Assembly: GCA_965215565.1 (NCBI GenBank)
Contig: CBDCDZ010000004.1
Span: forward strand, 2,816,001-2,880,000
Length of the DNA stretch: 64,000 bases
Direction: 5' to 3'
Source of the DNA: Trueperaceae bacterium
Lineage (GTDB): Bacteria > Deinococcota > Deinococci > Deinococcales > Trueperaceae
Part shown: positions 1-64,000 of the stretch, piece after piece
Layout: each line of letters starts with the position of its first letter
Position numbering within the stretch: position 1 is the stretch's first letter
Notes under the pieces: model-generated
The model's input: the letters and a program-made list of their open reading frames with translations, nothing else
What the model was told of the DNA's origin: nothing
The model's database searches: none
Made by a program: the position numbers and the translations under genes

Positions 1-207
1 CCGAGCGCCCTGTGAGACCTTTTGACGCGCCGCTTCGGGTAGCGCGTGCGCCAACTTCTCCACCACGACGCGTACCTTATCTGCGCCACCCGGTTTACCG
101 TAAGAGCCTTGCAGCGTCCGCTGAAGCTTTTCCGTCGCCGCTTGCACGTCGCCCGTGCGGGTGAGTTTAGCAGCCTCTTTAAGTGCTGCTTTCATCTTTT
201 CGTTCAT
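1..207 (-). CDS. 5' part of a gene running off the window, probably a PHB-depolymerase/LpqC-family esterase
   Basis: ATG at 207 with an upstream GGGGGG RBS; open frame MNEKMKAALKEAAKLTRTGDVQAATEKLQR. This N-terminus and the position downstream of this CopG family match a common pairing; the catalytic domain is not visible. Confidence 0.45.
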   Translation of the reverse strand, partial: MNEKMKAALKEAAKLTRTGDVQAATEKLQRTLQGSYGKPGGADKVRVVVEKLAHALPEAARQKVSQGAR

Positions 208-225
208 GTTACCCCCCTTTGACAT

Positions 226-633
226 CTAGCGAATCCTATCCGCTAGCGCTTTTTTAACCGCCGAACTCGCGTGCAGCGCACCGAGTACGGTAATGGACTG
301 AATCGTTTCTAGGGCTAGTTCAGCGCTCACGTCTGGTGCGATGCTCACAAGTCCTAGCACTTGAATCTCGAGCCTCTCTCCCGCATCACGCACCCTCTCC
401 AAATCCGCTTTGGTGTAATGACGCAGCCCGAGGTCTAAGGTTTTGCGGCTCACGGTCTGCTTCACCACGTCGGCGTGCGCGCTGAGTTGGTTGCGAACCG
501 CCGTGCGGACGAAGTCGGTGCGGTTCGAGTAGAACCCTTCTTGCACGACAAGGTCGATTTGCCCTAAATCCACCACGCCCAGGTTAATCGTGATCTTCTC
601 CGTCGTGCCTGCTTTAGGTTGTAAATCGGTCAT
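226..633 (-). CDS. CopG/ribbon-helix-helix family transcriptional regulator
   Basis: EKITINLGVVDLGQIDLVVQEGFYSNRTDFVRTAVRNQL RHH signature. Confidence 0.85.
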   Translation of the reverse strand: MTDLQPKAGTTEKITINLGVVDLGQIDLVVQEGFYSNRTDFVRTAVRNQLSAHADVVKQTVSRKTLDLGLRHYTKADLERVRDAGERLEIQVLGLVSIAPDVSAELALETIQSITVLGALHASSAVKKALADRIR

Positions 634-658
634 CCTCTCCCTTTCTAGAATCTATGTA

Positions 659-715
659 CCATCTGAATGGATGGCGTATAGATGATAGGTTACACGCATG
701 GAGGGGTAAAGTCAA
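659..715 (-). promoter_or_regulatory. sigma70-type promoter of the CopG gene with a CCATC-N6-GATGG inverted repeat (likely auto-operator)
   Basis: minus-strand TTGACT(715-710)-17 bp-TAACCT(692-687); CCATC tgaatg GATGG at 659-674. Confidence 0.55.
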
Positions 716-758
716 GGACGAAGCGTCGGGAGGGGATATGAAGCTCGAGCCACGAAGA

Positions 759-786
759 ACGCCCTCTCCTTTCGAGGAGAGGGCGT
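759..786 (-). terminator. intrinsic terminator downstream of osmC
   Basis: perfect 12-bp stem ACGCCCTCTCCT-TTCG-AGGAGAGGGCGT. Confidence 0.7.
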
Positions 787-810
787 CATCTTCACAAGTG
801 TGAGGGTGAA

Positions 811-1239
811 CTAGTTCTCTAAGGTTGCCTCGAGCGTAATGTCTGTCCCTGCGAGCGCTTTAGAGACCGGGCAGACCTCTTTCGCCTGGTTCGCGTGCTC
901 CTTAAAGGTAGCTTCGTCGATTCCCGGCACCTTGCCCTGCGTGTGCAGCTCGATCTTGCTAATCTTAAAGCCGCCGTTATCCTTGTCTAAGTGGACCCGC
1001 GCTTCGGTATGAACGCTGTCCGGCTCGTGGCCCGCTTCGGCTAGGAGCGCGGAGAGCTGCATCGAGAAGCAGCCCGCGTGCGCCGCGCCGACGAGTTCTT
1101 CGGGGTTCGTCCCTTCGCCCGCTTCGAAGCGCGAACGAAAGGAGTACGCACCCTCGAACGCGCCACTGCCGAGCTTCATGCTGCCCTCGCCCCCTTGCAA
1201 AGAGCCCTTCCACTGTGCATCTGCTGAACGTACTGGCAT
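811..1239 (-). CDS. osmC: OsmC family peroxiredoxin
   Basis: GTNPEELVGAAHAGCFSM and CPVSKAL motifs. Confidence 0.95.
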   Translation of the reverse strand: MPVRSADAQWKGSLQGGEGSMKLGSGAFEGAYSFRSRFEAGEGTNPEELVGAAHAGCFSMQLSALLAEAGHEPDSVHTEARVHLDKDNGGFKISKIELHTQGKVPGIDEATFKEHANQAKEVCPVSKALAGTDITLEATLEN

Positions 1240-1406
1240 CTATACCTCCTTGAATGTTGACAGGTTTTATCATCTGTTGAACGACTGTGACAAGCTCTTT
1301 TGCGCCCGCCTATATAGATGACCTTGCCCAAGTTAGGGTAAACCTGCTATGAGGGCTAGTCTAACGTTGTACCCAAAAGCGAACGTTAGCCGGGATTATT
1401 TTCTTC

Positions 1407-1461
1407 AAGCAATGAGCAATGAGTCTAAAGGGTTTCACTCATTGCTCGTTCCTCATTGCTT
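1407..1461. repeat. GCAATGA heptamer-based hairpin repeat, copy 1
   Basis: AAGCAATGAGCAATGAGT...ACTCATTGCTCGTTCCTCATTGCTT; a related copy lies at 26207-26268. Confidence 0.6.
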
Positions 1462-1512
1462 CTTATTCTGACGCAACAGTAAAGCCAGCGTTGCAGGCGT
1501 ACAATAGCGTTT

Positions 1513-3549
<2,037 letters not shown>

Positions 3550-3630
3550 GTTACTCGAGAATTTAACGCCATTGTCACAAGTTCACTTCTGGTTTGCCTG
3601 GACCTAGCTAGAAGCTCAATCGTTAGCTTT

Positions 3631-4347
3631 TCAATTTGGGAGAATCTCCAGAATATCTCTAGGCTTCTCCGCAACCGCGTCAGGCTGCACCTCATCGTCC
3701 GCCCTTGCATTCATTTTCTGCCAAACCGTGCGCAGCCCGAGCACTTTGGCTGGCGCGATATCTTTGCGGAGGCTGTCGCCTATCATCACAACCTTTTCAG
3801 CGGGAAGCTGCCACGCCTCCAAAACCGCCTCAAAAAGTTTCGGGCTAGGTTTGCGAAAGCCGAACGCTGCCGAGGTAATGAAAGGGTCAAAGTGCTCACG
3901 AACGCCGAGCTTGCGGACGATACTCTCGATGAGGTGATGCGAGCAGGTGTTTGACATGACGGCGAGCTTGACGTGCGGCTGAAGAGCGCGAATAACCTCT
4001 TCAATACCTGGCAGCGCGACGCTTCCCTGGATTTCTGGACGGTAGAAGGCGTGCTCGAGCCGCCCCACCTCTTCCTCATCCAGACGAATACCGTACTCCG
4101 TCGCAATCTCAACAAGCGCCTCTCTCGTCGTATTGATCTGCCGACAGTTCTCACCCTCTTTAGGGGAGCGTCGTCGCAGTTCAACCAAGTTACGTGTAAA
4201 CGCCTCACTCTCCAGTTCATAACCCCAACCTCTTAACGTTAGCGCCGCCGCCCAAGCGTTCGCATGTTCGAAGTGCCCGAAGTTCGAATAGATGAGCGTC
4301 CCGCCCACGTCAAAGATAACGCCTTCCACACTTTTATCTAGCTCCAT
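3631..4347 (-). CDS. HAD-IA family hydrolase
   Basis: FDVGGTL, KP and MIGDSLRKDI motifs. Confidence 0.85.
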   Translation of the reverse strand: MELDKSVEGVIFDVGGTLIYSNFGHFEHANAWAAALTLRGWGYELESEAFTRNLVELRRRSPKEGENCRQINTTREALVEIATEYGIRLDEEEVGRLEHAFYRPEIQGSVALPGIEEVIRALQPHVKLAVMSNTCSHHLIESIVRKLGVREHFDPFITSAAFGFRKPSPKLFEAVLEAWQLPAEKVVMIGDSLRKDIAPAKVLGLRTVWQKMNARADDEVQPDAVAEKPRDILEILPN

Positions 4348-4378
4348 AGTGATAGTTTAAGCGCGTGCAAGGTCCGCT

Positions 4379-4987
4379 GTGAACATCGTCCAAAAACCCG
4401 TCTCGCCGAACAACTACAGAGAGGGGCGAGGAGGGCAGCGCCCTAACCTCATCGTGGTTCACGTGACGCAGGGGGAGAAGGGGGCGGTGGCTAGGTGGTT
4501 CAGCAGTCCTAGAGCACGAGTAAGCGCCCACTACCTCATCACACAAGAGGGTGAGGTTTGGCAGTTCGTAGACGAAGCGGATACTGCCTTTCACGCAGGT
4601 GACTACGACGTCAACTTGCGCTCGGTTGGGCTCGAGCACGAGGGCGTTGGACCGAATTACCGTCCAAATGAGGTGCAGTTAGAGGCGTCCGTTAGGTTGG
4701 CCGCGCGGATTTGCAAGCGGTGGAACTTAGAGCCGAACGGCGCAACGATTCAGCCGCACAGGGCGTTTCGCGCGACGCGCTGCCCGGCGGACTTTCCAAT
4801 GGGGAGGTATATCAGTATGGTTGAGCAAGCGGGAGCAGAACAAGAGGTTGGCGAGCCGCAAAATAGAGAGGTGCGCCTCTTCGACCCGCGCACGAACGAA
4901 CCGATTGGCGTTGGAACGTTCATAGCGGGTACGGACAAGGTCTATATCAAATCTCTGAATATCGACTTCACATCTGACGCCAAATAG
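4379..4987 (+). CDS. N-acetylmuramoyl-L-alanine amidase (Amidase_2)
   Basis: IVVHVT, SAHYLI, AFHAG, SVGLEHEG, H...TRCP zinc-amidase motifs. Confidence 0.85.
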   Translation: MNIVQKPVSPNNYREGRGGQRPNLIVVHVTQGEKGAVARWFSSPRARVSAHYLITQEGEVWQFVDEADTAFHAGDYDVNLRSVGLEHEGVGPNYRPNEVQLEASVRLAARICKRWNLEPNGATIQPHRAFRATRCPADFPMGRYISMVEQAGAEQEVGEPQNREVRLFDPRTNEPIGVGTFIAGTDKVYIKSLNIDFTSDAK

Positions 4988-5032
4988 CGCCGCCCTTAAA
5001 GACTTCGGAAGAGGTATTTGCTAGGCTGACGT

Positions 5033-7111
5033 ATGACGGACATCAACTTGCGTGACCCGAGCCTCTACTTCAACCGCGAGCTGTCGTGGCTCAAGTTCAA
5101 TGAGCGCGTGTTGGAAGAGGCGGTAGACGAGGACAACCCTCTTTTAGAGCGGCTCAAATTCTTAGCAATTTTTAGCACCAACTTAGACGAGTTCATCATG
5201 ATCCGCTACGCGGGTCTCAAGGAGCAGATATCGGCGGGCATCGTCTCCCCGAGCTTCGACGGGATGACGCCCGCCGAGCAGGTGAAGGCGATCTCCGAAG
5301 AATTGCACCCGATGGTGACGCGCCACAGGCATATTTTGGCGAGGGAGGTCCTCCCCGCTTTAGAAGAGCACGGGCTCTTCGTCGTGCCGATGGAAGGGCT
5401 TACCGACGCGGACTGTGAAGCGGTCAATGCGTACTTCGAGAGTGCGCTCTTTCCCGTCTTGACGCCCTTGGCGGTAGATTCAGGGCATCCCTTCCCGAGA
5501 CTGCCCAACCTCTCCTTCTCGCTCATGTTGGAGCTTTACGACGCGCTGAGGAACGAGAAGAAGACCGCCGTCGTGCAGGTGCCGAGCGTCTTGCCGCGCT
5601 TTTTGCGCTTGCCGAGTCAGCCGGGCGCGCCGCACCGTTTCGTGCTCTCAGAAGAGGTCATCCGGGCGAAGGTGGGGGCGCTCTTTCCGGGTCACGAGGT
5701 CTTGCGGGCGCACGCCTTTCGCCTTACGCGCAACGCGGACATCGAAATCGCCGAGGACGAAGCCGACGACCTCTTGCAGGTGATTCAAGACGAGGTGCGC
5801 AAGAGGCGTTGGGGGGACGCGGTGAGGCTCGAGGTGTCTCAAGACATGCCCGGCGCATGGCGCGAATATTTGCAGGAGACGCTGGAGTTAGAGCCCTCCG
5901 ACGTTTACCGCGTTCCAAACTATCTAAGCGTCGCTGACTTTATGGAGTTGGCCCTGCTCGATATGCCTGAGCTGCGCTATCCACCTTTTAATACACGCCT
6001 CCCTACCGAATACCGGGGTACGAAAGATATTTTCTCGGTGGTGCGCAAGCAAGATGTCTTTATCCACCATCCCTTTCACGCCTTTGACTCGGTTCTCAAT
6101 ATGATCGAGCAAGCCGCCGAAGACCCGAACGTTTTAGCCATCAAGCAGACCCTGTACCGCGTCGGCAGCAAGTCGCCCGTCGTGGCGGCTTTGGCGAAGG
6201 CTGCGGGCAACGGTAAGCTTGTTACGGCCTTAGTCGAACTCAAAGCTCGCTTCGACGAGGAGAACAACATCGTCTGGGCGCGGGAGTTGGAGCAGTCGGG
6301 CGTGCACGTCGTTTACGGGGTCATCGGGCTTAAAACCCACTGCAAAGCGCTCCTCATCGTGCGGCGCGAAGGGGACCAGATTCGCCGCTACGTTCATTTG
6401 GGAACAGGCAACTACAACCGCAGCACCAGCACCATCTATACCGACTTCGCGCTTCTCTCTTCTGATCCTGACCTGGCAGCGGACGTTTCCGAACTATTCA
6501 ACTACATTACCGGCTTCTCTAAGCAACATGACTGGCGCAAACTCTGGATTGCACCTGAGACCTTGCGGGAAAAAGTCTTAGAAGCCATCGAACGCGAGGA
6601 GGCGTACGCAAAAGCGGGAAAAAAGGGGCGAATCGTCGCTAAGATGAACTCACTCGTGGACCCGAAAGTGATTCGCGCCCTCTACCGCGCGTCGCAAGCT
6701 GGCGTCGAAATCGACCTCATCGTGCGGGGGATTTGCTGTTTGCGCCCTGGCGTCAAAGGGGTAAGCGAGCGCATTCGGGTGCGGAGCATCGTGGGGCGGT
6801 TTTTGGAGCACTCGAGGGGCTTCTACTTCTACAATAGCGGTAGGGAAAACCTCTACATCGGCTCAGCGGACTGGATGCAGCGCAACTTGAACCGCCGCGT
6901 CGAGGCGGTCTTTCCGGTTGAGGACCCACGGCTCAAGAAAAAGGTGATGCGGGTGTTCGACTTAGCCTTGCGCGATAATGAGAAGGCAAGGGAGTTGCAA
7001 CCGGATGGATGTTACGCGCCTGTTAAGCGAAAAGTTGGTCAGAAGCGGCTCAACTCGCAAGAGCGGCTTTTAGAGCTGTCGGCGCGGCGTTTGGCGCAGG
7101 TGGGGCGTTAA
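5033..7111 (+). CDS. ppk1: polyphosphate kinase 1
   Basis: NRELSWLKFNERVL, ELKARFDEENN, KTHCK, GSADWMQRNL. Confidence 0.98.
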   Translation: MTDINLRDPSLYFNRELSWLKFNERVLEEAVDEDNPLLERLKFLAIFSTNLDEFIMIRYAGLKEQISAGIVSPSFDGMTPAEQVKAISEELHPMVTRHRHILAREVLPALEEHGLFVVPMEGLTDADCEAVNAYFESALFPVLTPLAVDSGHPFPRLPNLSFSLMLELYDALRNEKKTAVVQVPSVLPRFLRLPSQPGAPHRFVLSEEVIRAKVGALFPGHEVLRAHAFRLTRNADIEIAEDEADDLLQVIQDEVRKRRWGDAVRLEVSQDMPGAWREYLQETLELEPSDVYRVPNYLSVADFMELALLDMPELRYPPFNTRLPTEYRGTKDIFSVVRKQDVFIHHPFHAFDSVLNMIEQAAEDPNVLAIKQTLYRVGSKSPVVAALAKAAGNGKLVTALVELKARFDEENNIVWARELEQSGVHVVYGVIGLKTHCKALLIVRREGDQIRRYVHLGTGNYNRSTSTIYTDFALLSSDPDLAADVSELFNYITGFSKQHDWRKLWIAPETLREKVLEAIEREEAYAKAGKKGRIVAKMNSLVDPKVIRALYRASQAGVEIDLIVRGICCLRPGVKGVSERIRVRSIVGRFLEHSRGFYFYNSGRENLYIGSADWMQRNLNRRVEAVFPVEDPRLKKKVMRVFDLALRDNEKARELQPDGCYAPVKRKVGQKRLNSQERLLELSARRLAQVGR

Positions 7112-7142
7112 GCCTTGGCCTCGAACGTGTGACTTCCTATCG

Positions 7143-7253
7143 TAGTGATTTTGTTAGAACACTAGAGCGAACGGCCGCAGGTGTTATCACAAAGGTGTGA
7201 GCCAAACATCGCTTTGTAGAGTGAGAGCGTTTGTGACCAGATAATACCTGCTA
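7143..7253 (+). mobile_element. 111-bp MITE-like element, copy A (degenerate, no inserts)
   Basis: exactly 111 bp; internal GCAGGTGTTATC pairs with terminal GATAATACCTGC; ends ACCAGATAATACCTGCTA. Confidence 0.7.
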
Positions 7254-7502
7254 TCACGCCTGAATCGGTCCACGCGGTACGCTCTCCAACTCCTCTTCAT
7301 CCCCATCCGCCACCGCGTACCCCGTCTGCAAGCCCATCAGATAGCCGAGCTTGAGCATGAACATAATCGTGTCGGCGTCCCCTTGCGCGATGCGCTCTAA
7401 AACGTACTCTCTCGTCCCTTCAGGCAACTCTACGTCAGCGATTTCCTCGTCGTGCCGCCCTTTCATCTCCTCTAAAAAGGCGCGGATGGCTTCTTTACTC
7501 AT
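7254..7502 (-). CDS. ddrH: DdrH-like small protein
   Basis: LPEG...GDADTIMFMLKLGYLMGLQTGYA resembles Deinococcus DdrH (recalled, not searched); overlaps the mgsA stop. Confidence 0.5.
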   Translation of the reverse strand: MSKEAIRAFLEEMKGRHDEEIADVELPEGTREYVLERIAQGDADTIMFMLKLGYLMGLQTGYAVADGDEEELESVPRGPIQA

Positions 7503-7905
7503 TCGTAGCTCCTGCTTCTACTATATCTTGCTCCAACTGCTCCTCCAACCAAGCGATGACCGCCTCAGCACTCCCCAAGTTCGTCGCTAAGGGTATCTCG
7601 TGTACGTCGCAAATGCGCATCAGCGCGGATACGTCAGGCTCGTGCGGCTGCGCGGTCAAGGGGTCGCGGAAGAAGATGACCGCCATGACCTTCTCCTCGG
7701 CGATGCGTGCGCCCACCTGCAAATCGCCCCCTTGCGGGCCGGACATCAGCCTTTCAACCTTTAAGTGACCTTTCGTTTCCAACATGCCGCCCGTGGTGCT
7801 CGTGGCGATGAGGGGGAATTTGCGTAAGATGTCGGCGTGGTCTTTGGCGAAAATGGCAAGGTCCAACTTTTTCTTATCATGTGCGATGAGGGCGACGGCT
7901 TTCAT
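7495..7905 (-). CDS. mgsA: methylglyoxal synthase
   Basis: ALIAHDKKK, SGPQGGDLQVG, FFRDPLTAQPHEPD. Confidence 0.97.
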   Translation of the reverse strand: MKAVALIAHDKKKLDLAIFAKDHADILRKFPLIATSTTGGMLETKGHLKVERLMSGPQGGDLQVGARIAEEKVMAVIFFRDPLTAQPHEPDVSALMRICDVHEIPLATNLGSAEAVIAWLEEQLEQDIVEAGATNE

Positions 7906-8239
7906 GCTCTAGTGTACGGCACTTTGGTTGAGGGGGCTGTCTGTGGAGAAATGGAGAGAGGTTGAGGCTCGAGGTTTTATAGAGGTGGAATCAAGAAATT
8001 GCTACAGTTTCAAGATGTCAGACAAGCAGCTTCCGCTCGTTCGCCCACCGCCACCAACGACAAGCTGACCCGCTGACGTGCTGAGAGGCTACCTAAACGC
8101 CGCCGCCAAACCTCTTGCGCCACCACGTCACTGCAACCCCCAACGAAAGGACTGAATCCTTTTGGTCAAGAGAGGGGAGAAAAGCTGTGTAGGACGGGAA
8201 CGTGAAGAGGTTGACAGGGGGAAATAGGGGGTTTTAGGT

Positions 8240-8268
8240 GGGATAGGGATAGGGATAGGGATAGGGAT
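8240..8268 (+). repeat. (GGGATA)4-GGGAT tandem repeat
   Basis: five GGG tracts with 3-nt linkers. Confidence 0.9.
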
Positions 8269-8312
8269 GTACTCTCTTATCAGTCATTAGTTTTGTAAAT
8301 GGAGATTTTAAG

Positions 8313-8567
8313 ATGACTACTAGCAGAATCGAACGCCAAGCTTCACGTTTTCAACTGTTCCAAGAGGGATTTGTTCCCTTAGAGAATAGTTGGGTTTCGG
8401 GGTACGACCCCGAAACCGGTAGATACAATCGCCACGCGGCGATTGTAAGCGAATCCCCCTCGGGATTTGCCTACTATTTCAACGGATATCATGGAGAAGG
8501 TAAAACCTTCTCCGAAGCTCGAGAGGCTTTCGACAAGGCCTACGAGGAGTATTACAACTCCCACTAG
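8313..8567 (+). CDS. hypothetical protein (low GC, orphan-like)
   Basis: GGAG RBS, 84-aa ORF, followed by a terminator. Confidence 0.65.
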   Translation: MTTSRIERQASRFQLFQEGFVPLENSWVSGYDPETGRYNRHAAIVSESPSGFAYYFNGYHGEGKTFSEAREAFDKAYEEYYNSH

Positions 8568-8603
8568 GCAAAATTTAAGACCTAGTTTTTCCGACTAGGC
8601 ACT

Positions 8604-8639
8604 AAGATACTCAGTTTTACGACTCGAGTATCTTTTTTT
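8604..8639 (+). terminator. intrinsic terminator
   Basis: AAGATACTC...GAGTATCTT followed by a T-run. Confidence 0.65.
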
Positions 8640-8775
8640 GTCCTCTTGCTGTGTGTTTCAGATCGTACAAATAGGGTTTAACGCTATCTCCCTAGACTCC
8701 TCCAGGCTTCGCCTCAACCTCTTGGGGCTCGAGGCTCAGTCGTGCAGGGGGTGGGGCTCGAGGCTCTACAGGGTG

Positions 8776-9087
8776 TCAAGTGGACGATTTTAGATGGGAT
8801 TGGAGGGACTCGAGTGACTCGGTGCTCACGTCTGGCGTAGCCGGGGTTCTAGCTTCCAGAAAAGCCCGCACCTCTTCCTCGCTCGCTCTAGGTGTGTCTT
8901 CTAAATAGCTGTGAAACGCTTCTGTCTGCGCCTCAACCTCTTCGTCAGTACGTTTTCTAAGACCAAGAGTGCTGCTTTGAGCGAGGGTGTAGACGACGTA
9001 CTGGTTGAGCGAGACGCCCTCGCGCTTCGCGGCTGCTCTAAGTTGTTCGTGCAAGGAGTTGGGGAGCCTGAGCGTCAAGCGGGTCAT
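8776..9087 (-). CDS. HicB-like (RHH) antitoxin
   Basis: LTLRLPNSLHEQLRAAAKREGVSLNQYVVYTLA. Confidence 0.8.
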   Translation of the reverse strand: MTRLTLRLPNSLHEQLRAAAKREGVSLNQYVVYTLAQSSTLGLRKRTDEEVEAQTEAFHSYLEDTPRASEEEVRAFLEARTPATPDVSTESLESLQSHLKSST

Positions 9088-9144
9088 CGTGTGTCACCTG
9101 CCAATCTTTCTACAACTGGAGCTTTATTTCAGACCCAAGGCACC

Positions 9145-9540
9145 TCACCACACTATCTCTACTTCGTACGAGGCGAACAGCGCGTCGCTGGTGACGATGG
9201 GCAGGTGCTCCAACTGCGCCTGCGCGATGAGCATCCGGTCGAAGGGATCGCGGTGATGGCGCGGCAGGGCTCCGGCGCGAAGCGCGTGCTCTGGGGTGAT
9301 GACGAGCACATCCGCTTGGAGCCGCTCTAAGTGAGAGCCGAAGCCCGCTACCACTTGCTCCGCGCCTCCCAACTTGCCGAGCGCGTGCTTGATGGCGATT
9401 TCCCAGGCGCTTACGCTGCTGACTAAAAGCTGCGTGTCAGGGTCGCGCAACCGCTTAAATGCTTCCTGGCTTAGGTCATCTGGTGAGAGCAGGGCCCAGA
9501 GTAGTGCATTTGTATCCAGCAGGAGGCGGGCTATTCCCAA
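9145..9540 (-). CDS. VapC/PIN-domain toxin
   Basis: LLDTNALLW, SAWEIAIK, HRDPFDRMLIAQA. Confidence 0.92.
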   Translation of the reverse strand: MGIARLLLDTNALLWALLSPDDLSQEAFKRLRDPDTQLLVSSVSAWEIAIKHALGKLGGAEQVVAGFGSHLERLQADVLVITPEHALRAGALPRHHRDPFDRMLIAQAQLEHLPIVTSDALFASYEVEIVW

Positions 9541-9752
9541 GCCTCGAGTTCGTCGTCACTTAACGGCTCGAAAAAGCTCGCTGGGACCTCTCCCTCCACG
9601 AAGCCGAACTCGCGCGGCTTGCGCGCTAAGGGTACAAGCTTAGCGTAGGGCTCGCCCCCTTTGGCGAGCACGATCTCCTCGCCTGCCTTGACGCGCTCCA
9701 AGAGCTTTGAGAGGTGGGTCTTCGCCTCGTGCACGTTGATAGTCTCTGGCAT
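9531..9752 (-). CDS. Phd/YefM family antitoxin
   Basis: INVHEAKTHLSKLLERVKAGEEIVLAK; start moved to ATG 9752 after a GAGGAGG RBS. Confidence 0.92.
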   Translation of the reverse strand: MPETINVHEAKTHLSKLLERVKAGEEIVLAKGGEPYAKLVPLARKPREFGFVEGEVPASFFEPLSDDELEAWE

Positions 9753-10084
9753 TGTGCCTCCTCTTAGTCTACTTAGTTTAGCATAGGTAGCCGCTGCTTC
9801 TCGAGAAAGATAACCGGGGTCTGGGTCCTCTTTAGACTTTGGGCTAGTGGGTTGGGACTCGAGGACGTAAGGCACAAGAGAAGGCACCTCTCAAGGGGTG
9901 TGCCGCAAGAGGTGCCTTCCGCTTCGCTGGGGGAAGCTGAGGTGAGTGTATACCCGTTGCTGTTCTCGTTGTGGCGCTAAGGGCTCGAGGCTGAAAGTTT
10001 TCTCGTTACCTCGCCCTTCGAATCAATCTGGTCACGCTCTTTGTGGCTTCGCTTGTATGTAAGCGGCGATATGTCCATATGAAC

Positions 10085-10113
10085 TTGTAAATACGATGAA
10101 TCTCCCTTACAAT
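10085..10113 (+). promoter_or_regulatory. leaderless promoter overlapping a TTGTAA...TTACAA inverted repeat
   Basis: TTGTAA-17 bp-TACAAT, 7 nt before ATG 10121. Confidence 0.55.
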
Positions 10114-10120
10114 TTAAGAT

Positions 10121-10480
10121 ATGGCGACGCTTTGGAAACTCAAATCCTTTTTGGACGAGCACGGGCTGAGCGCTAACGCGGTCTCTGAGCGGACCAAGGG
10201 GAAGCTGGCGCGTAACTCGGTCTATAACCTGCTTAAAGCGCCGCGCAGCGTCCGTTTGGAAACATTGGACGCTCTCATCCCAGCGCTCGAAGAGATGACC
10301 GGGCAGCGTGTGAGCGTGACCGACCTCCTCGAGTACGAGCCCGATAACAGACCGCTGGACGACCCCTTCACAGCGCTTATTGGCGCGTTCGACCATCCGG
10401 GCGCGCCCGCAGACATGAGCACGCGGCACGGTGAATACGCCGCCGCTGCGCTGCAAGAGAGCCTTGACAGGCGTTCTTGA
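10121..10480 (+). CDS. Cro/C1-type HTH protein, putative antitoxin
   Basis: WKLKSFLDEHGLS...NSVYNL...RLETLDAL...DLLEY; C-terminal DPFTALIGAF...DMSTRH antitoxin-like tail; overlaps the PIN gene. Confidence 0.75.
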   Translation: MATLWKLKSFLDEHGLSANAVSERTKGKLARNSVYNLLKAPRSVRLETLDALIPALEEMTGQRVSVTDLLEYEPDNRPLDDPFTALIGAFDHPGAPADMSTRHGEYAAAALQESLDRRS

Positions 10481-10887
10481 AGGGCTTACTCGTCGATACG
10501 GGCTACCTCATCGGCTTGGTTTCGCCCCGCGACCAATATCACGCGGCGGCGGTGGCGACCCTCAGCGCTCTGCGCAGGCGGCGCGTCAGCGTGCACTGTC
10601 CGCTTGGGTCAGCTCTAGAACTGCATAGAAACCTCCTCTACGTCAAACCGCCACGTATTCAGATGGCGCAGAAAGCGGTAGGGGGCGTTCTCGCTGTCTA
10701 TCCGCTCGCCACGCCCCAAAGGGCAGACGTTGAGGCGGGTCTCGCAGCGTTAGCCCGCTACGGCGACCAGCCCATCAGCTTAGTTGACGCAACTACGGCG
10801 AGCATGGCTAAGCGCGAAGGGCTAGGTGTACTGACGTTTGACGTGCGGCACTACAGGTTGCTAGGGGCAGACGTTTACGAGGAATAA
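10477..10887 (+). CDS. PIN-domain toxin
   Basis: LVDTGYLIGL..RDQYH, ISLVDA, LTFDVRHY. Confidence 0.85.
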   Translation: MKGLLVDTGYLIGLVSPRDQYHAAAVATLSALRRRRVSVHCPLGSALELHRNLLYVKPPRIQMAQKAVGGVLAVYPLATPQRADVEAGLAALARYGDQPISLVDATTASMAKREGLGVLTFDVRHYRLLGADVYEE

Positions 10888-11070
10888 AATAGGTTTTACC
10901 TTCTCGGGTTTTAGCGGCTTATCTCAACGCCCTCACGGGTTCTCGTTGGCGTGGCTGAGGGTGCTTGTGGCTTATATTGACCTCGAGAATACAAGGCGAG
11001 CGGTCTGTGCTGCAAGTCGCTAGGGCTGCGTGAGTTTGGGTAAGGTCATGGACCGAAGAGAGACACGCCG

Positions 11071-11194
11071 CTTTTGCCTAGTGATTAGAGGAGGGAGGGC
11101 AAAAGGAAAGGTACCGAAACGGGAAGTTTCAGTACCTTTTAGGTAGCACGAGGGTAAATCGTAGTACCTGTAGGGCAGCCCGGTTGGGGTGCCC
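11071..11194 (-). ncRNA. candidate structured 3' RNA of four back-to-back stem-loops
   Basis: stems at 11194-11173, 11169-11141, 11139-11107 and 11105-11071; two mismatches read as G-U only on the minus strand. Confidence 0.4.
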
Positions 11195-11201
11195 GTAAAA
11201 A

Positions 11202-13685
11202 TTAGTTCACGCGGAAGATCACCTGAACGCAAGGTTCATCACCGATGGGATCGGCTTCTCCCTGCTCTTCAAGAGCAATCACTCCACGGCGCGCATAGAG
11301 GCGCAACAACCGCAAAGAGGTAGACTCGCGGCAGTCCGCGCTCCACCATTCGCCGTCGTTACAGCGCTCTAATAGCGCACGCAACAGCACGTTAGAATGC
11401 TGTTGGTATTCGGGTAAAACGGCCAAATCCGCGATGTAGCGGTTGGCACTATCAAAGGTGGCGTACCCGATAACGCCAGCTTCTTCATGTAGGAGCACAA
11501 GGCTTTGGCTGGTAGCCCCGGCTGTGGACACATAGTCCCAGCCTTCGGGGTACACAGCCTCAGCGATGTACTCGGCAGCGTCGAGGTCCTCCTCCAGTCC
11601 CCCGCGCACCCAGACCATTGACTGGCCTTGGATGATTGCAGGGGCGGAGGGGTTCTCCGCTACCAGAACTTGATTTTTTGAGTCGGAGTAGTCCTCCTCG
11701 CCGTACCCCTCTGGAAGGGGTAGAGCTTCGGTGGCTTCCCACCGACTCAGATCGAGGTCGCTCAGACCTGTGCCGATAGTTACCTTGCGGCAACCTTCAG
11801 CGCAGAGGTGCTGAGCAACCTCTTCATAAATTTGCGCAATGACATTGTGTTGGTTCGGGGACAAGCCCTTCGCCTCCACATTATCAAAGCAAACGGACCG
11901 AAATCCGTCGTGCTGGGTTTGCCAAGCCCAGCTCCCAGCTAGAATTTCGCCGTCCTCTTCGATGACAAACAACTGGCTGAAAACGTCAGCCACGGTGCTC
12001 ACCGCGCAGGCGGCACCGAAGCCCTCGAAATGTTGACAGCAGTTCGTGTACTGTCCAAAAAATCCGACTCTTACGTCGGACCGAGGGAGAAAGCGGCCAA
12101 CATAGCCGCCGACTTCCCAGCGCTGGGTGGAGTCGAACGGCTCAGCCACATTTTGGCCGTCCAGATATATCTGCTCGAAAGCAGAATAATCTAATTCTGC
12201 AACGCCCCAATGAGCGGCTTCTAAGGCAAAAGCCCCATGCCGCTGCCCCACGTACTTGCGGGTGCGGCAGGCCGCCAACAGCTCTTTCCAGGGAAGCTTA
12301 CGCTCCTCCTGGGAGAGGTCAGCCCAGTTCTTGGAAACAATTTCCAATTCTGGTAGGGGGCGCGTGCCATTGCGGAACAGCACATGTTCCAACCCTTTGA
12401 GGGCGGCTGGCCCTTCCCTTTGGGGCAGCCAGTAGGATGCGTCGTGGCCGGAACGGCCTAACGCCGCCTGCTTTCGCAGCCACTCACCCCACCGCTTTCC
12501 GAAGGTCACAGCGAGGTAAAGCCCGCTGTGACCGTACCAAGCTAGGTCGGTCCAGTCGATGTAACTATCCCACTCCTCAGAGTGGAGCGCTTCAGTCGCC
12601 TTCTTCCAAGCACTACTTTTCAGGCCAATGATTTGGCCCGGAAGTGCCGCGAAGGCCAGCGCCTTCACCTGTTCCGGTGGCAAAGCCTTGCCGTGGATGG
12701 CAAAAGCCACCCGACGGCGGGTCGCCTCATTGTCCGGCAGGTCGTTTGCAACGGCAGCTAAGCCACCGTTGCGACAGGCTTCATTGAAGCCGTGCCAGAA
12801 ATTTAGCCGCACCTGGCGGTTACGTCGCCAGTGCGCCGGGCTCACCTCATTGGCGAGGCGGGTGGCAACCGCCACCGCCACGAGGCGCTTTTTGAGTGGA
12901 AGACGCCCTAAACGGACGGACTCCCGCTTCCAAGGACGAAAGACGGGCGACATCCGCCACATAGTCGCCGCCGCGACGAGGTCGCGGGGTCGCCCTGGGC
13001 GGCAGAGGTCCACCGACTCGTTCAGGGCGACTTGCGCCTTGACCCAAAGGGGTAGGCGCTTAAATATCTTCGCTGTCGCTACAGCGAAGACTCTAACGGG
13101 GTCGCTATCCCCCTTGATTTTCTCCTCGAGCTGGAGAAAAGCTCGAGCGTCCTCGCCGGTGCGACACCCGGCAAGGTAGAGTTTATCGACCACCGCCGTA
13201 CTGGGCCTGGGACGGAGTGCGCCGACTATCGCCTGGCGCACTCCGTACTCCTCGCGCAGCTTCCCGAAGTCGGGAAGAGGAAGAAGTTGTACTTCCTCCT
13301 CGAATTCATCTGCCCCGAAGTCTTCTTCGACCTCCTCGGGGTATTCCTCGATTTCCTCGAGATATTCGAAATCTTCGGGGTCTTCTTTGACCCCGTCGGC
13401 CTCCTCGAGCCGACGAAGGTAGGCGTGAGCCAGTACCCACGCCTGTGCGTCTCCCCGGACTATCATCCGGGCTCCAGCTTCGGCCCGTGACAGGCCGAAG
13501 CTGGACATTCCCCTCCTTTCTATCTCCGCCCAAGCGAAGAAGCGCTCCCACGCTTCTTCTGCTGATTGTGCCCTTTGGCACATAAATTTCATGTCAGTGG
13601 CAATGAAACCACCACTGACAATGATCTCCCGCTGGGCGGGAGGTAGGGCAGAGCGTTTTAGAAAATCTTGGATTTCGATATACAT
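11202..13685 (-). CDS. large multidomain protein with a TNCCQH...SWAW...FDNVE domain and a C-terminal GNAT-like domain
   Basis: open frame of more than 820 codons; C-terminal IGYATFD..YIADLAVLPEYQ GNAT motif; start uncertain (the ORF-track start 13832 lies inside a terminator, ATG 13685 chosen). Confidence 0.7.
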   Translation of the reverse strand: MYIEIQDFLKRSALPPAQREIIVSGGFIATDMKFMCQRAQSAEEAWERFFAWAEIERRGMSSFGLSRAEAGARMIVRGDAQAWVLAHAYLRRLEEADGVKEDPEDFEYLEEIEEYPEEVEEDFGADEFEEEVQLLPLPDFGKLREEYGVRQAIVGALRPRPSTAVVDKLYLAGCRTGEDARAFLQLEEKIKGDSDPVRVFAVATAKIFKRLPLWVKAQVALNESVDLCRPGRPRDLVAAATMWRMSPVFRPWKRESVRLGRLPLKKRLVAVAVATRLANEVSPAHWRRNRQVRLNFWHGFNEACRNGGLAAVANDLPDNEATRRRVAFAIHGKALPPEQVKALAFAALPGQIIGLKSSAWKKATEALHSEEWDSYIDWTDLAWYGHSGLYLAVTFGKRWGEWLRKQAALGRSGHDASYWLPQREGPAALKGLEHVLFRNGTRPLPELEIVSKNWADLSQEERKLPWKELLAACRTRKYVGQRHGAFALEAAHWGVAELDYSAFEQIYLDGQNVAEPFDSTQRWEVGGYVGRFLPRSDVRVGFFGQYTNCCQHFEGFGAACAVSTVADVFSQLFVIEEDGEILAGSWAWQTQHDGFRSVCFDNVEAKGLSPNQHNVIAQIYEEVAQHLCAEGCRKVTIGTGLSDLDLSRWEATEALPLPEGYGEEDYSDSKNQVLVAENPSAPAIIQGQSMVWVRGGLEEDLDAAEYIAEAVYPEGWDYVSTAGATSQSLVLLHEEAGVIGYATFDSANRYIADLAVLPEYQQHSNVLLRALLERCNDGEWWSADCRESTSLRLLRLYARRGVIALEEQGEADPIGDEPCVQVIFRVN

Positions 13686-13819
13686 AACTTTACCCGCTTC
13701 TACGGCGGGTCCTAATTTAGTTGGTAGCCGTATTGCTACCTCCTCCACCCTAAACCTTTCTCCAACAGCGCGTGAGAATAAGGATAAACAGCGTGCAGAA
13801 CGGCGCAAACCACACAACC

Positions 13820-13853
13820 AAAAAAAAGACACCCCTTTGTAGCGAGGGTGTCT
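13820..13853 (-). terminator. intrinsic terminator after the NUDIX gene
   Basis: GACACCCT-N8-AGGGTGTC followed by a T-run on the minus strand. Confidence 0.7.
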
Positions 13854-13938
13854 TAATATCCTCTTCCGTAGAGATGAGAGGACGGAGTTTGGTAACGCGG
13901 TGGCTCCTCGTCCGCGCGGATGTTACTTATTCTCTAGG

Positions 13939-14472
13939 CTACTGCCAGGAGAAGTAAGTGGATTTGTCCGGTTGCCGCTCTATGTAACCTCGGGGGTCAT
14001 AGGCTTCAACCGGCAGCTCAACGCTTAGATTGATTACTCGGTATACGCTCACCAATCCAGGATACGAAGGAGAGGTTTTCACCTTCTCCTCAGTATCGCC
14101 CTGCAAGAAGTCGAGAGTACCTGCTATTTCAGCGGATAGTCCCAACTCTTCTTGGAGGGCGCGTTTCGCCGCAGCAAATGGGTCCTCACCTGGCTTGAAC
14201 TTTTCAGCCAAGGCGGTGAGTCCCCGTTCACGGACTCGTCCATCCACGAAAACCTGACGGTCTTCGACCAGTTTCTCCCCGTAGGGAGACTGGATTTCTA
14301 TGGAAACTAAAGAGATAACGCGGCGCAGAACGCCGCCCTCGACTTCGAAAACGGTTTCACCCTCCTCTACCTCTTTCAGGAGGTGAGCTAAGGTTTTCGC
14401 CTCCCCCTTCCCAAAAAGGTTAGGGTTGACGTTGTTTTCGTTGAGTAGAGAGACAAGAGATTTAATATCCAT
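13939..14472 (-). CDS. NUDIX-fold protein
   Basis: EKFKPGEDPFAAAKRALQEELGL degenerate Nudix box. Confidence 0.7.
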   Translation of the reverse strand: MDIKSLVSLLNENNVNPNLFGKGEAKTLAHLLKEVEEGETVFEVEGGVLRRVISLVSIEIQSPYGEKLVEDRQVFVDGRVRERGLTALAEKFKPGEDPFAAAKRALQEELGLSAEIAGTLDFLQGDTEEKVKTSPSYPGLVSVYRVINLSVELPVEAYDPRGYIERQPDKSTYFSWQ

Positions 14473-14661
14473 GTTGTTATCCTATATACGTTTCTACACG
14501 TAGTATGACAGGCTCGAGCCCCCCACGCGCAGCTAAGCCAGGGCGCAAATGAGGTTATCCAACACTGCTAGCCCTACCATCCTCTGGTTTAGCCGCCTCT
14601 ACACAGGTCTAAAGCTAAAGGTTGACGTTCTGAATACAGTCCTTTAGGTACATCTCGAGCC

Positions 14662-14808
14662 TTACCAAAGCCTTAAAGCTGCCACATCAAAGCGGAACCT
14701 CTGCGCAGGTCCCAACCTTTCCAAGGAGAAGTCTGGATGAGACGGGTTGATGAGGTAAGTGTGCTCTTGTAGAAGCGCCACGCAAGCGTTTAGGATGCGG
14801 TAGCTCAA
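14662..14808 (-). pseudogene. internally deleted RES-toxin remnant
   Basis: reads LSYRILNA-CVALLQEHTYLINPSHPDFSLERLGPAQRFRFD; 14687-14766 matches 15588-15667 with about 7 mismatches in 80 nt. Confidence 0.75.
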
Positions 14809-14821
14809 AAGCCGCTGCGCT

Positions 14822-15256
14822 TCACGAGATTGTTGTGCCTTCTGCAGGATATCGCCCCAGCGCCTGCAACGCTTCGCGCTCCAAGAGCCTCTCGCGGATG
14901 TTGAGTTGCAGCAGGCGTTCGGTCACACGAGCTACATCTGTAAGCGGCGCAATGTGCACGCCGCTCAGGTCAAAGTGACTCATCCAGCGATCCTCTCGGG
15001 GGTTGTAAAAGCGGACGAACGCATCGGTGCGCCGGTCGATAGAGCCTACATCGCTCCCCTTGGCACGGTTACAGACTATACAAGCAAGCGCTAAATTATC
15101 CTCTTCGGTCGCTCCGCCGTGCTTCTCGCTGATGATGTGGTCGATTTGCAGCGCGTAGTAGCTATCGTCTTCGTGAATCAAGCAGTATTCGCAGCATTTT
15201 CTCGCCCTATCTGCCACGTACTGGCGCAGGTCAGCAGAGATATACGCTTTACTCAC
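14822..15256 (-). CDS. HNH endonuclease (putative toxin)
   Basis: CCEYC, IDHIISEKHGG, NLALACIVCNRAKG, FYNPR. Confidence 0.9.
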   Translation of the reverse strand: MSKAYISADLRQYVADRARKCCEYCLIHEDDSYYALQIDHIISEKHGGATEEDNLALACIVCNRAKGSDVGSIDRRTDAFVRFYNPREDRWMSHFDLSGVHIAPLTDVARVTERLLQLNIRERLLEREALQALGRYPAEGTTIS

Positions 15257-15482
15257 CCAGGAGACGCCTAGCCTTCGCCTTCGCTAAACGCATGACGTGC
15301 TCGAGCTGCATGTACTGGTCTAGCTCACGGCGCTCGTCCTCGGACAACCCCTGTGCCCTCTCCCTCTCGACGAGTTCTTCGAGACGCGCCTGCGCCTGTT
15401 CAGAGGGGCGAAAGGAGACGACGCTCGAGGGGTTCGCGCCCGCGATTAGGTCAACGATCTCTTGGTAAGCGAGGATTGCCAT
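15249..15482 (-). CDS. small helical protein, putative antitoxin of the HNH gene
   Basis: FRPSEQAQARLEELVER...ELDQYMQLEHVMRLAKAKA; TACAAT 6 nt before ATG 15482; overlaps the HNH start. Confidence 0.75.
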   Translation of the reverse strand: MAILAYQEIVDLIAGANPSSVVSFRPSEQAQARLEELVERERAQGLSEDERRELDQYMQLEHVMRLAKAKARRLLGE

Positions 15483-15559
15483 AGCCCTATTGTACCTTGT
15501 AGCAGGTATGCTCCACCATTCGTTTGCACCATTCAACGATAAGGAAGAGCCCTCAGCCC

Positions 15560-16042
15560 CTACTCCAACAAGCTCACCACCCGCGCGTCAAAGCGGAACC
15601 TCTGCGCAGGTCCCAACCTCTCCAAGGAGAAGCCCGGATGAGCTGGGTTGATGAGGTAGTTGTGCTCCTGGGGTAAGACCGCACTCGGCACGCGCAAGAG
15701 CAACGAAGCCTGCCGCGCCGCCCAGTCGTCGCCTATCTGCTGGGTAAGTTTTGGCGGCGGCGCGTGCCAATTCGGGGGGACCGGCTTGCGGTTCCAGTCC
15801 TCGGGAAGCTGCTCGTCAGAGAGGCGCAAAGCGTCCGCCTCCTCAAAGTGAAATTCGTGGACCCACAATCCTTCTAAGCCGCGCACTGAGAGGGTGTGAA
15901 CGAGCCGCTCCAACGAGGCGAGGGCGAGTGAGCCTGAGGTGTAGACAACGCGGGTGCCGGGGCTGTTCCAGCGCCCCCCGGCCCTGGCTGCGCCAACGCC
16001 GCTAAACGCATCCGCAGCGTGGTGGTAGGGCTCGCTTACCAA
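15560..16042 (-). CDS. RES-domain toxin (NAD+ phosphorylase type)
   Basis: GGRWNSPGTRVVYTS..LASLE, VPSAV, NYLINPAHP; the true start may be a few codons upstream. Confidence 0.92.
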   Translation of the reverse strand: MVSEPYHHAADAFSGVGAARAGGRWNSPGTRVVYTSGSLALASLERLVHTLSVRGLEGLWVHEFHFEEADALRLSDEQLPEDWNRKPVPPNWHAPPPKLTQQIGDDWAARQASLLLRVPSAVLPQEHNYLINPAHPGFSLERLGPAQRFRFDARVVSLLE

Positions 16043-16053
16043 TCGGTAGCATG

Positions 16054-16473
16054 TCAGAGCACAACACCCTCAGCAATTTGCCGCAAGTAGCGCTCCACAG
16101 CCTCTAAGCCCGGCGCAGTGCGGGCGAGGGTGAGGGGCGACGTGCCGAGGTTGGGGTTAGGCTCTCTCAGCCAACGCCGTGCGTCCTCAGGATGCCCGAT
16201 GGCTTGCTCAGCCTGCTCGAGCAAACGCCGCACCTCGTACACGCGGCTCGACTCCGCCGCGCTCAGGCGCTTACCGCGCCGCCGCGCCAAGGTGCCGCCG
16301 CTCAGTCCAAGTACATCGGCTAACTCGCGCTGGGTCAGCCCTAAATCCTGCGCTAACGTCTCGAAGGCGGCGAAAGGATAACCCGCCTCAACCTGACTGA
16401 TGAGTTGAGGCAGGGAGGGTTGCGGCTTTGGGCTCACCGCGTTCACGTGCGGTACGAAAACATTCATGCCCAT
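16054..16473 (-). CDS. Xre/MbcA/ParS antitoxin
   Basis: HTH plus ARRWLREPNPNLG..PL C-terminal domain; adjacent to the RES gene. Confidence 0.9.
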   Translation of the reverse strand: MGMNVFVPHVNAVSPKPQPSLPQLISQVEAGYPFAAFETLAQDLGLTQRELADVLGLSGGTLARRRGKRLSAAESSRVYEVRRLLEQAEQAIGHPEDARRWLREPNPNLGTSPLTLARTAPGLEAVERYLRQIAEGVVL

Positions 16474-16634
16474 ATGATAGCACGAAAAGGACCGTTTGAA
16501 TTTTGTATATGAGGTGTGCCTTCGGTGACGGGTACATTCGGACGCTACGAACAGCGAATAGGGACGAATTTCGCCCTGGGTTCCACGTCACCCCGGTCAT
16601 AGGGCTCTAGGGGCGGCTCGAGGTGAGTACGCCG

Positions 16635-17063
16635 CTAAGCAAGGGGCAGCGCGACCTGAGCCAAATCTGTTTGGGAGAAGTCCTCACCGACGAAGGCCAG
16701 CACCTCATCTCGGTTGGCGGCTAGCGCGTAAACGACCACATCGCCGAAGTTCAGCCCTGCCGGGTGCCCCTGCCCCTTGCCGTAACGGGAGTACGCCCGC
16801 TGCGCAAGCCGCGCTTGCGCCGCGCCAAAAGGGACAACTTCCGCGCCGAGTGTATCTAAAAGCGCATCTATGACCGTCTCGGGGTCCTCCTCAGCAACTG
16901 AGGAGCCGCCACGCCTTTGGCGGCCTTTAAGAACGGCGTGTACCTCTACGAGCGACACCGCCGAGAGGGTGAGACGCGGCTGCGAGGCCAAAAAGCGCAG
17001 GCTCTCCTGCCAGCCCGTTTCCCGAAAGACAATATGAATAAGGACGCTCGAGTCAACAACCAT
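16635..17063 (-). CDS. VapC toxin
   Basis: MVVDSS, RYGKGQGHPAGLNFGD, FVGEDFSQTD. Confidence 0.92.
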   Translation of the reverse strand: MVVDSSVLIHIVFRETGWQESLRFLASQPRLTLSAVSLVEVHAVLKGRQRRGGSSVAEEDPETVIDALLDTLGAEVVPFGAAQARLAQRAYSRYGKGQGHPAGLNFGDVVVYALAANRDEVLAFVGEDFSQTDLAQVALPLA

Positions 17064-17086
17064 GTAAGTTCAAACAACTGCGCACG

Positions 17087-17335
17087 CTAAAGCTCGAGCA
17101 GCGCCTCTTGCTCAGCTTTGCTAGGCGCTCTACCTAAGCTCTCTGGTTCGATAAGGGGGTGCAAGCGCTCTCGGGCTAAACGGATGGCGGCGTCGGCTCG
17201 CTTATCAGCCTCTAAGCTCTTCAGGTACAGCTCGAGAGCGTCCGTCAGGGTCTCCGTCTTGCCCCGCTCGGTCAGTTGGGCTGCGCGGTCTAGGAGTTCT
17301 GCCGCTCGAGCGTTCTTGACATTGATCTGTTTCAT
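17087..17335 (-). CDS. VapB antitoxin
   Basis: INVKNARAAELL..AAQLTERGKTETLTDAL; palindrome TTTCTATAGAAA upstream (17353-17364). Confidence 0.8.
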   Translation of the reverse strand: MKQINVKNARAAELLDRAAQLTERGKTETLTDALELYLKSLEADKRADAAIRLARERLHPLIEPESLGRAPSKAEQEALLEL

Positions 17336-17861
17336 AAGGTCAGCTTAGCAAATTTCTATAGAAAAGTCGAGATGTTCTATAACCATACGCGGCTCTCTAA
17401 GACCACTCGACACAGAGCCCACACCCCCGCAAACTCGCACAAGCCCCGTTATAGACGCAAAAATTGCACCCGCAAGAGGTATTCAGCGGCGAGATTTACT
17501 TCGGTCAACCCCTCTGAATGCGCCGCCACCCCTCATTCGCAACAAAACGCCCTTTACCCCGTCCAGCACGCACCTCTTCACCTCAACGAGCTACCCAACA
17601 CGCACCCCTACTACCAGACGAGCCCCATTCACATGCGCCCCGCTGTGAAGCCGCACCGGAGCGAGAAATGCTGTGTAGCACGCGAAAGGTGGGGGTTGAG
17701 GCGGGGTGTTTGGGTTGGGTGAGGTGGGGCTGGGCTCGAGGGTGAGAGTCGTCTCGTCACCTTGCCCCCTCTTCATCCCCGTGGCGCAGCCTAAAGGACG
17801 CGCGCCGCCCCCTCCTTTGCTAAGCTGACGGTGTCGTTTTAGCGTTGGAGGAATAGACGCA

Positions 17862-18095
17862 ATGACAAAAGAAAATGCAAAAGTGCTTCGCTTATTGAAG
17901 CATTACACCAAACGGGGCTGGTACAAGCCATGCTCCGACTTCCTGACTCAGCTAGAGATAGCCAGTCAGGAAAAAGAGGAGATGCAGCAACTGCTGGATA
18001 CCCTCTCCTCTTCAGAAGGTGTAGTGTTCTACTACAACTACTGGAGACTCTCGAGGAAGCTTGATGGGCTGCTCGAGAGAGAAGACCGTGCTTAA
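17862..18095 (+). CDS. hypothetical protein
   Basis: GGAGG RBS, 77-aa ORF. Confidence 0.55.
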   Translation: MTKENAKVLRLLKHYTKRGWYKPCSDFLTQLEIASQEKEEMQQLLDTLSSSEGVVFYYNYWRLSRKLDGLLEREDRA

Positions 18096-18193
18096 ACGCC
18101 CGGTTTTAAGGTGAGCCTTCCCAGGTTCACCTTTCTTATTACACTGAACTTATTCCGCCGCCGTTTTTTCATTGGAGTGCCGGGCTGCGCGTT

Positions 18194-19126
18194 TTACTTC
18201 TTCCGCTTAAACCAACCGAAGCGGCTTCCTTTCACCTCTTCTGTCACCTCGGCGGCGTCGCTCTGCGTCTGCTTCACGCGGCTCGCCCGCCCGACTTGGG
18301 GTGGCAGTTGCACGGTGTCGGCGCTGAGCCCGGCGGCTTTGCTAAAGGCGGTGATAAAGTCGCGCACGGTCTTGAAGCGTTTGCTCTGATCGCGCGACAT
18401 GGCTGTTTTGACGACGCTGTTGACGGTGGCGCTTAGCTCGGGGCGGTGATGGCGCAAGTTTTTGGGTAAGCCCGAGAGGTGCGCCATCATCAAGTCTTGC
18501 TGCGTGTTGCCCGTGAAAGGACGCTCACCTGCAATGACCTCATAGGCGAGGATGCCTAAGCTGTACACGTCGCTCTGGACGGTGGCGTTGTGACCTTGAA
18601 AGATTTCGGGAGCCATGTAGAAGGCGGTGCCGACGCGCTCGCTGGACGTTTCGGTCAGGTAGAGCCCGGTGCCGAAGTCGCCTAGCTTGGCCCGGTCCTC
18701 AGCGACGAGAAAGACGTTGGCGGGTTTGATGTCGCGGTGGAGAATCTGGCGCGTGTGGGCGTGCGCGAGCCCTTTAGCCACGTCCATGATGAGCTTATAG
18801 GCAAGCTCTAAAGGGAGTTGACCGCGCTCTAAAAGCCGCTGGTCCAGGGTTCCGCCGGGGCACAGCTCGAGCGCCAAAAACGCCCCGTCCCCGGTAGGAT
18901 GACCGCCCAACGCGCCGACGATATTAGGATGTCTGAGGTTCATCGTAAACTGCACTTCGTTTTCGAACATGCGCCGCAAGACGGGCTGCGCGTGCAGCTC
19001 AGGTCTCGGTAGTTTAAGCGCGACTTCCCCCTGCTTGGGGTGCCCGGCGCGGTAGACGTAGGAGGTCTGACCGGAGCCTAAGAGCCGGAACACTTGATAG
19101 TCAGGGGGGGTGTAGGTGGGTTCCAT
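18194..19126 (-). CDS. Hanks-type Ser/Thr protein kinase
   Basis: LGSG, VALK, HRDIKPAN, DFG, YMAPE, DVYSLG. Confidence 0.95.
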   Translation of the reverse strand: MEPTYTPPDYQVFRLLGSGQTSYVYRAGHPKQGEVALKLPRPELHAQPVLRRMFENEVQFTMNLRHPNIVGALGGHPTGDGAFLALELCPGGTLDQRLLERGQLPLELAYKLIMDVAKGLAHAHTRQILHRDIKPANVFLVAEDRAKLGDFGTGLYLTETSSERVGTAFYMAPEIFQGHNATVQSDVYSLGILAYEVIAGERPFTGNTQQDLMMAHLSGLPKNLRHHRPELSATVNSVVKTAMSRDQSKRFKTVRDFITAFSKAAGLSADTVQLPPQVGRASRVKQTQSDAAEVTEEVKGSRFGWFKRKK

Positions 19127-19140
19127 AGAGGGGGGTGTCC

Positions 19141-19815
19141 TTAAAGGTCGGTGCTCTCTCCGGGGGACAAGACGGTGCAGCGGCTATCCGTTTGGCTCTC
19201 GACGGAGGACTTGAACGCCTCGGGGTCTTGCTGGATGACCTCGAAGGTGTTGTAGTGAACGGGGATGACCCTTTGAGGCTGGATCATCTTGACGGCCTCG
19301 AGCGCGTCCTCCGGTCCCATCGTGAAGTTGTCGCCGATGGGCAAGATAGCCAAATCGACGCCGCCCCTAGCGATGAGCTTCATGTCGCTGAAGAGCGCCG
19401 TGTCGCCCGCGTGGTAGATGCGCTTGCCTTGGGTCTCGAGGAGAAGACCTGAGGGCATTCCGGCGTAGGTGCCGTCAGGTAGCGAGTTTGAGTGCCACGC
19501 TGGGGTGTAGGTCACTTTGCCGAAAGGAAAGTCAAAGCTGCCGCCGACGTTCATCGGGTGCCCCTGGATGTCTTTTTCGCCCAGATAGTTGACGACTTCG
19601 AAGCTCGAGACCACCGTCGCTCCGCTCCTTTTGGCGATGTTTTCGGTGTCACCGTAGTGGTCGGGGTGCGCGTGCGTCAAGACGATGTGCGAGGGCGAGA
19701 ACTCGTCCGGGCTGTTCACAGCAAGTTCGTTGCCCGAAAGAAACGGGTCAATCAAGATGCTGTGACCGTTTGTTTCGATATGAAAGCCGGATTGTCCTAA
19801 AAAGGTAATCTTCAT
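19141..19815 (-). CDS. UPF0173 metal-dependent hydrolase (MBL fold)
   Basis: THAHPDH, YHAGDT, PIGDNFTMG, PVHYNTF. Confidence 0.92.
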   Translation of the reverse strand: MKITFLGQSGFHIETNGHSILIDPFLSGNELAVNSPDEFSPSHIVLTHAHPDHYGDTENIAKRSGATVVSSFEVVNYLGEKDIQGHPMNVGGSFDFPFGKVTYTPAWHSNSLPDGTYAGMPSGLLLETQGKRIYHAGDTALFSDMKLIARGGVDLAILPIGDNFTMGPEDALEAVKMIQPQRVIPVHYNTFEVIQQDPEAFKSSVESQTDSRCTVLSPGESTDL

Positions 19816-20100
19816 AATGCCTCCTGCATCTTACCGTACGTTCATCATATGGGGTTGTGAAAGTATTCTAACGTGGGGAGGGGTTCCGAAGCGAATACCG
19901 CCGCGCCTCCTTCTGCTGCCGCTACGCTACGCAATCAACAAGGGGTTTCAACTCCTTGCTTTGACATCATCGCTCCAGACAAAGCCACTGCGAGATACGA
20001 TAATAAGTCGGTTGAGCAAGGTGCTGTGTATGGGGAGGCAGGTCAACTCAACAATAGAGTGAGTATTCGGCGACGGTTAAGGCGGTGAGACACGCACTAC

Positions 20101-21285
20101 CTACACCTCTTGTTCTTGCGGTTCGCTCTGCACGTTCTCGTCTTGTGGGTAGTTCACGCGCCCGGTAATCAGCAAATCTTGCTCGATAAAGTCCGTCGCG
20201 ACGTCGCTCAGCGTGATGGCCTCGTCCATCTCGGTAACGCCGAGACCGCTCAGCGGGCTCGCGCCGCCCCCGCCTAAGAGCTTGGGACCGATAAAGGTAG
20301 CGATCTTATCCACCGCGCGCTGCTCAAAAAAGGACCAGGCAAGGGTGCCGCCGCCCTCGAGCAACAAACTCGCTATCTCTAGGTCGTACAGTTTGGTTAG
20401 CGCCGCGCGAACATCGGTGCGTCCGCGCGTTTCGCCCAGCGTGAACACCTGTGCGCCCTTCTCCTCCAACGCCCTGACCCTCACGGTGGGCGCTTTTTCC
20501 GTCACGAAGAGGATGACCCTGGCGTCTTTTCCTTGCGGGTCTCTTTCAAATAGCTTGGCGTCTACGGGCGTACGTGCGACTGAGTCGAAGATGATTTTGG
20601 TGGGGGTTTGCCCCCCCTCGAGGCGAGAGGTGAGCAAGGGGTCATCGAGCAGCACGGTGTTGATGCCCACCGCCACCGCGTCCAACTCATCGCGCCACAC
20701 CTGAACTAAATCTCTCGCCGCTTGACCGGTAATCCAGCGTGAGCGTCCGGTGCGCGTGGCGATTTTGCCGTCTAAGGTCATAGCGGTTTTGTAGAGCACG
20801 AAGGGACGTCGGTTGCGCTGAACGGTCAAAAACACCTCGTTTTGTCTTTCGGCTTGACCTTGTAAAACGCCCGTGATGACCTCGATGCCCGCGTCTTGCA
20901 GCGCCTTGACGCCGTCCACCTTGGGGTTAGGGTCTACCGCACCGATGACGACGCGGCGCACCTTTGCCGCGATAAGCGCGTTGGTACAGGGCGGAGTGCG
21001 ACCAAAGTGGCTGCAGGGCTCGAGCGTCACATAGACCGTCGCCCCTGCGGTCTCCTCTTGCGCGCCCTCAGCCTCTCTAAGCGCGTTGACCTCCGCGTGA
21101 GGTGCGCCCGCACGTTCGTGCCAGCCTCGCCCAACGACCTCATCGTCTTTGACGATGACGCAGCCCACGAGCGGATTAGGCGAGGTGCGCCCGCGCCCCC
21201 TTTCAGCGAGTTCTAGCGCTTGCACCATGAACTGCTCGTGTAGGGCGAGGGGTTCGCCGCCGCCCGCGCTCACAATTCGCTCCAA
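20101..21285 (-). CDS. ribD: bifunctional riboflavin biosynthesis deaminase/reductase
   Basis: PNPLVGC, HAE, TLEPCSHFGRTPPC, LDGKIAT, EGGGTL. Confidence 0.97.
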   Translation of the reverse strand: MERIVSAGGGEPLALHEQFMVQALELAERGRGRTSPNPLVGCVIVKDDEVVGRGWHERAGAPHAEVNALREAEGAQEETAGATVYVTLEPCSHFGRTPPCTNALIAAKVRRVVIGAVDPNPKVDGVKALQDAGIEVITGVLQGQAERQNEVFLTVQRNRRPFVLYKTAMTLDGKIATRTGRSRWITGQAARDLVQVWRDELDAVAVGINTVLLDDPLLTSRLEGGQTPTKIIFDSVARTPVDAKLFERDPQGKDARVILFVTEKAPTVRVRALEEKGAQVFTLGETRGRTDVRAALTKLYDLEIASLLLEGGGTLAWSFFEQRAVDKIATFIGPKLLGGGGASPLSGLGVTEMDEAITLSDVATDFIEQDLLITGRVNYPQDENVQSEPQEQEV

Positions 21286-21435
21286 GTTGGCATGTGAATC
21301 AACCTCATAGTGTTAGAGCCGGGCACCAGTGCGCCGAGCCGTACCTCCCTGTGCAGTATACGGTCTTGGGCTGCAGCGCAACTTGTGGCGCACCTTCAGT
21401 CTAGGGCGAATGCACTACCTCTAATTTCATAGGTT

Positions 21436-21846
21436 TAGCACTTCCAAAACATACTGAGACAGAGTGTCGCTTCTCCCGGAGGTGCGCAAAGCCTCCGTCA
21501 GGAAGGGCTAGGCAAACGGTTACGTAAGTTTCCCGTAGGGAAAGTTTTGGCAATGCCAAAGGTCTCAGACGAAGAACTGTTCCGCTAGGTTTCGCCTGAG
21601 AGCGGAGTTTCACCTCACAGCGTGCGTGCTAATTTCTGAAAGCTGCGCAGCAGTCTGAAAGCCCGCAGGGACGAAGTTTTCCGATTACGTAGTTTTTGCG
21701 CAGCAAAAGGAAACAGTGTTTCTACAGTGAGGGCGTCTCTTCGCCTAGCGGCTAGCGGGAGCATATGCGACAGCGGTCCACGCGACTTAACTTTGTTCAC
21801 TCAAACCAGCTCCGAACGTTAGTGAGGCAGGCTTTGATACCTGTTA
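21436..21846 (+). mobile_element. MITE-like element, copy B, expanded to 411 bp by inserted hairpin modules
   Basis: TAGCACTTCCAAAACATACTGAGACAG ... GTGCGTGCTA ... CTCAAACCA ... TGATACCTGTTA. Confidence 0.75.
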
Positions 21847-21987
21847 ATTGATCCGTACCACAGGTGAAGATGGAAGAGAGAAAAGGGTGGCGTCCGAGTC
21901 CGCGGCTAAACCCCTACACACTATTCGAGTGAAAAGCTTCGCCGCGCCTTGATAGACCGCGTTGTTACGCTCGAGTGGGAGGACTAG

Positions 21988-22497
21988 ATGATCAGATTAC
22001 TTTTGGCTTCAGCATTGCTTTTCACTTTAGCCGCTTGCGCACCAGGAATGGAAGGGAGCAGTGCCTCGAGCGCGTTCGACGTGAGGGCGGGGCCTATCGT
22101 GGTCTCTGACGCGGGCAGCTACTACGCTTCTTACCAAGTCGTGCCACAGGTATTTGGGCTCGACCCGGACGATTTTGCCACGGCGGTCGTGAGAAACCCG
22201 AGGAAGGGCAAAAAGACCTCAGCAAACATTACAAACCGCTTTAGCGTTACGAGCGCTTCGGTGCCGGAAGATTGGGAGGTTGCCCTCAACTCGGCGAGGT
22301 TGGTGAAAGAGGTCTCGGATGTGGGCAGCCGCTCGGTAAGCTACTACTACTGGCTCAATCTCACCTTCAAGATCAGTGTACCCGAAGACGTGGACCGCGG
22401 TATTCGGCGTTCGGCAGTGTCCGTTGAAGCGAAAGGGGGAGAGCAAAGGACGATTCCCCTCGACTTCCTCGTTCAGGAGGTCCAAGCTACCCGCTAG
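21988..22497 (+). CDS. hypothetical lipoprotein
   Basis: lipobox LAAC, GGAGG RBS. Confidence 0.7.
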   Translation: MIRLLLASALLFTLAACAPGMEGSSASSAFDVRAGPIVVSDAGSYYASYQVVPQVFGLDPDDFATAVVRNPRKGKKTSANITNRFSVTSASVPEDWEVALNSARLVKEVSDVGSRSVSYYYWLNLTFKISVPEDVDRGIRRSAVSVEAKGGEQRTIPLDFLVQEVQATR

Positions 22498-22511
22498 AGG
22501 GTTGTTTTAGT

Positions 22512-22552
22512 AGATAAAAATAGAGGAGATACGCTCTCCTCTATTTTTATCT
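22512..22552. terminator. bidirectional terminator
   Basis: 18-bp perfect inverted repeat between convergent genes. Confidence 0.8.
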
Positions 22553-23926
22553 TTACGAGCTGGACAGTTCCGCCTCTTTCGTCCGCCGCTGCGCCATGTA
22601 GGTATCCGAGACGAGCTTTTCGGTGCGGTCCGCGATCTCGGCAGGTGAGGGCTGCATGTCGGTGATGAGGCGCGCGTGGCGGTCGAAGGTGAGGTAGCCG
22701 TACGCCCAGTTCATAAAGGCGTTGACGCGGTTCTGATAGCCGGGCAGGTAGACGAGGTGTAAGAGAAGCCAGGAGAGCCATCCCATGAAGCCCCGAAAGC
22801 TGAAGCCGCCGAACTCCTCAGACAACTCCGCGACGCCTGCGTTGCGCCCGATGATCGCCATGATGCCTTTGTCGAAGTAGCTAAACGCCTCAGTTTCTCG
22901 CGCTTCGAGGTGCTGCTGAATTTGCTTCGCGGCGTGCTTGCCGCCCTGAATGGCGACTTGCGCGACCTGCGGGTGCATGTTGCCCTCTTCGTCTTTGCTG
23001 CCCGCAGAGTCGCCGATGACAAAGGCGTAAGGATGACCCGGAACGCTCAAATCTTGCTCGACTTTGACGCGGTAGCCGCGCTCGAGTTCCACGTCCATCG
23101 CCTCGACGACGGGGCTCGCGCGAATGCCCGCCGCCCACAAGAGCGTCTGCGTCGGGATGACTTCGCCGCTGTCGAGTTCGACCTCGTCCTCGCGCACCTC
23201 AGAAACGGCGGTGCCTAAGCGAATATCTACGCCGCGCCGCCGCAGCACCCGCTCGGTGTATTCCTGCGACGCCTCCTCGAAGGGACCGAGCAGCGCGTCC
23301 ATCATCTCAATTAAAACGATGCGGGCTCTCGAGACGTCGAGGTCAGGAAAATCTTTAGGCAACACGCGGTCGAACAGCTCCGAGAGCGCGCCCGCCATTT
23401 CCACGCCGGTTGGACCGCCGCCAACTAAGACGAAATTGAGGATGCCCTCGTCGATCAGGCTCGGGTCCGCGTTGGCGCGCTCGAACTGGCGCAGCACGTG
23501 CGAGCGGATGTTGACCGCTTCGGTCAAGCTCTTGAGCATGAGCCCGTGCTTTTTAACGCCGGGGATGCCGAAGTCGTTGTAGACCGCACCCGTCGCCACG
23601 ATGAGGTAGTCGAACGCCACGCTCTCGTCGTCGGCTAGACTAACCTCTTTTTCGTCCCAATTGACGCCGTTGACCGTGCCCTGGCGGAAGCGGAAGTTCT
23701 TCTGGTGGCGAAAGATGGCGCGGACGGTATGCGCAACCTCGTCGGGTTCTAAACCCGCTGTAGCGACTTGGTAGATAAGAGGTTGGAAGGTGTGGTAGTT
23801 GTTCTGATCGATCATCAGGACTTCTACGGGCGCTCTGCGCAGGGCTTTAGCGGCGTAGAGCCCGCCGAACCCTGCCCCGACGATGACTACGCGCGGCTGC
23901 CGACCTGTTGTGAATTCATGGGTCAC
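22553..23926 (-). CDS. ndh: type II NADH dehydrogenase-like FAD oxidoreductase
   Basis: GAGFGG, GGGPTGVE, AQVAIQ; start moved to GTG 23926 after GAGGAGG. Confidence 0.9.
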   Translation of the reverse strand: MTHEFTTGRQPRVVIVGAGFGGLYAAKALRRAPVEVLMIDQNNYHTFQPLIYQVATAGLEPDEVAHTVRAIFRHQKNFRFRQGTVNGVNWDEKEVSLADDESVAFDYLIVATGAVYNDFGIPGVKKHGLMLKSLTEAVNIRSHVLRQFERANADPSLIDEGILNFVLVGGGPTGVEMAGALSELFDRVLPKDFPDLDVSRARIVLIEMMDALLGPFEEASQEYTERVLRRRGVDIRLGTAVSEVREDEVELDSGEVIPTQTLLWAAGIRASPVVEAMDVELERGYRVKVEQDLSVPGHPYAFVIGDSAGSKDEEGNMHPQVAQVAIQGGKHAAKQIQQHLEARETEAFSYFDKGIMAIIGRNAGVAELSEEFGGFSFRGFMGWLSWLLLHLVYLPGYQNRVNAFMNWAYGYLTFDRHARLITDMQPSPAEIADRTEKLVSDTYMAQRRTKEAELSSS

Positions 23927-24003
23927 GCTTAAACCTCCTCTGGTGATGTTGCGCGGTGACGCTACCTCTCGTAACGCCGTGGAACGAAGCTTCAGTACAA
24001 GTA

Positions 24004-24135
24004 TAGCAATCAACATAAGTACTGATTGGAATAGCGCAAATATCATTCTCAAATGTGCGTGCTGCACGGTGTTCTACATCGTGAGAGCGTTGCTCCGCAA
24101 AACTTACGTACACTCAAACCAAATGATACTTGCTA
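24004..24135 (+). mobile_element. MITE-like element, copy C (one 22-nt insert)
   Basis: TAGCAA...TTGCTA ends; GCAAATATCATT/AATGATACTTGC stem; GTGCGTGC; CTCAAACCA. Confidence 0.75.
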
Positions 24136-24310
24136 TATAACGTGCAACGTGTCGTCACTATTCGTAACAGGGTCTCGGATCACTGAGAGGCTCGAGCCTT
24201 ATGTGCGAAGCGCCAAAGTGCTACCCCGCTCTTCAGCATTCTCGCTACCCAACATAACGTCTAAATGCGCCTGGATTTGTATGCGGTTGCGCCAACGTCG
24301 GACTTCGGCG

Positions 24311-25159
24311 CTAGCCTTCTTGCACCATTTTGAGCGCGATGGTGCGACCTGTCGGCGTATCTGCAATTCCGCCTTCGCCCGTCTCGCGCAGTTCCGGCGG
24401 CAGGCTCCGCCCGACGGACGCCATCGCCGAGACTACCTCATCGGGCGGGATGAAGGACTCCAGACCCGCCAGCGCGAGCTGCGCCGATGAGACCGCGTGG
24501 ACGCTAAAAAAAGCGTTGCGGCTCACGCAGGGCACCTCGACGTAGCCGCCTACCGGGTCACAGACTAAGCCGATGGTGTTCATGAGCGCCATCGCCGCCG
24601 CGTGAACGCTCCTGCGCGCGTCGCCCCCCAAAAGCTCGCAGACCGCCGCCGCCGCCATCGCCGCCGAGGAGCCTATCTCCGCCTGACACCCGCCTGTCGA
24701 ACCGGCGATGAACATCTGCTGTGAGATGATCTCGCCGACGCCCGCCGCGAGCGCGACGGGACGCAGAAGTTGCTCGTCCTCCAAGCCTAGATGGTCCGCC
24801 ACGCCTAAGAGCGCACCGGGCAAGGTGCCCGCGCTGCCCGCCGTGGGCGCGGCGACAATGCGCCCCATACGGGCGTTTTCTTCGTTCACCGCCATCGCGT
24901 AAGCTTGCACGCGCTTGAGGAGCGGGGCGTTGAGTTTGTCGTCTGCGTCATGAAGCGTTTTGGCGTTCCACCCGACCATCCCGGTGCGGCTCTTTTTGTC
25001 TGAAGCCAGTCCTCTTCGCACTGAGTCGCGCATTTCCTTAACTCGAGACCGTAGCGCCCCTAGAAATTCCTCCTGAGCCGCATCATCGCCTTCAAAGGAG
25101 TCCACGAGGACCGCGTCGGAGGCTAGCCCCTCGACTTCAGAAAGCTCGGTTAAGTTCAC
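24311..25159 (-). CDS. sdaAA: L-serine dehydratase alpha subunit
   Basis: [42 protein letters not shown]. Confidence 0.95.
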
Positions 25160-25162
25160 GCC

Positions 25163-25855
25163 TCACCCCGCATCTCGCCCTGTCACTTCCTGACCTCGCA
25201 TCACCTCGGGTAAAAAGCGCAGCCAGTGGATGTAGGGCACGTGGGTCAGGTAATCCAGCACGTATTGGGAGAGCGCACGGTCTACCTCGACGGACATCAT
25301 AGCGAAGCCGCCGCGCTTGCGCCGCGCGCAGTGCAGCGTGGCGATGTTGACCTCGTCGTCGGCGATGACCCGCGCCACGCGCGCGATCACGCCGGGTTTG
25401 TCCTCGTGTTCTAAGAGGAGCGTGTGGTGTGCGCCCGAAAAATTGACGTCGAAGCCGTTCACCTTGAGGATGCGTACCAGACCGCCCCCTAGACTCGAGC
25501 CCATCACTTGGACCTCTTCGCCAGAGTTCGAGAGTCGGATGCTGACGGTGTTCGGATGCACGTCGCCCAAATCTTTGGTTGCAAAGATAATCTCTAAGCC
25601 CTGCGCCTGAGCAAGGTCTAAAGCGTTTTGAATCCGCGCGTCGTCGGGGTAGTAACCCATCAGGCCCGCCGCTAGCGCGAGGTCCGTGCCGTGCCCCTTG
25701 GCGGTTTTGGCAAAGGAACCGTGCAGCGTGAGCGTCGCCGTTTCAGGTTCACGGATAAGGGTGTGCCGTGCTAAAAGGGCGAGGCGACACGCCCCCGCAG
25801 TGTGGCTGCTCGAGGGCCCTACCATCACCGGACCGATCACATCTAGTAGGCTCAT
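25163..25855 (-). CDS. sdaAB: L-serine dehydratase beta subunit
   Basis: GPVMVGPSSSHTAGA, HPNT, C-terminal ACT domain. Confidence 0.95.
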   Translation of the reverse strand: MSLLDVIGPVMVGPSSSHTAGACRLALLARHTLIREPETATLTLHGSFAKTAKGHGTDLALAAGLMGYYPDDARIQNALDLAQAQGLEIIFATKDLGDVHPNTVSIRLSNSGEEVQVMGSSLGGGLVRILKVNGFDVNFSGAHHTLLLEHEDKPGVIARVARVIADDEVNIATLHCARRKRGGFAMMSVEVDRALSQYVLDYLTHVPYIHWLRFLPEVMRGQEVTGRDAG

Positions 25856-25867
25856 GCTGTCCTAAGT

Positions 25868-26254
25868 TTAGCGAGTGTGCTCCCTTTCGTTTCGCCCCGG
25901 TTTCATCACGAAGTACAAAACGATGGCGATGAGGGGGAAGACGAGCGCGCCTAGTCCCCACATGATTTTCTGTGGACGGGTCAGCGCGCCATTCTTCGAG
26001 GTCTGGTTCGCGATAAAGATAATGATCGCTGCCCACACCGCGATCGCGACGAGCAGAAGAAACACTTCGGTGCTCGTCGCCGGAAAGCTGAGCCCGACGG
26101 TGCCTAAAACAGTTGTGTGGCTGATGGCGTAAAACATAAGTATCCCCCAGTAAACTCGAGGATACAGAGGAAAATCAAGTTTTTCTGCCGTCAGCGTTGC
26201 AGTTATAAAAGCAGCAATGAGCAATGAGTTGAAAATCAAGGTCTTTTCGCTCAT
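25868..26254 (-). CDS. small membrane protein (PLDc_N-like C-terminus)
   Basis: hydrophobic helices; KIMWGLGALVFPLIAIVLYF; start uncertain because it overlaps the hairpin. Confidence 0.55.
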   Translation of the reverse strand: MSEKTLIFNSLLIAAFITATLTAEKLDFPLYPRVYWGILMFYAISHTTVLGTVGLSFPATSTEVFLLLVAIAVWAAIIIFIANQTSKNGALTRPQKIMWGLGALVFPLIAIVLYFVMKPGRNEREHTR

Positions 26255-26268
26255 TGCTCGTTGCTTTT
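26207..26268. repeat. GCAATGA heptamer hairpin, copy 2 (likely hup terminator)
   Basis: AAAAGCAGCAATGAGCAATGAGT...GCTCATTGCTCGTTGCTTTT. Confidence 0.6.
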
Positions 26269-26558
26269 TATTTCACCGACTCCTTGAGCGATTTGCCGGG
26301 TTTGAACGCGGGGTATTTACTTGCTGGGATGTCAATTTTATCGGTGGTGCCGGGTTTGACGCCCGTGCGAGCGCGGCGTTCGCGCACCTCAAAGGTGCCG
26401 AAGCCCGTAAGTTGCACCTTGTACTCTTGGTCTAGATGGGTGCCAATCTGCTCGATCATCGCGTCCACAACGGACTTGACGTCCTTTTTCTTCATGCCTG
26501 TTTCGTCAGAGACTTTGTCCACGAGGTCAGCCTTGGACACGGTTTTCGCCTTCGCCAT
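26268..26558 (-). CDS. hup: HU family DNA-binding protein
   Basis: VQLTGFGTFEVRERRARTG, PAFKPGKSLK. Confidence 0.95.
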   Translation of the reverse strand: MAKAKTVSKADLVDKVSDETGMKKKDVKSVVDAMIEQIGTHLDQEYKVQLTGFGTFEVRERRARTGVKPGTTDKIDIPASKYPAFKPGKSLKESVK

Positions 26559-27028
26559 CGTTGTTCCCTCCTTGAATTGTGACTTGGGGCGTACTTTAGC
26601 ACGAGAAATCGCAAGAAAGCAAGTCCCTCACGGGGCATACGAGTTTGGCGCGTCAGGGACGAGCTTTCTGGCACCTCTTCGCCCGAGCGCACCCTAAGTA
26701 AATGTAATAAACGCTGTCCTAGACGCAACTTTAGAGCAAGGTCAGGAAAATGTCAAGAGGTGTTAGTTGCACTGGCTCGAGCGGTGTAACTGTACGGTTC
26801 TATGTTGAGCGGATGCGTCACTATAGTCTGAACTGACCGATTAGGCGTTTACTCGAGCTACAGTCCTTACCTACAATTCGAGGGGGTGGCTCCCTCTGGA
26901 ATGCTTAGGGAATATGAAAGAAGTTGCAGACAAGAAAGAGGTTGTGGTCCCTATTTATTAGCGGGATTTGGATTCCACTTACGAGGTGCGTCGTTCGACC
27001 CTCGCCCACTACCCGATTCGGTTGCTCG

Positions 27029-27676
27029 TCAGCCTGACTCTTCCGCACCTTCAGGCAACAGCGCGTCGATACGCGCCATAAGTTCTTGGGTCAGCACGCT
27101 CATCTCTTCTCTCGAGCGTCCCTGGGGTGCGATAGGTTCACCGAAGGAGACGCGAAAGTTGCGCCCTTCGCGCCAGATAGCAGCGGGTAGAAGCGGCACG
27201 TTCGCGCGTTGTGCCAAAAACGCTGCGCCGCCATGCGCGTCCTTGTTGGCGGCTTTGCGTGTTCCCTGCGGGAAGATGCCCACCGCCAGCCCCTCTTTGA
27301 GGTAGCGCAGCGCCTCTTTGATCGCCCGCATGTCGCTCCGACTCCGGTCTACCGGAAACGCCATCAGATGCTCCGCCAGCCAGCGCATCGGCTGCGACTC
27401 GAACAGCTCTTTCTTCGCCATGAAGTGGACTTCACGCCGCGCGACGGAGCCGATCATGGGCGGATCAAAGGTGGAGAAGTGGTTGCTCGCGATGACCAGG
27501 CCGGGCTTTAAGGGAACGTTTTCGGCGCCGTAAACTTTAAGCCCTAAAAAGAGCCGCGCGTAGTTGCGCACAGCAAAGGCGGCGAAGTAGTAAAACCAGT
27601 GCGTGCGCAGGCGCGCAGGTGAGGTGAGGATGTCGTTTCGAGTCTCCCGCACGTCTCGTCGCGTGTTCGCCTTCAC
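27029..27676 (-). CDS. plsC: 1-acyl-sn-glycerol-3-phosphate acyltransferase
   Basis: NHFSTFD, FMAKKELF, FPQGTR; GTG start overlapping the upstream stop. Confidence 0.88.
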   Translation of the reverse strand: MKANTRRDVRETRNDILTSPARLRTHWFYYFAAFAVRNYARLFLGLKVYGAENVPLKPGLVIASNHFSTFDPPMIGSVARREVHFMAKKELFESQPMRWLAEHLMAFPVDRSRSDMRAIKEALRYLKEGLAVGIFPQGTRKAANKDAHGGAAFLAQRANVPLLPAAIWREGRNFRVSFGEPIAPQGRSREEMSVLTQELMARIDALLPEGAEESG

Positions 27677-28158
27677 CGCTTGCTCCGCTGCCTGTCCAGA
27701 TAAAGTGCGCCCAAAACGCCTACTAAAGCGGTGAGCCCGTGAACGCTCAACCATACAGTGGGCGTGGGGTCCCAGGGAAGGTCAACGGAGAAGAGCCGCC
27801 GCTGCGAGAGCTGCCATACGATCACCTGCGGGATAACGTAGAGCGCCGGCGAGATGACTACGGCGGCGTAGCGCCAGGAGAACTCCAAACCCAGCATGGC
27901 TAAAAGGCTCGAGCTTAGCACGATGGGCAACATAACGAGCCACGCCGTCGTGCCGCTGATGAGCCCGATCGCCGGGGTGAGCAGCGCGGTGGCGTAGGCG
28001 AAGGGCATCCCGGCGAACGCGAACGCTGCGTACGAAGCGAGCAAGATACCCAAACTCCGGTAGAGGATGGGGATGGGTGCGACCGCGCAAACTGCCGCCA
28101 ACAAAAACAGGAAGACGCCGACGAAAAAGATGCGAGCGGGCGGTGCGGTGCGTGTCAT
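27673..28158 (-). CDS. hypothetical membrane protein
   Basis: several hydrophobic helices; TATACT upstream. Confidence 0.7.
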   Translation of the reverse strand: MTRTAPPARIFFVGVFLFLLAAVCAVAPIPILYRSLGILLASYAAFAFAGMPFAYATALLTPAIGLISGTTAWLVMLPIVLSSSLLAMLGLEFSWRYAAVVISPALYVIPQVIVWQLSQRRLFSVDLPWDPTPTVWLSVHGLTALVGVLGALYLDRQRSKR

Positions 28159-28324
28159 AAGGTGCAGAGTATAGCAAGTATCGAAGTCAGTCTCCCGCTG
28201 GTCGGCGCGACCCGGCTTTCGCGAAGCGAAAAGTGGTTGGGGTCAGCCTGAGAGGAGACCCTATTTGGCGTATCCGCGAACCTCAGCAAGCGTGTCCTCA
28301 TAGCACTATCTGCAACGGCGCAGA

Positions 28325-31198
28325 TCACGCCGGCGTGAGTTCCTTCAATCTGTCTGCAATCGCTGGGATGCCGCGCAAATATGAACCCGTCGAGGAGGTC
28401 TCGTGCGCCGCCACCGTCTCCGGCGTTCCCGCCGCAACCACCATGCCGCCGCGCACGCCGCCGTCCGGTCCCAGGTCCACGATCCAGTCCGAAGTTTTGA
28501 TCACGTCCATGTTGTGTTCGATCACGACGAGCGTGTTGCCGCCGTCCACTAAACGGTGCAGCACGCCCAAAAGCTTCGACACGTCCTCGAAGTGAAGCCC
28601 TGTGGTGGGCTCGTCTAAAATGTAGAGCGTCTTGCCCGTCGAACGCTTGCCGAGTTCCGAGGCGAGCTTCACGCGCTGCGCTTCGCCGCCCGAGAGCGTC
28701 GGGGAGGGCTGCCCGATCTTGATGTAGCCGAGCCCGACATCTTGCATGAGCTGGAGCTTGCGGGCGATGTTCGGAATGTTTTCGAAAAACTCCGCGCCCT
28801 CGTCCACCGTCATCGCGAGCACGTCCGAGATGGACTTGCCGCGAATCTTGACCTCCAAGGTCTCGCGGTTGTAACGTGCACCTTTACAGACCTCGCAGGG
28901 CACGTAGATGTCGGGTAGGAAATACATCTCGACTTTGACGGTGCCGTCGCCTTTGCACGCCTCGCAGCGTCCCCCTTTGACGTTGAAGGAGAAGCGCCCC
29001 GGCTTATAGCCGCGCTTACGCGCTTCGGGTGCGCGGGTGTAGAGGTCGCGGATGTCCGTGAAGATGCCTGTATAGGTCGCGGGGTTGCTTCTAGGCGTGC
29101 GCCCGATGGGGCTCTGGTCGATCTCGATGACCTTGTCCACGTGCTCGGTGCCCTGAATGTTCCTATGCGCGCCCGGTGTCTCTTTCGCGCGGTAGAGCTG
29201 CTTGGCGAGCGAAGCGTGGAGGATGCGGTGGACGAGTGTAGATTTACCCGAGCCAGACGCGCCCGTGATGCAGGTGAGCGTGCCCAGAGGAATCTCCACG
29301 TCCACGTCTTGCAAGTTGTGCTCGGTCGCGCCGACGATTTTGAGCGATTTGCCGTTGCCGTTTCTGCGCGACTCGGGTACGTCGATTTTACGCTCGCCGC
29401 GCAGGTACGCCGCCGTCAGCGAGTTCTTGTCCTTCATGAGTTTGTCGGGCGTGTTCGACGCGACGACGTGGCCGCCGTGAACGCCCGCGCCCGGTCCCAA
29501 GTCCACGATGTAGTCCGAGGCGCGCATCGTCTCTTCGTCGTGCTCGACGACGATGAGCGTGTTGCCTAAGTCGCGCAGCGAGAGGAGCGTTTTGAGGAGC
29601 CTCGAGTTATCCCGAGGGTGCAACCCAATCGAAGGCTCGTCCAGCACGTAGAGCACGCCCGTCAAGCCGCTACCAACTTGCGTCGCCAGACGGATGCGCT
29701 GCGCCTCGCCGCCCGAGAGCGTGTTCGCGCTCCGGTCCAACGTGAGGTAGTCCAAGCCGACGTTCTCCAGAAAGCCCAAACGAGAGCCCACTTCGCGCAT
29801 GATGGGCGCGGCGATGGCTCCGCCCGGACCCTCTAAGTCCAATGTCCTGAAGAAGTCGCCAGCCTCCAACACCGTCATCCCCGACAAATCCGCGACGTTT
29901 TTGCCCGCCACCGTCACCGCCAAGACCTCCGGCTTATAGCGTGTGCCGCCGCATTTAGGACAAGGCACCAGCGACATGAACGCCTCGATCTTTTCCCGTG
30001 CGTAATCCGAGGTGGACTCTTTGTAACGGCGCTCGAGGTTCGGGATGACCCCCTCGAACTCTGCGTTAAAGCGCATCGTCTCCTTACCGCCGCGCTTATA
30101 GACGACTTCGATAGCGTCATCGGAGCCGTTCAGAACTGTTTTCTGCGCCTTTTTGGGCAAATCTTCCCAGGGCGTCGTGAGGTCGAAATTCATGTGCTCC
30201 GAGAGCGCCTTGAGGCGGTCCCAGTAGAAGACCTTGCCGTCGTTCTTGCCCTGACTCCAGGCGGCGATGGCACCTTTGCCGATCGAGAGGGTTTCGTTGG
30301 GGACGATGAGTTTAGGGTCGAATTCCTGCTTGAAGCCCAAGCCTGTGCAGTGCCCGCACGCGCCGTAAGGACTATTGAAGGAGAAGGCGCGGGGCTCGAG
30401 TTCTTCTAGCGCCGTGCCGTGCTCCGGGCAGGCGAAGCGTTCGCTGAAGAGTTCGTCACTACTTCCGTCAGGGCTCTTGTCGGGCAAAAAGACGCGCATC
30501 AGCCCTTCACCCTTTTGCAAGGCCAACTCGGCGGACTCCGCCATCCTCGAGCGGTCCTCAGCGCTTACCTTGATGCGGTCCACCACCACGTCAATATCGT
30601 GCTTCTCGTACTTCTCTAAGCTGAGCTTGAGCGCCTCATCCAGCGTCTGCACGTCGCCGTCCACGCGAACCCGCGCGAAGCCCTCTTTTTTAAGCCCCTC
30701 GAAGAGCTTCTTGTACTCACCCTTGCGTCCGCGCACAAGAGGTGCGAGGATGAGCGCCCGCTCGCCCTCGAAACGCTCCAGAAGCCTATCGACAATCTCT
30801 GTAGCGGACTGTTTCTCGATGGGGCGTCCGCAGACGGGGCAGTGCGGTTTGCCCGCTCTCGCGAAGAGGAGGCGCAAGTAGTCGTGAATCTCGGTGACGG
30901 TTCCCACCGTCGAGCGCGGGTTGTGACTCGTCGTTTTTTGGTCGATGCTGATGGCGGGCGATAAGCCCTCGATCGAGTCCACATCGGGTTTGTCCATCAG
31001 CCCTAAAAACTGCCGCGCATACGCCGATAAGCTCTCGACGTAGCGGCGCTGCCCTTCGGCGTAAATGGTGTCAAAGGCTAGGGTGGATTTGCCCGAGCCC
31101 GACACACCCGTAAAGACGATAAAGGCGTCTCGGGGAAGCTCGATATGAATATCTTTGAGATTGTGTTCTCTTGCGCCGCGAACGATGAGGTTTTGCAA
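28325..31198 (-). CDS. uvrA: excinuclease ABC subunit A
   Basis: two ABC ATPase modules ([24 protein letters not shown]) and zinc fingers. Confidence 0.98.
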
Positions 31199-31519
31199 GG
31201 TGTCTCCCTATAGGGTTGTGCTAGTTTTCTAGGTCGTATGCTCGGCGTGATTTTTTAAGCACGAAACTTCTCGAGGCTGCGCCGAAACGCGCCCTGAGCA
31301 AGTCGCATAAAGGTAAAAAATCTGGGTCATAGCTGTCTGAGTCATAACGTGGGGTAGGCACGTGGGCTCTAACAAATATAGGAGTATACCAGAGCGCGGC
31401 GGGGTAGGGGTAGTCTGTCTGGCACAACCGCGCCGCGCACGCTATAAAAAATGCAACACAAAAACCGACATTCACTCGGGGAATGTCGGTTGGGGCTCGA
31501 GCCCTACTTGGTGGTGTTC

Positions 31520-31801
31520 TCAACGCGGTTTCGGTGTGTCTTCCTTTGCGATCACAAACTCGTACTTGAGTAAAAGCGCCCCGACGAAGGCGACGATCAC
31601 GAGCGGCGCGGCCACCATGACGAGACCTAGAACGACGAGCCCGGCGAGCAGCAGCGGCGTGCTGAGGCGCGTTTCGCCCTCCTTATCCTTAACGATAAAA
31701 AGTCTGCGCTCCGTACCCAGACGCGCGTAGATTTGCTGCTCGAGGTCTCTGGCTAGAACGCTTCCGCGCTCCCACATCCTTTTGACTTCGTCCATAAGCA
31801 C
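31520..31801 (-). CDS. DUF4342-like small membrane protein
   Basis: RRLFIVKDKEGETRLSTPL; resembles its neighbour. Confidence 0.6.
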   Translation of the reverse strand: MLMDEVKRMWERGSVLARDLEQQIYARLGTERRLFIVKDKEGETRLSTPLLLAGLVVLGLVMVAAPLVIVAFVGALLLKYEFVIAKEDTPKPR

Positions 31802-31811
31802 AATCTACCCG

Positions 31812-32189
31812 CTAAACGTCTGTCGGGTTGTCGTATGAAGCGTCGGGCGGCGTCTTGTCCCCGAGACTACCGGACGAAGAGGTCTCTGCCAACTTGACGC
31901 CTTCCGCGCGCCGCTCCACGGACAGCATTAGGTTCGCCGCGAGTGCGGCGATTGCGCCGACGCCCGCCCACACGGGTAAAAGCAGCGCACCGACGACGCC
32001 CACCGTCAGCGGGATTTTGATGAGCGTTTTACCCTCGTCGTTCTTGAGGGTGATGCGGCGCACGTTGCCCTCGCGTAAAAGCTCGCGCATCTTGGTGGTG
32101 ACTGTCTCGCCGCTCACGCGGAACTCTTCGGCGACGGTCCTCTCATCTGTGCTTTGGCTTGCCTCATAGTAGCTGCTGTTCTCGTCCAT
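31812..32189 (-). CDS. DUF4342 domain protein
   Basis: ELLREGNVRRITLKNDEGKTLIKIPLTVG. Confidence 0.8.
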   Translation of the reverse strand: MDENSSYYEASQSTDERTVAEEFRVSGETVTTKMRELLREGNVRRITLKNDEGKTLIKIPLTVGVVGALLLPVWAGVGAIAALAANLMLSVERRAEGVKLAETSSSGSLGDKTPPDASYDNPTDV

Positions 32190-32277
32190 GCCAATCCTCC
32201 TTTATTTCCCGGAGTATAGACCTGGAGTGGAGGAGGTGTCATCACACTAAAGGTGGAGGATGAACGAAGAGAAAAAG

Positions 32278-32315
32278 AAATAAGGACTGAGTTCTCTTCA
32301 CTCAGTCCTTATTTC
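32278..32315. terminator. hairpin terminator
   Basis: AAATAAGGACTGAGT...ACTCAGTCCTTATTT. Confidence 0.7.
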
Positions 32316-32324
32316 TTAATCCTT

Positions 32325-33347
32325 TTAAGCGTTCTGAAGTTGTTCAGCGACTGCGTCTTTCACCGCTTCGTAGAGGTATGCCCGGTCCTTCGCCGGGGCG
32401 CGCGCCGCTACTACATTGTCGTCGCCGAAGCGTTGCAGGGCGAGCACGCTCGTTTCCGAGGCGATGAGGAGTTCTTGCAACTTGCCGCCTGCGGGCTCGC
32501 TGTAGCTCGAGAAGAGCGCCTTGACCTCGCCGAAGAGCGCGTCTGAGTCGCCGTAGCCCTGGCTGGGGCTGCCGCCCATCAAGTAGCCTGTCGTTACGGC
32601 GCTCACGCTCGGGCAGGCGTCGCGCACGGCGTCGATGAGGTCCTGGTAGCGCCGCTGCTCGTCGGCTAAGCGGGCGGCTTCAGTCATCGCAGTGGTCACG
32701 GGTAGATTGATCGTCGGGCGCGGCGGTGGCGTGAAGGGCTGTACCTGAAACTCGGCGTTCTCCAAGATGAGGACGAGCGCGAGCGCAGGCAGTCCGCTCA
32801 GCGCGCTTTGCCCCTGTTTCGCTTCGGCGTGCGCCAAGATACCGTTGTTGACGTAAACGTGCGCGGTGTCGTCACCAAAGGAGAGGAGAGCGCTCTGCTT
32901 GGCGATGCCCATCATCTCTAAGATGTCGGCGATGGCGACGAGTGAGGTGTTGCCCGAGAGCATGGAGGTGGTGAAGCGCTTGTCGGGTTGCGCCGCGTTG
33001 GGTGTACTCAGCGCGCTTTGACCGGGTTTGGGAAGCTGATCGGGCTTGAGGGGATAGTCCAGCACCGCGCTAGGCTGCTCGCCGCGCAGCTTGCCGTCGC
33101 TCCCCGGTGCGCGAACGAGGTAGAAGGGCACGCCCTCGGCTAAGCGCTTGGTCCAGGCCAAAAAGCCCGACGCGCTCGCGCCGCGCAGGTCCTCGTCGCA
33201 GAAAACAGCGTCGTAGAGCTTGGTGCGCAGGTTCTCCACGGCGGCTTTGGGGTCTTGCGCGACGTCGAGCTGCCAGTCAGTCGCCTCGAGCGCCTTTTGA
33301 ATATGAGTGAGACGACCATACGTCGTCGCGATAACAAGTGCCTGCAC
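32325..33347 (-). CDS. receiver-like + DUF4388 (PatA-like) protein
   Basis: N-terminal YDAVFCD receiver-like region; LSGNTSLVAIADILEM...EAARLADE DUF4388-like region. Confidence 0.7.
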   Translation of the reverse strand: MQALVIATTYGRLTHIQKALEATDWQLDVAQDPKAAVENLRTKLYDAVFCDEDLRGASASGFLAWTKRLAEGVPFYLVRAPGSDGKLRGEQPSAVLDYPLKPDQLPKPGQSALSTPNAAQPDKRFTTSMLSGNTSLVAIADILEMMGIAKQSALLSFGDDTAHVYVNNGILAHAEAKQGQSALSGLPALALVLILENAEFQVQPFTPPPRPTINLPVTTAMTEAARLADEQRRYQDLIDAVRDACPSVSAVTTGYLMGGSPSQGYGDSDALFGEVKALFSSYSEPAGGKLQELLIASETSVLALQRFGDDNVVAARAPAKDRAYLYEAVKDAVAEQLQNA

Positions 33348-33399
33348 GAAAAATTCCTCCGAAGATATTGCGCGAAAATACGCAAAAATCTCATCTATT

Positions 33400-33510
33400 T
33401 AGCAGTTCCACGACACACTGAGACAGTTGAACGCAGGTATCATCTCTTAAAGTGCGTGCTAAACAGCGTTTCACAAAGTGAGAGTGTCTCTGACCAGATG
33501 ATACCTGCTA
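33400..33510 (+). mobile_element. 111-bp MITE-like element, copy D (reference, no inserts)
   Basis: TAGCAGTTCCACGACACACTGAGACAG...GCAGGTATCATC...GTGCGTGCTA...CTCTGACCAGATGATACCTGCTA. Confidence 0.85.
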
Positions 33511-33558
33511 ATTGTAGAGGAGGGATTCGAGAAATGACGTGGGATTCTAGGCTTTTAT

Positions 33559-33734
33559 TTGCAGGTATCATCTGGTCGCGAGCGCTCTCACCGAAGAGAG
33601 CGTCTTCTAGCACGCACACTGAAGATGAAATTCCGCTCTCAGGCGAAGCCGTCCCGCTAGGCTTCGCCTGAGAGTGGGATGGTTCTTCGTCTGAGACTTG
33701 CGACACTTTATCTCAGTTATGTCGTGGTGCTGTG
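33559..33734 (-). mobile_element. MITE-like element, copy E (reverse, about 65 nt of inserts)
   Basis: the reverse complement carries ACGACATAACTGAGA, GTGCGTGCTA and ACCAGATGATACCTGC. Confidence 0.8.
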
Positions 33735-33736
33735 TG

Positions 33737-33847
33737 TAGCAGTTCCACGACATACTGAGACAGTTGAGCGCAGATATCATCCCCCGAAGTGTGTGCTAGA
33801 CTGTTCATTTCTCGCTAAGGGTATCTCTGACCAGATGATACCTGCTA
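33737..33847 (+). mobile_element. 111-bp MITE-like element, copy F
   Basis: same blocks and length as D, with a different 26-nt centre. Confidence 0.85.
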
Positions 33848-33922
33848 ATGAAAGCGAGAAGATATGTTTTTTCACGCTTGTTCACAATGCGAAAGCGTGT
33901 CAGGCTACGCCTGGAGGTGATG

Positions 33923-34171
33923 ATGAAAAAGCGTAGTGGGGATAATGAACACTACAAGAGGTGGCGCTTGCTCGCCCCGCTCGGGCTGGGCACGGTGGGT
34001 TTTGGCGCGAGTTTACTGGGTTACGCCGTCGAACTCAGGACGAGGCGGGCGGGCTTTACTACCTGGTTTGCGTGGGGCACGGTGAGTTTAGTCGTCCTCA
34101 ACTCGGGGCTGGCGCTGTTCGGCGAAGCGGTGAAACACCGCGTTCTTCTGGATTTGGAAGAATCAGACTAA
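33923..34171 (+). CDS. small membrane protein
   Basis: GGAGG RBS; two TM helices; WFAWGT..LNSGLALFGEAVKHR. Confidence 0.7.
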   Translation: MKKRSGDNEHYKRWRLLAPLGLGTVGFGASLLGYAVELRTRRAGFTTWFAWGTVSLVVLNSGLALFGEAVKHRVLLDLEESD

Positions 34172-34227
34172 GTTCGTCATCGACCCTTTTTACACTGCAC
34201 CGCGCCACTTGTTACAATGACGCTACT

Positions 34228-35121
34228 TTGCCCCAGGTCATTGCAGTCATCTCGGATATCCACGCGAACCTCCAGGCGTTAGAGGCGGTTCTGGAGGATA
34301 TCGACTCGCTAGGGATAGAAGAGGTCATCGTCAACGGCGACGTCGTGAACCGGGGACCGAACAACGTGGCGGTATTGGAGCGCATCTTGGCGCTAGGCTA
34401 CCCTATGACCCTCGGCAACCACGACGACTTGGTGCGCAAGTGGATAGACCGAGATGAGAGCTTGCCCGCCGTCTGGTTCGACGACCCCTTTTGGGAGGGG
34501 ACCGCGTGGTCAGCGCGGCAGCTTGACGAGGCGGGGCTCATAAGCGTCTTCCGGGACTTGCCGATGACGCACAAGGTTGAGAAGGGCGACGCGCCGAGCC
34601 TGCTCATCTCGCACGGCAGTCCGCGCCACTACCGCGAGGGTTACGGCAAGTTCTTGAGCGACGAAGACATCGCTGAGATCGTGCAGCACCACCCCGCCGA
34701 CGCGCTGATCGGCTCACATACACACCGTCAGATGGAGCGTCACTGGGGAGCGTACACGGTGCTCAATACGGGGGCAGTCGGCACGCCGTTTAACGGCGAT
34801 CCTAGAGCCCAATACCTCATCATGCGTTTGCACGGTGAGGGACGAGGGGTCTGGACGCCCGAATTTCGGGCGGTGCGCTATGACAGAGGGGCGGCGCTAC
34901 GTGACTTCGAAACGTCTGGCTACTTAGAAGAGGGAGGGCTCAGCGCCCGCATCTTCTTTGAAGAATTGCGCACGGCGCGGGCTATTTACTCTACCTTTTG
35001 GATGTGGTCGGAGCAGCAGGGGAGGACGAAGGACTGGGCGAGTTGGCACGCCTTTCGCGAAGCGTACGCGGACAAGTTCACCTTGGCGAAAATGAGCGAG
35101 CCTGCGCCGAGTTCGGACTGA
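34228..35121 (+). CDS. metallophosphoesterase
   Basis: SDIHAN, GDVV, GNHD, SHT H motifs; TTG start inferred. Confidence 0.9.
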   Translation: MPQVIAVISDIHANLQALEAVLEDIDSLGIEEVIVNGDVVNRGPNNVAVLERILALGYPMTLGNHDDLVRKWIDRDESLPAVWFDDPFWEGTAWSARQLDEAGLISVFRDLPMTHKVEKGDAPSLLISHGSPRHYREGYGKFLSDEDIAEIVQHHPADALIGSHTHRQMERHWGAYTVLNTGAVGTPFNGDPRAQYLIMRLHGEGRGVWTPEFRAVRYDRGAALRDFETSGYLEEGGLSARIFFEELRTARAIYSTFWMWSEQQGRTKDWASWHAFREAYADKFTLAKMSEPAPSSD

Positions 35122-35292
35122 ACGCATCCTTCGCTCGAGCCCACCCCTTCACGTTCTTTGTCCCTTCACACTTCTCGGGTGACGCACCGGCGAGTGACAA
35201 ACTTCACACGAAACTTGCTAAAATTACCCTGTGCATGTCGTCTACCATTTATCTACCAACCTAAGAGTATGGACAAACCGAGAGGTGAAAAG

Positions 35293-37266
35293 ATGTCGTC
35301 TTCGGCGTTAGGACAGAGGGGCGAGGCGCAGACGAAGTCTCAAGCTCGAGTAGTGTGGTGGAGTATCGCACTAGAGATTCTTTACGGCGGGCTCTTCGCC
35401 GCAGTCGTCATCGCGATAGACCCTTGGGGCGGCGCGAATAGGGGACCTATTTGGACGCGCCCCAAGGTCTTTATGGTCATCTTTCTCACGCTGATCACCT
35501 GGGGCTACCTCCTCTACAGGTGGCTTTTGCCCGGCGAAGCCGAACCGGAGGGCGAGGACGAGAGGCAGAGGATGCTCGGGTGGCAGATCGCGTTCGCTAC
35601 TGTGCTCACCCTTATCGGCTGGGTCTACTTGCTCCTGAGCCGGTTCATTCCAGGTTCATTCAGCCCGGAGCTAATCGGCGACAATAAGCTCTTCGTCGCC
35701 GCTATCGTCACGGTATTCGCTTGGGGCGTCGTGCTCTTTTCTTGGCTCGCGAGGGCGAGAGAGGTACCTGGCTGGACGGACGCCCAGCACGAGACCTCCT
35801 TCGTCACTATCTTCACCACCTTAGTTTGGGGCTACTTGCTCGCCGCGCCCTACTTGTCGGGTGCGCTCAATCTGGAGCCCACGCGCAATCAGCTCTTCGT
35901 CGCCCTCATGTTCACGCTGCTCGCTTGGGGCGTGGTGCTGCTCCGCTGGCTTATGGCGGCGAGAGAGATGCCCGAAAGGGCGGAGAAGGGAGCGGGCTCG
36001 GCGTCAGTGACGTCGCGCTCCGCGTGGCGCGGCTCGCTCATCTTGTGGATGGTCTACTTAGCGCTAGGGCTACTCTCTGTCTACCTCAGCCCGTCGCCTA
36101 CGAGCGCCCTGCGCGCCCAGGTCGAGATGGGCGACGGCTGGTACTACTGGGCGATCGTCGGCGCGTTCACGCTCGGCAACATCTTGCTGCTGAGCCTTAA
36201 CCCAAGGCTCTTCAAGGTGCAGCTCTACGGCGTTTTGCTGGGCTCCTTCATTCTCGCGCTGAGCCTGGTGCCGCAAGCCTTCGACTGGACGATAGACTAC
36301 ACGGCAACTTCGGGTGAGCGTGCGTACGCGAACAAATTGCGGAGCGGCGCTTTCATCACGTGGATGCCCATCGGTCTCTACTCGCACCGGGGACACGCTG
36401 CGGTGGTTCTAGCCTTTGCGGGCGTGCTGGCGCTGCTGAGTTTGTTGAGAGGTTGGCTCAGACCTGCGCTCTTCTGGCCCCTCTTCGTCGTGCTCGTTGG
36501 CGGGGTCTACCTCACCTCGTCGCGCGGACCGCAGTTCGCTTTTATCGTCGGGCTCCTCTACCTCCTGGCGCGCTTTCCGCTGGCGCGTTTCTGGCGCAGG
36601 TCTTCGGGGCAGGTCAGGGCGCTGCTCGCCCTGATGATCCCCGTCGTATTAGGTAGTGCGTTCCTCCTCGTCCTAACGGCTGGCGGCGGAATGAGGAGGA
36701 TGCCCTCGTTAGACGGTAACTGGGACGACATCTCTTCAGGGCGCACCTATCTGTGGCGCACCGGCTACGCAGGCGTCAAAGAGCGTCCCCTCTTCGGCTG
36801 GGGTTTCAACGGCTTCGGGCTCTCTTGGCCGTTCGTCGCAGATTGGGAGGACCCCTACCGCTACGGTTTAATCGAGCGTCTATCGGAGAACGTGCCCGTG
36901 CAAGAGGTACTAGAGGTCAACAACTACAACTTCACCTATATCGGTACGGACGGCGAGCGGCGCGTCGGTCGGGCGTTCACCAACAAAGCCCACAACCTCT
37001 TTCTGGACACGATTTTGTCGGTAGGAATAGTCGGGTTCGCCGCCTATCTGCTGCTCATCGGCTACTTCATCTACCTGACCGGAAACGGTCCGGGACGGGG
37101 GCTCGAGGTAGTCGCCCTGGTCCACCTCGTTTACTGCTTGGCTTGGTTTGATACTGCACAATTTAGTCACCTAGTGTGGTGGTCACTAAGCGCCGGCGTC
37201 GCTCTGGCTACCACTCAGCAGGTGCGTAGCCGCAGCACCGCGCCGAGTGATACAAATTCCGGTTGA
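35293..37266 (+). CDS. O-antigen ligase family (Wzy_C) membrane protein, possible O-oligosaccharyltransferase
   Basis: many TM helices, TSSRG, SSGRTYLW, PLFGWG, KAHNLFLD. Confidence 0.8.
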   Translation: MSSSALGQRGEAQTKSQARVVWWSIALEILYGGLFAAVVIAIDPWGGANRGPIWTRPKVFMVIFLTLITWGYLLYRWLLPGEAEPEGEDERQRMLGWQIAFATVLTLIGWVYLLLSRFIPGSFSPELIGDNKLFVAAIVTVFAWGVVLFSWLARAREVPGWTDAQHETSFVTIFTTLVWGYLLAAPYLSGALNLEPTRNQLFVALMFTLLAWGVVLLRWLMAAREMPERAEKGAGSASVTSRSAWRGSLILWMVYLALGLLSVYLSPSPTSALRAQVEMGDGWYYWAIVGAFTLGNILLLSLNPRLFKVQLYGVLLGSFILALSLVPQAFDWTIDYTATSGERAYANKLRSGAFITWMPIGLYSHRGHAAVVLAFAGVLALLSLLRGWLRPALFWPLFVVLVGGVYLTSSRGPQFAFIVGLLYLLARFPLARFWRRSSGQVRALLALMIPVVLGSAFLLVLTAGGGMRRMPSLDGNWDDISSGRTYLWRTGYAGVKERPLFGWGFNGFGLSWPFVADWEDPYRYGLIERLSENVPVQEVLEVNNYNFTYIGTDGERRVGRAFTNKAHNLFLDTILSVGIVGFAAYLLLIGYFIYLTGNGPGRGLEVVALVHLVYCLAWFDTAQFSHLVWWSLSAGVALATTQQVRSRSTAPSDTNSG

Positions 37267-37564
37267 TTACTTCATAAACTCCTTCGTCGTTTATTCCGTT
37301 ATCACCGGAATCCGTACTTGTTTCTACTCGCTGGAGAGTCCTCAACTGGGCGTATCATGCCGCTATAAATACCCGCCGCGTTCATTTGAAGATGCTACCT
37401 CCAGTTGAAGACTCTTTGCTCGGGATTAAACACGCGATAAAGTCGCGTGTTTAACCGGAAAGGGTATGAAGCGCCGCAGGTCACGCAGCCCCAAAGTAGA
37501 TAAAAGAGAAAAAGCCGGAGTGCTTAGCTCCAGCTTCCCTCTTTTTAAGAGTATCCAACAGTGT

Positions 37565-37747
37565 CTAGCCGCCGCCCGTCATCATACCGCCCGTCATCAT
37601 ACCGCCCGTCATCATACCGCCCGTCATGTCGCCGCCCGTCATGTCGCCGCCCGTCATCACGCCGCCTGTGTCCTGCGCAAAAGCGAAAACTGCGAGAACA
37701 GTGACGATCAGAATAGAAAGACCGGAGATGCTCAATGTCTTTTTCAT
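37565..37747 (-). CDS. secreted peptide made of TGGxM repeats
   Basis: AGGAG RBS, signal peptide ending AFA-Q, seven TGG units encoded by a 15-bp tandem repeat. Confidence 0.75.
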   Translation of the reverse strand: MKKTLSISGLSILIVTVLAVFAFAQDTGGVMTGGDMTGGDMTGGMMTGGMMTGGMMTGGG

Positions 37748-37941
37748 GGATTCTCCTTTCTGTTGGCTCTACACTATACGGACTCGTACGTAAGTAAAAA
37801 ATTACACTCGGTCCATATGGATAGGAGTATAGAAGCTACAACATGAGGTTACAAGAGGATTTTGATGAGATGAAAATGTGGTCAAGTTAAAGGCGCTGTT
37901 CATTTATGACTATTTGTCTATAGACCTGTAGGGCATACGAA

Positions 37942-37970
37942 AAAGCCTTCCTCGAGCCGAGGAAGGCTTT
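37942..37970 (-). terminator. intrinsic terminator
   Basis: AAAGCCTTCCTCG-AGC-CGAGGAAGGCTTT. Confidence 0.7.
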
Positions 37971-38169
37971 CTTATGTTAATTGAACTTAGAACGATTAGG
38001 CTGTGCTGACACTTGCCCTTTAAGAAAATCACTCATCGTCCCTACAAGGTAAACCTACGTACTTTATAGTCTTCTTATACCTTGCTTCTTGATTCCTACT
38101 CTTTGCTTTTTACTTTTTGCGTGCAGCAAGGCAAACCTTATAGAAGACAGTTCGAAAAGTCAACAGAGC

Positions 38170-38661
38170 CTAGTTGCCGCCCGTCATACTACCGCCTGTC
38201 ATACCGCCCGTCTCACTGGAGAGAAGTTGTCCGGCGTTGAGTAAAACCGTGCCGAGGTCCACGAGTTGCGCGACTTGGTCCCCTTCGGCTTGATCGGCGG
38301 CGTCGATAGTCCCTTCGCCGATAGAGGTGAGCAGGCGGCTGACCTCCCCTTGATCTATCGTCTCGGCGGAGAGCGCGCTCTGCAATTCTCCTAACTGATC
38401 GGCTAACGTGTTGAGCGCAGGATTGGACGCGCTGCTCAACGTGTTGCGCCAGCTCTCGATATTGCTCGAGGCGTTTTCTAAAGCGATGTCGGTGAGACCA
38501 CCCTCGAGGAGCGCCGTCGTCTCCGTCACCGACGGGGCGCTGCTATCCCCCGTCATGCCACCTGTCATACCGCCCGTCATGCTACCACCCGTCATCGTAC
38601 CGCCTGTTTGAGCAAAGGCGAGGCAGGTTAATAGAGCCAAAGTTATCGTTAGTATTTTCAT
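38170..38661 (-). CDS. secreted TGG-tagged helical protein (paralogue 1)
   Basis: signal peptide AFA-Q, TGGxM repeats at both ends, helical core shared with 38942-39466. Confidence 0.8.
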   Translation of the reverse strand: MKILTITLALLTCLAFAQTGGTMTGGSMTGGMTGGMTGDSSAPSVTETTALLEGGLTDIALENASSNIESWRNTLSSASNPALNTLADQLGELQSALSAETIDQGEVSRLLTSIGEGTIDAADQAEGDQVAQLVDLGTVLLNAGQLLSSETGGMTGGSMTGGN

Positions 38662-38682
38662 CTTTTCTCCTTTTCGGTGCTT

Positions 38683-38859
38683 TAGCAGGTCTCAGCCTTT
38701 CTTAGGCGAAGCCTAGCGGATTGGCTAGCTGGACCTCATCTAGTCTGAAACACTCTCACTGTAGAAAACGTTGATGAGTGCCCACTTTTGGAGATGAAGA
38801 CCAACCAAACCTCGTCTGAGAACTGCGGTAATCTGTCTCAGTGTGTTCTGGAACTGCTA
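38683..38859 (-). mobile_element. MITE-like element, copy G (reverse, 66 nt of inserts)
   Basis: the reverse complement begins TAGCAGTTCCAGAACACACTGAGACAG and ends CTGAGACCTGCTA. Confidence 0.8.
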
Positions 38860-38941
38860 CTTAGTGAGGTGAGCCCGATCAAATTTTGAGGACCGGACCC
38901 TCTTGTTCTCATTCCTGAATTGTGGCCTAAGTTGTGGCGCG

Positions 38942-39466
38942 CTAGTTGCCGCCCGTCATACCGCCCGTCGCGCCGCCCGTGACCGTGACGTCCTCGACGT
39001 CGATGTTCGAGAGGCTCGTGCCCGCGTCCGAGAGGAGCGTACCGAGGCTCGCGAGCTGCGCAGCTTCGTCGCCCTGCGCGCCCTCGGCTGCCGCGCTCGT
39101 TCTGCCGCCGAGTTCGGTGAGGAGCAAGCCTACCGAGGTTTGATCGATAGATTCGGTTTGTAGAGTCGCTTTGAGTTCTGCGAGCTGCTCAGCAATCGCG
39201 AGGAGCGCAGGGTCACCCGTACTCTCTAGTCGCATCTGCCATCCCTCAATATTGCTTATCGCTTGTTCGGCGGGTAAGTTCGTGAGACCACCCTCTAACG
39301 CCTCAATCGTGCCGCTAACCGTGGGTGATTCGTCGGTCATCCCGCCCGTCATCATGCCGCCCGTAGCCATGCCCCCTGTCATCGTGCCGCCCGTATCCTG
39401 CGCAAAGGCAGCGCCCATGAATAGTCCTAGAATAAACCCTGAAGTAAGTACGTGAATGAGTTTCAT
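38942..39466 (-). CDS. secreted TGG-tagged helical protein (paralogue 2)
   Basis: GGAGGAG RBS, signal peptide AFA-QD, LEGGLT..A.SNIE.W...L core. Confidence 0.8.
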   Translation of the reverse strand: MKLIHVLTSGFILGLFMGAAFAQDTGGTMTGGMATGGMMTGGMTDESPTVSGTIEALEGGLTNLPAEQAISNIEGWQMRLESTGDPALLAIAEQLAELKATLQTESIDQTSVGLLLTELGGRTSAAAEGAQGDEAAQLASLGTLLSDAGTSLSNIDVEDVTVTGGATGGMTGGN

Positions 39467-39759
39467 CTGCTCTCCTCCTGAAGTGTGAGATGTTGTGGAG
39501 CAACGCCCCCAGTTTTTTATCTGCTCACTTATCCTACACCAAGTGTTAAGTTTTTCACTCGGGCTAACGCCATCATAGAGATGTTCTCGTTGGAAAACTT
39601 GGAAAAGGCTTACAGAGCGTAGGAATCGCTTCGGGTTCGAGAGTACAAACGTTCAGTACTTGCGGAATGGGGTCAATTAGGAGCCTAAGCGCTGACGGGC
39701 ACCGTAGGGTTCGAGCCCCGCGCATCTACTGTAGGAAAACAAAAGAGAACATCTATAAA

Positions 39760-39843
39760 CTTGATATAACTAGACTCACATCTATTGACAAGGTTGAGTA
39801 ATGTTGTTATACTTTCAACAAGATTGAGTGTCTTGCACTTAGA
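39760..39843 (+). promoter_or_regulatory. dnaK promoter flanked by two HAIR (HspR) boxes
   Basis: TTGACA(39785)-17 bp-TATACT(39808); CTTGATA-N7-ACTCACA (39760-39780) and ATTGAGT-N7-ACTTAGA (39823-39843) versus the consensus CTTGAGT-N7-ACTCAAG. Confidence 0.75.
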
Positions 39844-39926
39844 TATTCTCCAGAATATTTGAGCATATCTTTGTCTTTATGATTGCAAGGCAGACTAAAG
39901 ACCCCAGAGATATATAAGGAGAAGAC

Positions 39927-41813
39927 ATGGCAAAGGCAGTAGGCATAGACTTAGGCACGACCAATAGCGTCATCGCTGTGATGGAAGGTGGCGAGCCCAC
40001 CGTATTGGTCAACAGCGAGGGCAACCGCACGACGCCGTCCGTCGTAGCGTTCAAGGACGAACAGCGCCTCGTCGGGCAGGTGGCGAAGCGCCAAGCGGTC
40101 CTCAACGCGCAGGGCACTCTGTTCGAAGTGAAGCGCTACATGGGACGCACTTGGGATGAAGTCAAAGAGGAAGCGGAGCGCTCCCCCTACGAAGTGGTGC
40201 GCGGCGACGATGGCGGCGTTCGCTTTGTCGTCGGCAGCAAGAAGTACACGCCCGAAGAGGTCTCCGCGATGGTCTTGCAGAAGCTCGTCGAGGACGCCTC
40301 CTCGACGTTAGGCGAGAAGATTACCAAAGCGGTCATCACCGTGCCCGCGTACTTCAACAACTCGCAGCGTGAAGCGACGCAGAACGCGGGCAAAATTGCG
40401 GGCTTAGAGGTGCTGCGCATCGTCAACGAGCCCACCGCAGCAGCGCTCGCGTACGGTTTAGAGAAGAAGGGCAACGAGACGGTCCTAGTCTTCGACTTGG
40501 GCGGTGGCACCTTTGATGTGTCGGTCTTGGAAGTCGGCGACGGCGTCTTCGAAGTGCGCTCGACCTCGGGCGACACGCACTTGGGCGGTTCGGACTTTGA
40601 CTACGCTGTCGTGAATTGGCTCGCCGAAGACTTCAAAAAGGAATACAACGTCGATCTGCGTAAGGACAAGCAAGCGCTCCAGCGTCTCATCGAAGCGGCG
40701 GAGAAAGCGAAGATCGAGCTTTCGGGCATCCCCGAAACGACGATCAGCTTGCCCTTCATCGCGATGGACCCGGCGTCGAACGCGCCCTTGTACTTAGAGA
40801 AGAAGCTCTCACGCAGCAAGTTTGAAGAACTCATCTCACCGCTTTTAGACCGCGTCCGTGGACCCGTCGAAGCGGCGCTCAAAGACGCGAAGCTCTCGAA
40901 GAGTGACATCGACGAGGTGATCTTAGTGGGGGGCTCGAGTCGCGTGCCCGCCGTTAAGAAGATCGTCCAGGACATGCTCGGTAAAGCGCCCAACCAGTCG
41001 GTCAACCCCGACGAAGTTGTGGCACTCGGTGCCGCCGTGCAAGCGGGCGTTTTAACGGGCGACGTAGACGACATCGTCCTCTTGGACGTGACTCCGCTCT
41101 CCTTGGGCGTCGAGACCAAAGGCGGCGTCTTCACAAAGCTCGTCGAGCGCAACACCGCCATCCCGGTGCGCAAATCCGAGACGTTTACGACTGCTGAGAA
41201 CAACCAGACGGGCGTTGAGGTGCACGTCCTCCAGGGTGAACGTTCGATGGCGAACGACAACAAGTCGTTGGGACGCTTTAAGCTTGACGGCATCCCTCCA
41301 ATGATGGCGGGTATGCCCCAAGTTGAAATCTCTTATGATATCGACGCGAACGGCATCTTGAACGTCACCGCGAAGGAGAAGTCCACCGGCAAGGAGGCGT
41401 CCATCACCATCCAGAACACCACGACGCTCGCCGAGGATGAGGTCGAGCGCATGGTCCAAGACGCGCAAGCCAACGCCGAGAAAGACCGCGAAGCCCGTGA
41501 GCACATCGAAGCGAAGAACGCACTCGACTCGCTCCGCGCGCAGGCGCAAAAAGTCGTGGACGAAGCGGAAAGCGCCTCGGACGAGGACAAACAGCCCGTC
41601 AAACGCACGATTGCCGAAGCGCAGAGTGCCATCGAGAGCGACGCGCCTAAAAGCCGCTTAGAAGAGATCGGTCAAGAGTTAGCGGAGAAGCTCGCCGCGT
41701 TTCAGCAGGCGAACGCGCCGCAAGAGCCCCAGGACGGCGAACAAGGCGGACAAGACGCGCCGCCCCAAGATGACGAAGACGTCGTCGATGCCGACTTCAA
41801 ACCCGCAGGATAA
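39927..41813 (+). CDS. dnaK: chaperone DnaK
   Basis: [24 protein letters not shown]. Confidence 0.99.
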
Positions 41814-41816
41814 GCG

Positions 41817-42428
41817 ATGGCTGACCTAACCGACGACAAACTAAAGGCCGCAGAAGAGATTATAGGGGAGGCTGACGAGCCCGTCACCTCCTCACCTACC
41901 GATACTCAGACCGAAGACATGGCTGGTATGGACGGCGTCACCGACGTCGAAGTGCTCCGCAGCGAACTCGCCCAAGCGCACGAGAAGCTCGCTGAGTCGC
42001 AGGCGGAAACCGCCGACTTCAAGAACCGCTTCCTGCGGGCGCGGGCGGATTTGGAAAACTACCGCCGCCGCGCCGCACAAGACGTCGCTCGCGCCCGCGA
42101 GTCGGGTTTGGACAGCGCCGTCATCACCGTTCTCTCAACCTACGACGACCTCGAGCGTGCGCTGCGAGTCGGCAGCGACGACCCGAGCAAGCTCATTCCG
42201 AACTTAGGAGCGGTGCAAGAGAGCTTGAAGCGCAATTTAGAAACGCTGGGCATCGTCCAAGTTGGCGCGCAGGGCGACGAATTCAACCCCGACGTACACG
42301 AAGCCTTGACCGCTATTCCGACGGAAGACAAAGACGCCGCCAACACCATCGCTGAGGTCGTGCAGATAGGCTTCATTAAAGATGAACGGTTGGTGCGCCC
42401 GGCGCGAGTCGTCGTCTATCAAGGCTGA
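41817..42428 (+). CDS. grpE: nucleotide exchange factor GrpE
   Basis: RARADLENYRRR, FNPDVHEA, RPARVVV. Confidence 0.97.
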   Translation: MADLTDDKLKAAEEIIGEADEPVTSSPTDTQTEDMAGMDGVTDVEVLRSELAQAHEKLAESQAETADFKNRFLRARADLENYRRRAAQDVARARESGLDSAVITVLSTYDDLERALRVGSDDPSKLIPNLGAVQESLKRNLETLGIVQVGAQGDEFNPDVHEALTAIPTEDKDAANTIAEVVQIGFIKDERLVRPARVVVYQG

Positions 42429-42439
42429 GGGGGATGTGA

Positions 42440-43378
42440 ATGGCTGCTTACAAAGACTACTATGACACGCTAGGCATCTCGCGCAGCGCCGATCAGAAGG
42501 ACATTCGCGCGGCGTACCGCAAGCTCGCAGCCAAGTATCACCCCGACCGCAACCCGGACGACCCTTCAGCGGAGGAGCGTTTCAAAGAGGTCAACGAGGC
42601 GTATACCGTCCTCAACGACGAGGAGAAGCGTAAGTTTTACGACCGCTACGGCAGCGCCGAGGGGCGTCCGAACTTTTCGGGCGGCGGCTTCGGCAGCAAC
42701 TTCGGGGGTCCCCCGCCTGGCGGCGCGGCTGAGGGCGACTTCAGCGACTTCTTCCAGAGCCTCTTCGGGGGCGGCTTCGCGGGCGCAGGGGGGCAGACGT
42801 TTTTCACCGGTACGGGCGCAGCAGGTTCAAGAGGTCAAGACCCCTTCAGCAGCCTGCGGCAGGAGCGCGCCCGCGCGCCGCGCCGCGTCGACGCGGACAT
42901 CAGCGTGCCCTTAGAGGAGGCGTATAGAGGCGACAGCAAAGTCATCTCTATTGATGGACGCCGCCTGGAAGTCACGCTGCCCAGAGGTGCGAAAGACGGC
43001 GCGAAGCTGCGGCTGCGCGGGCAAGCGCCCAACGGCGGCGACCTCTACTTGAGCGTCAAACTGGAGGAGCACCCGGTGTTTCGGCTCGAGGGCGACAACG
43101 TCCGCGTCGTGGTGGATGTGCCCGATTACGTCGCCGCGCTGGGTGGTAAGGTGCGCGTCCCTACGCTCGACGGCGACGTGGAGATGAACCTGCCCGCCGG
43201 CACGCAGTCTGGACGCTCATTCCGGCTGCGCGAACGCGGTTACTTGAAAAAGGACGGCACGCGCGGCGATGAACTCGCCGAAATTCGCGCCACCATCCCT
43301 GAAGTCTTAAGTGACGCGCACCTTAAACTCTACGAAGAGCTGCGCGCACTGAACGAAACCGAAGCTAAAGCGGCGTAA
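42440..43378 (+). CDS. dnaJ: DnaJ/CbpA-type co-chaperone (no zinc finger)
   Basis: J domain with HPD, G/F region, DnaJ C-terminal domain. Confidence 0.92.
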
Positions 43379-43394
43379 TCCGATAGTCATTTGT

Positions 43395-43445
43395 TTCCCT
43401 CTCCTTAGTTCCGCACGTTGGCGCGGTGAGTGGAGAGGGAATTTT
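43395..43445 (+). terminator. terminator of the dnaK operon
   Basis: TTCCCTCTCC...GGAGAGGGAA followed by TTTT. Confidence 0.55.
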
Positions 43446-43606
43446 CGTGTTCGTAGAGCCCAACTTTGTTAAATTTGGCGTCACCTAAAGCGCCCCTTTC
43501 TCATCTCTCAAGTGATAGGGTTGCCCTAGCAGCGTCCGGTTACATCTCTTAAAATCCGTACCAAATAAACCTCGCGCAACCACGCTTTAACCTTGAAGGG
43601 AACGCC

Positions 43607-44794
43607 ATGCCTAACCCAAACCAGCCTAAAAATAAGCGCTTGCCTATCGCGCTTTTCAGCCTCCTCATCCTCGTTACACTCGCCGTTCTCGTCATCGGCT
43701 CCGCGCAAACGGGCGGCGAGACGGGCGGCGCGGCAGAAACCTCAACAGAAACTACAGATGTACCGCTCGTCGGCGGTGACCTCGATCCTGACGCTCCGGT
43801 TATCCAACTCGGCGATCAAGTTATTGATCAAGAAGAATTCGAAGCGCGCTTTAGCATCGCGCTACGCAACATTGCCGCGCAGCAAGGCTTGCCCCTAAAC
43901 GAGCAAGTTTTAGCCCAACTCGGCAACCTTCGCCCGCAGTTTTTGGACCAACTCGCAACCGAGCAGGTCTTGTTGCAAGAGGCGGACGCGCGCGGCGTCC
44001 AAGTTTCGGATGAAGAGGTCGAGCAGCAGATCACGCAAGTACGCCAGGGTCTCAGCGGGGGAGTGCCGCAAGCTGGCACAGGTGGCGCGACGGGCGGCGC
44101 AGCGGGCGAAGAGACGGGCGGCGCGAGCGACGAAGCCTTTCAACAGGCGCTCTCCGAAGCAGGGTTCCAGAGTGAAGACCAACTCCGCGAACTCATCCGC
44201 GACAACTTGCGCATTCAGAGAGTGGTAGACGCGCTGCGCGAAGAGGTCGACGTAGGTGACGAGGCGATCCAGACCTTTTATGAGGAGAACCAAGCGCAGT
44301 TTGAAACGCCCGAAGAGGTGTGCTCGAGCCACATCTTAGTCGAAACTCAGGAGGAAGCGAACGAAGTCCTGACCCAACTCAACGAGGGCGGCGACTTCGC
44401 CCAACTCGCGGAAGAGCGCAGCCAAGACCCCGGCAGCGCGGCGCGCGGGGGCGATCTCGGCTGCGTCTCGAGGGGTTCATTCGTCCCACCTTTCGAAGAA
44501 GCCGCCTTTAATGCCGACGTTGGCGAAACGGTGGGTCCCGTCGAGACGCAGTTCGGCTTCCACGTCATCCGCGTGACGGGCAAAAATGAGGCGGGCGCGG
44601 TGCCGCTAGAAGAGGTGCGCGAGCAGATTCGCGCGCAGCTTGCGAACGAGCAACTCAGCCAGCAGATCAACGAGTTGCGCGAGTCCGCAGGCTTACAGAC
44701 CTTCCCCGAGAACTTGCCGCAGCCCGCGCAGTCGGCTGACCCGGCGGCCCCGGCGGAAAGCGGCAGTGAAACGGGTGGCACGGGCGGACAGTAA
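43607..44794 (+). CDS. parvulin-type peptidyl-prolyl isomerase (PrsA/SurA-like)
   Basis: SHILV, FAQLAEERSQDPGSAARGGDLG, ETQFGFHVI; TGG motifs at the N-terminus, linker and C-terminus. Confidence 0.92.
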   Translation: MPNPNQPKNKRLPIALFSLLILVTLAVLVIGSAQTGGETGGAAETSTETTDVPLVGGDLDPDAPVIQLGDQVIDQEEFEARFSIALRNIAAQQGLPLNEQVLAQLGNLRPQFLDQLATEQVLLQEADARGVQVSDEEVEQQITQVRQGLSGGVPQAGTGGATGGAAGEETGGASDEAFQQALSEAGFQSEDQLRELIRDNLRIQRVVDALREEVDVGDEAIQTFYEENQAQFETPEEVCSSHILVETQEEANEVLTQLNEGGDFAQLAEERSQDPGSAARGGDLGCVSRGSFVPPFEEAAFNADVGETVGPVETQFGFHVIRVTGKNEAGAVPLEEVREQIRAQLANEQLSQQINELRESAGLQTFPENLPQPAQSADPAAPAESGSETGGTGGQ

Positions 44795-44834
44795 ACCTGA
44801 ACGTGGCGCACCCACATAACTTCACAGCAACGTC

Positions 44835-44859
44835 GAGCCGAGAGATGACCTCTCGGCTC
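44835..44859. terminator. terminator between convergent genes
   Basis: GAGCCGAGAG...CTCTCGGCTC. Confidence 0.65.
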
Positions 44860-44864
44860 TTCGT

Positions 44865-46634
44865 TTAGCTACTTGCGTTGACAGATGAATTCACGTGGCT
44901 GAAACAATGCCCTCGCTCCTCAGCTATGAACGTCAGAGCGGCGGGCGCGGGGAGCGGCTTTGCGAAGAGATAGCCCTGCGCGAAGTCGCACCCGAGGATG
45001 CGTAGCTGCGCCAACTGTGCAGGCGTTTCGACGCCCTCGGCGACCACCCTGAGCCCTAGCGTCTGCGCCATGAGGATGATCGTGCGCACGAGCGCCTCCC
45101 CTTTGGGCTCTGAAAGCTTGTTGATAAACGCGCGGTCGATCTTGAGGACGTCGAGCGGGAAGTCCTGCAGGTAGGATAAGGACGAATAGCCTGTGCCGAA
45201 GTCGTCGATGTGAAGTTGGACGCCTAGCGCGGACAAATCCCGCAAGGTGGTCTGGACTTCCTTGGAGGCGTCCACGATCATCGTTTCGGTCAGCTCGAGC
45301 CTGAGCCGCTCCGCCTCCACCCCGGTCTCGGCTAAGACCTCTTCGACGTACTGGATAAGACCTGGGCGCAAAAAACCCTGGCTCGAGACGTTCACACTGA
45401 GTCCTACTTGGTGTCCTACTTGCGCGCCGCCCTCCTCGCGCCACGCCGCGAGTTGCTGGAGCGCGCGGCGCAGCACCCAGCGGTCTAGCTTCGTGACCAG
45501 ACCCATGTCCTCGGCTATGGCTACGAAAACGGCAGGGGAGACCGCGCCGTAGACCGGGTGCGTCCAGCGGACCAACGCCTCCACGCTCTCCACTTCGCCC
45601 GTCTGCAAGGAGAGGATGGGCTGATAATGCACCTCGAAGTCGCCCTTCTCCACCGCGACGCGCAAATCCGCCTCCAAGCTCATACGGCGCTCCAAGTGCT
45701 CGCGCATGGAGGTGTCGAAGAGGGCGAAGCAGGCGCGCCCCCTCTCCTTGGCGCGGTACATGGCGATGTCCGCGTCGCGCATGACCTCGGCGGCGCTCGC
45801 GTAGTCGGGGTTGCTCGTGACGACGCCGATGCTCGCCGAGAGATGCACGTCGTGACCGTCAAGCTCGTGAGCGCTCGCGAGCACGTTTTGGACGCGCCGC
45901 GCCGCCTCGGCCGCCTCAGCCTCGCCGCTCAAATCTTCTAAGAGCAGGATGAACTCGTCGCCGCCGAGCCGCGCTACCGTATCGGCAGGTCGCAACACGT
46001 TCTGTAGCCGCTTCGAGACCGCGATGAGCAGTTCGTCGCCCACGTTGTGACCGAGCGAGTCGTTGACCGTCTTGAAGCGGTCGAAGTCGAGGTAGAGCAC
46101 GGCGAAGAGCCCCGCCTGAGCGCGCTTGCTACGCTCTAAGACGTGCTCTAACCTATCGAGAAAGAGCGCCCGGTTCGCCAGCCCCGTCAGCGCGTCGTGA
46201 AAGGCGGTGTGCATGAGCTGCGCGTTGACCTCCTCTAGCGCCTGCGTGCGCTCAGAAATGCGCTGCTCGAGCCCTTCATTGAGAGTCTGCAATTCTCGTT
46301 CGGAGCGCCCTAAACGCACCCTGAGGTCACGCAACCGCCCGACGATAGCGCCCGTCATGAAAGAGGCGATGAGACCGGGCCAGCCTCCCTGATGAAAGCT
46401 GATAAGCGGATCGAACGCGCCTGCGTCGACGATGTTGCTCACCGATGAGTTGATGATCATGCCTAGAACGCTACCTAGCAGCCCTGAGCGCAAGCCGCCG
46501 TACCAAGCCGTGAACGTGATCGGCAAGATGACGAGCGCGAAGCCGCCCGGTCCCACCGCTGTCACGAGGTGGTAAACGGCGACACTGTGAATCGCCCAGA
46601 CGAGGAATAGGAAAAAGAGAGGTCGTCGCATCAC
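44865..46634 (-). CDS. membrane-anchored GGDEF-EAL protein
   Basis: RLGGDEF, EALVRW, DDFGTGYSS. Confidence 0.95.
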   Translation of the reverse strand: MMRRPLFFLFLVWAIHSVAVYHLVTAVGPGGFALVILPITFTAWYGGLRSGLLGSVLGMIINSSVSNIVDAGAFDPLISFHQGGWPGLIASFMTGAIVGRLRDLRVRLGRSERELQTLNEGLEQRISERTQALEEVNAQLMHTAFHDALTGLANRALFLDRLEHVLERSKRAQAGLFAVLYLDFDRFKTVNDSLGHNVGDELLIAVSKRLQNVLRPADTVARLGGDEFILLLEDLSGEAEAAEAARRVQNVLASAHELDGHDVHLSASIGVVTSNPDYASAAEVMRDADIAMYRAKERGRACFALFDTSMREHLERRMSLEADLRVAVEKGDFEVHYQPILSLQTGEVESVEALVRWTHPVYGAVSPAVFVAIAEDMGLVTKLDRWVLRRALQQLAAWREEGGAQVGHQVGLSVNVSSQGFLRPGLIQYVEEVLAETGVEAERLRLELTETMIVDASKEVQTTLRDLSALGVQLHIDDFGTGYSSLSYLQDFPLDVLKIDRAFINKLSEPKGEALVRTIILMAQTLGLRVVAEGVETPAQLAQLRILGCDFAQGYLFAKPLPAPAALTFIAEERGHCFSHVNSSVNASS

Positions 46635-46836
46635 CTCCGCACCTTAGAGCACGCGCTCTTACAAAACCCTTACGCTGTCTCGCGTGAGCACCTCTTATAT
46701 AACTGCCACACGTGGGCTCGTTTTAGCAAGATGGGGGAAAGTGGCCCCACTTCATCCCTTTATCCTCCAGTAGTTTACGCGCCGCCTCGTAGCGCGTTAG
46801 GATAGAGGCGTAGCCCGTCACGGGCGTCCGTCCATC

Positions 46837-46878
46837 ACACTCAACACCCTGACACTCGACACCCCGACACTTAACACG
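46837..46878 (+). repeat. short tandem ACAC(Y)n repeat with alternating 7/8-nt units
   Basis: ACACTCA ACACCCTG ACACTCG ACACCCCG ACACTTA ACACG. Confidence 0.7.
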
Positions 46879-46891
46879 AAGAGGTAAACCA

Positions 46892-48292
46892 TTGACACAC
46901 GCTACGATTGGCACATCCGAGCGCCCCGTCCGCGTCGCGATTATCGGCTCCGGTCCGTCCGGCTTCTTCGCGGCAGATTCGCTCCTCAAGCAAAAGGATG
47001 TGCACGTTTCGGTGGACATCATCGACCGCTTGCCCACCCCGTACGGCTTGGTGCGCTACGGCGTCGCGCCGGACCATCAAAAGATCAAGTCGGTCACGAG
47101 GCTTTACGAGAAGACCTGCAACGACCCCCGCGTGCGCTTCATCGGCAACGTGCACTTCGGCACGGACCTCTCACATGAAGAGGTGCGCCGCTTCTACGAC
47201 GCGGTCCTCTACGCCGTCGGCGCGTCGGCAGACCGCTCGCTCAATATCCCCGGCGAAGATTTGGCGGGCAGCCTCTCCGCCACCGAGTTCGTCGCTTGGT
47301 ATAATGGGCACCCGGACTACGCCACCCTAGACCCCGATTTGAGCACCGAAAACGTCGCCGTCATCGGCATGGGCAACGTCGCGGTGGACGTGACGCGCAT
47401 CCTAGCGAAGTCGGTGGACGAGCTGCGCGAGACGGACATCGCGGACCACGCCCTGGACCTCTTAGCCGAGAGCAAGGTTGAGAATGTCTATATGATCGGG
47501 CGGCGCGGTCCCGCTCAAGCGAAGTTCACCACCAAAGAGCTGCGTGAGTTGGGCGAGCTGCATAACGCCGACATCAACGTGCAAGCAGAAGACCTAGACC
47601 TCGACCCCGTGAGCGAAGCCTCGTTAAAAGGCAACCCCGCCTTAGCCAAAAATATCGAGGTCTTGCGCGGCTTCGCGCAGCAAGAGCGCACGGGCAAACC
47701 GCGCTGCGTGCATCTGCGCTTTTTCGAGTCGCCCGTAGAGCTTCTGGGCAACGAAAGGGTGGAAGGGCTCAGGCTTGAGCGCAACCGCCTAGAAGACCAA
47801 AATGGCTACTTGAGCGCCGTCGGCACAGGTGAAGTCGAAACCCTTCCTATCGGCATGATTCTGCGCTCGGTTGGCTATAGAGGCACACCCCTTAAAGACG
47901 TACCGTTCGACGCTCGCAAGGGCGTTATCCCGAACCAAGACGGACGTGTTACGGATAATGACGGCAACGTTGTAAGCGGTGAATACGTCGCGGGTTGGAT
48001 CAAGCGCGGACCCTCGGGCGTCATCGGCACGAACAAGGCCGACGCGATGGAGAGCGTGAAGCTTTTGCTGGAGGATGTACCCGCCCTCGAGCCCGTCGCT
48101 GAGCACGCCGCCAGCCCCCGCGCCGTCGAAGAAATCCTCGCTTCTAAGCAAGTTCCCTTCGTCACCTTTGAAGATTGGTTGGAGATTGATAAGCTCGAGA
48201 CCCAAGCGGGCGCGGAGCAAGGCAGACCGAGGGTGAAGATCACGCAGGTGGCGCGGATGGTTGAGCGGGCGAAAACGGCGATTTTCGACTGA
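46892..48292 (+). CDS. FprA-like ferredoxin-NADP+ reductase
   Basis: GSGPSG, GLVRYGVAPDH, GMGNVAVD, GWIKRGPSGVIGTN. Confidence 0.93.
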   Translation: MTHATIGTSERPVRVAIIGSGPSGFFAADSLLKQKDVHVSVDIIDRLPTPYGLVRYGVAPDHQKIKSVTRLYEKTCNDPRVRFIGNVHFGTDLSHEEVRRFYDAVLYAVGASADRSLNIPGEDLAGSLSATEFVAWYNGHPDYATLDPDLSTENVAVIGMGNVAVDVTRILAKSVDELRETDIADHALDLLAESKVENVYMIGRRGPAQAKFTTKELRELGELHNADINVQAEDLDLDPVSEASLKGNPALAKNIEVLRGFAQQERTGKPRCVHLRFFESPVELLGNERVEGLRLERNRLEDQNGYLSAVGTGEVETLPIGMILRSVGYRGTPLKDVPFDARKGVIPNQDGRVTDNDGNVVSGEYVAGWIKRGPSGVIGTNKADAMESVKLLLEDVPALEPVAEHAASPRAVEEILASKQVPFVTFEDWLEIDKLETQAGAEQGRPRVKITQVARMVERAKTAIFD

Positions 48293-48318
48293 CGTGAGAG
48301 CTTTTGGCTGGAGGAACC

Positions 48319-49113
48319 ATGTCGGATGTCTACTTTGACGGCGTAGCAGAAGCTTTTAACGCGGCTATCTATGAAACCTCAAGAGGTTACATACGATTAG
48401 GCGTGCTGTGGGCTGACCTACGCGGAGCCGTGCCCGAAATTCAGACGGACAAGCTGCGCATTTTGGACGTGGGCGGCGGCATGGGGCAAGTCGCCACGCG
48501 GCTCGCCCGACTCGGGCACAGCGTCGTCCTGGCGGACCCTTCTGAAGAAATGTTGGGGAGAGCGCGTAGTGTCGTCTCTCGAGAAGGGTTGAGCAACATT
48601 ACGCTCATCCGCAGCAGCGCTCAGGAGCTAAAGGAGCACACAGCGGACACCTTTGACCTGGTGATGTGCCACGCTGTCTTGGAGTGGGTGGCTTCGCCCG
48701 GCGCAGTCATCGGGGCGCTCCGCCCTTTCGTGAAGCCGTCCGGTGCGCTCTCGCTCATGTTCCATAACCAAAACGCGGCGGTATTTAAGTCGGTCACAAG
48801 AGGTGACTTCGCAACCTACGCCAGCCCCCACGCGGCTCGCGAGGTTGAAGCGTCCGTCCCGACGAAGGATGAAACAGGGCAATTCAAGGGTGCACGCGCT
48901 TTGAGAGTGGAGACGGTCACGCGACTGTTACAGGACCACGGACTCGAGGTCACGCACCGGGCGGGCGTTCGCATCTTTCACGATCACATCTTAGACTTGA
49001 CGGAGGAAAGGTTAGAAGGGTTGCTCGAGTTGGAGAAGAACTATCGCTCGGTTGAGCCGTTCGCCTCGCTAGCGCAACATATTCATCTCGTTTGTCGGCG
49101 CGACGCTTCTTAG
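48319..49113 (+). CDS. SAM-dependent methyltransferase (SmtA/CmoM-like)
   Basis: LDVGGGMG, CHAVLEWV, GVRIFHD. Confidence 0.85.
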   Translation: MSDVYFDGVAEAFNAAIYETSRGYIRLGVLWADLRGAVPEIQTDKLRILDVGGGMGQVATRLARLGHSVVLADPSEEMLGRARSVVSREGLSNITLIRSSAQELKEHTADTFDLVMCHAVLEWVASPGAVIGALRPFVKPSGALSLMFHNQNAAVFKSVTRGDFATYASPHAAREVEASVPTKDETGQFKGARALRVETVTRLLQDHGLEVTHRAGVRIFHDHILDLTEERLEGLLELEKNYRSVEPFASLAQHIHLVCRRDAS

Positions 49114-49446
49114 CTGAACAGGCTGGGCAAACTCCTTAGTGATTGCAAGCTCGAGACCACCGAGTCAGACCCACCCGCAGGTTAGCGCAAGCTCAACAAC
49201 CATGCTGAAAGTGCAAGGTCAAGAGGTCGGCGCTTTCAAGAGTATAATGGCTTTCATATTTTCTTAATCTGTGGTTAGATAGCAGTCGCGGTTAAAAAGT
49301 AGTGCGAAACAGCGGGGTTACTTCATAAGTGTCAATCAGGTCGCTGGGAGGGAGTCCAAGTTTTTCGTTAGCAGTTTAAGAGCATATCGCCGAGCTATAT
49401 CTCCTCAATCTGTTTCACAAACTTTGTTTCACGGAGGTTTCTAAGT

Positions 49447-51054
49447 ATGATGCGTAAAACTGTGATCGCCCTTCTTCTCATCTTCGGCGTTACCGCGTGT
49501 AGCGACTTGGGTTCAGCCCCGGAGACCGAGTTGGAGACTTTAGGAAAAGGGTGCGACAACCGCAACAACAATACGTACAGGAAGCTGCTCGAATGCGTTA
49601 CTGTAGAGGGCGTCAGAGAGCACCAAAAAGCGTTTCAAGACATCGCCGACGCCAACACGAATGAGTTCTATCCGGGCTCACGCGCCGCTGGCACAGAAGG
49701 CTACGCTAGAAGCGTCGAATACGTCGCGGGGCTCTTAGAGGACGCGGGCTACAATGTCACTTTAGACCCCTTCGAGTTCAACTTCGTCTTCCCCGCCATC
49801 CTTCAGCAACTCACGCCTACCGATGAGGCGTACGACACGGGCGCGTATACGGGCTCCGGCGCAGGCGACGTGACGGGTCCGGTCACGGGCGCGGACTTGG
49901 CGCTTGACGACCCCGCCACCTCTACGAGCGGCTGCGAGATTACCGACTTCGACGGGCTCGATTTGAGTGGTGACAACGACATCGCGCTCGTTCAGCGCGG
50001 CGCATGTACCTTTGCAGCAAAGGCGCAAAACGCCGAGGCGTCGGGCGCAGAAGCCGTAGTGATTTTCAACCAGGGCAACGACCCAACCCGCGAAGGTTTG
50101 ATCGTCGGCACGCTCGGCGCGGATTCGGGCGTCACTATTCCTGTCGTGGGCGCTTCGTTCGCGCAGGGTCAAGCGTTGGCGCAAGCGGGCGCAACCGCGC
50201 GTGTTCGTGTCTTGGAGCCTGAAACCCGCACCGACTACAATGTGATTGCGGAACTGCCTGGCAAGAACGACGACAACGTCGTGATGGCAGGCGCACACTT
50301 AGATAGCGTCAGAGACGGACCCGGCATCCAGGACAACGGCTCGGGCTCGGCGGCGATTTTAGAAGTCGCGCTCAAGATGGAGAAACTCAAACCGGAGAAC
50401 ACGCTGCGCTTCGCCTGGTGGGGTGCGGAAGAACTCGGGCTCATCGGCTCGACCGAATACGTCAACGAGCTGAGCCAAGAGGAATTAGACCGCATCGCGC
50501 TCTACCTCAACTTCGACATGATCGGCTCGCCCAACTATATCTTCCAGGTCTACGACGCCAACCAGTCGAGCTTCGAGGCCCCTGTCCCCGTGCCAGACGG
50601 CTCCGCCGCGATTGAAACTATCTTCGAATCGTTTTACACCTACGCAGGCGAACCCTACGACGACAGCGCGTTCAGTGGGCGCAGCGACTATCAGGCGTTT
50701 ATTAACAATGGGATTCCCTCGAGCGGTCTCTTCACCGGCGCAGAAGTCATCAAGACCGAAGAGCAAGAAGCGATTTGGGGCGGCACGGCGGGCGAGCAGT
50801 TCGATCCGTGCTACCACGAGGCTTGCGACGATTTCGACAACATCAGCCTGAAAGCGCTCGATGTCAACTCGGACGCGGTTGCCTTCGCCATGATGACCTA
50901 CGCCTATTCGACTGAAGACGTGAACGGCATTAAGGGTAAGAAAGTTCCAGGCAAGTTCGACATTCCCGAGCCTGCCGGCCCTCAGGGTACGTTCGTTGAC
51001 GGTGATGCGGGTGGTCTCGATCATGACCACGACCATGACGGAGAAGCGGAGTAA
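49447..51054 (+). CDS. M28 aminopeptidase lipoprotein with PA domain
   Basis: lipobox VTAC, GAHLDSV, DNGSG, AEELGL, NFDMIGS, CYH. Confidence 0.93.
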   Translation: MMRKTVIALLLIFGVTACSDLGSAPETELETLGKGCDNRNNNTYRKLLECVTVEGVREHQKAFQDIADANTNEFYPGSRAAGTEGYARSVEYVAGLLEDAGYNVTLDPFEFNFVFPAILQQLTPTDEAYDTGAYTGSGAGDVTGPVTGADLALDDPATSTSGCEITDFDGLDLSGDNDIALVQRGACTFAAKAQNAEASGAEAVVIFNQGNDPTREGLIVGTLGADSGVTIPVVGASFAQGQALAQAGATARVRVLEPETRTDYNVIAELPGKNDDNVVMAGAHLDSVRDGPGIQDNGSGSAAILEVALKMEKLKPENTLRFAWWGAEELGLIGSTEYVNELSQEELDRIALYLNFDMIGSPNYIFQVYDANQSSFEAPVPVPDGSAAIETIFESFYTYAGEPYDDSAFSGRSDYQAFINNGIPSSGLFTGAEVIKTEEQEAIWGGTAGEQFDPCYHEACDDFDNISLKALDVNSDAVAFAMMTYAYSTEDVNGIKGKKVPGKFDIPEPAGPQGTFVDGDAGGLDHDHDHDGEAE

Positions 51055-51086
51055 GTTGTAGAAGCGTAGAGTTAGACCCTTTGAGA

Positions 51087-51122
51087 AGCGCCCCACCTTG
51101 CTATATAGGGTAGGGCGCTTTT
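51087..51122. terminator. bidirectional terminator
   Basis: AAGCGCCC...GGGCGCTT followed by T-run. Confidence 0.65.
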
Positions 51123-52502
51123 TTACTTCCCTATACCCCTCAACCTCACCCGCTCAATAGGGGTCTCAACCCTCGTCTTCCGCCACAACCGCCACGACAA
51201 GAGCCCCGCCGCCGCTATCAGCCCCACGACGAGTCCCGTCCACAACCCGCGCCCACCGACATCCAGCCCGAACGTCAACGTCGCCCCTGTCGCCATGCCG
51301 ATACCCCAGTAGGAAAAGAGCGAAATCAGCATGGGCACGCGCGTATCTTTGAGCCCGCGTAGCGCCCCCGCCGCGCTCACCTGTACCCCGTCGAATATCT
51401 GAAACGCCGCCGCGAAGCCCAAAAAGAGCACCGCCGTGTCCACCACGGCGCGGTTCGCGGAATCACTCGCGTCGAGGTAGAGTGAGACGACGCGCCCAGG
51501 GATCAGCCAAAAGGTCAGCGCGGTCAGCACCATGAAGCCGAGACTGAGCGCCATGCCGACGCCCGCCGCCCGCTGCACCCCGTCTGCGTCCTTGCGCCCC
51601 GCCGCCCGCCCGACGCGCACCGCTGTCGCCGCCGACAAACCTACGGGCACCATAAAGGTAAAGCTCGCACTTTGAATGGCGATTTGATGCGCGGCGAGTT
51701 CGACTGTGCCGACTAGACCCATGAGAAGCGCGGTGATGGTGAAGAGCCCGCCCTCGAAGCCGAGCGTGAGACCGATGGGCCAGCCGATGACGAAGAGGTC
51801 ACGTAAGACACTCACATCGGGCGTGCGGAGTTTGGTAAACACCTCGAGCTGCGGCAGCGTGCGCTGCACGTACGCCGCCGCTAAGAGAAACGACATCCAA
51901 AACACAAAGGTGCTCGCCCAGCCTGTGCCGACGAGACCCAACGCGGGAAAGCCGAAACGCCCAAACATCAGCGCGTTGTTCGCGAAGATATTGAGCCCGA
52001 TTCCAGCCAACGCGATGAGCATGATGGGGCGTGGTTTTGAAATACCTTCCAAAAGCCCCCGCAGCCCGATGAACCATAGACCCGGCAAGTAGCCCCAGGA
52101 AATCGCTTGCAGATAGCCCGCTGCTAGCCGCACCGTCTCCGCGTCTTGCCCCATCCATAAGAGGAGCGGCGCGGCGTTCCAGAAGAGAATGATGGCGGGA
52201 ACTGTCAGACCGAGCGCTAACCAGAGACCTTGCCGCGTCGCCCGCGCCACCATCCTTTCATCGCCTGCCCCGTGCGCCTGCGAAACGGTTGGACCGACGG
52301 CAAACATCACGCCCATCCCCACAATCAGCGCCATTGTAAACACGCTGCTGCCTAAAGCGATCGCCGCGAGCTGTTCATTGCCGAGTCGCCCGACCATCAG
52401 GGTGTCGATGAAGGTCAAGGAGACCTGCGCGAGTTGCGCCAGGATGAGGGGAAGGGCGAGCGCGGCGGTGCGCCTGAGTTCGGTGAGGGAGGCTTGAGTC
52501 AT
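51123..52502 (-). CDS. MATE family efflux transporter (NorM-like)
   Basis: DTLMVGRLG, LAAHQIA, FQIFDGVQ..GALRGLKDT. Confidence 0.93.
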   Translation of the reverse strand: MTQASLTELRRTAALALPLILAQLAQVSLTFIDTLMVGRLGNEQLAAIALGSSVFTMALIVGMGVMFAVGPTVSQAHGAGDERMVARATRQGLWLALGLTVPAIILFWNAAPLLLWMGQDAETVRLAAGYLQAISWGYLPGLWFIGLRGLLEGISKPRPIMLIALAGIGLNIFANNALMFGRFGFPALGLVGTGWASTFVFWMSFLLAAAYVQRTLPQLEVFTKLRTPDVSVLRDLFVIGWPIGLTLGFEGGLFTITALLMGLVGTVELAAHQIAIQSASFTFMVPVGLSAATAVRVGRAAGRKDADGVQRAAGVGMALSLGFMVLTALTFWLIPGRVVSLYLDASDSANRAVVDTAVLFLGFAAAFQIFDGVQVSAAGALRGLKDTRVPMLISLFSYWGIGMATGATLTFGLDVGGRGLWTGLVVGLIAAAGLLSWRLWRKTRVETPIERVRLRGIGK

Positions 52503-52608
52503 GAGAAAACCTGCTTAGCAGGTCTAGCCTAAGCCTCTAAAGAGATAGGGTCAAGCGTAGAGGCGTCAACAGGGGCCCCAAGCAACCTAAACCGAGTAAA
52601 ATGGGCGT

Positions 52609-53094
52609 ATGGAATGGTCAGAGGTTATCGAAAACGAAACGCTACAAGACCTCCCCTTTAAGATCGAACTCAATGAATGGGGCAACATTGTCATGAGCCC
52701 GACTTCGAACAACCACAGCCTCATTCAAGGTGTCATCATGGGGGTACTGCACCAGCTTAAAAAGGAGGGACACGTCTTTCCTGAATGCTCAGTCCAAACG
52801 TCCAAAGGTGTAAAAGTTGCTGACGTAGCCTGGGTCTCAGCCAATTTTCTCTCTACGAACGGCGTGGAAACACCCTACAGCGTCGCCCCAGAACTCTGTA
52901 TTGAAGTAGTTTCACCCTCCAACTCAGACGCGGAGATGGCGCAAAAGCGCGACCTCTATTTTGCCAAGGGCGCAAAAGAGGTGTGGACATGTAGCCTAGA
53001 GGGACACGTCACCTTTTTCAATCATTACGGCGAGAGCGAGACCTCCCAGCTCTTCCCGAATTTTCCCAGCACCGTCGAGCTACCTGGCGTGTAG
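52609..53094 (+). CDS. Uma2 family endonuclease
   Basis: MSP...H, VADVAW, APELCIEVVSPSN, YFAKGAKEVW. Confidence 0.9.
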   Translation: MEWSEVIENETLQDLPFKIELNEWGNIVMSPTSNNHSLIQGVIMGVLHQLKKEGHVFPECSVQTSKGVKVADVAWVSANFLSTNGVETPYSVAPELCIEVVSPSNSDAEMAQKRDLYFAKGAKEVWTCSLEGHVTFFNHYGESETSQLFPNFPSTVELPGV

Positions 53095-53159
53095 CCTTCT
53101 GCGGGCACAAAAACCTCTCACGCTTTCTGTATAATCACCCTTAGTGAGCAGGAGGCATC

Positions 53160-55982
53160 ATGCAAAGCCCAAAAGAACCCAAAATCAACGTTGACGAGCT
53201 GAGGGGTAGGTTTCTCGAGTTCTTCAGATCGAAAAACCACCTCATCTACCCGTCCGCGTCCTTAGACCCCAAAGACCCAACGCTACTTTTTACCTCAGCG
53301 GGGATGGTGCAGTTCAAGCCGTATTTCTTGGGCGCGACGCCTAAGTTCGCAGGCTACGAGGGCGTCCACCACCGCGTCACCACGGCGCAGAAATGCTTGC
53401 GCGTCGGCGATGTGGAGAACGTTGGGCGCACCCTGCGGCATCACTCGTTCTTCGAGATGATGGGGAACTTCTCGTTCGGCGACTACTTTAAGAAAGAGGC
53501 GGCGGCTTGGGCGTGGGAGTTCTTGACCTCGCCCGAGTGGATGGGGCTAGACCCCGAACGCCTCTACGTCACGGTTTATTTAGACGACGACGAAGCCTTT
53601 GACGTGTGGACGCGAGAGGTTGGCGTACCCGAAGCGCGCATGTCGCGCTGGGATGAGGACGAGAACTTCTGGCCCGCGAGCGCCGTGTCAGCGGGTCCGA
53701 ACGGTCCGTGTGGTCCCTGCTCAGAAATCTTTTATGACCGAGGCCCCGAATACGGCACGCCTGACGAGACGGGACCGAACACGGGCTCCGGCGACCGCTT
53801 CATCGAGATTTGGAACCTCGTCTTTACGCAGTTCGATAGGCGAGAGGGCGGCGAGTTGGTTCCGTTGCCGCAGCAAAACATCGACACCGGTCTGGGCTTC
53901 GAGCGACTCGCGGCGGTGATGTCGGGCGCGGAAGATGCGTACGCGACGGACCTCTTTCAACCGACGATCCAAAAGGTCGTGCAGCTTTCAGGGCAACCTT
54001 ATAGGGGCGTCAAGAGTACCTCGCACCGCGTGATTGCGGACCACACCCGCGCTGTCACCTTTGCGATTAGCGAAGGGATTTTACCCACGAACGACGGGAA
54101 GGGCTACGTCATCAAGATGCTCCTGCGCCGCGCGTCGCGTCATGCTTGGCTCTTGGGCTTGCGCGAACCTGTTCTACACAAACTCGTAGAGCAAGTTATA
54201 GAGGCGATGGGCAGGGCGTATCCCGAACTCAAAGACGCCAAGGAGCGCGTGCAGGGCATCGTTAAAACGGAAGAGGCGCAGTTTTTGAAGACCTTGGAGT
54301 CCGGCATCCAGCGTGTCGGCAACCTCTTGGATGAGCTTGACACAGGGATGCTGCCGGGTGACGTGGCGTTCGACCTCTGGGAGACGTACGGCTTTCCCCT
54401 CGACTTGACCGAAGAGATGGCGGCGGAGCGGGGCGTGTCGGTGGATAGGGCGGGCTATCAGAGCGCAAGGGAAAGAGCGCGGCAGGTCTCGAAGAGTGGC
54501 GCGCAGACGGGCGCACTCTTCACCGCGAGTAAAGACACGCTCGGCAAAATCGCAGGCGAGCACGGCGAGACGAGATTTTTGGGGTACGAAGAGACGCAGA
54601 GCGACTCGAGCATCGTCGCCCTTATCGTAGGCGATGAAGAGGGCGACGAGGTTCAAGAAGCTCAGAGCGTCCAGATTATCCTCGACCAAACCCCATTTTA
54701 CGCTGAAGGAGGCGGGCAGATTGGGGACGCGGGGGTGCTCGAGTGGTCCGGTAACACCTCCAATGACGTGGGCGGCAAAGCCATCGTCAGCACCACCACT
54801 AAGAGCAAAGAGGGGCTTTTTCTCCACAAAGCGAAGGTTCTGCGCGGCACGTTGACAAGAGGTCAAGCGGTTCACGCAGCCATTGACCCGAGCAGGCGCG
54901 AGACCGAAAAACACCACTCCGCCACGCACCTTTTACACGCCGCGCTGCGCAGCGTTTTGGGCACGCACGTCGCGCAAGCGGGCTCGCTCGTCGCCCCAGA
55001 CCGTCTCCGCTTCGACTTCTCGCACTCCCAGCTCATCAGCCGTGAAGAGGTTACGAAGATCGAAACGCTCGTCAACCGCTGGATTCAGGCGGACTTCGGG
55101 GTCAACTGGCGCGTGGTGCCCATTGCTGAGGCGAGGGAGAACGGCGCGATGATGCTCTTCGGCGAGAAGTACGGCGAAGAGGTGCGCATGGTGACGATGG
55201 GGCGGGCGGTTGGCACGGCGGACCAGATTTCCCATGACGGTACGGACCTCTTAGCGGGCGGCGGCGAGGTAGCGGGTGCCTCCGAGAAGGTCAATACAGC
55301 GGAGAGCCCGAACGGTGAAGGGGCGATTTCGGTGGAACTCTGCGGCGGCACGCACGTGAAGCGCACGGGGGAGATCGGCAGTCTCATCATCACTTCGGAA
55401 GAGGCGGTCTCGGCGGGGGTGAGACGGCTCGAGGCCCTCACCGGCATGGCCGCGTTAGGCTATGTCCAGAGCTTGCGCGAAGGCACCAACGCCGTCGCGC
55501 AGAGTTTAGGCGTCAAGTCCGACGACTTAGCTCTACGCATCCAAAAACTCCAAAACGACCTCAAAGCGGCGCAGCGCGAGAGCGCGTCCCTGCGCGATAA
55601 GCTGGCTGCTGCACAGGTTGGTATGCAGTCGTCCGGTGGTGCCAAGAGCGACGTGCAAGAGGCGGCGGGCTTTCGCTACAGCACCTTGCAGCTTCAAGAA
55701 CTCGACGCCACCGCCTTGCGCAACGCGGCGGACAACCTCTTGTCCTCTTCGGACGCCGATGTCGTCGTCCTCGCCAGCGGCAACCTCATGGTGGCGAAGG
55801 TCAGCAAAGACGCCCAGCAGCGCGGCGCACACGCGGGCAACCTCATCCGTGAGGTGGCGAAGCGCGCGGGCGGCGGCGGCGGCGGACGCCCCGACTTGGC
55901 GCAAGCCGGGGTCAAGGATGCGTCGCAGGTGCAGGGCGCACTCGCAGCCGTGCCCGAGATTCTGAAGGGCATGAGCCATTAG
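53160..55982 (+). CDS. alaS: alanine--tRNA ligase
   Basis: LLFTSAGM, FEMMGNFSFGDYFK, HSATHLLH, ELCGGTH, GGGGGGRP. Confidence 0.98.
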   Translation: MQSPKEPKINVDELRGRFLEFFRSKNHLIYPSASLDPKDPTLLFTSAGMVQFKPYFLGATPKFAGYEGVHHRVTTAQKCLRVGDVENVGRTLRHHSFFEMMGNFSFGDYFKKEAAAWAWEFLTSPEWMGLDPERLYVTVYLDDDEAFDVWTREVGVPEARMSRWDEDENFWPASAVSAGPNGPCGPCSEIFYDRGPEYGTPDETGPNTGSGDRFIEIWNLVFTQFDRREGGELVPLPQQNIDTGLGFERLAAVMSGAEDAYATDLFQPTIQKVVQLSGQPYRGVKSTSHRVIADHTRAVTFAISEGILPTNDGKGYVIKMLLRRASRHAWLLGLREPVLHKLVEQVIEAMGRAYPELKDAKERVQGIVKTEEAQFLKTLESGIQRVGNLLDELDTGMLPGDVAFDLWETYGFPLDLTEEMAAERGVSVDRAGYQSARERARQVSKSGAQTGALFTASKDTLGKIAGEHGETRFLGYEETQSDSSIVALIVGDEEGDEVQEAQSVQIILDQTPFYAEGGGQIGDAGVLEWSGNTSNDVGGKAIVSTTTKSKEGLFLHKAKVLRGTLTRGQAVHAAIDPSRRETEKHHSATHLLHAALRSVLGTHVAQAGSLVAPDRLRFDFSHSQLISREEVTKIETLVNRWIQADFGVNWRVVPIAEARENGAMMLFGEKYGEEVRMVTMGRAVGTADQISHDGTDLLAGGGEVAGASEKVNTAESPNGEGAISVELCGGTHVKRTGEIGSLIITSEEAVSAGVRRLEALTGMAALGYVQSLREGTNAVAQSLGVKSDDLALRIQKLQNDLKAAQRESASLRDKLAAAQVGMQSSGGAKSDVQEAAGFRYSTLQLQELDATALRNAADNLLSSSDADVVVLASGNLMVAKVSKDAQQRGAHAGNLIREVAKRAGGGGGGRPDLAQAGVKDASQVQGALAAVPEILKGMSH

Positions 55983-56772
55983 CGACAAGTACACGTTTCA
56001 GCCCCGCCTCGTCGCGATTGACCTAGACGGCACGCTCCTCACCTCTTCGAAAGAGGTGACGCAACGTTCGGAAAGGGCGATTCGCGGGCTCTGCGCGAAG
56101 GGCGTCAAAGTCGTCCTCTGCACTGGACGCCCGCCGCGCTTTACAGAACACGTGGCGGAAGGTTTGGGGCTCCGCGATCTCGTCATCATGCATCACGGGG
56201 CGATCGTCTATGATTTCGTGCAGGGCGAGATGCTTTTTCACAATGAGTTGACTCAGAAAACCGCGCTCGAGGTCATCCGCACGATGCGTCAAAAACACGA
56301 CGGGGTGATGGTGGGGCTCGAGACCTCCTACGGCTGGTTTCATGACCAAGCGCTGTACGACTTGCGCCGCCCCGATCCCGCCCCGACGGGCGTCGGCGCA
56401 GCCGAAGACTTCGTCCGCGAAAACGTCACCAAGCTCCTCTTTCGCCATGTGGAGATGGACGCTAGAGCGTTCAGCCGCACCTTAAAAGACTTTGACGTCC
56501 ACACCACCTGGAGTTCGCCCGAGCTTTTAGAGGTCATTGCAAAGAACGTCAACAAGCGCGAAGCCTTGAAGCAAGTGGCGGCGGCGAGAGGTTTGGACGC
56601 GGCGGACGTGGCGGTCTTCGGCGATCAGAACAACGACGTCGAGATGCTCGCGTGGGCGGGTTTCGGTGTGGCGATGGGCAACGCGAGTGACGAGGCGAAA
56701 GAGGTGGCGGATAGGGTGACGGATACGAACGACGAGGACGGCGTCGCCAAGGTTTTAGAGGCTTGGTTTTAG
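55978..56772 (+). CDS. Cof-type HAD-IIB hydrolase
   Basis: AIDLDGTLL motif I lies upstream of the first GTG (56056); frame open from 55975; ATT 55978 proposed as start. Confidence 0.85.
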   Translation: MSDKYTFQPRLVAIDLDGTLLTSSKEVTQRSERAIRGLCAKGVKVVLCTGRPPRFTEHVAEGLGLRDLVIMHHGAIVYDFVQGEMLFHNELTQKTALEVIRTMRQKHDGVMVGLETSYGWFHDQALYDLRRPDPAPTGVGAAEDFVRENVTKLLFRHVEMDARAFSRTLKDFDVHTTWSSPELLEVIAKNVNKREALKQVAAARGLDAADVAVFGDQNNDVEMLAWAGFGVAMGNASDEAKEVADRVTDTNDEDGVAKVLEAWF

Positions 56773-56788
56773 AGGCCTGGTTGTAAAG

Positions 56789-57544
56789 ATGACGCTCATC
56801 GTTTTTGGCTACGGACCCATTGAGGCGAACAAGAATTTCAACCTCAATGTTTACGGACGCCTCAACGCGCTCGCAGCGGGAATGCTTTATCAACGTGACG
56901 AAACCGGGCGCATCGTCCCCACAGGTGGACGCACGGGCGGCGCGGGGCTCCCTTCCGAAGCGGAGGCGATGAAGCGGCATTTGCTACGCAACTTCGACCT
57001 CCCTGAAGAGGTCATCGTCTTAGAACACCAAGCGAGCGATACCGTCACCAACTTCGTTCACGTCGCGAATATTTTGGATGGTTTGGAGGCTCGAAGCAAT
57101 CTCACCTTCCTCGCCTTTGGCTTTCACTTGTCCCGCATCCGTCACCTCGCTGACCTCTTTGGCTTAGAAGGCGATTTCATCGCAGCGGAAGCGGTGGTTG
57201 GGGAACGCTCAGCGCGTCACCAGAAACTTTTACGGGACCTCTTGAATCTGGACAACGAAACATATCTCAAACTCCTCACGGGTCAAGTGCGCGGAATGCG
57301 CGGCTTGAAAGAGATACCCGAGTATTGGCTGCCGCCAGCGGCGCAGCTTCAGAGTGAACGGCGGCTCGAGTCCATCATGCAATCCATGCAGGTGCAGACT
57401 TTCTTGCGCTCACGGGGACTCAACCCAGCCGCGCCCACTGACTTCAAAGCTGTTCTTTCCGCTATCCCGCGCCGCTTTCCTGAACCGAAACCAGAGGATA
57501 GGAAGAGGGCTGTGCGCGAAGCTCGAGAGGTCAGCCTTGCCTGA
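56789..57544 (+). CDS. YdcF/DUF218 family protein
   Basis: TGGRTGG..SEAEAM, LEHQASDTVTN, FHLSR. Confidence 0.75.
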   Translation: MTLIVFGYGPIEANKNFNLNVYGRLNALAAGMLYQRDETGRIVPTGGRTGGAGLPSEAEAMKRHLLRNFDLPEEVIVLEHQASDTVTNFVHVANILDGLEARSNLTFLAFGFHLSRIRHLADLFGLEGDFIAAEAVVGERSARHQKLLRDLLNLDNETYLKLLTGQVRGMRGLKEIPEYWLPPAAQLQSERRLESIMQSMQVQTFLRSRGLNPAAPTDFKAVLSAIPRRFPEPKPEDRKRAVREAREVSLA

Positions 57545-57974
57545 AGTCGTCTTAGCCTTGGATGTGGGCGACGCCCGCATCGGCTTAGCGAGGGGTGAAG
57601 TCGGCTCGGCGTTCGCCTTTGGGCGCGGCTTCATCACCCGCAAAAAACTCAGAGATGACGTGGCTGAACTTCAAGAGGTCATGGGGCGCGAGGGCGCGTC
57701 GCTTCTCGTCATCGGCTTGCCTAAGCGGAGCGACGGAACAGATTCGAAGCAGACGGTGAAGGTGCGCAGTTTTTCCAAGGAGTTGGAGAAGCGCGGCTTC
57801 AGCGTCGTTTTAGAGGACGAACGCTTCACCACCCGCATCGCCACGCAGAACGTCACGCAGAGCGGGCTGCCCAAGACCAAGCGCCAGAGCAAGGGGCGTG
57901 TGGACGAGGCGTCGGCGGTCCTGATTTTAGAGAGTTATCTCGCTAGGCTTTCGTTCGAAAATGAGGTAGGCTAG
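57537..57974 (+). CDS. ruvX: RuvX/YqgF putative pre-16S rRNA nuclease
   Basis: LALDVGDARIGLA, IGLP, DERFTT, VDEASAVLILE. Confidence 0.92.
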   Translation: MPEVVLALDVGDARIGLARGEVGSAFAFGRGFITRKKLRDDVAELQEVMGREGASLLVIGLPKRSDGTDSKQTVKVRSFSKELEKRGFSVVLEDERFTTRIATQNVTQSGLPKTKRQSKGRVDEASAVLILESYLARLSFENEVG

Positions 57975-57979
57975 CTCAC

Positions 57980-59044
57980 GTGAGTGACCTATCAACCTCT
58001 TCACCGCGTCAGCGCTCTTCTCGACCTCTTGTGCGCGGCGTGCTCGTCATCATCTTTTTCGCGCTCGCCCTCGTGTTAGCAGGTATCCTCTTCGTGCGTC
58101 AGCAGCTCACGCCTGTAGACGAGGGCGCGGCGCAGACCACCGAGTTCGAAATCTTGCCGGGTTGGGGCGCGTCGCGGGTGGCGAGCGAACTTGCTGAAGC
58201 GGATTTGGTAAGGAGCGCGCGTTTCTTCTCGCTCTGGCTGCGCTTTGAGGGAACGGACACGCAGATCGGTGAAGGGCTCTACGATCTCTCTCCAGCGATG
58301 AGCGCCCACGAGCTTGCCGAAGCGTTGGAGGCGGGCGGGCGTCCGAGGGTCGCGGGCGTGACGATTCCCGAAGGCTTTCGCAGCGTGAGAGTGGCTTCGC
58401 GACTGGCGGAGGCGGGGCTCGGCGCGGAAGAGGTGCTGATGCAGAGCATCCTCTCGCCAGGAGGATTGCGCCCGAGCTACGTCCCCGAGGGCGTCGGCTT
58501 GGAGGGCTACCTCTTTCCTGCGTCTTACGAATTTCCGGTTCGCAGCACCGCTGTAGACGCCCTGGACGTCATGGTGCAGCGTTTCGAGCGCGAACTCACG
58601 CCGGAGATCGAAGCGGCGCTGACGTCCCTCAACTTGAGCGTCCACGACTGGGTCACGCTCGCCAGCATCATCCAAGCCGAAGCGGGCAACCACGAAGAGA
58701 TGCCCGTGATTGCAGGCGTCTTTTTGAACCGCTTGGACGAAGGGATGCCGCTGCAGTCCGACCCGACGGTGGCGTACGGTCTCGGCAAGAGGTTGCCTGA
58801 ACTCGACAGAAACGCAGGCGACTTCGAGGCGGAGCACCCTTGGAACACGTATGTCTTTGCAGGGCTGCCGCCGAGTCCGATTGGCAACCCTGGACGGGCG
58901 GCGCTACGGGCTGTCTTTACCCCTCAGCGCGTCAACGAGGCGAACGAACCTTATTTCTACTTTTTACACGGGCGCGGCGGCGAGTTTCGCCCTAATGTGA
59001 CCTTCGAGGCGCACAACCAGGACGTGCAGGAGTTTTTGCGCTGA
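57980..59044 (+). CDS. mltG: endolytic transglycosylase MltG
   Basis: TIPEG, LEGYLFP, LASIIQAE, LQSDPTVAY, GLPPSPI. Confidence 0.95.
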   Translation: MSDLSTSSPRQRSSRPLVRGVLVIIFFALALVLAGILFVRQQLTPVDEGAAQTTEFEILPGWGASRVASELAEADLVRSARFFSLWLRFEGTDTQIGEGLYDLSPAMSAHELAEALEAGGRPRVAGVTIPEGFRSVRVASRLAEAGLGAEEVLMQSILSPGGLRPSYVPEGVGLEGYLFPASYEFPVRSTAVDALDVMVQRFERELTPEIEAALTSLNLSVHDWVTLASIIQAEAGNHEEMPVIAGVFLNRLDEGMPLQSDPTVAYGLGKRLPELDRNAGDFEAEHPWNTYVFAGLPPSPIGNPGRAALRAVFTPQRVNEANEPYFYFLHGRGGEFRPNVTFEAHNQDVQEFLR

Positions 59045-59063
59045 GACAATCCTCGAGCCCCCT

Positions 59064-59465
59064 TCACTCAACGTCATAAAGCACTGAGCCTTCATACGGA
59101 GCTTCTAGTAGCGAGGCGAGCCTCGAGCCCAAATCTCCAACGTGCGCTTCCAACTTGTGACCGTTGGGGTCCGTGAAGTAGAGCGACGCGCCTTCGCTCT
59201 TATTCTCGTGCCAGCGCGACTCGGCGGAGATGACCTCTTCGAGTTGCCTCATCCCCTTCAGCGTCGTCGAAAAGGCGAGGTGGGTGTAGTCATCTCTAGG
59301 CGTAGTTGATGGGTCTAAGGTCAAACAGACCCAAGTATCACCGACTTCGAGATATGCACCCTTGTTCCAACGCGCCCGCAGCTTAAAGCCGATAGACGTG
59401 TAGAAACCTAGCGATATGCCCAAATCTTTTACGGCGAGCGTGATGTGGTTGAGCCCGGTCAGCAT
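59064..59465 (-). CDS. FosA-like VOC thiol transferase (fosfomycin resistance family)
   Basis: GLNHITLAV, GAYL..GDTWVCL, DYTHLAF, ENKSEGASLYFTDPNGHKLE.HVG.L.SRL. Confidence 0.8.
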   Translation of the reverse strand: MLTGLNHITLAVKDLGISLGFYTSIGFKLRARWNKGAYLEVGDTWVCLTLDPSTTPRDDYTHLAFSTTLKGMRQLEEVISAESRWHENKSEGASLYFTDPNGHKLEAHVGDLGSRLASLLEAPYEGSVLYDVE

Positions 59466-59485
59466 GTCTTTATTTTACGCTCAAC

Positions 59486-60154
59486 TTACCTTATCTGACG
59501 GCGGCGCAAAAAGGTGGACAAAGCGAGGCTCGAGACCAATAAGAGTGCCGACGCGAGCAAGTACCAGACGTTGATTTGGACGCCCTCTGTACTGAATTCC
59601 CCCTCGAGCGACGCCCCTGCTAGCACCCCGACGAGCAGCCCAGGAATCCCGCCGATCAATGTGGCGAGCATAAACGCCGTGAAAGAGATGCGCAGTGCGC
59701 CAGCGGCGTAATTGACCAAGTCGCCGGGCAAGAAGAGGAAGCGGCTCAGCAGAACGCTCTCAAAGGCGCGGGTGCGCAGCCGCTCGGTCCAGTATGGGCT
59801 CAGTCCTGGAATATCGCCCGTTCTGTTTCCCGCGAGATAGTGCCCGAAGAGGTACGCGAGCGCTGTGGAGAAAAGCGACGCGACGAGCGCGTAGAGGGAG
59901 CCCCACACCGCGCCGAAGAGAAAACCCGAGGCGACGGTTAAGAGCGTAATGGGCACGAGTAAAAAGGGACGAATGAGGTAGACGACGAAAAACACAAGGG
60001 GTCCCGTGACGCCGCCCCGCATGAACGAGAGCCAGCCTCCGAACAGCTCGAGCAGCGTCTCGTCTCGTCTTTGAACGTAGAGCCAGAAGAGGACGAGCGC
60101 CGTCAACCAGAGCGCGAGTATCACTTTAGACCACACCGAACGCTGAACTGTCAC
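59486..60154 (-). CDS. TVP38/TMEM64 (VTT/DedA) membrane protein
   Basis: RPFLLVP, GFLFG, RFLFLPGDLVNYAAG; GTG start inferred. Confidence 0.88.
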   Translation of the reverse strand: MTVQRSVWSKVILALWLTALVLFWLYVQRRDETLLELFGGWLSFMRGGVTGPLVFFVVYLIRPFLLVPITLLTVASGFLFGAVWGSLYALVASLFSTALAYLFGHYLAGNRTGDIPGLSPYWTERLRTRAFESVLLSRFLFLPGDLVNYAAGALRISFTAFMLATLIGGIPGLLVGVLAGASLEGEFSTEGVQINVWYLLASALLLVSSLALSTFLRRRQIR

Positions 60155-60799
60155 CTCTAAGAGTATGCCACGTGGAGGCGGCACGCTTAGGTCAGTGCGC
60201 AGCTTGCTCGAGTACGAGCAATACAGGCTGAACCGTAATGCTCGAGCCTGTGGACCTTCGCGGCTGATGGGCAGGGCAACTGTAAACTGCAAGTGAAGCA
60301 TCTGACAGTCGAGCTATCCTTCGACGTTGAGGCTGAGGAGGTAGACGCTTTAGCGATGACGTTGCCGACCTCTTGACTCGAGAGGTCAACCGAGCAGCTA
60401 TCTGTTTACGACGTGCTAGACGCACCTCATCTCATTGAGAACGGTTTAGTGAAGGCTCAACCCTTGTTCTAGGGGTGGTCTCTTTTCTAACCTCTTGTCA
60501 AAATTTTCTCAGTGCGCTTATACTTGCAAAGTTGTCCTGCAGCACGCATAATAGTGACTGCGCGGCGGCGTTAGCCCCTGCACCCTCCAACTCAAACCCG
60601 TCTCCTGCGTTGCTGAAACGTCCAACTTCAGTAGCGCCGGTCCATTCTTTTAAGCGGGCACGAAACGTAAACAACGTGTCTCTCGAGTACGTTGTTGTCC
60701 CTTGCTGCCTTGTTCTAAAAGCTCTTCCACTCCGCCCTTCGCTTCATCTGATCCTACATCTGATCCTTCGTCCTCTCCCCCTATTTTAGAGGTTCATCT

Positions 60800-62278
60800 A
60801 TGATTTCAATCACCAAACGCGAGTGGTTCAGCAACCTGCGCGGCGACATCTTAGCAGGCATCGTCGTAGCGCTGGCGCTCATCCCCGAAGCTATCGCCTT
60901 TTCGATTATTGCGGGCGTTGACCCGGCGGTAGGGCTCTACGCCGCGTTTTGTATTTCCGTCGTGACGGCGTTTGTGGGCGGGCGTCCAGGCATGATCAGC
61001 GGGGCGACGGGCGCGATGGCGCTCCTCATGACGGGGCTCGTGGCGAATCACGGGCTCGAGTACCTCTTTGCCGCCACCATCTTGACGGGTGTGATCCAGA
61101 TCGCGTTCGGCGTGACCAAACTGGCGCGGTATCTCAAGTTCGTGCCGCGCAGCGTCATGATCGGCTTCGTCAACGCGCTCGCGATTCTCATCTTCATGGC
61201 ACAGTTGCCGCAGTTTATCGGGGCGAACTGGCAGATGGTCGCGCTTGTCGCGGCTGGGCTGGCGATTATCTACGGGCTGCCCTACCTCACCGAAGCCGTG
61301 CCGAGTGCGCTCGTGGCAATCGTCGCGCTGACTGCGGTAGCGATCTTCGCAGGCGCAGACGTGCGCACCGTGGGCGACATGGGCGAACTGCCCACCGCGC
61401 TTCCCTTCTTCGGATTGCCCGCTGTGCCTTTTACACCCCAAACGCTCGCCATCATCTTTCCGGTAGCGCTCACGCTGGCGATTGTGGGGCTTTTAGAGTC
61501 GCTCCTCACCGCGCAGATCATCGACGATCTAACCGACACAACCAGCAGCAAAAATTGGGAATCGCAAGGGCAGGGCGTCGCGAACATCGTGACGGGCTTT
61601 TTCGGCGGGATGGCAGGCTGCGCCATGATCGGGCAGTCTGTTATCAACGTCACCTCGGGCGGACGGACTCGTTTATCCTCGCTGGTTGCGGGCGTGGCGC
61701 TCATCTTTATGATCCTGACGCTGCAGCCCTGGGTGCGCCAGATTCCGATGGGCGTCCTGGTTGCGGTGATGGTCATGGTGTCTTTAAGCACCTTCGATTG
61801 GTCGTCGTTACGCAACCTTGCCGTGATGCCCAAGAGTGATAGCATCGTGATGATTGCAACCGTCGTGACAACCGTCTGGACGCACGACCTCGCGCAAGGC
61901 GTACTCGTCGGCGTGGTACTCAGTGCGCTCTTTTTTGCGCGGAAGGTGTCGCAGCTTTCAGGGGTCTCGAGCACCCTCAGCGGTGACGGCACCACGCGCA
62001 CCTACCTCGTTACCGGAGAACTCTTCTTCGTCTCGACGCAGGAGTTCGTCACGGCGTTCGACGTGCAAGAGGATTTGGAGCGCGTCGTCATCGACTTGAC
62101 GCGGGCACATCTCTGGGACGGCTCCGCCGTTGCCGCCCTCGACAAGGTTGCGATTAAGTTCATGCGGCGGGGTGTTCATGTCGAGCTGAGAGGTCAGAAC
62201 GAGGCGAGTGACGCGCTCATCTCGCGCTTGGCGGTGCATGACAAGCCGGGGGCGTTAGAGGAGTTGGTGTCGCATTAA
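60800..62278 (+). CDS. SulP family anion transporter with STAS domain
   Basis: [33 protein letters not shown]. Confidence 0.95.
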
Positions 62279-62353
62279 GCTAGTGGAAACAGCGTTTTTG
62301 GCTTCAATTACGAGGTCTGAGGTTAAAGGATTGAGAGGTTGTATAGCAAGTAT

Positions 62354-62550
62354 TGGCAGTTCCAAGACATACTGAGACGGATAAGCGCTTACGGAAGTTT
62401 TGGCAACGCCAAAGGTCTCATTGCGCAGCAATAGCGGGATTTCATCATCGAATGTGCGTGCTAGTTGGGCACTTTTCGCAAAGCGAAACGTTGTTTCATC
62501 TAGTGAGCGTGTTGCTTCGCACAACTTCGTACACTCAAACCAAATGATAC
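62354..62550 (+). mobile_element. MITE-like element, copy H (four inserts; right end fused to copy I)
   Basis: GCAGTTCCAAGACATACTGAGAC, GTGCGTGCTA, CTCAAACCAAATGATAC. Confidence 0.8.
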
Positions 62551-62661
62551 AGCAGGTATCATTTGGTTTGGGCCAATCTGAGAAGAGAAAACACGCTCTA
62601 GCGCTCACTTAATTGTGATGATACTTGCGTGATTCACGCTCAGTACTTGTGTTGATTGCTA
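62551..62661 (-). mobile_element. MITE-like element, copy I (reverse, no inserts)
   Basis: reverse complement TAGCAATCAACACAAGTACTGAG...GCAAGTATCATC...AAACCAAATGATACCTGCT. Confidence 0.8.
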
Positions 62662-62713
62662 TACTTCTTTCTCAGTCCTTTGTTCTTTAGATTTTCCGCT
62701 GGTCTTATTTTAG

Positions 62714-62867
62714 TAGCAGTTCCACGACACACTGAGACAGTTGAACGCAGGTGTCATCCCTTAAAGTGTGTGCTAATTACGAAGTTTTCCGCAGGAAACA
62801 GCGTTTCACAAAGTGAGAGTGTGCCTGACGGCGTACTTCGTGCACTCTGACCAGATGATACCTGCTA
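62714..62867 (+). mobile_element. MITE-like element, copy J (copy D plus 21- and 22-nt inserts)
   Basis: nearly identical to D apart from inserts at 62776-62796 and 62823-62844. Confidence 0.85.
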
Positions 62868-62962
62868 TAGGTTGTGACGCCTGCCAACACAACCCGCAAA
62901 AATCTGTTATGCTTGATAGCTGCTACGCCAAGTGGCAAATCTACGTAAGAGGAGGTGAAACC

Positions 62963-63310
62963 GTGCCAACCTACAAGCTCAACGTTATTTTGGACCCGAA
63001 CCTGAACGAGTCGCAGCTCCAGATTGAAAAGGACGCTGTCACCGCGCAGGTGGAGCGAGCCGAGGGCGAGATTACCGAAGTGGACGAGTGGGGCAACAAG
63101 CGCCTCGCCTATCCGATTCGCAAGCTGAATGAGGGATACTACCTCATCTACTCGCTGACCTTACCCGAAAGCGCACCCAAAACGGTCGAGGGGAACTTGA
63201 GACTGCGCGACAATGTCATGCGCGTCTTAGCAACTCGTGACCGCCCAGAGCAGCGCACCCGCAAGCCCCGCAAACCTAGAGAGCAAGCAGCCCCCCAGAG
63301 CACGAACTAG
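62963..63310 (+). CDS. rpsF: 30S ribosomal protein S6
   Basis: GGAGGTG RBS, WGNKRLAYPI, GYY. Confidence 0.96.
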   Translation: MPTYKLNVILDPNLNESQLQIEKDAVTAQVERAEGEITEVDEWGNKRLAYPIRKLNEGYYLIYSLTLPESAPKTVEGNLRLRDNVMRVLATRDRPEQRTRKPRKPREQAAPQSTN

Positions 63311-63359
63311 ACTCGAACGAAGACAATAACGCACATCGTGACTATAAAAGGAGAACATC

Positions 63360-64000
63360 ATGGCAAGAGGCTTAAATAGCGTCCACTTAGCAGGCACCCT
63401 GACCCAAGCGCCGGAGATGAAATATACCGCTGGCGGCTTAGCGATCCTCGAACTCAACTTAGGCGGCAACGATCACGTGGTTGGTAGTGATGGTCAAGCG
63501 CGCGACTTAGCGTGGTATCACCGCGTGACGGTCTTCGGCAAGCAAGCGGAGTATTTGGCGGACCAGCTAGACGCGGGCACACCCGTCTTTGTGGATGGAC
63601 GCCTGAACTACCGCACTTGGGAAGACCAGAACGGGCAGAAGCGGAGTGCGCTAGGCATCAACGCAATTCGCGTGGAAGCCTTGCAGTCGGGTCCGCGCAA
63701 AGAGGCGACGGTCTTAGACGCGAGAGGTCAGGAGCGGCTGACGAACGCCCTCAATCAAGTCACCATCATCGGCAACTTGATCAAGGACGCTGAGCTTCGC
63801 TATACCCCCTCGGGCGACGCGGTGACGCGCTTTGTCGTCGCAGTGAATGAGCAGTACCGCGACAGAAACAACCAGGATCAAGAGAGCGTTCACTTCGTCG
63901 AGGTAAACGTGTGGCGTGACCTCGCTGAGGGCTGCGCCGAACTCGGCAAAGGTGACCCTGTGATGGTCATGGGACGTTTGGTCACGGACAACTGGACCGA
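63360..64000 (+). CDS. ssb: single-stranded DNA-binding protein, Deinococcus-Thermus two-OB-fold type (runs off the window)
   Basis: MARGLNSVHLAG... first OB fold, then ALNQVTIIGNL..DAELRYTPSG second OB fold. Confidence 0.95.
   Translation, partial: MARGLNSVHLAGTLTQAPEMKYTAGGLAILELNLGGNDHVVGSDGQARDLAWYHRVTVFGKQAEYLADQLDAGTPVFVDGRLNYRTWEDQNGQKRSALGINAIRVEALQSGPRKEATVLDARGQERLTNALNQVTIIGNLIKDAELRYTPSGDAVTRFVVAVNEQYRDRNNQDQESVHFVEVNVWRDLAEGCAELGKGDPVMVMGRLVTDNWT

Follow-up and report, generated by a model that had tools for sequence, protein, structure and literature searches.

A 111-bp non-coding element of the Trueperaceae with a constant core and a variable left arm, likely mobilised in trans by IS630 transposases

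Copies in the window and in the genome

The window considered here, a stretch of 64,000 nucleotides from a Trueperaceae genome (labelled G000, with the relatives G001, G002, G020, G079 and G142), carries ten copies of a short element which an earlier note had located from the letters alone, and all ten were recovered at the positions given there, either exactly or off by one to two bases. The copies are listed below together with those element parts and inserted hairpin modules to which the text refers.

7143..7253, plus strand: copy A, old and diverged, with a decayed 5' arm and an intact core; matched by the profile over positions 15-111
21436..21846, plus strand: copy B, arm I, 411 bp long owing to nested hairpin modules
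21810..21833, plus strand: family-D module of 24 nt at site 98 of copy B
24004..24135, plus strand: copy C, arm II, TA at either flank
24091..24112, minus strand: family-B hairpin module of 22 nt at site 88 of copy C
33400..33510, plus strand: copy D, insert-free, arm I, three-base duplication ATT
33400..33430, plus strand: arm of copy D (positions 1-31); an IS630 of G001 with three-base duplications has a matching right end
33433..33444, plus strand: internal block 34-45 of copy D, target of family-A modules
33484..33491, plus strand: 3' inner box 85-92 of copy D, co-varying with arm positions 20-27, most clearly in arm Ib
33497..33510, plus strand: invariant 3' end 98-111 of copy D, reverse complement of the internal block
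33559..33734, minus strand: copy E, ends degenerate, family-A modules nested inside the internal block
33737..33847, plus strand: copy F, insert-free, arm I, flanks mismatched at one of three bases
38683..38859, minus strand: copy G, arm I, three-base duplication AAG, inserts in both block copies
62354..62549, plus strand: copy H, arm I, four modules, 3' end cut at TA by copy I
62417..62441, plus strand: module of family A, a hairpin in block 34-45 of copy H
62550..62661, minus strand: copy I, arm II, located within the 3' end of copy H at TA, TA at both flanks
62714..62867, plus strand: copy J, arm I, three-base duplication TAG, two modules of 21 and 22 nt
62777..62797, plus strand: family-B module of 21 nt at site 62 of copy J
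62823..62844, minus strand: module of 22 nt at site 88 of copy J

The element is short, non-coding, dispersed and mostly intergenic, as is expected of a MITE; 15 of the 418 3'-complete matches lie mostly within open reading frames, which were called crudely. An anchored search identified 290 distinct full-length copies in G000, among them a twin of copy D with 99% identity, and a profile built from the insert-free copies gave 588 matches, every one of them chromosomal. The common layout described for the window thus holds genome-wide, with 127 of the 259 end-to-end matches measuring exactly 111 bp and no match obtained from either a doublet-shuffled or a reversed chromosome. Likewise, the fixed geometry is real and extends across genera, as 31 of 33 metagenome loci have a spacing of 77 nt and the other two one of 76 nt. 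An asymmetry of copy positions relative to neighbouring genes was found to be a product of incomplete detection of 5' ends.

Each copy consists of a constant core of 80 bp, bounded by 14-bp terminal inverted repeats, and a left arm of 21 or 31 bp. Within the element the perfect repeat is that of block 34-45, which is the reverse complement of positions 98-109 at a distance of 52 nt, and the most conserved part is the 3' end (98-111). Near-symmetric terminal inverted repeats of the whole element are absent, only positions 1-6 and 20-27 being paired. The element is restricted to a single family, the Trueperaceae, the core pattern being absent from the other five families searched, and a plasmid collection held no match to copies B and D. 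No description of a Trueperaceae repeat was found by a literature search outside ISfinder and several IS reviews. The original description, sound as to layout, overlooked the modularity of arm and core, the existence of two target rules and the families of micro-inserts.

Target duplications and empty sites

Among 239 copies with intact termini, 112 are flanked by a three-base duplication (mean after shuffling, 6.5) and 75 by a duplicated TA. The type of arm predicts which of the two is formed, arms I and Ib going along with three variable bases and arm II with TA: in the set of 290 copies, arms I/Ib account for 157 three-base duplications, no TA and 48 cases of another or no duplication, arm II for 67 TA duplications, no three-base duplication and seven cases of none, and 11 copies have an unclassified arm. 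The duplicated triplets of arms I/Ib are of 43 different kinds. Empty sites revealed the same division, with an overlap of three bases in five cases and of two in one case for arm I, and of two bases in four cases and of none in one case for arm II. A single TA as universal target had to be rejected in consequence; the expectation of empty sites with a single TA was borne out for arm-II copies only, as most copies duplicate three variable bases. Nor is TA the outer boundary that it had been taken for, the terminal TA being the element's own and the duplication sitting outside it. The rule of two scars is itself not universal, because in a metagenome subfamily whose end is arm-II-like a TCA triplet stands at both flanks (six loci, some of which are probably the same site).

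Probable IS630 partners and proposed origin of the arms

G001, G002 and G142 contain IS630 elements which have the domains HTH_Tnp_IS630 and DDE_3 as well as ends that match the arms. Their own scars fall into the same two groups, with three bases in 14 of 17 copies across seven types and TA in 22 of 22 copies across five types, and all seven three-base types share two extra residues in one segment of the catalytic domain, the three-base group not being established as one clade in the transposase tree. Arms agree with the best IS end at a median of 21 of 26 positions in the three-base group and 19 of 26 in the TA group. The element's 3' end reaches 15-19 of 26 against the sampled IS ends, among which there is no good match, the best (19 of 26) being to the TA group. 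Plasmid homologues of the partner transposases (37-40%) are annotated as IS630 family transposase, and the transposase profile matches the structures of Sleeping Beauty and Mos1. In G000 itself no cognate transposase was found: the three DDE_3 matches are broken or have other ends, HTH_Tnp_IS630 gave no match and a translated search with the G001 element was blank. IS630 remnants adjoining two G000 copies were rejected as partner, as their ends differ and one is merely interrupted by a copy. G079 combines 32 core matches with no DDE_3 match.

Considering ends, scars and empty sites, which support both earlier ideas, that of a MITE and that of a partner from the IS630 family, the element is likely an IS630-dependent non-coding MITE with a constant core of 80 bp and a variable left arm, mobilised in trans by IS630 transposases. 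As the arm types match different IS630s, each with a scar of its own, one parasite was likely passed among several transposases.

The joint between arm and core points to how this may have come about. In six IS types the last Cys codon of the transposase lies at positions 34-36 from the right end, the same as the element's joint, and the first three bases of the internal block coincide with its reverse complement. One IS type of G142 has the Cys codon at 24-26, and two G142 copies possess a 21-bp arm matching this type along with a three-base scar. For IS types with the codon at 37-39 or 40-42 no arm of corresponding length was found; the arm of one G142 copy resembles the 40-42 type, yet is 31 bp long. 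An arm-less 80-bp core with TA on either side is present in one clean case, the metagenome locus L205, and is lacking in G000.

Parallel descent, meaning that each subfamily is its own internal-deletion derivative of an IS630, or that the arms drifted along with the transposases by point mutation and no swapping took place, would be in keeping with the failure to find near-identical middles with truly different arms (the ten closest pairs across classes were classification errors) and with a scar label that needs a single change on the element tree. What makes this account improbable is that positions 37-111 are common to all arm types without a match to any IS interior, that the middles are about equally alike between arm classes (0.64) and within them (0.67), that arm length tracks the position of the Cys codon in two IS geometries and that the partner transposases of the three-base and the TA group are only 39% identical.

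Under the favoured IS630-dependent explanation, the ancestor would have been a core with terminal repeats of 14 bp, which acquired the right ends of IS elements on more than one occasion through recombination or template switching where the end of the core and the Cys codon overlap by three to five bases. In some lineages the 3' inner box may subsequently have been re-matched to the arm, which is clear for arm Ib only. With each capture the element would have come under another transposase, by which it was then amplified and its scar determined. Block 34-45 would represent the former left end of the core, and its retention as a putative second protein-binding site appears likely because, with arms of 21 and 31 bp, its distance from the terminus is two or three helical turns. 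More tentatively, and with some doubt, the element may be a hitch-hiker indifferent to the transposase, the invariant block serving any IS630 transposase or recruiting a host factor, with a change of enzyme whenever an IS right end is grafted on at the Cys codon, at lengths in phase with the helix (0, 21 and 31 bp), the switch between TA and three bases set by the two-residue insertion and the block acting as landing site of a 25-nt mobile unit.

Pairing of the two block copies

The stem formed by positions 34-45 and 98-109 had been described as covarying. The covariation is mostly that of one lineage, to which the two strongest covarying pairs belong and which is marked by the changes in copy C that had been read as compensation; the seemingly compensated pair of copy G is due to two hairpin inserts, one in each block copy. 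Left standing is a modest excess of double changes (21 as compared to 10.1 expected, 19 of them Watson-Crick, with the lineage pairs left out). An RNA or ssDNA element under selection on this stem, for instance an mRNA-processing hairpin whose mobility would be incidental, could account for this excess, for the plus-strand folding z-scores of copies D (-2.2), F (-2.3), A (-3.2) and I (-1.6), for the spacing kept across genera and for a small excess of the sense orientation (133 versus 97, p=0.02). The double-change test, however, ignores the common ancestry of old copies, and template switching between the repeats would likewise yield double changes. Moreover, compensation is lacking for most changes in the block (189 single changes), 156 of 334 copies have a plus-strand mispair at position 38, inserts interrupt the block at 115 internal sites, the stem is missing from the best plus-strand fold of copies F and I, and at most resolved sites the insertion position is not shared with relatives. 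Selection on a structure was hence judged very improbable as the explanation. Rfam contained no family at gathering score within the window, the only matches near copies D, E and F being six sub-threshold ones to miRNA precursors.

Relation to known IS630-dependent elements

The pairing of a MITE with its transposase is generally argued from the similarity of ends alone. Here, one core with several keys, each of which predicts the scar almost without exception, amounts to a natural experiment on the end positions read by an IS630 transposase and illustrates how a non-autonomous element can outlive any single partner. The closest known counterpart is RUP of Streptococcus pneumoniae, which is attributed to IS630-Spn1 and described in PMC2229807 and PMC3049150 as a non-coding element of about 110 bp with more than 100 intergenic copies, IS630-like ends and a target duplication. 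RUP differs from the Trueperaceae element, in which the two ends are dissimilar, a single core is combined with ends from several IS630 lineages and the majority of copies have a duplication of three variable bases.

Resemblance also extends to ISY100 and the IS630/Tc1/mariner family, which, according to PMC2170065 and PMC5481204, have ends of 24-27 bp starting with TAG and share DDE_3 and HTH_Tnp_IS630; the TA group duplicates a TA beyond the element's own terminal TA as they do. Compared by eye, the arm-I consensus and the right end of ISY100 as printed in PMC2170065 have 18-19 of 25 positions in common. PMC5481204 gives the target rule as 'strictly TA, 2-bp stagger', in contrast to which seven partner types duplicate three variable bases. 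In a family used in genome engineering the three-base group is therefore an exception to the TA rule, and what sets the stagger could be tested directly by way of the two-residue difference. By motif resemblance judged by eye, this insertion would lie near the target-reading loop of Mos1 given in PMC5481204, in a segment which the Mos1 alignment misses. Within a literature search that did not cover ISfinder and several reviews, no description of three-base IS630 duplications was found, the matches being unrelated or TA-only.

Hairpin micro-modules

Hairpin modules of 20-26 nt occur at five fixed sites in 160 of the 290 copies. They were gained repeatedly across copies, nest in one another and leave no target duplication, features which together with their size are those of SDR-type micro-elements (about 21-27 nt, likewise gained repeatedly at fixed sites and nested, with no duplication). 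In the cyanobacterium Nostoc, SDRs are reported (Elhai et al. 2008) to nest within each other and within mini-transposons. The modules are likely separate and far smaller mobile units which arrived in the element later, and hundreds of filled and empty copies provide a ready panel on how such units move. Going by PMC4390886 and PMC2884548, the likeness to Nostoc SDRs comprises a size of about 20-26 nt and precise insertion at fixed sites; the modules differ in residing in another phylum and in that family A replaces one host base upon insertion. According to PMC3119063, SMR-A of Haloquadratum walsbyi is likewise transposase-free and targets fixed positions within other mobile elements, no duplication being formed, but measures about 110 bp and has terminal inverted repeats, as opposed to one hairpin of 20-26 nt.

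Nearly all of the 105 family-A modules lie in the internal block or in each other. Together with short tandem copies of the 3' end at three loci and a 3' 19-mer that hardly changes in 18 of 128 family genomes while the arms vary, this would also fit the block being a site for a host protein or another enzyme rather than for the transposase, an idea which would explain both its constancy and the landing of family A and is compatible with the IS630 explanation. Such a site was considered unlikely, given that the likeness of the 3' end to TA-group IS ends already suffices as explanation and that no candidate protein was found. A reverse transcriptase as driver was rejected, with no match in G000, G002 and G142 and matches in G001 and G020; RAYT/Y1 found no support, as stand-alone Y1 transposases are absent from G000, G001 and G002, the sole Y1 domain of G000 lying inside a frame of 1322 residues and G001 and G002 having none.

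One family-B pattern was found in three of 102 family genomes, all of its own genus, and had no match in metagenomes. The commonest module is confined to arm I (43 of 43). Homology-driven spread of this module between copies was examined by way of the flanks, which in 37 of 39 tested carriers follow the carrier's own insert-free relative (0.93 and 0.87) and not other carriers (0.63 and 0.52). This speaks against such spread and renders long conversion tracts unlikely; very short conversion tracts may have been its route.

Copies and distribution

All ten copies that the earlier note had described in the window were found as described, and the genes around them are housekeeping genes (uvrB, ppk, ribD, uvrA, dnaK, alaS and rpsF, assigned by Pfam domains, with 29 of 120 long ORFs scanned). 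A profile built from 147 insert-free copies gave 588 matches on the 4.39-Mb chromosome of the source genome, with 259 matches running end-to-end and 127 being exactly 111 bp long, while the lengths of longer copies peak near 132-136, 154-159 and 176-181 bp. The same profile gave no match on the three small contigs of this genome. An anchored search of the source genome identified 290 distinct full-length copies, and the shuffled and the reversed chromosome, serving as controls, yielded no match. Nearest-neighbour identity, computed for 125 copies with a length of 111 bp, has a median of 95% and a maximum of 99%. Beyond the source genome, a blast search with the insert-free copy D matched 3 of 40 relatives, and the 19-mer at the 3' end of the element is present in 18 of 128 family genomes, the source genome counted. 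A two-block pattern was identified in 9 of 364 phylum genomes, all nine from the element's own family, and additionally at 33 metagenome loci, and all 12 loci with the left-end pattern locate to records titled Trueperaceae metagenome-assembled genomes. Elsewhere in the window (14822-17063), Pfam identified a cluster of HNH nuclease, RES/Xre pair and PIN-domain genes, a typical toxin-antitoxin-like island.

Target scars and empty sites

The element is an insertion element that leaves two types of scar. Among the 239 copies with intact termini, 112 are flanked, beyond the terminal TA, by a direct repeat of three bases (6.5 on average and at most 13 in shuffles), 75 carry TA on both sides and 50 show neither scar. 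The triplet scars are variable, with 43 kinds among 161 copies, and their surrounding context is A/T-rich and symmetric. Empty sites were sought with 2 Mb of the related genomes G001 and G002, whereby syntenic flanks were found for 46 of 306 copies in the source genome and for 13 of 42 in the relatives; this resolved 19 junctions, of which 11 were usable as empty sites, while the remaining eight were insertions shared between genomes, different inserts or badly aligned cases. In the first arm class (arm I), five sites have an overlap of 3 and one has an overlap of 2; among arm-II sites, four overlap by 2 and one by 0. The single TA which the earlier note had expected at empty sites thus holds for arm II but not for arm I. 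Within the window, copy I interrupts the 3' end of copy H at a TA and is flanked by TA on both sides. Taken together, mobility of the element is well supported. A subfamily whose end resembles arm II duplicates TCA at the centres of short palindromes (L197, L200, L201, L210, L211, L219, and L186 in genome G020), which is possibly a third target rule.

Probable IS630 partners and arm classes

The search for full-length IS630 elements with the same ends, proposed earlier, was successful in the relatives G001, G002 and G142, where two-frame elements of 0.9-1.05 kb were found whose ends start like those of the element; no IS630 element with matching ends was found in the source genome. PMC5481204, in the part consulted, describes the IS630 family as integrating exclusively at TA and with a stagger of 2 bp, whereas seven of the partner types identified here make three-base duplications (14 of 17 copies; flanks were exchanged in two of the remaining three) and five types duplicate TA (22 of 22 copies). 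One catalytic-domain segment is 26 residues long in all five TA types and 28 in six of the three-base types, the seventh having 35 residues including a 7-residue insert, suggesting that the two-residue insertion may contribute to scar type. On a tree of 12 transposases the scar label needs two changes, and 27% of the bootstrap trees need one, hence a single three-base clade is not proved.

Positions 1-36 of the element sort into classes, and arms were assigned both by best IS-end match and by motif. Copies nearest to a three-base IS end carry a three-base scar in 111 of 153 cases and TA in one, while those nearest to a TA IS end carry TA in 74 of 85 and a three-base scar in one; when classed by motif, three-base versus TA scars amount to 157:0 in one group and 0:67 in the other. 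The link between arm type and scar type is well supported. Arm-IS similarity spans the reverse complement of the last transposase codons and ends at the Cys of a C-G-Y motif, this codon locating to positions 34-36 in six IS types and to 24-26 in one G142 type. A script search identified two G142 copies with the matching 21-bp arm and three-base scars, and a third such copy was seen; in genome G079, for which no DDE_3 match was obtained, a different 21-bp arm is accompanied by TA scars at 4 of 4 loci. Positions 37-111 are common to all arm types, a bare 80-bp core lies between TA pairs at one metagenome locus, and the 52-nt middle retains its length even though its identity to copy D is only 48-65% in six equally long copies of other genomes. 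Probably, an ancestral core repeatedly captured IS right ends, with a short overlap as the joining point. The arm lengths of 21 and 31 bp correspond to two and three turns of the helix, which may account for other offsets not having been seen.

As far as covered in PMC2229807 and PMC3049150, the element behaves as RUP and other IS630-dependent MITEs do, but unlike them it has ends that are asymmetric, arms that are exchangeable and two rules for its target. The 2024 MITE review PMC10969869 makes no mention of IS630, chimeric or modular.

Further IS630 observations were made. The single 4.4-Mb genome G142 holds at least 150 DDE_3 matches, with many IS630 types and both scar groups. Locus L043 (G001) carries a 21-nt hairpin module in frame within an IS630 catalytic frame, adding seven residues. 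In the source genome, L002 (G000:C4:1932313-1935762) is an adjoining pair of broken IS630 elements of other types, one of them interrupted both by an element copy and by nested hairpin modules (orthologous empty site in L078), and L003 (G000:C4:410178-413588) is an IS630 of different end type inside an IS3-like element.

Hairpin modules

Inserts are present in 160 of the 290 copies, mostly of 20-25 nt net and often nested, at sites near positions 22, 35-39, 62, 88 and 98. In each simple module a head or tail is fixed and is joined to a short hairpin, the stem of which varies yet remains paired. One family enters both inner boxes at sites that mirror each other (22 counted from the left, 23 from the right), and family A lands in the invariant block, where 26 bases are gained and one is lost; by pattern counts its internal sites are filled in 115 cases versus 163 exact empty ones, its terminal sites in 13 versus 289. 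On an element tree (FastTree, short alignment) 42 carriers of identical modules need 37 changes while the scar label needs one, and the flanks of identical modules track the lineage of the host copy, which suggests that modules were gained repeatedly and in a site-specific manner. Members of family B are found outside the element as well (94 pattern matches, some double-counted, versus 29 in a shuffled genome). A driver of the modules was searched for in relatives and the source genome, and none was found. The modules resemble the Nostoc SDRs, for which precise insertion (SDR5) and possible mobility are reported in the parts consulted of PMC4390886 and PMC2884548, respectively.

Four copies of a reverse-transcriptase frame (L157-L160, 618-637 residues) locate to G001 and are absent from the source genome and G002. 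L001 (G000:C4:3784734-3788051) holds a Y1_Tnp domain within a 1322-residue frame that, judged by eye, resembles a restriction-modification protein; short tandem repeats lie close to it. Another repeat family (~335 bp), which has related ends and carries the same hairpin modules, was seen at G000:C4 near 2561549-2561887 and 2715396.

The paired block

The earlier note had claimed a compensated stem between positions 34-45 and the 3' end. Its strongest pairs, 37/106 and 45/98, change jointly in 45 and 43 of ~330 copies, and positions 98 and 106 likewise change together, so this covariation reflects one lineage. Relative to the local consensus, 33 double changes were observed and 20 expected, some resulting from neighbour mis-assignment; a residual excess of 21 versus 10.1 stands once positions 37, 38, 45 and insert footprints are removed, 19 being Watson-Crick, with 132 and 57 uncompensated changes in this reduced set. 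The excess is compatible with weak selection or with a template switch from one inverted repeat to the other, and RNA structure is not established by it; plus-strand folding is modestly better than that of shuffles. In some old copies the 3' end together with 4-8 flanking bases forms three to five head-to-tail repeats (G000:C4 near 179847-179950, near 2634236, and two minus-strand loci), and similar 3'-end pairs occur in genomes G005 and G046.

Follow-up and report, generated by a model that had tools for sequence, protein, structure and literature searches.

Some copies of a 111-nt repeat in the Trueperaceae genome studied here (G000) are longer than others, and the question raised by this locus is whether their extra length is made up of very small units that move by themselves and, if so, how such units enter DNA. 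The mobility of ~20-nt elements has been a standing question since the cyanobacterial ones were described, and in this genome a single MITE family supplies hundreds of sites, both filled and empty, whilst sister species have empty orthologues. A preliminary description of the window (the whole 64,000-nt stretch that was analysed) had proposed that discrete, ultra-small mobile units sit at defined places in the repeat, and this is borne out: very small mobile elements of ~17–28 nt, which we refer to as modules and which fall into at least seven families, insert repeatedly into the MITE, into other repeats, into their own members and occasionally into genes. Where the junction can be read, a module takes the place of one target purine, usually A, without a target duplication, and the transposition of filled MITEs multiplies the module copies further.

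The host MITE and its copies in the window

The host is a 111-nt MITE with ~550 copies and fragments genome-wide, including 299 full-length copies of which 164 carry inserts. It makes a 3-bp target duplication, seen in 109 of 189 copies where 6 were expected (the maximum in 200 shuffles was 12) and in agreement with two empty orthologous sites, and because of this a TA-duplicating IS630-type host was ruled out; the IS630 remnants also have ends which differ from those of the host. With its ~111 nt, its inverted ends and target duplication, a copy number in the hundreds and empty orthologous sites, it resembles the bacterial MITEs ERIC, RUP, Correia and Nezha as portrayed in an excerpt of PMC3733652, from which it differs in duplicating 3 bp rather than TA, in an end symmetry of only ~6 nt, and in that no autonomous element with its ends was found in G000 or in 2 Mb of G001 (nor were autonomous elements found with module ends). 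We rejected the idea that the host is a conserved structured RNA or mini bridge RNA: the window gave no Rfam match, the consensus fold of 131 empty copies contained the terminal inverted 12-mer and nothing else, and the top covarying columns were subfamily differences.

Four of the copies in the window are empty: the diverged copy A (7145..7253, plus strand), which lies outside the range of the preliminary description, D (33400..33510, plus strand, 111 nt, flanked by ATT/ATT), F (33737..33847, plus strand, 111 nt) and I (62550..62661, minus strand). Copy J (62714..62867, plus strand, 154 nt, flanked by TAG/TAG) lies upstream of rpsF and carries a class Ia module at column 63 (62777..62798, plus strand, net +21) and a class Ib variant at column 88 (62822..62844, minus strand, net +22); once both are removed it differs from D at 3/111 positions, as the reading of J as D plus two units would have it. 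Copy C (24004..24135, plus strand, 132 nt) has one class Ib module at column 88 (24090..24112, minus strand, net +22), and copy H (62354..62556, plus strand), the right end of which overlaps copy I, has four: class Ia at column 35 (62389..62413, plus strand, net +24), class IIa at column 40 (62417..62441, plus strand, 25 nt replacing one A, net +24), a class Ia variant with the first hairpin GG-GCA-CT at column 63 (62465..62488, plus strand, net +23) and class Ib at column 88 (62512..62533, minus strand, net +21). The seven units named earlier were thus found where they had been placed, with registers off by 0–3 nt, and the six mini-hairpins quoted for them are all present on the strands given.

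The larger amounts of extra length reported earlier were also recovered. Copies E (33556..33732, minus strand) and G (38683..38859, minus strand) are each 177 nt (+66), E with a class IIa module at column 40 and two nested units, whilst the inserts of G lie at column 40 and within the terminal 12-mer. Copy B (21436..21846, plus strand) is 411 nt (111+300) with ~11 nested modules at all five of the main insertion sites, when parsed by eye against the module families. Its column-35 composite (21471..21560, plus strand) is a class I module, with the same outer unit as in H (62389-62413), plus two nested inserts, and here one class I module lies in the first (GGAA) loop of another (21520..21542, plus strand). 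In the column-40 composite (21564..21609, ends approximate, plus strand) a class IIa module holds a nested minus-strand module of IIa type, and the host A is absent. At column 63 (21633..21713, plus strand) a class I module holds units of 19 nt (21635) and 17 nt (21654), with a further module in its own GAA loop (21685-21708); at column 88 a minus-strand module (21736..21799) carries a IIe-type insert (21745-21787, plus strand); and at column 98 there is a class IId module (21810..21834, plus strand), where the host A is again absent.

Module sizes, families and targets

Excess length among the 299 full host copies is banded and not continuous, with 133 copies within 3 nt of zero and one at -10, then one at 4–17 nt, 51 at 18–27, two at 28–41, 34 at 42–52, none at 53–60, 28 at 61–77, none at 78–85, 24 at 86–99 and 25 at 100 nt or more. 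The suggested unit size of 21–24 nt describes most single inserts (205/216 add 21–25 nt), but single units span ~17–28 nt overall and nested units of 17–19 and 27–28 nt are also present. It had further been suggested that units of about two helical turns would preserve the phasing of the host, and this found no support: 65/164 filled copies deviate by at most 1.5 nt from a multiple of 10.5, where a flat spread would give ~29%, units of 17, 19, 23–25 and 27 nt are common, and 163-nt host copies still show target duplications of their own.

Compensatory changes are seen in the c-GNA-g mini-hairpins of which the families, unrelated in sequence, are made. For the commonest module grammar the genome has 161 occurrences, compared to 1–9 in three dinucleotide shuffles. 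The stems of the first hairpin vary around the GNA loop as AC/GT, AG/CT, AT/AT, CT/AG and GC/GC, a pattern absent from a shuffle. A C-G pair closes 178 of 253 loops, and GNA/GNNA loops lie on the same strand far more often than on the opposite one (106 vs 16); some loops are GNRA tetraloops. In what had been taken as a constant TACG(N)AAGTTT head, many units carry a second GNA hairpin of 2–3 bp. The folding energies of linear and circular modules are mostly unremarkable, and a circular dumbbell intermediate was set aside with these energies being uninformative.

Fixed insertion sites in the host are used repeatedly by modules, as had been noted, but there are five main ones (columns 35, 40, 63, 88 and 98–103) rather than two. 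The view that the modules parasitise a single host repeat is not supported, with 84 of 178 grammar matches outside the host mask (~25 expected by chance) and 47 distinct target contexts across seven families, including heptamer arrays and hicA (class Ia modules alone have 26 left-flank clusters). Modules also nest in one another, and copies identical letter for letter turn up between flanks that are unrelated, as well as in further species of the genus (g1). The hicA gene contains an in-frame 24-nt module and its orthologues in G002 and G005 are empty; among the loci listed (21 of 42 mapped), at least four of the host copies that G000 and G001 share differ in their modules from one genome to the other, and one non-host site is also filled in one orthologue and empty in the other. 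Across target clusters there is a loose G-[A]-C/G-G bias. The idea that unpaired bases are targeted was unsupported, as unpairedness was no higher at target bases than at other occurrences of that base (0.58 vs 0.61).

Class Ia modules occur in 3/121 genomes of the family, all of genus g1, and the class IIa pattern is enriched over control only in the three g1 genomes of 251, with the other 248 at background. Among the negatives of both counts is the unpublished genome G047, on which none of our claims depends. An exact 22-mer scan of GTDB returned two loci, one in Trueperaceae and one in Methanosarcinales, the latter being within the roughly one chance hit estimated; 25 viral and five metagenome loci looked like chance matches, a plasmid BLAST with the modules gave no matches, cyanobacterial or other, and the exact-pattern GTDB scan gave no cyanobacterial match. 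The contigs of four sequencing runs showed no module-only polymorphism: in one relative the contig skips the entire H-I-J block, and the other joints come from paralogous host copies.

Replacement of one purine at the junction

What is new here is insertion without target duplication in which one purine, mostly A, is replaced. Among 132 flank pairs the replaced base was A in 118, G in 13, T in one and C in none; it should be noted that the pairs are not independent, that in 61 the module ends in a different base, which makes these pairs informative (of the 118 A cases, 57 are equally compatible with simple insertion 5' of an A), and that module families and orientation were defined after the replaced base had been noticed. 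At host column 40, A is found in 158/165 empty copies but in 0/82 resolved filled junctions, and long copies cannot be ancestral since filled sites are without the A that the empty sites keep. A genome-wide indel search with 12+12 flanks (9+9 flanks were swamped by chance), from which tandem duplications were filtered before counting, found A or T in 59/69 unselected replacement events. In a looser G001 test with 11+11 flanks this was 53/92, and the other events were by eye mostly chance-like matches or minor empty-site variants. A 27-nt family fits insertion before GC with 2–3 nt of microhomology, and events without loss adjoined A/T in 164/211 cases compared to a 65% null, which is a weak test.

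Our literature search found no base-replacing insertion of such size, which does not imply absence from print, and the supplements of the cyanobacterial SDR paper may already give the junctions. We know of no familiar transposase type that fits the loss of one purine. This signature, common to at least seven families, narrows the possible chemistry and is a clue to the movement of some of the smallest known mobile DNA.

How the modules might move

The moving form is probably a short piece of ssDNA which folds up as one or two GNA mini-hairpins and lies on the strand that loses the A. An ssDNA intermediate had been raised earlier and, though still inferred, is consistent with the bias of GNA loops towards one strand and with no reverse transcriptase domain (RVT_1) having been found in G000. 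A glycosylase or depurination would remove the purine, AP-site processing would leave a one-nucleotide gap, and the module would be joined into it, the work being that of host repair and ligation enzymes and not of a dedicated transposase. Such joining by host enzymes is a possibility we hold tentatively, and the best explanation as a whole falls a little short of even in our estimation. Hairpins of the c-GNA-g type are exonuclease-resistant according to the part of PMC13037366 drawn on here, and nuclease-resistant mini-hairpins would let module fragments survive with fixed ends. Taken further, the modules might be transposase-free selfish DNA, nuclease-resistant hairpin oligonucleotides that mimic one nucleotide and are ligated into the purine gap of base-excision repair, with SDR-like repeats of different phyla generally moving in this way, and this we consider rather unlikely. 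Strong site reuse and the G-[A]-C/G-G bias are better accounted for by an enzyme that reads sequence than by random damage. Spontaneous depurination would be expected to affect G as often as A, a lineage-specific protein would more easily account for the restriction to one genus, and no intermediate or enzyme was seen.

A dedicated transposase or recombinase of unassigned identity, which recognises the folded module plus target and removes one target base in its chemistry, is a serious if minority possibility. Fixed module ends, site reuse, weak target bias and the g1 restriction speak for it, but no candidate tracks the modules among the families tried (Y1, RT, PDDEXK_3, DUF559, four-helix bundle, RtcB and SRAP only, in a comparison where module-bearing genomes are a single clade). 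Y1 HUH has one domain in G000, inside a restriction-modification gene, and none in the module-bearing G001 and G002, yet is present in G005 and G051, both without class Ia. PDDEXK_3 was found in 0/31 genomes and SRAP in 0/4; DUF559 was not found in G000, and RtcB occurs in 20/31 genomes but was not found in G002. The modules resemble REP/REPIN-RAYT and IS200/IS605 as short hairpins inserted without target duplication and with a probable ssDNA form; they differ in having no GTAG/CGTC tag, as well as in the missing Y1. HUH insertion is not known to lose a base.

The four-helix-bundle protein, found in 11/31 genomes including all three of g1, belongs to a family that has kinship with the accessory protein of adenine-specific diversity-generating retroelements. 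Together with the GNRA tetraloops it would suit modules that travel in the form of small RNAs and return to DNA by being copied, the lost A marking a branch or skipped base, but this is improbable given no RVT_1 in G000, no Rfam match in the window and the dominance of GNA triloops, which are far less stable in RNA (PMC13037366, in part).

We think it still less probable that the resident IS110 bridge recombinase mobilises the modules in trans. Its near-identical copies lie inside the host at the terminal 12-mer in 7/7 cases, just as other IS110 elements are directed to repeats by their bridge RNA, IS621 in REP being an example (from a portion of PMC11208160), and this 12-mer has an internal twin at column 40. 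Guide matches to target and donor follow in order in its upstream non-coding end, both G001 and G002 have IS110, and some IIa tails have 7–8 nt matching the donor junction in reverse. However, IS110 junctions keep the A and repeat the TC core where modules lose the A, most of the 47 targets have no sequence in common with the bridge target, and the double-stranded circle through which IS110 transposes (same source, in part) would be hard for ~22 bp. Modules as non-autonomous IS110 derivatives likewise failed on repeated core, intact target and bridge-guide match.

A single entry of each module per site, followed by MITE amplification and gene conversion among copies, is refuted as a full account and very unlikely to be the main one. 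Module presence is clustered on the host tree compared to shuffled labels (25 vs 31 changes at column 35, 61 vs 74 at column 40 and 57 vs 73 at column 63), four pairs of near-identical filled copies lie at different loci, each with its own duplication, and a 52-nt nested composite recurs ~20 times. On the other hand, 72–97 of 205 near-identical host pairs disagree in filling at columns 40, 63 and 88, and since the 47 contexts and the hicA insertion share no homology with the host, amplification explains part of the copy number and not the origin. Local slippage or fold-back synthesis in place, to which a few IIa tails complementary to 3–4 nt of the left flank might point, is refuted and scarcely credible with identical modules in non-homologous targets and other g1 species, inserts unlike their flanks and tandem duplications filtered out before counting.

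The modules appear to work like the cyanobacterial small dispersed repeats SDR1-8, which are said to have been described in Nostoc and relatives by Elhai and colleagues in Genome Research in 2008. SDRs are reportedly ~21–27 nt with many dispersed copies, compensatory structure and a mobiliser not known; they are reported to enter heptamer arrays and longer repeats, to nest in one another, to vary in presence between homologous sites and to be confined to Nostoc-group cyanobacteria. The likeness drawn in the preliminary description is upheld in size, compensatory structure, repeat targets, nesting and presence or absence in relatives, though it concerns a different phylum and is one of general features; among the modules, at least seven families have one junction rule in common. 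For SDR5 the insertion point is given as the step from base 3 to base 4 of HIP1 GCGATCGC, adjoining an A (PMC4390886). Nearer in phylum are the mosaic small non-coding repeats (SNRs) of Deinococcus radiodurans, hundreds of modular repeats compared here by their description in an excerpt of PMC1978522 only, from which the modules differ in the IIa pattern being at background outside g1; the junction signature might also account for mosaic repeats in relatives of Deinococcus and for small in-frame gene insertions.

The host MITE and its inserts

The 111-nt host element is a MITE, since 109 of the 189 copies with intact ends carry 3-bp duplications (6 expected) and the orthologous sites in the related genome G001 often lack it (among the host loci listed for 800 kb of G001). 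A profile built from the empty copies D and F gave 603 matches in the Trueperaceae genome (G000), joined into 548 chains of which 322 had both ends, and an anchor-based search of the same genome recovered 299 full copies, of which 164 have an insert at least 12 nt long. The MITE is present in four of 31 genomes, including G001, G002 and G005, and no autonomous partner was found in G000 or in 2 Mb of G001. Filled copies have still moved, as they retain duplications at least as often as empty ones (74/115 vs 45/86) and four pairs of near-identical filled copies occur at different loci. Positions 804312 and 1994360 of contig C4 show a host copy lying within another and tandem repetition of the 23 nt at the end of the host element. 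In the window, which spans C4:2816001-2880000, a contig of run X7 connects the two sides of the entire H–I–J block (62278–62872), indicating that this group of MITE copies upstream of rpsF is missing from a relative.

All seven units and all six hairpins of the preliminary description are present, with registers off by 0–3 nt, and copy J minus its two units matches copy D except at 3 of 111 bases. Excess length is banded into discrete units as proposed there, with 3 of the 299 copies falling between the bands, at 4–17, 28–41, 53–60 and 78–85 nt, and 205 of 216 single inserts add 21–25 nt; the suggestion that a module of about two helical turns preserves phasing gained no support. Inserts pile up at host columns (positions) 35, 40, 63, 88 and 98–103, and copy B holds about 11 modules.

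At least seven module families can be distinguished. Class I modules start with T and carry two successive hairpins, the first of 2–3 bp with GNA as its loop and the second of 3–8 bp; the first stem shows compensated changes (AC/GT, AG/CT, AT/AT, CT/AG and GC/GC), and none of the commonest heads appears in a shuffle. Class II modules start with CT or TT and have one hairpin plus a conserved tail. In sets that include some chance matches, the loop-closing pair is C–G in 178/253 and the loops are biased to one strand, reading GNA/GNNA on the same strand in 106 against 16 on the opposite strand. Modules are also nested in the loops and stems of other modules.

Replacement of one purine

The modules insert recurrently, without duplication and with the loss of one purine. 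Filled and empty pairs sharing 12+12 exact flanks, with tandem, hairpin-free and rare inserts dropped, gave 69 one-base replacements (A 26, T 33, G 5, C 5). At column 40, A is found in 158/165 empty host copies and is kept at either junction in none of the 82 filled copies (of 84) that were resolved, and the same A-for-module swap is seen in an orthologous pair. In G000 and 2 Mb of G001 together, an empty partner was available for 132 distinct flanks, and the replaced base was A in 118, G in 13, T in one and C in none (by target cluster, n = 47: A 38, G 8, T 1). For 61 of the 118 A cases the module ends in another base, so the A has certainly been lost; in the other 57 the module ends in A and plain insertion before A fits equally well, but those class I variants that end in G or C show replacement there too. 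Against the rule, a looser G001 test gave 53/92 A/T before inspection, family IIe replaced G in 7/20, the junction of a 27-nt family is ambiguous, and the module families were delimited once the rule had already been noticed. The short host copies are ancestral, since deletion could not restore the lost A.

Module mobility

Class Ia modules occur 161 times compared with 1–9 in shuffles, and the search outside the host called for earlier placed them in 26 left-flank clusters, including heptamer arrays, other repeats and IS630 remnants. The anticipated insertion polymorphism among relatives was also seen, with one class Ia module lying outside the host at a position unoccupied in G001 (1.31 Mb aligned, with 112 indels of 12–80 nt) and whole-module differences in at least four shared host copies (among 21 listed of 42 mapped loci; 800 kb of G001). 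A 24-nt module lies in frame in hicA (L181:427-666; identified by a Pfam match below the cut-off and the adjoining hicB), absent from G002 and G005; G002 has about ten occurrences of this variant. This hicA is probably a pseudogene, since it carries the module in frame and, compared with G002 and G005, has lost 2 nt further downstream. On a host tree, module presence required 57–61 changes for 68–84 filled copies, where repeated insertion and gene conversion look alike, and 49–52 on a second; changes were below shuffled labels at columns 40 and 63, yet far from one gain.

Mechanism, candidate mobilisers and kin

The loop type, strand bias, the exonuclease resistance and DNA preference of GNA-type mini-hairpins (PMC13037366) and the finding of no RT in a search of G000 lead us to infer a folded ssDNA donor, which might, more tentatively, be captured in a base-excision gap. 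Nearly as likely is that a dedicated enzyme moves the modules, given that sites are reused and modules are restricted to one genus (class Ia in 3/121 genomes of the family, class IIa enrichment in 3/251); none of the seven families tested (Y1, RT, PDDEXK_3, DUF559, four-helix bundle, RtcB and SRAP) tracks them. The only Y1 HUH domain in G000 (L006; C4:3786234-3786551) lies in frame within a large restriction-modification protein, adjoining NKGL(K/Q)PL peptides whose coding sequence is an abundant palindromic repeat, and the four-helix-bundle gene (L173; C4:1308119-1308430) is flanked by purine-rich short repeats of a kind that receives modules at other loci. The resident IS110 is an unlikely mobiliser, because its junctions keep the A and repeat TC, where modules lose the A. 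All seven near-identical IS110 copies on contig C4 (e.g. L184 / L010-L016) occupy a single TC core of the host MITE, and the upstream non-coding end matches left target, right target, left donor and right donor in that order, as would be expected of a bridge RNA. At C4:3238050, a host-like 12-mer has an element some 85 nt long, bearing sub-terminal inverted repeats, at this same TC core. The host is also targeted by an IS630-type MITE of 103–104 nt, which lies in column 60 with a TA duplication and has ends matching two IS630 remnants (L007; C4:1932313-1935762) that are interrupted by host copies and modules.

The modules are real mobile elements of a known but unexplained kind, whose junction signature makes the mechanism testable, and they behave like the SDRs of Nostoc. 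They are not assigned to SDR1–8 proper, as they come from another phylum and the sequences are not comparable. According to PMC4390886, SDR5 inserts between bases 3 and 4 of GCGATCGC. Contig C4 carries a Cyanobacteria-like repeat load, in which heptamer arrays and GTAG-type palindromes are joined by several further repeat families, as well as a CRISPR-like repeat, and three clusters of 15-nt tandem repeats lie within short ORFs in the window (37552–39409).
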